From positions 1-28,901 of the forward strand of contig JAUHXI010000001.1 in assembly GCA_030426875.1 (NCBI GenBank): a DNA stretch of 28,901 nt, in the 5' to 3' direction. Positions within the stretch are counted from its first letter, which is position 1, and the number at the start of each line of letters is the position of its first letter. Made by a program: the position numbers and the translations under genes. This document shows positions 1 to 28,901 of the stretch, one piece after another. Under the pieces are notes generated by a model. The model was given only the letters and a program-made list of their open reading frames with translations. It was not told where the DNA came from and ran no database searches. This stretch comes from a bacterium (GTDB taxonomy: Bacteria > Patescibacteriota > Gracilibacteria > UM-FILTER-43-11).

Positions 1-721
1 AAATGATCCAATTGTACCCCTCTTTTTTCCCCACCCAAAAAACCTGACCCGGTGCGTGCTCGGCCAATCGGGCGCTATTTTCGTCATTGGCATTCAAAAC
101 ACACCAGTCTGCCTCCGTTTGATGGGCAACAAGATTTGCTTTTGCATTCACATAATCCTCCATGTTTTCGTGCCAGTCCATATGATTGGGGCTGATGTTC
201 AGCACCCCCGCAATGTGGGGAGACATCTGCAGATCAGCAAATTGAAAGCTCGAAACTTCCATCAAAATAGGCTGATCTCTTCTTTCCATTGTCTCACCCA
301 AAATGGGCGAACGGTCATTTCCTCCCACAATGATTTTCCCTTCATAATGGGCTGTTAAAATGGCATCCAACATGCCTGTGGTCGTTGTTTTTCCATTGCT
401 ACCAGTGATGCCAGTGAGTCTGTCCCGCCCTTCTTCCAAGGTCATTTCAGTCAAAGAGGTGACAACAGCACCTTCTTCCTTCGCTTTTAAAATGCTTTCC
501 AAATTGTAGTGGACCCCAGGACTTCTGATGATGGTTTTGAAGCTTGTCAAATCATTAAAGGCCTCTTTTCCAAGTTGTTTTTTTATGCCTTCAGGCATTT
601 CAAGGGTTTCTTTTTCATCACAAATGGTGATGTTCACATAACCTTTTTCTCGCAAAAATTTAAGGGCGTACTGGCCTTCATTGCCGTAGCCGAGGATAGC
701 GATGGGGGGAGTGAACTTCAT
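1..721 (-). CDS. murD: UDP-N-acetylmuramoyl-L-alanine--D-glutamate ligase MurD, N-terminal ~240 aa; runs off the left edge and is absent from the ORF track
   Basis: Manual translation from ATG at 721: MKFTPPIAILGYGNEG (Rossmann-like), IIRSPGV, P-loop GITGSNGKTTTT, GGN, MEVSSFQ, LNISPNHMDWH, Y..AK. These are the standard MurD motifs. Confidence 0.93.
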   Translation of the reverse strand, partial: MKFTPPIAILGYGNEGQYALKFLREKGYVNITICDEKETLEMPEGIKKQLGKEAFNDLTSFKTIIRSPGVHYNLESILKAKEEGAVVTSLTEMTLEEGRDRLTGITGSNGKTTTTGMLDAILTAHYEGKIIVGGNDRSPILGETMERRDQPILMEVSSFQFADLQMSPHIAGVLNISPNHMDWHENMEDYVNAKANLVAHQTEADWCVLNANDENSARLAEHAPGQVFWVGKKEGYNWII

Positions 722-730
722 AGGATGGTA

Positions 731-1315
731 CTATTCGTTTATTTCATAAATCACTGGCCATTCATCTGACATGATCAGTTTATCACAATCGAAATTTGAA
801 ATCTGAGAAATAAGTTCCATTTTTTTATTGGCATCATTCCATTGGTAGTCAAGCACACTCCCACACTGAGCATGGCCAGCAAATTTGGTAAAAATCATCA
901 GGTTTCCATTTTCATCCAAATCTGCAAGGCCTCCAAAACCATCCTCACTCACCACTTCATTGTCGTCTTCATCAAATCTTGTCATTTTTAATTCCGTCGC
1001 CTCTTGAGTATTCGAATTATAGTGATAGAGCCTATAGCCTTCCTGATATGCATATAGCTCGCATGCAACTAAAACAACAGATTCATTTTTGTTAACCTTG
1101 TATTCAGTGATGCCGCTATAACTTGTGAAACGTGTATTTGCCCCATCATTACATGCCTCAGGCCATTGTAATATTTTATTCCAAGCAATGCGGTCTGGGT
1201 GGACAACTTCTTCCGAATCAATTTCACCCTCACTGATTTCAATGGCAGGAGTTTCTTGGAGAGTTTCAGCTGGCCTTATCATTCCAAACATCATGAGTAC
1301 AATCAATGCTTTCAT
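731..1315 (-). CDS. Exported protein, DUF1176-like
   Basis: N-terminal hydrophobic signal. The motifs VLVACELYAYQ and TKFAGHAQCGSVLDYQW resemble the recalled DUF1176 motifs C..GAYN and K.RG..DCG...w.W. Family call is by recall only. Confidence 0.55.
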   Translation of the reverse strand: MKALIVLMMFGMIRPAETLQETPAIEISEGEIDSEEVVHPDRIAWNKILQWPEACNDGANTRFTSYSGITEYKVNKNESVVLVACELYAYQEGYRLYHYNSNTQEATELKMTRFDEDDNEVVSEDGFGGLADLDENGNLMIFTKFAGHAQCGSVLDYQWNDANKKMELISQISNFDCDKLIMSDEWPVIYEINE

Positions 1316-1401
1316 TATTAATGAGGTTAGTGGGAATCAATTTTATACTCTTTCTTGAGGCTGGCCCATGGACTGTAGACGAACTCATTTTACTATAAAC
1401 C

Positions 1402-1935
1402 TTAATTTTTATCACGATTTTTGGGTGTCCATTTAGTACTCTCCAATCGATAAACAAAGCAATCATCCAATCCAAATTGTCGCTGTTCCATTCGTTTAAA
1501 CCCTAGTTTTTCATAAAATCGATGAGCCCGGGTGTTGCTTGTCAGGGGATCAACCAACACTGCTTTGGTGCGGGCATCATCAAAAATATTATCCAAAACT
1601 AAATTCATGATGTGAGTCCCATGCCCTTTTCCTAGGTAGTCCTTTTCGCCAATCCAAATGTCGATGGCACGCAAGTTGTTTTCAATGTCGCCCCAGTAAT
1701 GAGTTTCTTCTAGAGCCGGGTCAATGATTTGTACACAACCAATGGGCACCCCATTGACTTCGGCAATGAGCTGCTGGCGCCATTCAGGATTTTTTTGAAG
1801 TTCAATTTCCCATTGCCAATCGTCATTGGGATCCGAAGCAATGACATGGGGCTGTTCATCCCACTTTTTTAGGGTGTTTAGATCTTTGATGGTGGCAGGA
1901 CGAAGTTCGAGCATGGGTTCTATTTTGTTTAACAT
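1402..1935 (-). CDS. GNAT N-acetyltransferase, AAC(6')/Acetyltransf_8-like; substrate unknown
   Basis: IDIWIGEKDYLGKGHG acetyl-CoA binding motif A; VLVDP..N.RA.RFYEKLGF motif B. Confidence 0.85.
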   Translation of the reverse strand: MLNKIEPMLELRPATIKDLNTLKKWDEQPHVIASDPNDDWQWEIELQKNPEWRQQLIAEVNGVPIGCVQIIDPALEETHYWGDIENNLRAIDIWIGEKDYLGKGHGTHIMNLVLDNIFDDARTKAVLVDPLTSNTRAHRFYEKLGFKRMEQRQFGLDDCFVYRLESTKWTPKNRDKN

Positions 1936-1950
1936 TATGATTTTAAGTCA

Positions 1951-2700
1951 TCATCCTAGTAAATCCACTATCAATTTGATGATGCTGGCAGTTAAAATCA
2001 ATAAAAACAAGCCACGCACATAGACATTTCCTTTTTTGACACTGATGCCTGCCCCAATCCAAGCGCCCACGCCCATTCCCATACCCAAGGCGATGCCGGA
2101 AGGGTAGTGGATGCTACCGTGGTAGGCAAATACAATTGCGGCACTGAGGGACATGAATAAACCAACCATTCTGCTAATGGCCGCACTTTTGATGAAATTC
2201 ATGCCAATTAAAAGGAAGATGAAGGTGATAAAAGTGCCAAATCCAATGCCAAAAAATCCACCATAAATGCCAAGTAAAAAAGTTAAAATTAGAGCAGTGA
2301 TCCAATGCCTATGAGTCAATTTTTTCTGATTCAATCCTAATTTATTTTTGAACATCAAAAAAATAAAAATCACCACAAATAAAATGATGACAACAATTTT
2401 TAGATTATTTTCATTCGTTTTTAGGGCTAGATTTGAACCAATGAAGGAGCCTAAGGCTGCAAATGAACCAAACAAAAGGCCGAGCTTCATTTTCAATTTT
2501 TTGGACTTGTGAAATCTGAGAGTGCTAAAAAAAGCTAAAAAAACCACTCCAAAGCGATTAGTGGCGATGGCGGTATGGATCGGGAGGCCTGTGAGCAAAA
2601 TGACAGGCAGGCTCACTAAGCCTCCACTGCCAACACTGGAGCCATAAAGGCCTGAAAGCAGGCCTCCGATGAATAAGATAATGATTTTACTTAGCTCCAT
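1951..2700 (-). CDS. Sulfite exporter TauE/SafE family membrane protein
   Basis: ~8 hydrophobic segments; GL.G..VGSGGL...P, AIATN and GIYGGFFG.GFG repeats typical of TSUP/TauE. Confidence 0.88.
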   Translation of the reverse strand: MELSKIIILFIGGLLSGLYGSSVGSGGLVSLPVILLTGLPIHTAIATNRFGVVFLAFFSTLRFHKSKKLKMKLGLLFGSFAALGSFIGSNLALKTNENNLKIVVIILFVVIFIFLMFKNKLGLNQKKLTHRHWITALILTFLLGIYGGFFGIGFGTFITFIFLLIGMNFIKSAAISRMVGLFMSLSAAIVFAYHGSIHYPSGIALGMGMGVGAWIGAGISVKKGNVYVRGLFLLILTASIIKLIVDLLG

Positions 2701-3029
2701 TCTTTAACGGTTACCTTTTTTGAATCAAAAATAAAACAGTGCGGCATCCAACAGTCTGACTTTTCTACACCCACTTTGTGACCGTTCATGCATTCGGTGT
2801 TCAACCCATCAAGTCCGTCTTGACCACAACAGCCATTTCCTTTGGGTGGTTTGACATTCCTGAAATCCTTCAAGTGTATCATAGGGCATTTTTTCAATTC
2901 GCCATAGAATTTACCATCGTTTAACAGTCCTTCTTTTTCCAAATTTTTTACGGGCGCATTAAGCTTTAGATTACATTTTTTACAGTGGATTGAAGTAAGA
3001 TTCCCGAATTTTTCTTTCAGTTCATTCAT
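2691..3029 (-). CDS. Small Cys-rich hypothetical protein, probable Zn-binding; overlaps the TauE start by 10 bp
   Basis: CKKC, GCCG.DG..G.N..C.NGH.VG.E.SDCW.PH; 112 aa; stop overlaps the downstream start. Confidence 0.7.
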   Translation of the reverse strand: MNELKEKFGNLTSIHCKKCNLKLNAPVKNLEKEGLLNDGKFYGELKKCPMIHLKDFRNVKPPKGNGCCGQDGLDGLNTECMNGHKVGVEKSDCWMPHCFIFDSKKVTVKEWS

Positions 3030-3152
3030 TTTAAAATCATTTAGACAACGCTTTAGTCTTTCTATTCTTATTTTAACCGATTTTAAGCCACATAAAAATA
3101 TGATTAAAACATATAAAGAAATTTAATTAAACATAATAAAACACAATAAACA

Positions 3153-3182
3153 TTGACAAGATTACCTAAAATTAATTACACT
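3153..3182 (+). promoter_or_regulatory. sigma70-type promoter TTGACA-N18-TACACT pointing toward the HTH gene
   Basis: TTGACA 3153-3158 and TACACT 3177-3182 read directly from the sequence. Confidence 0.6.
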
Positions 3183-3189
3183 AGCTTCA

Positions 3190-3335
3190 GATTAGTTGAA
3201 TTAATCTAGATTTAATTAAATTAGTTTAAATTTAGTTAAAACTAATTTGAATTGAGAAAAGCTAATTAAATTAATATAAAACTAATAAAAATAAATAAAA
3301 CTTAATTGAATTGAACTAGTTTTAATTAAATTAAG
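3190..3335. repeat. AT-rich degenerate pentanucleotide array with 5-bp-phased AATT
   Basis: AATT starts at 3199, 3214, 3219, 3229, 3244, 3250, 3264, 3269, 3304, 3309, 3324 and 3329; 11 of 12 are congruent 4 mod 5. Stops are dense in the frames checked on both strands, so it looks noncoding. Confidence 0.75.
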
Positions 3336-3386
3336 TCATTTTTCTTTCCGCCTCTCAAAAATTTAAACCAAAATAAAAACTTGATT

Positions 3387-3557
3387 GTGACTCCAGTGAT
3401 TTACACCACCGAACAGATTGCAAAACTCCTCCAAATCCATCCGCTGACCGTGCTCAAATACATCAAAATGGGCAAGCTCAAGGCGGTTAAATTGGGTAGA
3501 GTCTATCGCATCACCGACAAATTTTTGCAAGAATTCATGAACAATGAGATGGCATAG
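3387..3557 (+). CDS. Excisionase/MerR-like HTH DNA-binding protein (HTH_17, Xis/BldC-like), 56 aa; absent from the ORF track
   Basis: Manual translation from GTG: (M)TPVIYTTEQIAKLLQIHPLTVLKYIKMGKLKAVKLGRVYRITDKFLQEFMNNEMA*. Matches the yT..E.A..L.v...Tv...i..G.L.a.k.G..yRi pattern. Start could also be TTG 3381 or GTG 3396. Confidence 0.88.
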   Translation: MTPVIYTTEQIAKLLQIHPLTVLKYIKMGKLKAVKLGRVYRITDKFLQEFMNNEMA

Positions 3558-3620
3558 CCCTCATTTATTCAGCCCTCTCCACCCTTGACTTTCGGCTGAA
3601 AAACAAACAAAAAACGTCCG

Positions 3621-3652
3621 AACTCTCCAGTTTTCGCTCACTGGGGAGTTTT
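3621..3652 (+). terminator. Probable intrinsic terminator after the HTH gene, possibly bidirectional
   Basis: AACTCTCCAGT-tttcgctc-ACTGGGGAGTT, an 11-bp stem with one G-U pair; the T run continues 3' and an A-rich stretch lies 5'. Confidence 0.6.
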
Positions 3653-3676
3653 GGCGATGAAGTTTTATCCAAGGCT

Positions 3677-3718
3677 AAATTCTAAGCACCAAATTCCAAA
3701 TCACAAGTTCCAAAAACC
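3677..3718. repeat. Three degenerate 14-bp tandem units
   Basis: AAATTCTAAGCACC / AAATTCCAAATCAC / AAGTTCCAAAAACC. Confidence 0.6.
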
Positions 3719-3794
3719 TACTGTAAACATCCCGCCTTACCAGGCACTCCTTTGCTAGAGGGGAATTGTTTTGTGGGGTTGGCAACTCCGGTTT

Positions 3795-3819
3795 AGACGC
3801 GATGAATCGGCGTCTCTAC
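3795..3819 (-). repeat. GTAG-class REP-like palindrome
   Basis: The minus strand reads GTAG-AGACGC-CGATTCATC-GCGTCT, a GTAG tetranucleotide followed by an imperfect hairpin. This is the architecture of RAYT-associated REPs. Confidence 0.65.
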
Positions 3820-3923
3820 GGTTCTAAAATCCTATTGCTGTAGGCAATGCTTCGAATTGACTCCAGTGATTCAATCCCAAATTCCATTCATGTCCTCCCC
3901 CTTTGGTGGAGCTAGAGGGAGCC

Positions 3924-5405
3924 TCACTGACTACACTGATACTTTGCCACAAAGGACACTTCCTTTGTTAGACTAGTGATACTGGAGCCCCCCTTATCTT
4001 GTTCTTGATACCCCTGGGCAATCACGGCGTTCATGACAGAAAGCTCACTGTCCATTTGTTTAATGGCTTCCTCGGCCACACTGTCTAGGGTGATGGCATA
4101 AACAATAGCTGTTTGAGCTTCCTTTTGAGCGATTTCATTCTCCTCTTTTTCATCAATTTGTTCACTAAGCAAGTCCGTCAAAGACCTCACCTCATCTAAA
4201 CTTTCGTAGCGAGTGCAGTTGATTCCTTGTGCCTTTGCAATCTCTTCCTCTTTTCTACAGAGCTTGAGCTCCTCCAGTTGCTGATCATCACAATCATAAA
4301 ATTTACTTTTTTCCGGGTAATAAATCACACAGTCAGATGTTTTATCGGTGTCTAAGCCCCCATATTCCCAGAGACTCTTGTCAAAAAGTGGGGTGACCGG
4401 CCCAACCATATTTTTAACAATCTCCAATTGAGTGCTCACTTCCCCTGTAAATTTATCCCAGCCGCCCCCTTTCACCAGACTCTGAATCTGAGCCCCCTCC
4501 TCCCCCGCAATCGTCAGACTGATCTGATTGGCAGCAGTCCATTGTTTTGCCCTGACTCGAGCATTGGCCCGCGCCATGTCCCAGATACTCCCCCAGGCGG
4601 CATTGTCAGTTTGAACATCTGTTTTTCCTTCATTATTAGACCAGATCACATTTTCGCCACTGCTAATCGAAGCAATGCTATTCCAACTATTCACCACTTG
4701 TTTGATGGCCTGCTCAAACTCGCCATCAGGACAACCGGTGTCATCGGAATGAAAATATTTTCGCGTGTATAAATTGATGGCATTCTCAGCCGAGGCCTCC
4801 ATGCCAAAAAAATATTCATTAGAAGAGACTGTCACCAATTCACCAGATTGATTTCTAGCAGAAATTGGAGCATTAGGATCCGAACCATATTTGCGCAACA
4901 GATCAATCTCGTTGATTAAATAAAGATAATCCTCCTTCAATAAACCCCCGTGAATAGGATCATATAGTAGATAGGAACGGATCATTTCTTGTCCCACCAC
5001 ATCTCTCAAGCTTTCCAAGCTCCAGATCTCATCTCGCAAACAATTGCTGATGAATTGTTCGTTGTATGCATTGTAATTGAAGACCATAAAAAGCGAATCA
5101 TAAGGGTTTTGAATTACAGCATCGTAGGTATTCTCCAGTACCAATTCTTGCGCAACTCTAGCTTGCCCAGATATCCCAGTTTCCTCTCCCTGCGCTTCTT
5201 CCACCTCCCTCATGGTCTTGATGGTTTCAATGGCACTCAACAAGCTCCCCGCCCCATTCACACTTTGCGAACTGAGCATGTGCTCCTTGATGACCGACAC
5301 ATTGCGAGAAATAGTGGGAGAATAAAGCGCTTGCACACTTTGCACATTCAAACCCATCAGTAGAACAAAAGTTAATCCTGTGATGAATAATGATTTAGGT
5401 TTCAT
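3924..5405 (-). CDS. Uncharacterised exported protein, 493 aa, last gene of the secreted cluster
   Basis: Sec signal MKPKSLFITGLTFVLLMGLNVQSVQA; acidic, helical, scattered Cys, C-terminal QC; no recognised domain. Confidence 0.8.
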   Translation of the reverse strand: MKPKSLFITGLTFVLLMGLNVQSVQALYSPTISRNVSVIKEHMLSSQSVNGAGSLLSAIETIKTMREVEEAQGEETGISGQARVAQELVLENTYDAVIQNPYDSLFMVFNYNAYNEQFISNCLRDEIWSLESLRDVVGQEMIRSYLLYDPIHGGLLKEDYLYLINEIDLLRKYGSDPNAPISARNQSGELVTVSSNEYFFGMEASAENAINLYTRKYFHSDDTGCPDGEFEQAIKQVVNSWNSIASISSGENVIWSNNEGKTDVQTDNAAWGSIWDMARANARVRAKQWTAANQISLTIAGEEGAQIQSLVKGGGWDKFTGEVSTQLEIVKNMVGPVTPLFDKSLWEYGGLDTDKTSDCVIYYPEKSKFYDCDDQQLEELKLCRKEEEIAKAQGINCTRYESLDEVRSLTDLLSEQIDEKEENEIAQKEAQTAIVYAITLDSVAEEAIKQMDSELSVMNAVIAQGYQEQDKGGSSITSLTKEVSFVAKYQCSQ

Positions 5406-5466
5406 TTATTTTTTTTATTGCTTTGTAGAACGGAATTCCCACTCAGCGTTCTAAATTTTAAAGTGG

Positions 5467-7371
5467 TTATATATTTAAATCTCTACAAAAATCTTTTTCA
5501 TTCAAGGCTGTGCCTTCCACCATGCTGTTATACGTGCTCTGCATGGCGGCGAAACTATTTTTCATTTGAGTGAGTAAATCCACCACGCGTAACATTTCTA
5601 TATCGCTGATGGCTTTGGTGCCAATGTGATAGTGTTTAATGGCTTCATTGATTGCCTTTTGTTCTTCCTCATTTCTGGTTTTTGCATTTTGAAGTTGCTG
5701 GGTGCTGGTTTGAGTGTTTTCAGCAGAGGTTAAGGGTTTGTTGGCATCTGTCAGGATTTTTTTGATGCTGTCATTGGCTTCTTCAATAGCCTTCTCAGCG
5801 GTTAGGGTTTCAGTCAGTTCGACGCGTGGTTTGACTAAAGTGATCATGTTGAATGAAAAGCTGGGCCCAAACTTACTACTCAAGCCAAAGGCCGCAGAGG
5901 TGTTCTCAAATGGCGAAACATTGGTGGCTAGTGCTTCTTCTAATGCGTCAGCCATGGCAGTGATGTGACAATCAATGCAACCTTCGTTCAAATTGTAGGG
6001 CGCTAAGGGCCGGTTATTTTTAGTCACATCCACACAAAATCCAGCCTCGATGGAAGTGGCAAAGCCAGCCAGATCACTATCATCTTCCCAATTGTCTCCA
6101 AATAGTAGATCACGCGCCCCATCAAAATCACCGCACAAAAATTCTGTCTGCATGCAGATGGGGTCTCCTTCATCATTCAGAGCGATCTTCTTTTCACCAA
6201 GCACGGTGATTTCTATGGGGCTTTCACCCGGTCCGCAAGGGGGCCGTTGGCTTTCGCCAAATTCCTTCAGGGTTCCGCCCACATGCGGCCCAGGGTAGGC
6301 AGGGTTTTGAGCCACGTCTCCCACATTCAATCCATCATCTTTCTTTGGCACGGTTCCGGGGGGACAGACATTGTTATCATCTCCCCCAGCATTTTCCGGC
6401 TTTTTAAAGGTGATGGCGTCCGGATCTTTACAGATGTCACTTGAACCTGTCAGTTCAATCTCACAAAATTGATTGCAACCGTCTCCCGATGTTCGGTTGC
6501 CATCATCACAGGTTTCTCCTAAATCTTTATTCACACTCCCATTCCCACACAAAGGGCTACCTGGATTGGCATTCGGATCTGCGTCAGGATCATCAGGAGG
6601 GACGCATTCAACCGGTTTTTCCTCTTCCTCCACATCCTGACCTTGATTGGGGTTCAAATCAATATCGATCAAGTCATTGAGTGGGATTGGCTCATCCTCC
6701 TCTTCACCTGGAGGGGCTGGGAATTGGTAAACATCACCCATCCAGTCTGCCTGGCTTCCAAATAAGACAATTTCAATCAAATTCAAGTCCACCATCAAAT
6801 CAAAACGAGCATCAAGTGGTCCTCCCACCTGTCCATCCCAAAATTTTTCAGACGCTTGAAATTTCATTTTTAAAGACTTTTGGTTGAAAAATAGGGCTTT
6901 TTCCTTTTCAAAACTTTCCCGGACGTCAAACAAAAAGCTTTGAGAAAAAAATTGATCATTTTCGGAGCCCTCTTCAACACTACAGGCTTTGCGCAATGCC
7001 TCAGGCAGTTTGCTCACCGCTTCGGCACCCATTTCTTCAGTGATTTTTTTGCAGATCTCGTCATCTAAAATAGCCGTGACCAATTCAGGTTCGATGTCAT
7101 ATTGATCGGCTACAATTTGTAACACTTCTTCATCGGCTTTCAGTGAATCCCCATCCGCATTCACATGATTCCCAATCTCACAATAGGTTTGTTGATAGGT
7201 GTTTTTAAGCTCAGCCGTAAAACAATAATTAGCCGCTTCCACTTTTTGACTCATCCCCCATAAAATGACTAGAGCAGCTAGACCGATGATTGTTTTTAGG
7301 TTTTTATTCAAAATTAGTAATGATTCATTTTTATTTTTTTCATTGAATTCGGGCTCAACTGATACTCGCAT
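5467..7371 (-). CDS. Uncharacterised exported Cys-rich protein, 634 aa, with one myxococcal Cys-rich repeat (DUF4215-like)
   Basis: Signal-like KTIIGLAALVILWGMSQKVEA; CGNG......ETCDDGNRTSGDGCNQFCEIE at 6454-6549; C-terminal helical region. The true start may be a few codons downstream of 7371. Confidence 0.8.
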   Translation of the reverse strand: MRVSVEPEFNEKNKNESLLILNKNLKTIIGLAALVILWGMSQKVEAANYCFTAELKNTYQQTYCEIGNHVNADGDSLKADEEVLQIVADQYDIEPELVTAILDDEICKKITEEMGAEAVSKLPEALRKACSVEEGSENDQFFSQSFLFDVRESFEKEKALFFNQKSLKMKFQASEKFWDGQVGGPLDARFDLMVDLNLIEIVLFGSQADWMGDVYQFPAPPGEEEDEPIPLNDLIDIDLNPNQGQDVEEEEKPVECVPPDDPDADPNANPGSPLCGNGSVNKDLGETCDDGNRTSGDGCNQFCEIELTGSSDICKDPDAITFKKPENAGGDDNNVCPPGTVPKKDDGLNVGDVAQNPAYPGPHVGGTLKEFGESQRPPCGPGESPIEITVLGEKKIALNDEGDPICMQTEFLCGDFDGARDLLFGDNWEDDSDLAGFATSIEAGFCVDVTKNNRPLAPYNLNEGCIDCHITAMADALEEALATNVSPFENTSAAFGLSSKFGPSFSFNMITLVKPRVELTETLTAEKAIEEANDSIKKILTDANKPLTSAENTQTSTQQLQNAKTRNEEEQKAINEAIKHYHIGTKAISDIEMLRVVDLLTQMKNSFAAMQSTYNSMVEGTALNEKDFCRDLNI

Positions 7372-8149
7372 CCCTCAACTGATCGGGTAGCGGTTCGATC
7401 AAATTCCTGAGCTCTTCTAAGGCTTTACGGTATTTTTCCAACCCTTTTAAGGTGCATTGAAAGTGCACATGCATCACAAAAGCCATGCGAAGTTCTTTTA
7501 AATAACTGAACATCAGGTCGATGGTCACTAAAGAACTATCAATCTCCATTTGACGCTCCAAATTGATGCGTTCCACGGTGCTCGTGCGCTCATAAAGGCC
7601 CTCGTCAGACGTGGCTCGAATGGGAAGGTCTCCCACATAAAAAACCAGACTGGAATATGACTCGCCCAGTTCATTCAAATGAGCACTGTAGTCACTGTGG
7701 GCTTTGAGTACCGGTCCTAGCATCTGCTCAGGGCTACTGTCATTGATGATTTGATTGATTTCAGTCTGAGCCAAACACGCTTGATCAGGCACCATCCAGT
7801 CGATCACCTTGGTATTGGGCGTGTTGGCTTCTACAATGCCCCGTTGCTTGAATTTATCATCTTTATAAACCGTGCTTTCGGCGTACTCAAACAAGCACCC
7901 CACATAGCTGTGATAAATGAGTTGAGATCGCTCGAAAACAGCGGCATAAACCTCATAATTAATGGCCTCAGCATTTTCGATGAGGCTAGCAATTTCCTTG
8001 TCTTCATCATAATTAGGAATCAAAGGTGCACACGCTTCTTCGGCCAGGGTCAGGGTTTCATTGTCTTGAGCAAAAGTCACGGCTCCACCATTCAAAAACA
8101 AGGTGAACATCAGGGACATGCCGATGATTTTTTGGATTTGTTTTTTCAT
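7355..8149 (-). CDS. Uncharacterised exported protein, 264 aa from ATG 8149
   Basis: MKKQIQKIIGMSLMFTLFLNGGAVTFA is a typical signal peptide. Starting at 8149 instead of 8185 removes the overlap with the upstream gene. Confidence 0.8.
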   Translation of the reverse strand: MKKQIQKIIGMSLMFTLFLNGGAVTFAQDNETLTLAEEACAPLIPNYDEDKEIASLIENAEAINYEVYAAVFERSQLIYHSYVGCLFEYAESTVYKDDKFKQRGIVEANTPNTKVIDWMVPDQACLAQTEINQIINDSSPEQMLGPVLKAHSDYSAHLNELGESYSSLVFYVGDLPIRATSDEGLYERTSTVERINLERQMEIDSSLVTIDLMFSYLKELRMAFVMHVHFQCTLKGLEKYRKALEELRNLIEPLPDQLRDASIS

Positions 8150-8162
8150 TTTTATTCTTTTA

Positions 8163-8981
8163 TTAGGTGCATTTTTTGGCCACACAATACAGACGTTGGT
8201 CCAGTTGACTTAAAAAATTATAAACATAGGTCAGATGGGTTTCCATGGCATGCATTTTGGTCACAATTGACGCGAGTTTATTCTCTAAGGCACTTGCCTT
8301 TTGCTCAGCATGACTCGTTTTTAAGGCGGTTTCCATCACGGCAATGGCAGTGCTTTGATTCAGGCCATTGGCACAGGCTTCAAAATCATCAGCGCTGGGA
8401 TCACAGCCAAACTTTCGTTCAATGGTGGCTTTGCAAGCTTCAAAGTTGGTGTTGACGGCCACAACGTTCACAGCGCTTTCATTGTTCGAAACCCCTGCTT
8501 GGCAGGCAGGAAAATAATTGATTCGCGTATTGTTTGTAGCCAACAGAGGCACCTTTTGCATCTTGTCTACAAAAGAGGCGTAGTCTGTTCCCAAGGTTAT
8601 GTCTTCAGCGTCTTGACAACCAGGCACTTCTCCCAAGTGCACACTGGTCAGGCCGGCCACCCCACTTTCTATGGGTGCATAGCCGCTATACTGCACACTC
8701 CGGCAAATGTATTCGAGCCAACAGTTGTAGGTTCTCAGATTTTCATAAGCATCATCCACCATTTCACTGGCAGGCCTCTCTTGACCCGTCAAAATATTAA
8801 GGCTGGCTTCCCAATCACTCTCAACCGCTTCAATGGCTCCATTATATTGCTCACAACACGCTACATCACCCGCATCGGAACAACGGTTAGAAATTTCGGG
8901 GTCAGCCGATTGGGCATGGGTCATCTGATTCCAACTGACAAACGCAATGCCGATGATGAGAATTGTTTTAAACCGTTTCAT
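8163..8981 (-). CDS. Uncharacterised exported Cys-rich protein, 272 aa
   Basis: Signal MKRFKTILIIGIAFVSWNQMTHA; multiple Cys (CC, CWLEYIC, C-terminal C...KC); long C-terminal amphipathic helix. Confidence 0.8.
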   Translation of the reverse strand: MKRFKTILIIGIAFVSWNQMTHAQSADPEISNRCSDAGDVACCEQYNGAIEAVESDWEASLNILTGQERPASEMVDDAYENLRTYNCWLEYICRSVQYSGYAPIESGVAGLTSVHLGEVPGCQDAEDITLGTDYASFVDKMQKVPLLATNNTRINYFPACQAGVSNNESAVNVVAVNTNFEACKATIERKFGCDPSADDFEACANGLNQSTAIAVMETALKTSHAEQKASALENKLASIVTKMHAMETHLTYVYNFLSQLDQRLYCVAKKCT

Positions 8982-9167
8982 TGTTTTGTTATTATTTATT
9001 CACATTACGCGCCGTTTGCTCAGCATGTTGTGTGAGGGGTGGTTAGTTTTTTGCATGAATTTTTAGCGGAGTTAAAAATGGTTGTTTTGCTTATCGCTTA
9101 CCGCTACCCACTTACGGCTTTCTAAAGTTTAGCAATCATAACGTAAGATTAGTGGTGCAAATTTCTA

Positions 9168-12100
9168 TCAATCATAAGTAAGTTCCTTGCTCTGACTAAA
9201 AATAATCGAATGCGTCTCAAGGTCCGTGATGGCGGTCATGAAGACATCTCCTGGCATGAAGTCAGATTTATAATCGATGAGTCCACACAGGGGTCCAGGG
9301 CCAACATATACCCCCGGATCTTTGAGGGGAAAATCATCACTCAATTCAGGGCAGCCATCTACATCATTCACCCCATCTAAGTCTTCAGGGATGTTGGGGC
9401 AAAGGTCTTGAGCTTGGCAAACGTCTCCAATGCCATTGTTGTCTGTGTCCAGTTGGTTCGAATTGGGATCGAAGATGCAATTGTCCTCATTATCAATGAG
9501 CTTACTTTGATCCAGCAGTCCACTGTTGTCAAAAATACACATGGGATTGTTGACCAAATCACCATCAATATCAATATCACAGGCATCTTTGGTGCCATCT
9601 CCATCGGTATCATTTGCATTTGGATTGTCCAAACACGGACAGACTTCACAGACATCTCCCACGCCATTCAAATCAAAATCAGCTTGATCCGGATTGGGTG
9701 TGAAGAGACAGTTATCCACCGGTTCCCCTAATTGCGGACCCGCTTGTTCCAACAGCGCCTGGCTAAAATCACCACCCGAATCAAACACACAAATGGGATT
9801 TAGAGCCCCGTCTCCATCAATGTCCAGGTCACACACATCTCGTCTGCCATCTCCATCAGAATCTTGTTGGTTGGGATTGTCGATACAAGGGCAAGTTTCC
9901 TCCGCGTCCGGTCGAAGCGGGTCACGGTTATTGTCCATTTCCCACCAGTCAGGATTGCCATCATCATCCTCATCCACCAGGCGACACTGTTGGAAGTTTT
10001 TCAACGTCGCAGCCATGAAGGCAAATTCACCACGTGTGATTTTTTCGTCAGGATTCACCACACCATCCACTTCAGGAATCAGTCCAAATTCAACCGCCGT
10101 GTACACATAATCTTTGTACCAGGCGTAATCTTCCACATCCGTAAATGTATTGTCTGGAGCCGTTAACAATGGAATATCCGCCTGGCGAATCAGCACAGCA
10201 CTGGCCTCAGCCCGACTGATGTTTTGGCTCGGTCTAAATTGACCATCCCCATAACCAGTGATCATCTCCAATTCCTTCGCCACCCAAATGCAGTAAAAGA
10301 ACCAGTCAGAAAGCTCCACATCCGGAAAAGGGTTGGTCAAATAACGAGCGATTTGAGGGTCAGTGGGATATTGACAGTCAAAACAATTGGTCACACCCAA
10401 GGCGATCTTCACAAATTCGGCTCGAGTGATCTCTTGATCAGAGCGGAAAGTGCCATCGTCAAAGCCAATCAACACCTCAGCGTCATACAGTTCCAGAATT
10501 TCATAATAAAATTCATCACCCGGATTCAGGTCAGAAAAAGGATTGCTCGGCAATTGTGGTCCATCGGTCCCGTCACCAACACTTGGCAAGGCCGGTGTTT
10601 GAGTTTGTTCAGCCTCAGCTTCGGCGGCAAAGTCAGTCTCCAAACTATTCATCATTGTGTCCATGTCGATCTCCATCTCATTCCAATCCGCCTGAATGAA
10701 GACCTCAAATAAAGCCGTTTGCCCCTGCATGATTTGGAAGATATAATTCCCTTCATTTGGAATGGCATTCTTAAGCTTCAGGTCAAAGCCAGGTTGCATC
10801 AAGCGAATGGCCCCGTCTTTATCAACCATGGCGATTACCTCCTCATTTTCTTGATTGAAAATAGCGGCCCCACCAGCAAAACTCGGTGCACCCGCTGGAA
10901 TTGGCTCGGCCACAACTTGATCGTTCACCTCCACATCGCCCACGGTTGTACCCACGTCATTCACGTTCCCCGCATTCAGTGCTGTTTGAATGATGGCCAC
11001 ATCCTCATCCGTGCTGCTGATATAATAAACGTTAGCCATGATTTCTTGACTGCTCTTGAACACAACCGCAATCCGGGTCGGCGTTTCGTTCGTTGCAGCC
11101 ACCGCCACCAGTTCATAATTGTCATCAAAAATATCGATCTTTCCATTACCCGTCAGGATCTCAGCAATCAAATTCCCCTGATGGTCTTTGATGATAATGG
11201 GGCTGGGATCTAGCACATCAAAGCCTTCAATTTCGTAATCGCCATTCGCCGTGATGGTGTAATAACTGTCATCCTCTTCGCTAAGGGGTGGCAAAGTGGG
11301 CTCCTTGCTCTCATTCTCCGCATGCAAAATCCCAACATTCTTCCACGTCTCATTTCGTTTACGGAAGACGCTGAAGGGGATATTGGTCAAATCTTCTCCC
11401 ACTTTCTCAGGCGTCATGTCGCCCGCAATCAAGCCTTCATCCAATCTAGTCTGACTCAAATTCACATCTGGTGCATACACTTCAATCAAAAATTCTTTCT
11501 CAAACACCTCAAAGCTGGGGTCCTCCAAATTCTGGGAGGCAATCAAACTCACAGGAATATTCTTAAGCTCATCTTGAGGGGGGATGATCAATTTTTCACC
11601 CTCCTGAGGCTCAGTGTTTTTGTTCTCGGGATCAATGTGCCAGTAGTAGGTGTAATTGCCACCCAAATCCACAAAAATATCACTCGCATTGATGGTTTTT
11701 TCTGTAAAGATGGGCACCTTCACGGTGTCATCTTGGCTGATGTCCAACGGTTCAAATCCTCCTGCCACCAATTGCGGTGCTAAGATCTCACTTTGATTGT
11801 AATTAGCCAGCCGGGCCAACGCGTCAAACCAGGTCATACGGATATGATAGAAGCCATTTTCCATCTGCATTTCGTACCCGTTGCCTTGCAGTTGGTCAAA
11901 ATAAACCGCACTGTAGGCCGACACGTCAATTTTAGCATCGTTCACCGTCGGAAAATGAATTTCACTCGCATTGATCACAGTTTGATTAGGCTTTATGCCA
12001 AAGCGTTCAACGGCTTCTTGCTGATTGTCCAAGCTGGTCACCAGCGTTCCAAATTCTAATTTAACCCCGCCCACAAAAACGTCCGGCGTTTCACCCTCCT

Positions 12101-15100
12101 CATTCACAGGCAACAGTAAAATTCGAGTGTCAGCCATTTGCAAATCTTGCCGATCACTGTCATAGCCGCTGATCACTTTTTCCAACTCAATCCCGTACCC
12201 ATAAAAATCAGGATGGGTCGGAGCTTCCCAATTAAAGGTGGCTGCTCCATTTTCTGTGAAGGAAGTCTGCATCATGTTGATCGCATCGCGTGGCACCTGT
12301 CCAATGCGCATTCTGGATTCCAACTCCTCAATGCTAAACCGTTGAGGTGTGCCATTGTCCGTGTTTTCTTCAGAATCATCAAGGGTCAAATCTCGTTTCA
12401 AATAAAGCCCCGTTCCATCACTATAAACAATGTGTCCATTGGGCATGAACAGGGTTTCAGACGTGGCCAAAAATTCAATATTAGAAATCACTGGCACCGG
12501 TTTTTGAGTGATGGGATCAGGCAGGCAAACATCCGCCAAACAACCCGCATTATTTTGAACAGGATTGAGCTGCTCATCATTCCCTTTATACTCAGCTTCA
12601 TCCAAAGGAGTCAGGTCAACATCGACTATTTTTTCTTCAGTGAGTGGCTCAAAATTATTGTCTAAAAGACCTGGCATTTCTACCGCACTGGTAAAAACCC
12701 GTTCCTCTTGGCCAGCCTCGTTCGTGTTGAAACTGGCTAATTCATAGGGCACCAATTCCTGCGGCGCAACCCCAGCAATATCAGTCAAGTTGGCTGTTTT
12801 GGTTGCCTCGGCCTCCATATAAAGTTGCTCAGCATGCAAGGCCAGTTCTGACTTCATTTCATTGATTTTATCAATGGCAGGGGATTCTAAAACAATCTGA
12901 TAATCCGGAACACCAAAACGTTCTTTCAGCACCGTGTATTCCACCCATTCGGCTTCATTCACTTCATCAATCGCGGCTCCAATCTCATTGAACATCGACA
13001 CCATGTCTTGCCCTTCAGGTGTTTCTAAAATCTGTTGAGCCAACACTTCTTCTTGGTTGAGGACAGGTGCTTCTTCAAAGCCACCATCACTTGGATTGTC
13101 TGGCAGCTCAGTCAAGGCGATTTGGATATCTTCCTTTACCTCCTGCAATTTAGCCTGAGTGCTCCCAAAATATTTTTCCTCATTCGCCCGACAGTCCTCA
13201 TAATAAAGCAGACAAGCATGTAAGCGGTTCAAAACCGTTGGCCCCAGGGTGTCAATTTGGTCGAGTTTGTCAGCACTAAAATCAATCATTTCTTTCAAAT
13301 ATTCGGCGGCATCGTCCCGGTCAGCCAATTCCATCAAAAAATTCTTAGGCATCACATAATTGAGCGCATGAATGATGTCTCGATTGTCATCAAAGAACGC
13401 ATTCACATCCTCATCTTTAACATTCCTAAGCCAGTCATAGCTGTTGTTCACGTCTTCAATCCACTCCGAATAGGTCACATCAATGACCGTGTTGATCTCA
13501 TTGAGTTCAGCCCATTCTTCCCATTCAGCCTCTTTATCTCGAGCCCACTGATCAGCTTCCGCCAACGGATCCCCCACCTCTTTGTCCAACCACCCTTGAA
13601 CATATTCTTCGTAGGCATTTTCAAATGCAGTGGCAGTGCCATCAATAAAATCATCAGCCTCTTGCAACACTTCTTGAAGTTGCTCCTCGGTCAATTCCAA
13701 ATAAGAACGGTACCCCTCCTCCATTGCAATCGGAATCTCATCAATCCAAGCATTCCAGGTTTCGGCAGCCGTTTCTAGAGGATCAGCAAAAACATCCAAC
13801 TCAATGCCCAAATAAACAATGGTCTCAATGCGAAGCTCGTTATAACCCGTGTCAAAAAGAGCAATGTTTGGCATCTGAACCTGTAGCAAATCAAACGGTG
13901 TCAAATAAGCCGGGCGACTGGTCAACAAACTGATTTGATTATTCAAAGCCATCTCCGGAACCGGTGCGAGTGATTTTTTGATCATGCACCAGGTTTGTAA
14001 AATCTTTTCAATCAACGGTAAAATGATGTCGAAAGCCTTGCCCACGTCCGGCAATTTAGGGGGAGATGGCAAGGTTGGCAATTCCACAACCGGTAGCGGA
14101 GGAAGGTCTGGCAACTCTGGCAACTCTGGCAATTCCGGTAAAATGGGTAAGGGTGGCAGTTGTAAGAAGATGTCCACCGTCGGAAAATCTGGTAGGGTGA
14201 CATAAGGCAGTGGCGGCAATGGAATCGGCTCAGGTCGAATGTTGAGAACTGGAAGTTCCACATCCAAAGCCACTTCGATGTTGGAGAGATCCAAAACAAT
14301 GTCTGGAATTTTAGGGAATTGAATGACGGGAATATCTGGCAAAACAAGACCTAGCAGACTCCACCAACCAAAATTGGCAAATCGTTCATTGGTACAGGTG
14401 TCGCAATTGGTTTCAAAGGCTGTGAACACATCAAACAATTCTTTAATGTTCTTCACAATTTCTTGAATGGTCAAAATCATCTCTGCCCAAGTGATCATTT
14501 CTTGTTGAATGGTAGCCATGTGGCCGGCCATCATTTGAGCGATGATGTCCATGTAACACGACACAGAGCCCACATAACCAGCCATCTGAGTTTTATAGTT
14601 GGATAGCTCCTTCGGGAAAGCCAAATAGGATTCCAACACCGCTATATTCTGTTTGGCACTTTCGATCACTTCATCATAATTGGCATTGAAGGCATCTGCC
14701 AAATAGCGACCAGTACAATTGACTGAATTTTCAATACGACCATCTGGATTTTCAGGGTCTGGTAGGTCTTGGCAAGAAATGGCTTCCCACATGTCTTTGA
14801 CCCGGTCATATTCTTGTTCATAATAAATGATCCAATTTTGTAGCTCCACAATGTAGGCCTGAATTTCTCCCGTTGACAACCACGGCACCGTGAACTCGAT
14901 GGGTTTTTCAGTCAACTCAACCATCGGCATGGTTTGGGCCACATCATAAAGTCCTTCCAGCGCATTCAAATTGTAGATGGATGCCTGAGACTCAATGGCG
15001 TTTCGATATTGCAGGGCTCTAGAGCCACTCACATCTTGCAGCCCCGAACGAAGGATTTGAGGGAAGGTGTCCTCCCCATCAATGGTTGTGACATACTCCT

Positions 15101-18100
15101 GATCCCCAATGGCTTGCATGGTCTGATGCGTTTCAGCCGCCGAACCATCCATGGTGTTATACCAACTCTCAAACTGTTGCTGAGTGCGTTCAAAATCCAA
15201 GGTCACTAAATTCTTGGTATCTGGCAAATAAACACTAAGCGTGGGCAGTGTCAGCAGTTTATTTTGCACTTCCAACATCTGCCGATCGACCCAGTTGGCC
15301 AAAACACCGCCCAACGAATCAAAGCTCTTCAAATGAATGTTTGAATATGCATTCACCGGAGGTTCAAATTTTAGATTATTGCCTAAGTTAATAGCCAAAC
15401 TGACCTCCAGACCACCCGCCCCTTGCTGAGGTCCAACCGGTTGAATGTCCACAGGAATATTGGGATTATTGGTCGCACTATTCGCCGCAGATTCAATTTT
15501 AGTCACACCAGACGAAATGGCATCCATGATCTGATCAACGCCTTTTTCAATGTCAGAACAAAGCCCACCGTAAAGATCATCAGCCGGAAGTGCCTTGACC
15601 ATACAATTCCCAGTGGGAGGGGGGTAAGGAATAGGAAAAACAGGAGGTGGTACCACTGCTGATTCCGGATAGGGCCCCCAACACGTAGCAATTCCTATAC
15701 CACCGGTTATAGTTGGAGCTACATACACCCGTATGAATGATTGATAAGGAGGCTCAACGTTCTCCACCCTCACCGCTCCAGGAAATAAAATCGGAAAACC
15801 AGAGGGTAGGGGTTGTATGCCAACCGTTGTGGGCACACTGGTGGGATGAGCAAATACAGGGTAAGGCATCTCTGGTGGAACCATAAAAGCCCGGTTGAAA
15901 GGCATTGGAAAGCAACCCCCGCCCGTACAACTAAAATCCTCAACCGCTTGAGCCACATCATCCAAAGCGGCTTCCACACACGAAGTAGGGTCATTTGGAT
16001 CTTCATAACATTCTCCGTTGCCCGTGGCTTCTTCCAAGGCTTCTCCCATGCCTGGGAATTTGAGTGGTTCCGGTGGGTCATCCACGTCCAGTTCCTGACC
16101 GCCAAGCGCCTCCATTTGAGCCATCATTTCATTAAAGCCAGTCACCTGTTCCATGGGCTTCACTGGCTCAGGGGTATTACTTTGAACAATGTCATAATCA
16201 CGTTCAGCAACGCTATAATGAATCAGCCATTGACCCGTATTGTTAAAGGGTGGTGAGACAATGATATCTTTATACTCATCTATGATGGACCCTGGGTCAT
16301 TCAAATTTTCATTCGGCTCATCAATGGTTTGAATGCTGACGTCAGCTTCGGGTGTCTGACTCACAAACGTTTCATACCGGATGATGGTTTTTTGATCTTC
16401 AAACAAGCTCAATTCACTCAAAAACAAACGGGTTCCATTCAATTTGACCTCCATGTTTTCACAACCGCCCTGCACACATGTCAACGAGTTGGGGTCAAAA
16501 TCTAGGGCATCAGGCACCGTGTCGGCTAGCACTGTGTCGCCAAAATCACTCACACTATTGAGTTCAATTTCATACACCAGCACCTCTTCAACATCCACAT
16601 TGCCCTGCCCCGGCCGGTCTTTATTGCTGACGGATTTGGTCACATTCAACCCTCCAATGCCTTCAATGGGGGCAAAATAAGTTTGAATCTCATCTCCCTC
16701 TGGCCACTGAAGTTTGGGAACCCCGGTTTGAGCATACGCATAAGGATCTTCTGCCATGGCTGCAGCCTCCTCGTTCAGTTGTTCATAAAACTCAAGCGCC
16801 ACCTCATCATCAATCTCGCCCCCCCCTTCATATTCATCCAAGGGCACGTTAGAAACTTGAATCTGACTCTGGGCCTGCTCCTGAGGGTCAGTGGGTTCTG
16901 GCATGTTCTGGTAGCGGATGTCCACATCGGTATTCAGGTTTTCATCCAACTGCAAGCTGAAGCCGTAATTTTCAATCAATAAACCATTTTCAGGAAAACG
17001 CTCCGTTTCAGCATCATAATAAAAAATAAAAAGATCGCCACGACTGTCCAAAATCACCAAGTCTTCAAACCCATCCTGATCCATGTCATCCATCAAAAGT
17101 TTATAAATTTTCTTCCCAATGTTCAGGATTTGATCCGTGCGCTCCATCACCTCCTCCCGGTTATGTAAAATGGCCAATCGCCCTTCTTCGGTAGCAATGA
17201 GCAAGTCTTCATAGCCATCATTCTCAAAATCCACCGCTTCTAAGGCAACTCCTCCATCAGCCAATTTTGCAATGTCACCCCGGTCTTTAAAGGGCGGCTC
17301 GGTGGGACCTCCTTCCAACAGCCGCACCCGTCCGTCTTCAGTCAATGCAGCCACATCTTGATACTCATCATTATTAAAATTAAAATGATTGATGGACACA
17401 ATCTGAGAACCTTCCGGGTCTTCATAAATCTGCTGGCCGACGGCATTGTTAAAATTCAAACCATTGTTACTCTTAGTTTCAAGTTTTATGGTCGGATCGC
17501 CCAACAAAATACCCGTTGTGGGCAAATTGAACCGAACCGCCTCTCCCACATTGGTGCCGCTGGCAAAAGCAGCCAAATAGTCATGCTCTCCCTCTAACCC
17601 ATAAAACTCAGCCCGTTGAGATTCTTCAACCTCTGCTTCTGAATCAAAAAAGCTTAACCCCTTGGCCCCACTCGTGCTAGAACCCGAATATGTGGAATGC
17701 CACTGCAAATTAGGATTGACCTCCTTAAAATTCTCAACGGACAGATTTTCATCTTCTAAATTCAAAATCACCCGGGCAATGTTCCGCGTGCCGTCATTCA
17801 AAGTCAATTCCACCGCATCAAATTCTGGATCCAGCACATAATCCCAGGCAAAATCAGGATGTAGCAATTGAAGTCCATTTTTTTTCAAGTTAACAACATC
17901 ATCCCCTAAAACACTCGAAATTCGATAGCCCAGTGGGTTTTCAACTGCTTCATAATTGCTGTCCAACATTTCCAAATAAAGCTTCCCTTTTTCCAAGTTT
18001 TCATCCGGTAACATTTCAACCGCGTCAAAATTCAACATCACGGTCTTACTGATCAACGTCTGCATTTTCTTTTGATCGAAGGCTTGCAAAGCCATGAATG

Positions 18101-20276
18101 GCCCAGCAAATTCAACCAAGACATCGTGTCCATTATCAGTCACTTCAATCAAGTGATTGGGGCTAATACTGACTGTTTTTTCAGGACTGGGACTGTCTAA
18201 AAAGGAATAGACAGCCTGAGTTTTACCCCCCATCAATTGCACCCCACCAAAATAATCCTCCTCCATCACTTTCCCCGCCGGAAACCCCACAAGCGAGGCA
18301 AAAAGCGTTTGAGGGTAAGTACTGGCCCATGTCTCACTGTCCACGCGGGCCATCAGAGCCAGGGAAATCTGAGCCGACTTCAAGTCCTCATGTTGCGCCG
18401 TCACAATGATGTCCGAGGTGTCTTGCCCCGCATTAACCACAATGGTGCCTCGCCCGTTCACCATCTGCACACCTGGGTTTTGTAACGTGGCATAAGGGTC
18501 TGAAGAAGCCGTCAAATCCGCCACAATAAACTCATTAAACGTGTCCACAATAAAGCCAAATTCATCCGCAGCAATCACCTCAATCTCCACCATTTCACCC
18601 ACCACTACGGTCTCATCCGCTGTCCTAAGAATTAGCTGAGAGGCCTCCATTTTACTAGGTTCTATCACATGTTTTTCTCCCTGAATGAACAAATCCTTAC
18701 TCATCAAAGTCACCGTCTGTCGACCAGGAGTCGGAATAAAAGTACTCTGTCCCTTGCCATCCACAAGCGACACCCGACCTTCCTGCACAAAACCTCCATC
18801 CGCTGGGAGCTCTGAACTCAAAACAATCTGATCATTGACACCGGTCACAGGGTTATTATTCTGATCCACCACCGTAACTGTCACCGCAAATTCTGAGCGC
18901 CCATTGGTGATATTTTCAACAGACGACCATTGTAAGCCAAGTGAATCATGGACAGTGATTTCAAACACTTTAGGCGGCATGTCAGCCATGCGAACCGTTA
19001 ATGTTGACGAACCAGCCTTTTCAGGTCTAAAGGTCACCAATTTTTGTCCAGAAAAAATATACGCCTCCGCCTCCGAAAACACACCCAGGTCCGGATCACT
19101 CAGTTCAAAAGTAACTGGGGTATCAATGTAGCCAAACATTTGATTGCCATTCCCATCAAAAGCTGTCACATTGATTTGAGCCTCCTGACCCACAAGCAAT
19201 GCAGTTCGGCTCATGTTAACTTCAAAACCATCTGCTTTGGGCAGCAATTGGTCAAAAATATCTGCCCCATCTTCCACAGTCGTTCCCTGAGGCGGCAAAG
19301 GGGCGGCACTGCACATCTGACTCAAAGCGAACAAGTCATTTGCTGGCAAAATTTCCTCCTCAATCCAACACTGCACCGAATCAAACCATTCCCACACCTC
19401 CACCCCCGATGGATCTCCACAAACATAATTACCACTCCCTGGATTGTTGCCCGGAGTGTTCTGATTTTGCTGCTTTTTTTCTTCCGCCTCCTTCTCTGAT
19501 TCGGTATTGAGGGCCTCCAGCTCCCCCTCCACATCCGTTTCACCACTCTGGGCCAGCATGGCCCGATTGAGTCCAAATTCAAACCCTTGAGCGTCGCCTT
19601 CAGCCACAATATGAAGCACCTCATACCCATCCGGCTGATTTTCTGGAGACTGTGCTGGGTTATAAAACGGCGTGGGCATAAAGCTGTCCCGGTCGGTATA
19701 TTTAGGGATGATTTCCATCAATTTTTGATCCACACTAGAGCTTTTCCAAATCAACGGTTCAATCAATTCAGGATTCTCGACAAAATAATCTTCAAACAAA
19801 GTGGTGTTGGCGCCAGTGACTTGACTGAGCTCCGCCTGCTTCTGATCCACTTTCTCCAAAAAATTGGTGGTGATTTCCTCAAAATTATCCCCCTCCATGC
19901 GAAAGAGGTTCAAATATTTAAAGTCATCCAACTGGCCATTTTTAACAAATGAAATACGCCGCGTCCCATCCGATGGCGTGCTAAAGGTGGTGATTTCAGG
20001 ATAAGTGAATTCGTCAGTATCCGGATCCACACGCGGTTCCCCAAAATGAGTGATCGATTGCAAGGTTTCATTGGTCGGCTCTACTCGAGGGTAAACGCTG
20101 TCAATGAATTGACTGGTCGGCTCCACACTCAGTTCTACCTCAATGTCCAGTAGTGGTACGTAACTCAATGTTTGTTTGCTTTCAATTAGGGTCTTGATTA
20201 CAAACTCGGCTTTTTCTTTGAGGGAAATCTTTCGCCAATCCTCGTCGCGTTCGGCCCCGATCAAAGCGGCGCCCAT
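9168..20276 (-). CDS. Giant cell-surface protein, C-terminal 3702 aa: Ig-like, FG-GAP/VCBS, DUF11, Pro-rich core, 3 SLH, TSP3 repeats; probably the continuation of 20261-22084
   Basis: 11.1-kb open frame. The domains are visible in the translation (see sub-features). There is no signal peptide at its own ATG. Confidence 0.88.
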   Translation of the reverse strand: MGAALIGAERDEDWRKISLKEKAEFVIKTLIESKQTLSYVPLLDIEVELSVEPTSQFIDSVYPRVEPTNETLQSITHFGEPRVDPDTDEFTYPEITTFSTPSDGTRRISFVKNGQLDDFKYLNLFRMEGDNFEEITTNFLEKVDQKQAELSQVTGANTTLFEDYFVENPELIEPLIWKSSSVDQKLMEIIPKYTDRDSFMPTPFYNPAQSPENQPDGYEVLHIVAEGDAQGFEFGLNRAMLAQSGETDVEGELEALNTESEKEAEEKKQQNQNTPGNNPGSGNYVCGDPSGVEVWEWFDSVQCWIEEEILPANDLFALSQMCSAAPLPPQGTTVEDGADIFDQLLPKADGFEVNMSRTALLVGQEAQINVTAFDGNGNQMFGYIDTPVTFELSDPDLGVFSEAEAYIFSGQKLVTFRPEKAGSSTLTVRMADMPPKVFEITVHDSLGLQWSSVENITNGRSEFAVTVTVVDQNNNPVTGVNDQIVLSSELPADGGFVQEGRVSLVDGKGQSTFIPTPGRQTVTLMSKDLFIQGEKHVIEPSKMEASQLILRTADETVVVGEMVEIEVIAADEFGFIVDTFNEFIVADLTASSDPYATLQNPGVQMVNGRGTIVVNAGQDTSDIIVTAQHEDLKSAQISLALMARVDSETWASTYPQTLFASLVGFPAGKVMEEDYFGGVQLMGGKTQAVYSFLDSPSPEKTVSISPNHLIEVTDNGHDVLVEFAGPFMALQAFDQKKMQTLISKTVMLNFDAVEMLPDENLEKGKLYLEMLDSNYEAVENPLGYRISSVLGDDVVNLKKNGLQLLHPDFAWDYVLDPEFDAVELTLNDGTRNIARVILNLEDENLSVENFKEVNPNLQWHSTYSGSSTSGAKGLSFFDSEAEVEESQRAEFYGLEGEHDYLAAFASGTNVGEAVRFNLPTTGILLGDPTIKLETKSNNGLNFNNAVGQQIYEDPEGSQIVSINHFNFNNDEYQDVAALTEDGRVRLLEGGPTEPPFKDRGDIAKLADGGVALEAVDFENDGYEDLLIATEEGRLAILHNREEVMERTDQILNIGKKIYKLLMDDMDQDGFEDLVILDSRGDLFIFYYDAETERFPENGLLIENYGFSLQLDENLNTDVDIRYQNMPEPTDPQEQAQSQIQVSNVPLDEYEGGGEIDDEVALEFYEQLNEEAAAMAEDPYAYAQTGVPKLQWPEGDEIQTYFAPIEGIGGLNVTKSVSNKDRPGQGNVDVEEVLVYEIELNSVSDFGDTVLADTVPDALDFDPNSLTCVQGGCENMEVKLNGTRLFLSELSLFEDQKTIIRYETFVSQTPEADVSIQTIDEPNENLNDPGSIIDEYKDIIVSPPFNNTGQWLIHYSVAERDYDIVQSNTPEPVKPMEQVTGFNEMMAQMEALGGQELDVDDPPEPLKFPGMGEALEEATGNGECYEDPNDPTSCVEAALDDVAQAVEDFSCTGGGCFPMPFNRAFMVPPEMPYPVFAHPTSVPTTVGIQPLPSGFPILFPGAVRVENVEPPYQSFIRVYVAPTITGGIGIATCWGPYPESAVVPPPVFPIPYPPPTGNCMVKALPADDLYGGLCSDIEKGVDQIMDAISSGVTKIESAANSATNNPNIPVDIQPVGPQQGAGGLEVSLAINLGNNLKFEPPVNAYSNIHLKSFDSLGGVLANWVDRQMLEVQNKLLTLPTLSVYLPDTKNLVTLDFERTQQQFESWYNTMDGSAAETHQTMQAIGDQEYVTTIDGEDTFPQILRSGLQDVSGSRALQYRNAIESQASIYNLNALEGLYDVAQTMPMVELTEKPIEFTVPWLSTGEIQAYIVELQNWIIYYEQEYDRVKDMWEAISCQDLPDPENPDGRIENSVNCTGRYLADAFNANYDEVIESAKQNIAVLESYLAFPKELSNYKTQMAGYVGSVSCYMDIIAQMMAGHMATIQQEMITWAEMILTIQEIVKNIKELFDVFTAFETNCDTCTNERFANFGWWSLLGLVLPDIPVIQFPKIPDIVLDLSNIEVALDVELPVLNIRPEPIPLPPLPYVTLPDFPTVDIFLQLPPLPILPELPELPELPDLPPLPVVELPTLPSPPKLPDVGKAFDIILPLIEKILQTWCMIKKSLAPVPEMALNNQISLLTSRPAYLTPFDLLQVQMPNIALFDTGYNELRIETIVYLGIELDVFADPLETAAETWNAWIDEIPIAMEEGYRSYLELTEEQLQEVLQEADDFIDGTATAFENAYEEYVQGWLDKEVGDPLAEADQWARDKEAEWEEWAELNEINTVIDVTYSEWIEDVNNSYDWLRNVKDEDVNAFFDDNRDIIHALNYVMPKNFLMELADRDDAAEYLKEMIDFSADKLDQIDTLGPTVLNRLHACLLYYEDCRANEEKYFGSTQAKLQEVKEDIQIALTELPDNPSDGGFEEAPVLNQEEVLAQQILETPEGQDMVSMFNEIGAAIDEVNEAEWVEYTVLKERFGVPDYQIVLESPAIDKINEMKSELALHAEQLYMEAEATKTANLTDIAGVAPQELVPYELASFNTNEAGQEERVFTSAVEMPGLLDNNFEPLTEEKIVDVDLTPLDEAEYKGNDEQLNPVQNNAGCLADVCLPDPITQKPVPVISNIEFLATSETLFMPNGHIVYSDGTGLYLKRDLTLDDSEENTDNGTPQRFSIEELESRMRIGQVPRDAINMMQTSFTENGAATFNWEAPTHPDFYGYGIELEKVISGYDSDRQDLQMADTRILLLPVNEEGETPDVFVGGVKLEFGTLVTSLDNQQEAVERFGIKPNQTVINASEIHFPTVNDAKIDVSAYSAVYFDQLQGNGYEMQMENGFYHIRMTWFDALARLANYNQSEILAPQLVAGGFEPLDISQDDTVKVPIFTEKTINASDIFVDLGGNYTYYWHIDPENKNTEPQEGEKLIIPPQDELKNIPVSLIASQNLEDPSFEVFEKEFLIEVYAPDVNLSQTRLDEGLIAGDMTPEKVGEDLTNIPFSVFRKRNETWKNVGILHAENESKEPTLPPLSEEDDSYYTITANGDYEIEGFDVLDPSPIIIKDHQGNLIAEILTGNGKIDIFDDNYELVAVAATNETPTRIAVVFKSSQEIMANVYYISSTDEDVAIIQTALNAGNVNDVGTTVGDVEVNDQVVAEPIPAGAPSFAGGAAIFNQENEEVIAMVDKDGAIRLMQPGFDLKLKNAIPNEGNYIFQIMQGQTALFEVFIQADWNEMEIDMDTMMNSLETDFAAEAEAEQTQTPALPSVGDGTDGPQLPSNPFSDLNPGDEFYYEILELYDAEVLIGFDDGTFRSDQEITRAEFVKIALGVTNCFDCQYPTDPQIARYLTNPFPDVELSDWFFYCIWVAKELEMITGYGDGQFRPSQNISRAEASAVLIRQADIPLLTAPDNTFTDVEDYAWYKDYVYTAVEFGLIPEVDGVVNPDEKITRGEFAFMAATLKNFQQCRLVDEDDDGNPDWWEMDNNRDPLRPDAEETCPCIDNPNQQDSDGDGRRDVCDLDIDGDGALNPICVFDSGGDFSQALLEQAGPQLGEPVDNCLFTPNPDQADFDLNGVGDVCEVCPCLDNPNANDTDGDGTKDACDIDIDGDLVNNPMCIFDNSGLLDQSKLIDNEDNCIFDPNSNQLDTDNNGIGDVCQAQDLCPNIPEDLDGVNDVDGCPELSDDFPLKDPGVYVGPGPLCGLIDYKSDFMPGDVFMTAITDLETHSIIFSQSKELTYD
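9343..9975 (-). other. Thrombospondin type-3-like Ca-binding repeats in the giant protein
   Basis: CP..DNPNQ.D.DGDG..D.CD.D.DGD and DNC...PN.DQ.D.D.NG.GD.C repeated; terminal DLCP..PED.DG..D.DGCPE. Confidence 0.85.
10008..10545 (-). other. Three S-layer homology (SLH) domains in the giant protein
   Basis: PFSDL...IGFDDGTFRSDQEITRAEF; PFPDV..DWF...ITGYGDGQFRPSQNISRAEA; TFTDV...AWY...NPDEKITRGEF. Confidence 0.9.
14107..14133. repeat. Three 9-bp tandem units encoding (LPE)n in the Pro-rich core
   Basis: TCTGGCAAC TCTGGCAAC TCTGGCAAT. Confidence 0.8.
16365..16650 (-). other. DUF11 (conserved repeat, Ig-like) domain in the giant protein
   Basis: LNVTKSV.......VDVEEVLVYEIEL......VLADTVPDALDFDPNSL.....L......KTIIRYE. 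Confidence 0.75.
17014..17394 (-). other. FG-GAP/VCBS-type repeats (three visible) in the giant protein
   Basis: FNFNNDEYQDVAAL..DG.V.LL; VDFENDGYEDLLIA..EG.L.IL.N; DDMDQDGFEDLVIL...G.LFIFY. Confidence 0.8.
18360..19230 (-). other. About three invasin/Big_1-like Ig domains in the giant protein
   Basis: Repeated I.VTA.D.NGN, VTVTVVDQNNNP and IEVIAADEFG strands followed by G.V.L..G.G motifs. Confidence 0.6.
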
Positions 20277-22084
20277 GATTCGGTTGGCCCGCTCGGGGAA
20301 AAGTTCGGCGAAGGGGCTTGTAAATTACCATTCAACTCAAGGTAGGCGGTTTCAATCACCGTATCCAAATCTTGCCCGATTTGAATCTGACCCAATTGAC
20401 CTACAGCCGCTCCATTATCAAATTGAGTTTCATCTTGAAGCAAAAAATCCATCCGCTCAAAAGAGCAGCGGTTGGCATCCGAATAAACAACTTCATCTGG
20501 CTCAAGCTCCAAAGAACCATTGATGTCAAAAAGGGATTGAGTGGCTTCATTTACATTACATTTATCTGGACTGGTGCCTTGGTCTTCATCTTCAAATCGA
20601 TTGTTATAAACACACCCTGCTGCGCCAATGTATTCAGATTGTTCCTCTAGTTTCCAATTGTCTTCCCCCTCTTCAGGTGTCAAGAGACTCCTAAACGCAT
20701 TGAACTGATTGGCATTCACCACAACGGAATTGTCTTCCAATGTGCTCACGTTATCATTATGCTCGGTCCCCACTTGAATCCCACACTGAGAAGTCGATTG
20801 GACGGTGTTGATTTCAACACCGTCAATGTAACTATAAAAGTCAAAAAACTCCGTGTTGATTGGAATTTCGGTGATGTCCACAGAGACCTTCAACGCCCCC
20901 TTGGTCACTACTTCCACCGCCCGCTCCGGAGGGGGAATCGCCGTTGTAACAAACTCATCCACCGCTTGTTCTAGCTCCAGCTGACTCCGATGAATCTCAT
21001 GCCGAGCATACTCATCACGCAAGGTGATCAACGACTCAAGCGAATCAACCTGGCCAGCATCCCAACGACCCGTTTGCTCAGCCACTTCATTTAATCCTCC
21101 TCGGTATATTTTTAGCGCATCCGCAAAGTCGAGTGTGTATTGGTCAAAATAAATTTCAGTGTGAATGTCGAACATGTTTTCAATCGTCGACTCGTCCACC
21201 AAAGGATCATCACTGCCCATGTCCTGTTTGACCCGATCCAAAAATTCCACCAACAAATGCTTGTTATAACGTCTAAAGGTCATTTCCTCCATGTAGTCCA
21301 GATAGCGCTGATAACTGTCATAATCCATGGCATTCATCTGAGCCTCCATGTCAGAAAAGTTAGCATACAGCAAACGTTGCTCAAACGTATCGTAGCCATT
21401 TTGACCATTGCTATAGTCATTGTTTTTCTCAAAAAAAGCCGTCAACTCCTCCTCAGCTTCCACAGGGTCTTGGCTAGGGGCTCGAATCACGCCATGCCAC
21501 ACTTCGGGATTGGGCTCGTTCACACCCGAATTTTTTTCAAACTGCTGAGTCTCATGATCATAAATATAGGCCTTACGGTAAAAATCCGTGTAGGGATACA
21601 GGCTGGGCAAAAAATTTCCATCCCCCTCATGAACCACCGGCAAAGGCACTTCTCCAATCGCTATCACCCCTATCAATTGATTGTCATCAGTGGTCACTGC
21701 GTCGTCATTCAAGGGATTGCCATCAATGAGCTCGGTGTCGATGCCTTCAAAATAAAGCTGCTCCAGAATGTTTGAAATCCGATAAGTCGATTCATCTTCA
21801 GCAACTTCCATCACAAAGGCCTTCGAATGGGGGACTCTAGACTGAGCATTCTCCGCATAAGTCATGATTCGAGCGCGCATGGCAAAATCGCTCATCAATT
21901 CCTCTTCGACCAAAATAGCGATGATGCCCAGTTGATCATTAGGGCTGTCATCATCGGCATAAACGTCTGGCACATCAAAAGGAAATTGGCCTGTTTGGTT
22001 TCCCAAAACAACCATGATCAGAAGCCCGGCGATGAGGCGTTTTATTTTTTCGATTTTTTTGTTTATTTTTAGAGCTTTTTTCAA
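20261..22084 (-). CDS. N-terminal part of the giant surface protein, with signal peptide and a possible gingipain/C25-like subdomain; the last 20 codons are probably out of frame
   Basis: TTG 22084 follows AGGAGA and an extended -10. The basic N-terminus plus hydrophobic RLIAGLLIMVVLG forms an export signal. The ORF track start at 22132 overlaps the promoter. Confidence 0.8.
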   Translation of the reverse strand: MKKALKINKKIEKIKRLIAGLLIMVVLGNQTGQFPFDVPDVYADDDSPNDQLGIIAILVEEELMSDFAMRARIMTYAENAQSRVPHSKAFVMEVAEDESTYRISNILEQLYFEGIDTELIDGNPLNDDAVTTDDNQLIGVIAIGEVPLPVVHEGDGNFLPSLYPYTDFYRKAYIYDHETQQFEKNSGVNEPNPEVWHGVIRAPSQDPVEAEEELTAFFEKNNDYSNGQNGYDTFEQRLLYANFSDMEAQMNAMDYDSYQRYLDYMEEMTFRRYNKHLLVEFLDRVKQDMGSDDPLVDESTIENMFDIHTEIYFDQYTLDFADALKIYRGGLNEVAEQTGRWDAGQVDSLESLITLRDEYARHEIHRSQLELEQAVDEFVTTAIPPPERAVEVVTKGALKVSVDITEIPINTEFFDFYSYIDGVEINTVQSTSQCGIQVGTEHNDNVSTLEDNSVVVNANQFNAFRSLLTPEEGEDNWKLEEQSEYIGAAGCVYNNRFEDEDQGTSPDKCNVNEATQSLFDINGSLELEPDEVVYSDANRCSFERMDFLLQDETQFDNGAAVGQLGQIQIGQDLDTVIETAYLELNGNLQAPSPNFSPSGPTESWAPL

Positions 22085-22102
22085 GGAATCTCCTACTGGA
22101 TG

Positions 22103-22111
22103 ATTATAGCA
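22103..22111 (-). promoter_or_regulatory. Extended -10 promoter (TGCTATAAT) for the secreted cluster, followed by an AGGAGA RBS
   Basis: Minus strand: ...tttt TGC TATAAT catccagt AGGAGA ttcc TTG. Confidence 0.7.
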
Positions 22112-22561
22112 AAAAAGGGCACCTAAAAACAACCAGAATTCCTCAAATTTGAGCCAAATGAAGTGATCTTGACTACATTTGAAGTGACAAATTTGTAATT
22201 TGTGTTTTATTGAATATAATGATTGACTTTTTTCGGCTGATTTAATACAAGTGAGTCACCAACCCAGAACAAGTTTATTCGCAAAAATTTTCCGGTAACA
22301 GCATTAAGACTCTTTCATAAAAAGGACATTTTTTTAGAGGACATCATAAATAATGTCATTTTATGCCTTTATTTAAGCTAAGAAAAGGGCAAATTAAGCA
22401 CCTGAAAGGTTACACCTGCCAATATTTTAGATCATGTCAGTCAATTGTTCTCAGCCCATCTTCCAAATGTTGTGGACCACGTGTTTGCCTTTGGTTTTAA
22501 TAAATTAAAGCAAATTTGGTGCTAAAAGATACCATGAGAAGAGCCAGATATCTGTTGATAT

Positions 22562-23248
22562 TTAACGACCAGAAAACTCCAAAGCCGCCTCCTTGGCCCA
22601 ATTTTCTTCAATGAATCCTTTTCGACCGGAGCCTTCAGCGTATTGCTCATAATAATCGGCACTTTTTTTGTAGAAATCTTGATGGAATTCTTCTGCGGGG
22701 AAAAATGTTGTGAAGGGGTCAATCACAGTGGCTATAGGGTCTTCAAACTTTTCCATTTCCTCTAATGACTCCACACTCTCCAAAGCTAAGGCTTGTTGCG
22801 CCTCATCGTGGTAAAAAATAGCGGTTGTGTACTGAAACCCTCGGTCTGCAAATTGACCTGTGGGATCAGTGGGGTCGATTTGGCGCCAGTATGTGTCTAA
22901 AAGGGTCTCGTAACTCACCACCTGCGAGTCATAGCTCACCTGAACTGCCTCTCGATGGCCCGTTGCTCCGCTGCTAACCTCTGCATAATTCGCCCTTGCC
23001 TCAGTGCCCCCAGCGTAACCAGAAATCACTTCAGTCACTCCTTCAAGGGCTTCAAATGAGGGTTCCATGCACCAAAAACAACCTCCTGCAAAGGTTGCAA
23101 TTGAATCGGCTTCATAAGTTTGAAGCGCTTCTACCATGCTTTGCTGAGTCATCTCTTCTTCAGGGAGCTCATTTGATGGGGTGCAACTTGAGATTAAAAA
23201 TGTGGAGACAACAACTGCTAAGGTGAATGCGTGTCGGTTCATCAGCAT
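22562..23248 (-). CDS. msrA: Peptide-methionine (S)-S-oxide reductase MsrA, exported lipoprotein, GCFWC type
   Basis: FAGGCFWCME, SGYAGG, GH.EAVQ, QIDPTD..GQF.DRG.QY, AEEFHQDFY; N-terminal lipobox ...FLISS-C. Confidence 0.93.
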   Translation of the reverse strand: MLMNRHAFTLAVVVSTFLISSCTPSNELPEEEMTQQSMVEALQTYEADSIATFAGGCFWCMEPSFEALEGVTEVISGYAGGTEARANYAEVSSGATGHREAVQVSYDSQVVSYETLLDTYWRQIDPTDPTGQFADRGFQYTTAIFYHDEAQQALALESVESLEEMEKFEDPIATVIDPFTTFFPAEEFHQDFYKKSADYYEQYAEGSGRKGFIEENWAKEAALEFSGR

Positions 23249-23286
23249 GAGGTTGTTTTTTAGTGAGTCGGTTAAATTCTGATTTT

Positions 23287-23315
23287 AGGATAGAACATTC
23301 GACGCAAACCTTCAA
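23287..23315 (-). promoter_or_regulatory. Candidate sigma70 promoter for the lipoprotein msrA (TTGAAG-N17-TATCCT)
   Basis: -35 at 23315-23310, 17-nt spacer, -10 at 23292-23287; about 30 nt of leader before ATG 23248. Confidence 0.45.
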
Positions 23316-23450
23316 GTGGGGGCTTTGAGGCTATCTGATACTAATTTGCAATAGGAAACCAATAATTGACGAATATTGAACAAAGGATTTTATAGTTTAG
23401 AAGTGGCGTATTTAAATAAAAAAAATCTCAAATCTGGAACCCTCTGTTCG

Positions 23451-23939
23451 CTATTTTAAGTAGCTTTCAAAGCGAATGAAGTGACAGGTGTATCCGCCCG
23501 GATTTTTCACCAAATAGTCCTGATGAACCTCTTCAGCCAGCCAAAATTTTTCGAATTTTTCGAGCGAAGTGACAACAGGATCTGACCATCGCCCTGAGTC
23601 ATTCACCACTTCAATAAATGCTTCTGCCGCTTTTTCTTCTTCATCATTCTGATAAAAAATTGCTGACCGATAGCTTGAACCTCGGTCGTTGCCTTGCTGG
23701 TTTAAAGTGGTAGGATCGTGCACTCGAAAAAAGAAATCTAACAGTTGTTTGAAGGATATTTTCTCCGGATCATACTCAATTTTTAAGGTTTCAGCATGAC
23801 CGGGGTGAAAGTCCCACGTAGGATTTTCGTTTTTACCGCCAGTGTATCCCGTTTTGGTATCTTTAACGCCTTCCAAGCCTCTAAAAAGATCTTCCAAGCC
23901 CCAAAAGCAACCGCCAGCGAGATAGGCTTTTTTATTCAT
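23451..23939 (-). CDS. msrA: Peptide-methionine (S)-S-oxide reductase MsrA, cytoplasmic, with a C-terminal resolving Cys
   Basis: LAGGCFWG, TGYTGG, GHAE, HDPTTLNQQGND.GSSYRSAIF, AEE.HQDYL..NP.GYTCH; no signal peptide. Confidence 0.95.
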   Translation of the reverse strand: MNKKAYLAGGCFWGLEDLFRGLEGVKDTKTGYTGGKNENPTWDFHPGHAETLKIEYDPEKISFKQLLDFFFRVHDPTTLNQQGNDRGSSYRSAIFYQNDEEEKAAEAFIEVVNDSGRWSDPVVTSLEKFEKFWLAEEVHQDYLVKNPGGYTCHFIRFESYLK

Positions 23940-24066
23940 TTTGATTTGAGTTATGGTCAGTTGAAATGATTATTATATAATTCTGAAGTCAAAGCAAAAG
24001 ATTGTACTTCTTAGCTTATAATCAGGTAGAATCAGAGTGCATTAAAAATAAAATAAGGTAAAAAAA

Positions 24067-24348
24067 ATGAACCCCATCTACATCGGCTCAACGGGTGCTG
24101 CACTCATTCTGCTAGCTTTCGTTTTAGGTCAATTGCACAAATGGAAAGATACGTATTTTGTCTATGATTTCGTCAATTTGGTGGGATCGGGGCTGCTGAT
24201 TTGGTACGCGATTTTACTCTCGAGTTGGCCTTTTTTGGTTTTGAATGGTGTGTGGGCCCTGGTGTCACTGAGGGATTGTGTGTCAGATTTGAAGCGAAAT
24301 ACAAGAAAGGGGAAGGCACTTGGAGGCTGGGATAAGTGGATGTACTAG
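24067..24348 (+). CDS. CBU_0592-like small membrane protein (three TM helices)
   Basis: IGS.GA.LIL.AF.L.Q......Y..VNLVGS.LL..YA.L..SWPF.VLN.VWA.VS pattern. Confidence 0.75.
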   Translation: MNPIYIGSTGAALILLAFVLGQLHKWKDTYFVYDFVNLVGSGLLIWYAILLSSWPFLVLNGVWALVSLRDCVSDLKRNTRKGKALGGWDKWMY

Positions 24349-24420
24349 CGTTTGATTTGAAATTTATGATGACTGATTTCATATTTTTTTGAGTTATTTT
24401 TAAGGATAAATTTAAATTAA

Positions 24421-24621
24421 ATGGCTTCATATCTTGATAATATGAAAAATATGAAGCAAAGAAATTACATTCAGGCTAGGAATTTGAAAAAAGAAGCGAA
24501 AGAGCGTTTGAAAAATTACAATTCAATTCTCAGTAGAACCCGAAAGGATTATGAAATCTTGAGAAAAAGCAGTGTTTCATGCAACGCTTTCTCAATCAGT
24601 GGTAAACATTCAAAAAAATAA
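24421..24621 (+). CDS. 5' fragment of a putative RelE/BECR-fold nuclease-like gene, ending at an A7 run
   Basis: Ends ...DYEILRKSSVSCNAFSISGKHSKK-TAA. The -1 frame continues directly into 24624-24923. Confidence 0.55.
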   Translation: MASYLDNMKNMKQRNYIQARNLKKEAKERLKNYNSILSRTRKDYEILRKSSVSCNAFSISGKHSKK

Positions 24622-24623
24622 CA

Positions 24624-24923
24624 GTGACCCGACAATGTTGGAATCATGTTTTTAAACATCCGGTAAAACGCTCAACAAAAATAGAAAAATTGGAACGAGC
24701 ACTAGCCCTTCCTATGGCCATCAAATTACTCGAAAAAACCACCACTTATCAGGAGGTTTGCCGAGAAAAAGATAAAGGTGGGAATGATTACCTATTTTTT
24801 GCTATTATTGGTTATGTGAGAGGTAATCGAATAAAAGTCATTGTTCGAAAACAAAGTAAAAATACCAACGCAAAATACATTTTGTTTTCATTCTTCCAAA
24901 TGTCCACCCAGTCTAAAAAATAA
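24624..24923 (+). CDS. 3' fragment of the putative RelE/BECR-fold (PBECR/LPD3-like) nuclease
   Basis: (IT)VTRQCWNHVFKH..KRS...ER..ALP.A.KLLE..TTYQE......YLFFAIIG......IKVIVRK......LFSFF fits a recalled CPR-widespread family (Y..i..v.CP.l..V.fn..G.nH....R....rl.LL......QEy......w.l......kVi.rk......FwSv). The nuclease call is inference. Confidence 0.6.
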   Translation: MTRQCWNHVFKHPVKRSTKIEKLERALALPMAIKLLEKTTTYQEVCREKDKGGNDYLFFAIIGYVRGNRIKVIVRKQSKNTNAKYILFSFFQMSTQSKK

Positions 24924-24973
24924 ATTTGTACTTAAGGCTATTTAGTTAAATAGCATTATTCACACACTTACAC

Positions 24974-25067
24974 AAAAAAAGAGGGTTGTCTTCGACTCCA
25001 CTCGCTAATGCGTAGTTGGCCGGATCAAGGAGCTCTCAAAAATTAAGAACAGAACCTTTCAACCCTT
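24974..25067 (-). ncRNA. Candidate ~94-nt small RNA convergent with the nuclease-like gene
   Basis: It lies between a strong minus-strand promoter (25102-25074) and a hairpin plus T7 (25003-24974). The 5' AGGGTTG is complementary to the 3' CAACCCT. No Rfam family was recognised. Confidence 0.45.
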
Positions 25068-25073
25068 ATCTCA

Positions 25074-25102
25074 AGCATAACATAAGGCTAATAAATAATC
25101 AA
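25074..25102 (-). promoter_or_regulatory. sigma70 promoter TTGATT-N17-TATGCT with extended TGn, antisense to fumC
   Basis: + strand AATCAA 25097-25102 and AGCATA 25074-25079; 17-nt spacer; TG at 25082-25081 on the minus strand. Confidence 0.6.
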
Positions 25103-25108
25103 TCCAAA

Positions 25109-26497
25109 ATGACCCACCGCAGCGAAAAAGACACCATGGGCGAGCTCCAGGTTCCCGCAGAAAAATACTGGGGAGCCCAGACTCAGCGTTCGCTCCAGAA
25201 TTTTGAAATCGGAGGTGAAGCGATGAAAATGCCGCTCGAAATCATTCATGCTTTTGCCTTTTTGAAGAAGGCAGCGGCTCAAACCAATCAGACATTGGGA
25301 GTATTGTCAGAAGAAAAATCAGAAATCATTGCAAGCGTTTGTGATGAGATTCTGGAAGGGAAATGGGATGATCACTTTCCGCTTGTCGTGTGGCAAACAG
25401 GCTCTGGCACCCAGAGCAACATGAATGTGAATGAGGTGATTGCCAACCGGGCCCACGTTTTGCTCGGGGGGAAATTGGAGGACCTAGAGAAGGCCATTCA
25501 CCCAAATGATGATGTGAATCAGTCTCAATCTTCGAACGATACCTTTCCTACAGCCATGCACATTGCAGGGTATAAAATAGTGGTGGAACACACCATTCCC
25601 GCCGTAGAAAAATTGAGAGACCAGTTGAAAATAAAAGCCGTGGCCTTTGGTGATGTGGTCAAAATTGGCCGCACGCATTTGATGGATGCGACCCCGCTAA
25701 CGCTTGGCCAGGAGTTTTCCGGGTATGTCTCTCAGCTGGATCACGGACTGATTGCTCTCAGAAATACGCTTCCTCACCTTTCTGAGCTGGCCTTGGGTGG
25801 CACGGCAGTGGGCACGGGTTTGAACACACCCGAAGCTTATGCAGAAAAAGTAGCCGAGAAGATTGCTGAATTGACTGATCACCCCTTCGTCACCGCTCCC
25901 AATAAATTTGAGGCTTTGGCAACTCATGATGCGATTGTTGAAAGTTCGGGGGCACTCAAGCAATTGGCGGTGAGTTTGATGAAGATTGCCAATGACATTC
26001 GTCTGCTGGCCTCTGGGCCGCGTTGTGGGATCGGTGAACTCAACCTTCCTGCCAATGAACCGGGGTCGTCCATCATGCCGGGGAAGGTGAATCCGACGCA
26101 ACCTGAGGCGTTGACGATGGTCTGTGCTCAGGTGATGGGGAATGATGTAGCGATTTCGATGGGAGGCATGCAGGGGCACTTTCAATTGAATGTGTTTAAA
26201 CCGATGATGATTTACAATTTCTTGAATTCAGCTCGGTTGTTGGCAGATGCATGTCGATCATTTGAGAAAAATTGTGTGGCAGGATTGATGCCCAATCATG
26301 AAAAAATTGAAGCGCATTTGAATGATTCATTGATGTTGGTGACGGCTTTAAATCCTCATATTGGCTATGAAAAAGCGGCTGCAATTGCTAAAAAAGCCCA
26401 TGAGGAGGGGGTCACGCTGAAGGAGGCGGCGGTGTCTCTTGGCTATCTGACAAAGGAGGAGTTTGAGCAGTGGGTGAGGCCAGAAAAAATGATTTGA
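25109..26497 (+). CDS. fumC: Class II fumarate hydratase FumC (462 aa)
   Basis: [59 protein letters not shown], signature [26 protein letters not shown]. Start is set at ATG 25109, not TTG 25016. Confidence 0.97.
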
Positions 26498-26523
26498 CAT
26501 TTAACAATAAATTATTGTATGCT
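26494..26523 (+). promoter_or_regulatory. sigma70 promoter TTGACA-N18-TATGCT overlapping the fumC stop, upstream of the 531-aa gene
   Basis: TTGACA 26494-26499 and TATGCT 26518-26523. Confidence 0.55.
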
Positions 26524-26581
26524 AAATTAAAATCTAAACGTAAAGTTGTCCCTCCAAGCATGACTTTTAACAAGATTTATT

Positions 26582-28177
26582 GTGGAGGCAGTTGAGTATG
26601 ATTACATCGAAGGACCTGTTCATAGGCCTGTTCTACTTGCCTTGCTTTCTGGAGAACCTTGTAGGCCAAATGTGACCCTAGATCCTGGACCTCTCTTTCC
26701 TTTTGGGACTAGGAAAGCTATAATTTCCTACCCTGAAGAAACGGGAATGAAATTAGTTAAAATTTCTTGGAATCCTAAAGATAATATCTATCTCGTTGGC
26801 TCTAGCTCTTCTCTAAATGCAGAAGAGTATAATAGAGAGAAGCTGGCCTTATTCCTATTAGGTATCTCTGATCAAGTAATGGATGATTTAAGAGGATATT
26901 TTGCGTTAGATGAAGGTGGTCATGAGTCTGTTTTAGATGAAATCACTCGAATTACTCGCTCTTCATCGCCAGAGTCAGAAAATCCTAAATGTGAATTAAG
27001 AAGGTTGCAGACCCTATCTATAGATAGGAATGCTCAAAAAATATGTAGTTTAATTGAAACTTATACTCAAATGGGGAATGAGGCAATGATGGAATTTTTT
27101 TCTGTAGCAAATTGTGGTGAGGTGGCTTTGGATTTGTTAAGAAAAGGCATTGCTGATTACATTTATGCATTTTTTAATGCTCATCAAATACAAATTCAAA
27201 ATAATGCTTCTGGTAGGTCTTCGATAAGTAAAATAGTTTCTTTTCGTGATGTATTGGTTCAATTATATGAGGATGAAGTTGAAGGTTCAGCGGATGTTAA
27301 TCATGAAAATTATACTTTTGAGGATTTTTTGAACTATTCTAAGGATGAAACTTTGGTTAAAAGTGTACGTTTTTTTAATGAGGAAGAAACTGTTCTTGAA
27401 ATTGTTTTTGAGGATATTGATCAAGTAGAGCATAGACAATTGATACCAGCTGCGTTAGTAGATGGATTAAAAGTAGAAGATTTAAAGCTACGTAGACCTG
27501 GTACGGATTTTGATGATAAGATCCTATCTTGTGTGTTCAATAATATGTTAAGGAAGCCGGCAACCCCCGAACACCTTGATTATCAATTTGATATGGAGAG
27601 TTTAAGTATTTCAGTTACAGTGCATTATTCTAACTCTAATGAGGATGAATTTGTCCCACCCGTAAAATTGGATTACGATTTACTCAGTGACACGCGTAGT
27701 ATTTTTATTGATGGCGAGCGTTATCATATTTCTTATCCGTATCTTGAAGTAGAAGAAATAATGAGGTATTGGGATCCAAAAGATTGTCGTAAATTGACAG
27801 ATTACTTGTTTATGAGCGAGGAATCTTTTCAAGGAATGGCTAAGATATTAGCTGAAACCGCTGTTGAGATAGCTAGTCAGACAGTTCCTGAGATAATTGC
27901 TGAGACAGCTCATAAAACAATTGCTGAGACAGATACTTCAGATGCAAGACCTGATCAGCCAAGGTTAAAATTGCCCACTGTCCCTTCCACCCCTTCCACA
28001 AAAGGATTGGCCCTTATATCTAGTGGATTTAGGACAGCTGCTGCTGCCTTATTCCTTATGTTCTCAAGGGCAGATCATTATGGCATGCCAAAGGAACACG
28101 CTACAGTTATACCCCCCCACAATAGTGGTAGAAGTAATGATGCAGAGGTGCAGCACTCAGGAACATTGATTGAATAA
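26582..28177 (+). CDS. Hypothetical protein (ORFan-like, 531 aa) with visibly AT-richer codon usage
   Basis: 1.6-kb open frame with its own promoter; no recognised domain; low-complexity AET repeats and a hydrophobic patch near the C-terminus. Confidence 0.7.
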   Translation: MEAVEYDYIEGPVHRPVLLALLSGEPCRPNVTLDPGPLFPFGTRKAIISYPEETGMKLVKISWNPKDNIYLVGSSSSLNAEEYNREKLALFLLGISDQVMDDLRGYFALDEGGHESVLDEITRITRSSSPESENPKCELRRLQTLSIDRNAQKICSLIETYTQMGNEAMMEFFSVANCGEVALDLLRKGIADYIYAFFNAHQIQIQNNASGRSSISKIVSFRDVLVQLYEDEVEGSADVNHENYTFEDFLNYSKDETLVKSVRFFNEEETVLEIVFEDIDQVEHRQLIPAALVDGLKVEDLKLRRPGTDFDDKILSCVFNNMLRKPATPEHLDYQFDMESLSISVTVHYSNSNEDEFVPPVKLDYDLLSDTRSIFIDGERYHISYPYLEVEEIMRYWDPKDCRKLTDYLFMSEESFQGMAKILAETAVEIASQTVPEIIAETAHKTIAETDTSDARPDQPRLKLPTVPSTPSTKGLALISSGFRTAAAALFLMFSRADHYGMPKEHATVIPPHNSGRSNDAEVQHSGTLIE

Positions 28178-28184
28178 AATTCCA

Positions 28185-28817
28185 TTATTTCTCAATCACC
28201 CGCGTAAACGTATACCGCGTCTCATCTCCCTTTTCAGTGAACACCTTTTCATAAGGAATCACCTTGGTCCCACCTGACAAACTGTCCGACACCCAAATCC
28301 CATCCTGATCAAACGAATACGCCGCCACCGCATGCAAAATCCATTCATCACCCTCCAGTGGGTACTCATAGCGCAAAACAAAGGTCTCCCCATCCTCCAG
28401 AAGTTGAAAGAGCAGCTCAGGACTTTTGTACGATTCAAGCTCCAAATCATAGGCTTCAGCTAAAGTTTCCCGCCATTCGTTGTTCCACAAAACTTCACGA
28501 GGCTTTTGAATGCGCTCCTCCATCTCTAACATATCAAACTCCCACCCCCGGTCCATCAAAATATGCCCCACCGAAAAACCAAAACAACCATTCAAATATT
28601 GAAAGCTAGCGGGAAATTCATAGTCCGGAGGCACTTGTGGAACCACACCTGTGGCTAGAATTTCTTGATAAGTTTCCAACCCTTCAAAAGTTGACTCTTC
28701 CAAAAAAAGTGCTTCGTCTTCTTGCTGTACGCTAGCAAGCCCAGGCTTAAAAACAATGAATAAAGCCGTGAGCAGGGCAAGTGTAATGAGCCAGAAAAGA
28801 GAATTTTTGAGCGTCAT
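28185..28817 (-). CDS. Membrane-anchored C39-like cysteine peptidase
   Basis: N-terminal TM; QYLNGC (oxyanion Q plus catalytic C), LHAVAAYSFD (His), IWVSDS (Asp), IPYEKVF. This is the papain-like C39 spacing. Confidence 0.7.
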   Translation of the reverse strand: MTLKNSLFWLITLALLTALFIVFKPGLASVQQEDEALFLEESTFEGLETYQEILATGVVPQVPPDYEFPASFQYLNGCFGFSVGHILMDRGWEFDMLEMEERIQKPREVLWNNEWRETLAEAYDLELESYKSPELLFQLLEDGETFVLRYEYPLEGDEWILHAVAAYSFDQDGIWVSDSLSGGTKVIPYEKVFTEKGDETRYTFTRVIEK

Positions 28818-28901
28818 GATTGTCTTTTATGTTGTGGCGCGTTAATCACATACTAAATTTAACTCAATTCAGCCTGATTTCCAAGTTTGATAGCGTTTTT
28901 A

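Follow-up and report, generated by a model that had tools for sequence, protein, structure and literature searches.

A giant SLH-bearing protein and four exported cysteine-containing partners form a class-wide gene cluster in Gracilibacteria and are a candidate cell-contact apparatus

Introduction

To our knowledge, the means by which Patescibacteria (CPR) hold and exploit their hosts are largely unknown outside the Saccharibacteria. Among other bacteria, the anchoring scaffoldins of clostridial cellulosomes are very large modular proteins that are fixed to a wall polymer by a triplet of SLH domains and carry other secreted proteins. Ig-like, FG-GAP and TSP3 domains are typical binding modules.

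Two sets of large exported proteins within Patescibacteria are among the systems closest to the locus described here. In the searchable text of the Vampirococcus literature, a host-attachment role is proposed for the giant surface proteins of Vampirococcus (PMC8080830), and surface location and host attachment are inferred for the largest proteins of V. lugosii and other Absconditicoccaceae (PMC8080830, PMC13059738). That searchable text treats large proteins generally and does not describe the giant protein family, the core or the partner genes reported below. In Peribacteria, a related lineage, a 14-gene cluster encodes large exported Cys-rich proteins (about 7% Cys) that have FG-GAP annotations and weakly resemble pappalysin and the Cys-rich repeat of Myxococcus (PMC4736985).

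Results

Layout of the cluster

The cluster lies on the minus strand of the window, the whole 28,901-nt stretch of DNA analysed here. The names of the relatives matched confirm the CPR assignment made in the preliminary description. The organism is of Peregrinibacteria type, and the TGA-recoded BD1-5/SR1 lineages belong to its class as well. Its parts, in the order of transcription, are as follows.

22103..22111, minus strand: extended -10-like TGcTATAAT upstream of the giant gene, read directly, a consensus match only
20261..22084, minus strand: giant gene, first ORF, 607 aa; TTG start at 22084, ribosome-binding site AGGAGA at 22089-22094
20223..20308, minus strand: frame-breaking 86-nt segment, 62% GC against 41-43% in its flanks, unique in the genome
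9168..20276, minus strand: giant gene, second ORF, 3,702 aa, in a frame different from the first
8163..8981, minus strand: gene A, 272 aa, 12 Cys, secreted
7355..8149, minus strand: gene B, 264 aa, 4 Cys, secreted
5467..7371, minus strand: gene C, 634 aa, 18 Cys
3924..5405, minus strand: gene D, 493 aa, 7 Cys, secreted

The giant gene and genes A to D are co-oriented, and the ORF coordinates bear out the tight packing of the four small genes: A and B are 13 bp apart, B (starting at the ATG at 8149) overlaps C by 17 bp, and C and D are 61 bp apart. The single extended -10 promoter proposed for them is present as a string of letters, but it is absent from the list of a promoter scan that requires a -35 match; the same scan places another promoter-like site at 9198-9171, before A. 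Every product carries an N-terminal hydrophobic signal-like segment (signal peptides were assigned by eye and hydropathy only), has a pI of 4.1-4.7 and contains 4-41 Cys, many of them invariant in alignments, in keeping with the earlier picture of exported, acidic, Cys-containing proteins. The view that the cluster encodes no ATPase, permease or recognisable enzyme likewise stands, as Pfam and NCBIfam profile searches of its products returned no such family.

The broken frame of the giant gene

The preliminary description treated the giant as one protein of about 4,300 aa. In the window it is two ORFs, yet a continuous protein of about 4,276 aa results when the 86-nt segment is removed, restoring the frame and giving a length equal to that of the nearest homolog. 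The closest homologs lack the segment and run from ...NLQNPS directly into AKQKATFV, while the window has ...NLQAPS and LKEKAEFV on either side of it. Homology of the first ORF to its relatives stops at ...NLQAPS (nt 20309), leaving its last 15 residues out of register, and the second ORF is supported by homology from nt 20222 (Leu19) onward; this comparison across the break led us to drop a one-base frameshift repair in favor of an 86-nt insert. In relatives the giant is a single ORF of 4,171-4,340 aa in one set and 4,118-4,464 aa in another.

The Logan contigs, assembled independently from the two sequencing runs that hold the locus, leave 20196-20335 uncovered and so stop precisely at the 86-nt site, at a depth of about 5x. 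A search of metagenome contigs found no other copy of the segment. Since the frame is continuous without a segment that the closest homologs lack, the split is probably an assembly artefact rather than the mark of a dead gene. A pseudogene truly broken in the source organism, in a decaying cluster, would equally leave two ORFs in different frames, and split giants also occur in three other genomes (G012, G023 and G096). We regard this explanation as quite improbable: the break consists of one foreign-looking segment, the two ORFs show no other damage along 13 kb and are conserved, and the independent assembly fails at precisely that site.

Modules and core of the giant protein

The giant begins with a signal/anchor segment of Sec type, followed by a conserved N-domain (about residues 10-450 of the first ORF) that is found class-wide; no exporter gene of the LapA/SiiE type (ABC/MFP/TolC) is present in the window. 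The modules that follow, numbered by residues of the second ORF, are these.

18357..18923, minus strand: Ig-like domains, residues ~452-640, with matches to Big_1, Invasin_D3 and Glyco_hydro2_C5, of which only GH2_C5 is above cut-off (34.1 bits vs 32)
16977..17699, minus strand: FG-GAP beta-propeller-like region, residues ~860-1100, FG-GAP_3 at 48.5 bits in 3 stretches
13707..16019, minus strand: core, residues 1420-2190 (770 aa), no fold match in PDB or AlphaFold DB clusters
9957..10559, minus strand: three SLH domains, residues ~3240-3440, PF00395 at 88.1 bits in 3 stretches
9327..9884, minus strand: thrombospondin type-3 (TSP3; Ca-binding, Asp-rich) repeats, PF02412 at 34.7 bits (cut-off 25) in 5 stretches

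These profile matches recover the SLH, Ig-like, FG-GAP and TSP3 modules named earlier. A DUF11 domain had been named with them and is withdrawn: PF01345 matches neither the whole giant nor its segments at E up to 1-10, and DUF11 was detected only in some distant giant homologs. BLASTP against distant giants shows that the FG-GAP region is conserved class-wide, and the TSP3 repeats partially match the TSP3 part of MtsC. The same genome encodes about 20 other SLH proteins and a CsaB-like pyruvyl transferase (PF04230, 144.7 bits, contig C99).

The core combines Cys/Pro motifs that are invariant in a 54-sequence alignment (A5) with a hydrophobic hairpin, long helices and, at about nt 14043-14225, a proline repeat of the form LP-x-LP; its AF2 model has a pLDDT of 64.7. 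Two leads were rejected. A Peptidase C25-like assignment of the N-domain (Atlas score 0.82) found no Pfam match in 36 members and no PDB match, and a weak profile match between the core and the S2 stem of the coronavirus spike (E 0.004), lacking fold support, was taken as coiled-coil noise.

The four small proteins

Protein A has invariant Cys, ends in a helix with C-x4-C, and matches no family or structure in Pfam, NCBIfam or PDB profiles. Protein B carries a highly conserved C-terminal HFQC...YR...LR...DAS segment. The N-domain of protein C bears the motif FDL..DLN.IE..LFG, and the protein ends in a helix plus Cys; over about 35 of its 634 residues it has one myxo-type Cys-rich acidic repeat (TIGR02232, 43.3 bits, cut-off 20.8) that also matches pappalysin (E 2.5e-8). 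A conserved domain of C contains C-x-x-C-H, with the C, C and H invariant in one alignment (A3) and the two Cys nearly invariant in a wider one (A6); we dropped haem binding, as in a c-type cytochrome, on finding no CcsA/CcmC-type gene (PF01578) in the 82%-complete genome. In its AF2 model (pLDDT 75.7), the N-domain of protein D (residues 30-210) is confidently a helical bundle, and the C-terminus consists of helices that terminate in Q-C-x-N; Foldseek and an Atlas structure search returned no fold match for D.

The preliminary description had the partners ending in long amphipathic helices. This is borne out in part: the tails are poor in Pro and Gly, their hydrophobic moment is modest, and the model of D ends in three helices of moderate confidence. 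A and B may be distant paralogs, judging from their profile alignment (hhalign 53%); other pairs among A-D are unrelated by hhalign, and none of the small proteins shows homology to the core of the giant. A complex prediction that combined A and B with the C-terminal regions of C and D scored 0.01, which weighs neither way on binding.

Beyond the SLH, Ig-like, FG-GAP and TSP3 modules and the repeat in C, searches of the cluster against Pfam, NCBIfam and PDB profiles found no further match and none to known secretion or conjugation families, and the earlier statement that no described system of this composition could be named holds for sequence searches of all parts and for fold searches of D and the core. 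By these searches, the four partner families and the 770-residue core have no recognisable relatives. The small proteins might still be divergent members of a conjugation or secretion set resembling TraU, TraN, TraH or TraW: in a weak language-model lead, the nearest Atlas clusters of D include one labeled 'TraW-like' (score 0.81, under the lead threshold), and by eye we took a Cys/Pro motif of the core to resemble TraU. Neither lead was supported by Pfam, where no Tra family matched at E up to 10, by NCBIfam, by PDB profiles or by the fold searches of D (Foldseek, Atlas) and the core (Foldseek), and neither a relaxase nor a VirB4/VirD4 gene lies in the window. With TraU, TraN and TraH unmatched by any of the proteins, we consider a Tra-like origin extremely unlikely.

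Conservation and spread across the class

The order giant-A-B-C-D is found in nine fully covered loci of the family, in seven partial loci as far as their contigs reach (one of them from sister family f2), and in six other families (represented by G041, G056, G096, G199, G174 and G214), whose fifth cluster gene is homologous to D (hhalign 98.2%). Wherever the contig of a relative in the family extends far enough, the small genes are syntenic with the giant, and the same is true of these six additional families. Start/stop overlaps or tiny intergenic gaps occur here and in relatives, and order and tight coupling are kept at 17-30% identity.

Among 301 sampled genomes of the class, 230 encode the N-domain of the giant and 178 that of C. 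The count for C was made with the N-domain alone because a full-length C profile is blind to the distant range: it returned about 60 true clusters before multi-repeat Cys-rich proteins swamped the list. Two whole families depart from this pattern. In f9 the giant N-domain was found in 0 of 40 genomes and the C N-domain in 1 of 40; in f17 both were found in 0 of 12.

This distribution bears on the possibility that the giant and A-D form a housekeeping envelope scaffold, a structure of the wall or S-layer zone that serves spacing, shape or division in all cells without recognising a host. The giant is single copy per genome and near-universal in the class; SLH anchoring together with the other SLH proteins of the genome suggests an S-layer-type envelope, and the long helices and proline rod of the core are typical of spacers. 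The absence of giant and C from two class families indicates that the cluster is not essential for the cell type, and the Ig-like, FG-GAP and TSP3 regions speak for binding; we judge a pure scaffold unlikely. As an observation in its own right, collinearity of the giant extends across the family, where indels are few and a hypervariable block is absent; this is what a housekeeping scaffold would show, and it suits a host-specific adhesin no better and perhaps less well.

The five genes may also be neighbors without forming a complex, the giant acting alone as an adhesin and A-D being secreted proteins in their own right, or helpers in folding and maturation, adjacent for co-expression only. 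The small-gene module is separable from the giant in G037, G157, G058 and P0100 (locus L037); the small genes of G037 stand together, all four in order, with the giant on another contig. Against such independence stand an order and coupling that survive very deep divergence, and the joint absence of giant and C from f9 and f17, and we rate it somewhat below the scaffold. Among the recoded lineages that were sampled (f12, f23 and L037 of P0100) no partner gene is adjacent to the giant, which lies far from C, and A, B and D were not detected, an observation that runs against a single complex.

On balance we think it somewhat probable that the cluster is a vertically inherited operon of the class uniting Peregrinibacteria, BD1-5/Gracilibacteria and SR1/Absconditabacteria, whose giant and four Sec-exported, disulfide-stabilised proteins act as one cell-surface structure.

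Link to PilB/PilC-like genes

Beyond the preliminary description, the cluster proved to be class-wide, to be split up in some lineages and, in five families, to continue a co-oriented series of genes that includes a PilB/PilC-like pair. Families f25, f28, f32, f34 and f35 have the order X-T2SSE-T2SSF-giant on one strand in all 19 of the 19 genomes sampled, X being an unnamed gene, T2SSE (a short PilB-like ATPase) and T2SSF (a PilC-like platform) lying directly upstream of the giant. The linked ATPase is a distinct short paralog that occurs alongside long PilB-like and PilT-like copies. T2SSE also lies 0.9 kb upstream of the giant in f4, and T2SSF 3.2 kb upstream in f14; the genome of the window has an orthologous T2SSE-T2SSF pair (57% identity) elsewhere than the cluster. 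Within 7 kb, no PilB/PilC linkage was found in the family of the window or in f8, f10, f12, f16, f19, f23, f27, f29, f30 and f31, and in f18 (G041) the giant has no such genes beside it. It may be that the five linked families form a single clade and so reflect one evolutionary event.

As part of the reading we favor, the dedicated short PilB-like and PilC-like genes in the co-oriented run of the five families suggest that the giant and A-D work with, or are assembled by, a type IV filament-type motor. In a rival reading the cluster would be an accessory module of a type IV filament system, its products a tip, adhesin or substrate complex assembled or pushed through the wall by the short PilB/PilC; functional analogues would be PilY1 with its minor pilins, whose arrangement resembles a large propeller protein with four small ones, or a type II secretion piston with its cargo. 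Against this, the signal peptides of A-D are of the ordinary kind and their cleavage sites resemble A-x-A (by eye and hydropathy), the prepilin Gly(-1)/Glu(+5) motif is absent from their N-termini here and in six other families, the giant has no PilY1 family match, and the families without linkage count against the idea as well. We hold the accessory-module reading to be doubtful. Equally speculative is the bolder proposal that the cluster, the short PilB/PilC paralogs and gene X constitute an undescribed surface machine, powered by a type IV filament and confined to the Gracilibacteria class, in which the motor would assemble or move a giant/A-D complex; if true, these episymbionts and predators would be physically bridged to their host cell by that complex. 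The absence of PilB/PilC linkage from the family of the window and from most families sampled stands as an observation against a motor link.

Discussion

Returning to the reading we favor, the cluster probably encodes a vertically inherited surface complex for cell contact, and contact with another cell, the host, is its most likely role. The preliminary description had proposed a multi-subunit surface apparatus, plausibly for host attachment or contact. Neither of the two conditions that could have overturned this proposal, small genes out of synteny with the giant and a match to a known secretion or conjugation system, turned out to hold; that the five products physically assemble, and that they serve host attachment, is what we infer.

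Such an apparatus might work as follows. All five products would be exported by Sec, and their conserved Cys would be oxidised outside the cell; the genome encodes a VKOR homolog. In this lineage, the giant would be fixed to a wall polymer by the three SLH domains near its C-terminus, the helical, proline-rich core would serve as a rigid spacer, and the Ig-like, FG-GAP propeller and Ca-binding TSP3 modules would present binding surfaces. Coupled translation would yield A-D in fixed proportion, and these would dock on conserved parts of the giant.

The operon takes up about 1% of a 1-1.5 Mb genome and is kept across a class to which the cultured predators Vampirococcus and Absconditicoccus belong and whose tiny members are probably host-dependent. 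Its class-wide retention, its unmatched families and core, and the adjacency of a pilus-type motor in some lineages make it a concrete, testable candidate for a contact apparatus. The N-domains of the giant and of C provide clear sequence markers by which metagenomes, and data from proteomics or cryo-ET, could be searched for this apparatus.

Comparison with known systems

PilY1 and its minor pilins resemble the cluster in that a large propeller-bearing, Ca-binding adhesin is encoded with four small exported proteins. The giant of the window is four times larger than PilY1 and probably wall-anchored by SLH domains, and, unlike minor pilins, A-D have no prepilin signal and no linked pilus genes in the window. 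In contrast to cellulosomal scaffoldins, the cluster has no cohesin or dockerin modules and no enzymes, and its partners are new families. The Peribacteria proteins, by their description, are likewise large, exported and Cys-containing, and protein C shares their likeness to the Myxococcus repeat and pappalysin; they differ in their Cys content and 14-gene arrangement from the present cluster, which has about 1-4% Cys and a fixed five-gene operon. A homolog of the giant is the 4,153-aa FG-GAP protein of V. lugosii (P0107), which shares its propeller and core and, weakly, part of its N-domain (E 1.2e-6), whereas Vampirococcus-type proteins lack the SLH/TSP3 tail that the giant of the window carries.

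Organization of the Gene Cluster

The gene for the giant SLH-containing surface protein and the genes for its four small, putative secreted partners, A to D, all lie on the minus strand of the window, with the following features.

22103-22111, minus: promoter-like TGcTATAAT upstream of the giant gene (consensus match only)
22089-22094, minus: ribosome-binding site AGGAGA upstream of the giant gene
22084, minus: TTG start codon of the giant gene (direct reading)
20261..22084, minus: giant ORF 1, 607 aa
20223-20308, minus: extra segment of 86 nt in the giant gene
9168..20276, minus: giant ORF 2, 3,702 aa, in a frame different from that of ORF 1
8163..8981, minus: gene A, 272 aa
7355..8149, minus: gene B, 264 aa
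5467..7371, minus: gene C, 634 aa
3924..5405, minus: gene D, 493 aa

The junctions within the cluster are tightly coupled, and the spacings first reported for the small genes hold: 13 bp between A and B, a 17-bp overlap of B and C, and 61 bp between C and D. Every product has a hydrophobic signal-like N-terminal segment, a pI of 4.1–4.7 and 4–41 cysteines. The TGcTATAAT element is absent from the output of our promoter scan, which places a different promoter-like site immediately before A. The gap between the giant and A shrinks to 0–7 bp in relatives, fitting a single transcription unit. The genome carries one copy of the cluster.

A Break in the Giant Gene

The preliminary description treated the giant as one reading frame; in the window it is divided between two ORFs in different frames, and its relatives encode it as a single ORF, of 4,171–4,340 aa in one set and 4,118–4,464 aa in another. 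Aligned with the three nearest homologs, the junction matches through ...GNLQAPS in the upstream frame and from LKEKAEFV in the downstream frame, and in the homologs the counterparts of these two stretches are directly adjacent, with nothing between them. The intervening 86 nt, flanked by ...CAAGCCCCTTCG on one side and CTCAAAGAAAAA on the other, have 62% GC against 41–43% in the flanks, are unique in the genome and have no copy in the metagenome contig collection. Their removal makes the frame continuous and yields about 592 + 3,684 = 4,276 aa, equal to the nearest homolog. Two public runs that contain the locus, apparently one data set, cover it at ~5x depth, and independent contigs stop at 20195 and restart at 20336. 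Because the insert is absent in homologs, the frame is restored without it and contigs break there, the split is probably an assembly artefact. We reject a one-base slip as its cause, and the giant is probably not a pseudogene. The gene is also divided into at least two ORFs in three other sampled genomes, single-contig assemblies among them (G096, loci L048/L049; G012, L011; G023, L017), indicating that breaks in this 13-kb gene are common in public assemblies; they may often be sequencing errors.

Domains and Predicted Structures

Domain searches recovered most of the modules originally assigned to the giant, namely three SLH domains (88 bits), FG-GAP_3 (48.5 bits, 3 stretches), TSP_3 (34.7 bits, 5 stretches) and Ig-like modules (GH2_C5/Big_1/Invasin_D3 matches); DUF11, also listed there, was not detected. 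The genome encodes ~20 further SLH proteins, VKOR and a CsaB-like pyruvyl transferase. We found no match in Pfam, NCBIfam or PDB sequences for A, B, D, the conserved N-terminal domain of the giant or its 770-aa core segment. C contains a single myxo-type Cys-rich acidic repeat (43.3 bits), and the same repeat matches pappalysin (E 2.5e-8). Alignments of A–D show numerous invariant cysteines, one or two of them at the extreme C-terminus behind a helix-compatible tail.

Residues 465–469 of C form a C-x-x-C-H motif that is invariant in the first alignment and nearly so in a wider one, and a Met four residues past it is invariant in the first alignment. This motif may bind a metal or have a redox role. 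A search of the genome for cytochrome c maturation genes found none.

The core model, built on an alignment of 54 diverse sequences, has a pLDDT of 64.7 and combines long helices, the longest noted spanning ~90 residues, with hairpins and with an LP-x-LP proline stretch that is unstructured; Foldseek searches of the PDB and AlphaFold DB clusters returned zero matches. The D model (45 sequences, pLDDT 75.7) has a very confident helical-bundle N-terminal domain, and comparison with the PDB and ESM Atlas gave no informative match.

Distribution Across the Gracilibacteria

Synteny of the small genes with the giant, on which the preliminary description had staked its proposal, is kept in the window's family and in six other families. 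The order giant-A-B-C-D occurs in all nine loci of the window's family that span the whole cluster and, within contig reach, in seven more, including G025 of the sister family f2. In the six other families, genomes that are closed or nearly so carry the giant, A, B and C followed by a fifth secreted Cys protein, which is a homolog of D (hhalign 98.2%, E 5.8e-14). Source names point to Peregrinibacteria/Patescibacteria. A search with the core finds giants of 4,000–5,500 aa that bear the labels Gracilibacteria and Vampirococcus lugosii. Profiles of the N-terminal domains of the giant and of C match 230 and 178, respectively, of the 301 sampled class genomes, TGA-recoded families being included among the giant matches. 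Two families lack both: f9 (giant domain 0/40, C domain 1/40) and f17 (0/12 for both). At the family level, the small genes are present where the giant is present and missing where it is missing.

Departures from full linkage were seen in single genomes. In G037, A–D remain clustered and the giant lies on a separate contig; B and C are the only small genes found together in G157; and in the recoded genome G058 C is the sole partner detected, at a distance of 311 kb from the giant. At L037, the Gracilibacteria locus of protein P0100, no partner gene lies within 10 kb of the giant. The D profile alone would confine the module to the window's family; we rejected this as a limit of sensitivity. 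The cluster is a genuine module of five genes for exported proteins, ancient and passed on by vertical descent, and its class-wide occurrence makes the finding stronger than first stated.

Linkage to a Pilus-Type Motor

In each of the 19 genomes sampled from families f25, f28, f32, f34 and f35, the giant is immediately preceded, in its own orientation, by a gene we call X, a PilB-like ATPase (T2SSE; PF00437, ~420 bits) and a PilC-like platform protein (T2SSF; PF00482). T2SSE alone lies 0.9 kb upstream in f4, and T2SSF 3.2 kb upstream in f14. Neither was found in the 7 kb preceding the giant in the window's family (six genomes) or in ten others, and in f18 (G041) neither adjoins it. The ATPase linked to the cluster is short (414–470 aa) and occurs alongside long PilB-like (554–667 aa) and PilT-like (~360 aa) copies. 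The window's own genome encodes an ortholog of the short ATPase (57% identity), followed by T2SSF, on another contig. The five linked families may be one clade, in which case the linkage may reflect a single evolutionary event.

X itself is ~400 aa, always precedes the linked T2SSE-T2SSF pair (for example L053:4190-5383 and L057:11803-13080), is 24–60% identical between families and has no Pfam match.

Genes Flanking the Cluster

The surroundings of the cluster in the window contain the following.

~3160-3400: extremely AT-rich stretch with a long A/T tract
~3430-3590, plus: small unlisted ORF behind this stretch
22562-23248 and 23451-23939, minus: two tandem methionine sulfoxide reductase A genes (PF01625)
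25016-26497, plus: class II fumarase (Lyase_1 + FumaraseC_C)
26582-28177, plus: ORF, 531 aa, no Pfam family
28185-28817, minus: ORF, 210 aa, no Pfam family

The small ORF, just past the 3' end of D on the opposite strand, resembles by eye an excisionase/MerR-type helix-turn-helix protein. The product of the first reductase gene carries 50 additional residues at its N-terminus, which could serve as an export signal. The tandem reductases, taken with VKOR elsewhere in the genome, hint at repair of oxidised exported proteins. A class II fumarase would be unusual in small-genome CPR bacteria.

A Model for a Putative Surface Apparatus

The earlier proposal of a multi-subunit surface apparatus is reasonable and withstood both outcomes named as refuting it: the small genes are syntenic with the giant in other genomes, and Pfam, NCBIfam and PDB profile searches gave no match to a known secretion or conjugation system; its assembly and function are put forward here as a model. 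The five products would together form one surface structure, which SLH would anchor to the wall through the giant in the window's lineage. The helical and proline-containing core may serve as a spacer, and the propeller, Ig and TSP3 parts may bind a partner. The role would be contact with a host cell, and the literature suggests a dependent lifestyle for the organism (PMC4736985, PMC8080830). Within its family the giant is collinear, shows few indels and lacks any hypervariable block, and this conservation leaves room for a housekeeping scaffold role as a less likely alternative. For part of the class only, the motor linkage favours a narrower and more novel interpretation, in which the cluster may be a new apparatus coupled to a pilus motor.

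Exported proteins that are large, rich in Cys and equipped with a pappalysin-like repeat have been noted in Peribacteria (PMC4736985), and giant surface proteins of up to 4,163 aa, likely attachment factors, in Vampirococcus and Strigamonas (PMC8080830, PMC13059738). VCBS-annotated proteins were detected in a Gracilibacteria metaproteome (PMC11452946), with no link to the giant family established. Our literature search, incomplete in coverage, returned no description of the giant-family core, A–D, the conserved operon or the linkage to PilB/PilC paralogs. In kind, the cluster is kin to a known arrangement, that of a large modular surface adhesin with accessory proteins.

Follow-up and report, generated by a model that had tools for sequence, protein, structure and literature searches.

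We identified a convergent gene pair in the window (by which we mean the whole 28,901-nt stretch of DNA that was analysed), in which a predicted ribonuclease gene on the plus strand faces the gene of a structured small RNA on the minus strand. Our preferred reading, to which we assign a probability of about one half on the strength of sequence comparison, is that the pair constitutes a module of a toxic RNase and an RNA antitoxin, so far undescribed, of candidate-phyla-radiation bacteria. In the proposed model, the first gene would encode a BECR-fold protein of ~165 aa carrying an invariant His and an invariant Ser in a colicin D-like/PBECR active-site layout. The second gene, which abuts the stop codon of the first on the opposite strand, would produce an ~88-nt three-way-junction RNA from its own sigma-70-type promoter. 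The toxic RNase would be kept inactive by the abundant small RNA, and loss of the RNA, for example through phage shut-off of transcription, would free it.

The pair is located between a membrane protein gene of the CBU_0592 family and fumC (Table 1). Two plus-strand ORFs are found in this interval, and they represent the two pieces of the split RNase-like gene. They are followed by 185 nt after position 24923 without a credible ORF, up to fumC, whose start is 7 nt past the -35 box of the small RNA. G+C content is 35% in the interval 24001-25000 of the window, compared with 40-48% around it.

Table 1 Features of the convergent gene pair and its surroundings in the window.
Feature	Position	Strand	Basis or remarks
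Membrane protein gene, CBU_0592 family, 93 aa	24067-24348		NCBIfam E 1e-8
Weak promoter-like site TTGAAA-17-CATATT	24357-24385	+	Upstream of the protein gene; consensus scan, 9/12 matches
Predicted BECR-fold (PBECR/LPD3-like) ribonuclease gene	24421-24923	+	Split here: 24421-24621 (66 aa) and 24624-24923 (99 aa)
A7 run, site of frame loss	24612-24618	+	Sequence and comparison with orthologs
U7 run directly after P1, likely 3' end in the window	24974-24980	-	
Structured small RNA of ~88 nt, three-way junction	24979-25069	-	Covariance model R1: cmsearch 88.8 bits, E 6e-23
P1, 3' strand CAACCCU	24982-24988	-	Pairs with 25060-25066
P4/P3 arm	24993-25022	-	CGGCC (25022-25018) pairs with G (24998) and GUCG (24996-24993)
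P4/P3 arm, inner part		-	ACU and CGC (25016-25010) pair with GCG and AGU (25005-25000); bulged A, AUUA loop
P2 arm	25027-25058	-	AAGG (25058-25055) pairs with CCUU (25030-25027); RNAalifold consensus and pair counts
Hairpin inside the P2 arm		-	GUUCUU (25050-25045) pairs with GAGAGC (25037-25032), a conserved U·G pair included
P1, 5' strand AGGGUUG	25060-25066	-	Exact complement of 24982-24988
Small RNA promoter	25074-25102	-	-35 TTGATT (25102-25097), 17-nt spacer, TGT, -10 TATGCT (25079-25074); 7 nt upstream of P1
fumC	25109-26497	+	

A sequence-only reading of this DNA had proposed a self-contained small RNA that converges on the protein gene, and its account of the letters proved accurate. 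The minus-strand promoter TTGATT-N17-TGn-TATGCT, the perfect complementarity of AGGGUUG (25066-25060) and CAACCCU (24988-24982), the T7 run at 24980-24974 and the inverted repeat CCTTAT-N12-ATAAGG at 25064-25087 are all present, and no minus-strand ORF lies between the promoter and the T7 run. Taken by itself, the window provides weak evidence for an RNA; a 98-nt fold of the window sequence alone reached a z-score of only -1.43 against shuffles. The comparison of the regions downstream of homologous genes, where that reading had suggested looking for covariation and a convergent promoter, settles the matter, because the structured element is conserved with covariation in 31 loci and the promoter is likewise conserved. 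Thus, the convergent small RNA and protein gene form a conserved pair.

Homologous loci were drawn from species-representative genomes, metagenome contigs and a sample of the window's own class, and the covariance model (R1) comprises 88 positions and 28 pairs. The 31 non-identical loci of the small RNA come from Peregrinibacteria/Patescibacteria assemblies. We observed the element in every locus that has a full-length protein and enough downstream sequence, and in all 31 loci it lies on the strand opposite to the protein gene. Its 3' end is located -2 to 29 nt from the stop codon in most loci, and the gap in the window is 55 nt. According to R1, the small RNA is present in a single copy in the 1.48-Mb assembly, and a search of the genome with a 14-nt core pattern returned chance matches only. 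In G019, a genome of the same family and another genus, an intact ortholog of the protein (P0001, 173 aa) is followed directly by a stretch 81% identical to 24983-25065, after which no fumC-sized ORF follows; the coding DNA is 69% identical, against the 81% of the RNA stretch.

RNAalifold folded the homologs into a three-way junction composed of P1 (7 bp), an arm with P2a (4 bp) and the P2b hairpin (6 bp), and P4/P3 (11 bp with two bulges). Canonical pairs fill 98.3% of the 863 pair cells, compared with ~41% when the partners were slid by 1-3 columns as a control, and two-sided changes were observed in 11 of the 28 pairs (43 cells). None of 500 column shuffles reached the observed pairing and covariation. 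Compensatory changes affect 4 of the 7 pairs of P1 across the 31 loci, where GGGUUG/CAACCC becomes GGGCUG/CAGCCC, GCCCUG/CAGGGC or GGUGCUG/CAGCACC. Similarly, 4 loci have CCC/GGG in P3 in place of CGC/GCG, and AAGG/CCUU of P2a is replaced by AGGG/CCCU in L032 and by GAGG/CCUC in L063 and L064. All 11 pairs of P4/P3 are 100% canonical, with one-sided changes from G·U to A-U or G-C, and the loop of this arm is GNRA in most homologs and AUUA in the window.

The pairs also reveal the strand. When the opposite strand is considered, 91 G·U cells turn into A·C and canonical pairing falls from 98.3% to 88.3%, which shows that the RNA belongs to the minus strand. A coding reading is ruled out by the two hairpin loops, which vary in length and are mostly GNRA or UUCG tetraloops, and the near-invariant parts are the junctions and bulges, whose nucleotides hardly change although the proteins are only 50-60% identical. 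By these comparative measures, the small RNA is a real structured RNA gene of the minus strand.

The conserved fold departs in part from what had been expected. The sequence-only reading had drawn a local hairpin (GAG-T-GG-A-GTC...GAC-AA-CC-CTC) that competes with pairing of the two ends, giving either a closed 5'-3' fold or two alternative states that could act as a switch. The covariation of P1 across the loci upholds the closed fold, and only this closed three-way junction covaries, so the switch finds no support in the homologs. Nor is the local hairpin the conserved structure: its GUCG pairs with CGGC, and its CAACCCU with the 5' end.

The position of the promoter is conserved, with the -10 box 6-8 nt upstream of P1. 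A TATAAT-like -10 with at least 5 of 6 matches was found in 23 of 30 loci, and a TTGnnn -35 box with at least 4 of 6 matches, 16-18 nt further upstream, in 17 of 30. The window promoter has 8 of 12 consensus matches and was not listed by a generic promoter scan. Its extended -10 (TGn) recurs in only 6 of the 30 loci, and we therefore dropped this motif as a feature of the family. The 6-bp inverted repeat over the promoter is short enough that it may be due to chance.

The T7 run, taken earlier for the end of the RNA, does not hold as a general 3' end, since a U run directly follows the closing stem in just 5 of 30 loci, the window among them. In ~11 of 31 loci a hairpin and a U run are instead found 26-44 nt beyond P1, across the end of the CDS, and the remaining loci contain no recognisable terminator for the small RNA. 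The related claim that the RNA stays clear of the CDS is correct for the window, with its 55-nt gap, and fails for about a third of the loci, in which the terminator lies over the 3' end of the CDS. An antisense component is therefore possible, given the proximity of the RNA to the stop codon and the terminators over the CDS end.

Searches for known RNAs gave no match in the window with Rfam 15 at gathering score. Up to E = 10, three chance-level matches appeared in 24300-25200, none of them overlapping 24979-25069. The G019 locus likewise had no Rfam match, the abiF RNA motif (RF03085) had none in the window, and ARAGORN found no tRNA or tmRNA. The possibility raised earlier that Rfam would identify a housekeeping RNA was thus not borne out. 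We also compared the element by eye with SRP RNA, hammerhead and tRNA-like folds, and rejected these candidates as misfits in junction lengths and core motifs. In the literature searched, no RNA partner is described for BECR, PBECR or LPD3 proteins, nor is this small RNA. Judged by sequence and covariation, the small RNA is a new family.

Across the homologs recovered, the small RNA is strictly linked to the protein family over large sequence distances. R1 matches a convergent, gene-abutting RNA in L063 and L064, whose proteins are 47-49% identical (E ~1e-14), and again in L023 and L024, beside homologs of 131 and 137 aa that are 31-35% identical (E ~1e-7); in the latter two loci the RNA is shorter and has no P2b. 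A further match (E 7e-4) lies beside a 23% identical homolog in L070, where the RNA is a minimal three-way junction with a TTGACA-17-CATAAT promoter ahead of it. Between this RNA and the CDS of L070 lies a bidirectional terminator, so that no antisense overlap is possible there, and L071 shows the same layout by eye. Among 151 genomes of the class, 8 carry the RNA, 7 of these beside the protein gene. The eighth genome, G048 (85% complete), has no detectable protein homolog; its RNA is an orphan that has a promoter and a U run of its own.

The protein is a member of no curated family. A collection of 5.8 billion proteins contains 84 members of its family, all of ~150-180 aa and all from sources named Peregrinibacteria or Patescibacteria, and a profile search of 1.84 billion representatives added a wider set of relatives of 115-172 aa. 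None of the 84 members has a Pfam domain. PADLOC, Pfam and NCBIfam assigned no family to the two protein-gene ORFs of the window, and neither RelE/ParE nor PBECR1-5 nor LPD3 of Pfam was found at gathering score in the window protein and 37 close relatives. In the wider family, 12 of 35 members show a sub-threshold match to Pfam LPD3 (best E-value 2.8e-05); in ten members scanned singly LPD3 reaches at most 20.7 bits, against a cut-off of 27, and in distant members only.

The AlphaFold model (pLDDT 90.6) begins with N-terminal helices that form a helical hairpin, followed by a strand (residues 63-66), two helices (69-76 and 85-104) and four strands (110-115, 121-131, 134-143 and 151-158). As modelled, this arrangement agrees with the BECR core layout, in which one or more N-terminal helices precede a four-stranded antiparallel sheet. 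The top rows of a full PDB scan were mostly BECR-fold RNase toxins (CdiA-CT, T4 RegB, BrnT, RelE, colicin D, MqsR and ParE), with matches that cover residues ~61-163 at low scores (Z 3.1-4.5). Foldseek against the PDB gave no match below E 0.04, and a sequence profile matched no PDB chain. Against AlphaFold DB clusters, Foldseek returned polyvalent-protein domains, PBECR3, MqsR and DUF4258 (E 1e-4 to 1e-1), and the language-model neighbours include PBECR1/2/3, LPD3 and MuF_C clusters.

In the wide alignment (A5), H74 is invariant, and R91, A98, Q109 and S155 are at least 90% conserved; in the model, H74 belongs to the first helix of the core, and S155 to its final strand. [quoted passage not shown] 2017, PMC5512222), a layout that H74 and S155 match. 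On account of the model, the weak fold matches, the language-model neighbours, the LPD3 matches and the H74/S155 pair, we accept as fairly likely that the protein has a BECR fold and is probably an RNase, with the qualification that the scores behind the fold are weak (best Z 4.5; sub-threshold LPD3). The RelE/BECR-fold guess made from the letters alone is thus backed by weak but concordant fold matches and by the pattern of His and C-terminal Ser.

In the window, the RNase-like gene is, as judged from its sequence, switched off by the loss of one base in a poly-A run, and the RNA gene is intact. One A more, or a -1 slip, at the A7 run restores ...SKKITVTRQCW as in orthologs, and the -1 shift site in the window copy reads tcA AAA AAA TAA. 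The A7 run is also found in the assemblies of two runs, which are probably the source data of the window, whereas the extra A, and with it an intact frame, is present in a contig of 99% identity that comes from an unrelated study of sediment. L039 has a protein gene with two breaks, one of them at this poly-A site, next to an intact RNA; in L053, the protein gene is intact.

The genomic surroundings suggest that the module looks like cargo in a variable slot, with a patchy, insertion-like distribution, because no flank is conserved, the same slot of a same-genus genome holds an unrelated gene, and G+C content is low. In an all-against-all BLAST of the flanking ORFs, no conserved flanking protein was detected among 23 loci, and the sole matches were spurious ORFs that overlap the small RNA itself. 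The earlier statement that no protein antitoxin ORF accompanies the gene therefore stands, in that the 23 loci share no conserved protein partner. The same-genus genome carries the orthologous membrane protein and fumC genes with an unrelated 204-aa gene in between, and 10 of the 251 genomes searched within the class have the protein gene.

A toxin and its RNA antidote fit these observations because the RNase-like protein has no protein partner, the dedicated RNA is highly structured and has a strong predicted promoter, the distribution is patchy, protein genes are broken beside intact RNA, and an orphan RNA exists. Under this reading, the most likely route would be that the folded RNA binds the protein directly, in the manner of type III systems and AbiF/RCd22; convergent transcription or 3'-end antisense overlap may add to this where both genes touch. 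We favour direct binding since the junction nucleotides are near-invariant, the pair persists despite terminators (the one in L070, and the U7 run plus spacer in the window), and the RNA also occurs as an orphan. We tentatively put forward, from sequence, that a direct-binding three-way-junction RNA restrains a BECR-fold endoribonuclease; this would be a new class of RNA antitoxin, largely of candidate-phyla-radiation bacteria, and the first RNA antidote for the RelE/BECR superfamily.

The convergence of the two genes could also reflect type I-like antisense control, in which the RNA would pair with the 3' end of the mRNA, or the two transcriptions would collide, and the fold would serve RNA stability only. 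As with txpA/RatA and bsrG/SR4 of Bacillus, the effect would be lower mRNA stability or blocked read-through. Such control would suit genes that nearly touch, with the stop codon so close to the RNA in most loci, as well as the hairpin-plus-U terminators over the CDS end, and no mRNA terminator is visible ahead of the RNA gene. However, pairing with a 3' UTR needs no near-invariant junctions and bulges of the kind seen here beside proteins of 50-60% identity, and the RNA is parted from the CDS by the 55-nt spacer and U7 run in the window and by the bidirectional terminator in L070. The orphan RNA retains its own promoter and terminator where the gene is absent, complementarity to the 5' region of the mRNA has a mean z of ~0 (RNAduplex against shuffles, a crude measure that allows long duplexes), and the protein is not a small hydrophobic peptide. 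We regard antisense control as an unlikely main mechanism of the pair, though one that may contribute where the genes touch.

Alternatively, the two partners might form a dedicated ribonucleoprotein other than a toxin-antitoxin, with the RNA as cofactor, scaffold, guide or natural substrate of the BECR-like protein; examples would be a processing enzyme with its RNA, or an RNA-directed RNase in defence. The families of RNA and protein co-vary over wide distances, the RNA core is very strongly conserved, and RNA binding is the predicted mode of action of the inactive PBECR domain in MuF of phage Mu (PMC5512222), all of which would be in keeping with such a complex. We nevertheless think it improbable, as the catalytic-type His and Ser are invariant, the distribution is patchy, and the broken protein genes beside persisting RNA, together with the orphan RNA, fit an antidote that outlives its poison better. 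A plus-strand element, acting as 3'-UTR element or terminator of the protein gene or as a leader or riboswitch of fumC, is suggested by the position of the element between two plus-strand genes in the window, with fumC 7 nt beyond the -35 box. We consider it very improbable indeed: the 91 G·U cells would turn into A·C mismatches, the conserved -10 and -35 boxes point the other way, the plus strand has no U run after the element, no fumC-sized ORF lies downstream in L002, and no conserved neighbouring protein was detected across 23 loci.

BECR/RelE-fold RNases are among the commonest toxins in bacterial conflict systems, and the literature searched pairs them with protein antitoxins or immunity proteins. 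If the toxin and RNA-antitoxin reading is true, a structured RNA partner would be a new way of controlling the BECR fold, and RNA-antitoxin biology would reach beyond the ToxN, CptN, TenpN and AbiF families. Candidate-phyla-radiation bacteria, with their very small and poorly understood genomes, would also gain a first testable toxin/defence module. Independently of mechanism, the small RNA is a new covariation-supported RNA family with a covariance model ready for Rfam-style curation.

Several known systems share parts of this arrangement. Like the type III systems ToxIN, CptIN and TenpIN, the pair combines an endoribonuclease-like protein with a dedicated non-coding RNA and no protein antitoxin; these are likewise small, mobile, patchy modules, and direct neutralisation of the protein by the RNA is what we propose here. 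The RNA of type III systems, however, is a tandem-repeat array encoded ahead of the toxin gene in the same orientation; the two are co-transcribed by passage through a terminator, and the toxin cuts the RNA into units. The small RNA, in contrast, is a single three-way-junction unit in 31 of 31 loci, encoded beyond the protein gene in the reverse orientation and served by a promoter of its own. Tandem Repeats Finder detected no tandem repeats in 23900-25300. To our knowledge, ToxN-type toxins are not BECR-fold proteins.

The tail-to-tail orientation resembles the convergent type I systems of Bacillus (txpA/RatA and bsrG/SR4), and a 3' overlap is predicted in some loci. The toxins of txpA/RatA and bsrG/SR4 are small membrane peptides, and their RNAs act by pairing; we know of no conservation of the structure of these RNAs across phyla. 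In contrast, the protein described here is a soluble alpha/beta RNase-like protein of ~165 aa, and the core of its RNA is conserved independently of the CDS.

In the AbiF (Abi_2) system, RCd22, a structured RNA of ~100 nt with its own sigma-A promoter, binds and neutralises a toxic RNA-targeting protein, and also lowers AbiF expression (PMC12373285). The likeness lies in a structured RNA with its own promoter paired with an RNA-targeting protein, here predicted from sequence. Unlike the small RNA, RCd22 is located upstream on the same strand, contains two copies of the abiF motif (RF03085) and is co-transcribed with abiF. The protein itself resembles the PBECR/LPD3 domains of polyvalent proteins and the RelE/ParE toxins in its predicted fold and in the layout of His and Ser/Thr (PMC5512222), and stand-alone PBECR/LPD3 versions exist in conflict systems (PMC5512222). 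The present family differs from all of these in scoring below every Pfam threshold and in its putative partner, which is an RNA, whereas the known partners of PBECR, LPD3, RelE and ParE proteins are protein antitoxins or immunity proteins.

In the same-genus genome G002, the RNase-RNA module is missing from the interval between the CBU_0592-family membrane protein gene and fumC, and an unrelated 204-aa ORF occupies its place. This interval is apparently a variable slot for cargo. In G019, which belongs to another genus of the same family, G+C-rich stretches flank the module (L002:1100-1300 and 2180-2500, on G019:C37), in sharp contrast to the A+T-rich module itself; these stretches contain no convincing ORFs and have no Rfam match.

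We observed that the fumC ATG (25109) lies 7 nt past the small-RNA promoter's -35 box (window 25097-25111). Consequently, any fumC transcript has to begin within the RNA gene or upstream of it and to run antisense through that gene. The module inserted here may change how fumC is expressed.

The window and the homologous locus L039, which come from different assemblies, both lose the frame of the RNase-like gene at one and the same poly-A run. In the window the site reads A AAA AAA, with TAA immediately 3'. Sequencing error may also be the cause, because the depth is about 6. In another study, a strain with 99% identity (run X3 contig, over 24465-24725) carries one A more and has the frame intact. 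The run could be a hypermutable site that switches the RNase-like gene on and off; alternatively, slippage could rescue the gene at a low level.

Coordinates of features in and around the module and its relatives
Feature	Position	Strand	Remark
204-aa ORF	L082:2965-3579 (G002)	-	
Poly-A frame-loss site	window 24611-24621		A7
Poly-A frame-loss site	L039 about 250-290		A6
Orphan small RNA copy	L077:1501-1601 = G048:C3:44155-44255	+	
Small-RNA hairpin terminator	L028, L030, L027		26-44 nt beyond P1 (the stem closing the RNA's ends), RNA sense

The orphan small RNA of G048 has its own promoter and U run, and is flanked by a 230-aa membrane-protein-like ORF on the minus strand and a 332-aa ORF on the plus strand. 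No homolog of the RNase-like protein was found anywhere in this 85%-complete genome.

Within the window, the 55-nt spacer from the stop codon to the small RNA's U7 run contains a near-perfect palindrome, GCTATTTA-GT-TAAATAGC (24937-24956); either of the two transcripts could use it as a terminator or as a processing hairpin. At several homologous loci (L028, L030 and L027), A-rich DNA encodes a Lys/Glu-rich C-terminal tail of the RNase-like protein, and the complement of this DNA provides the U run of the small-RNA hairpin terminator. Thus, the same bases both code for the protein tail and contribute to the RNA terminator.
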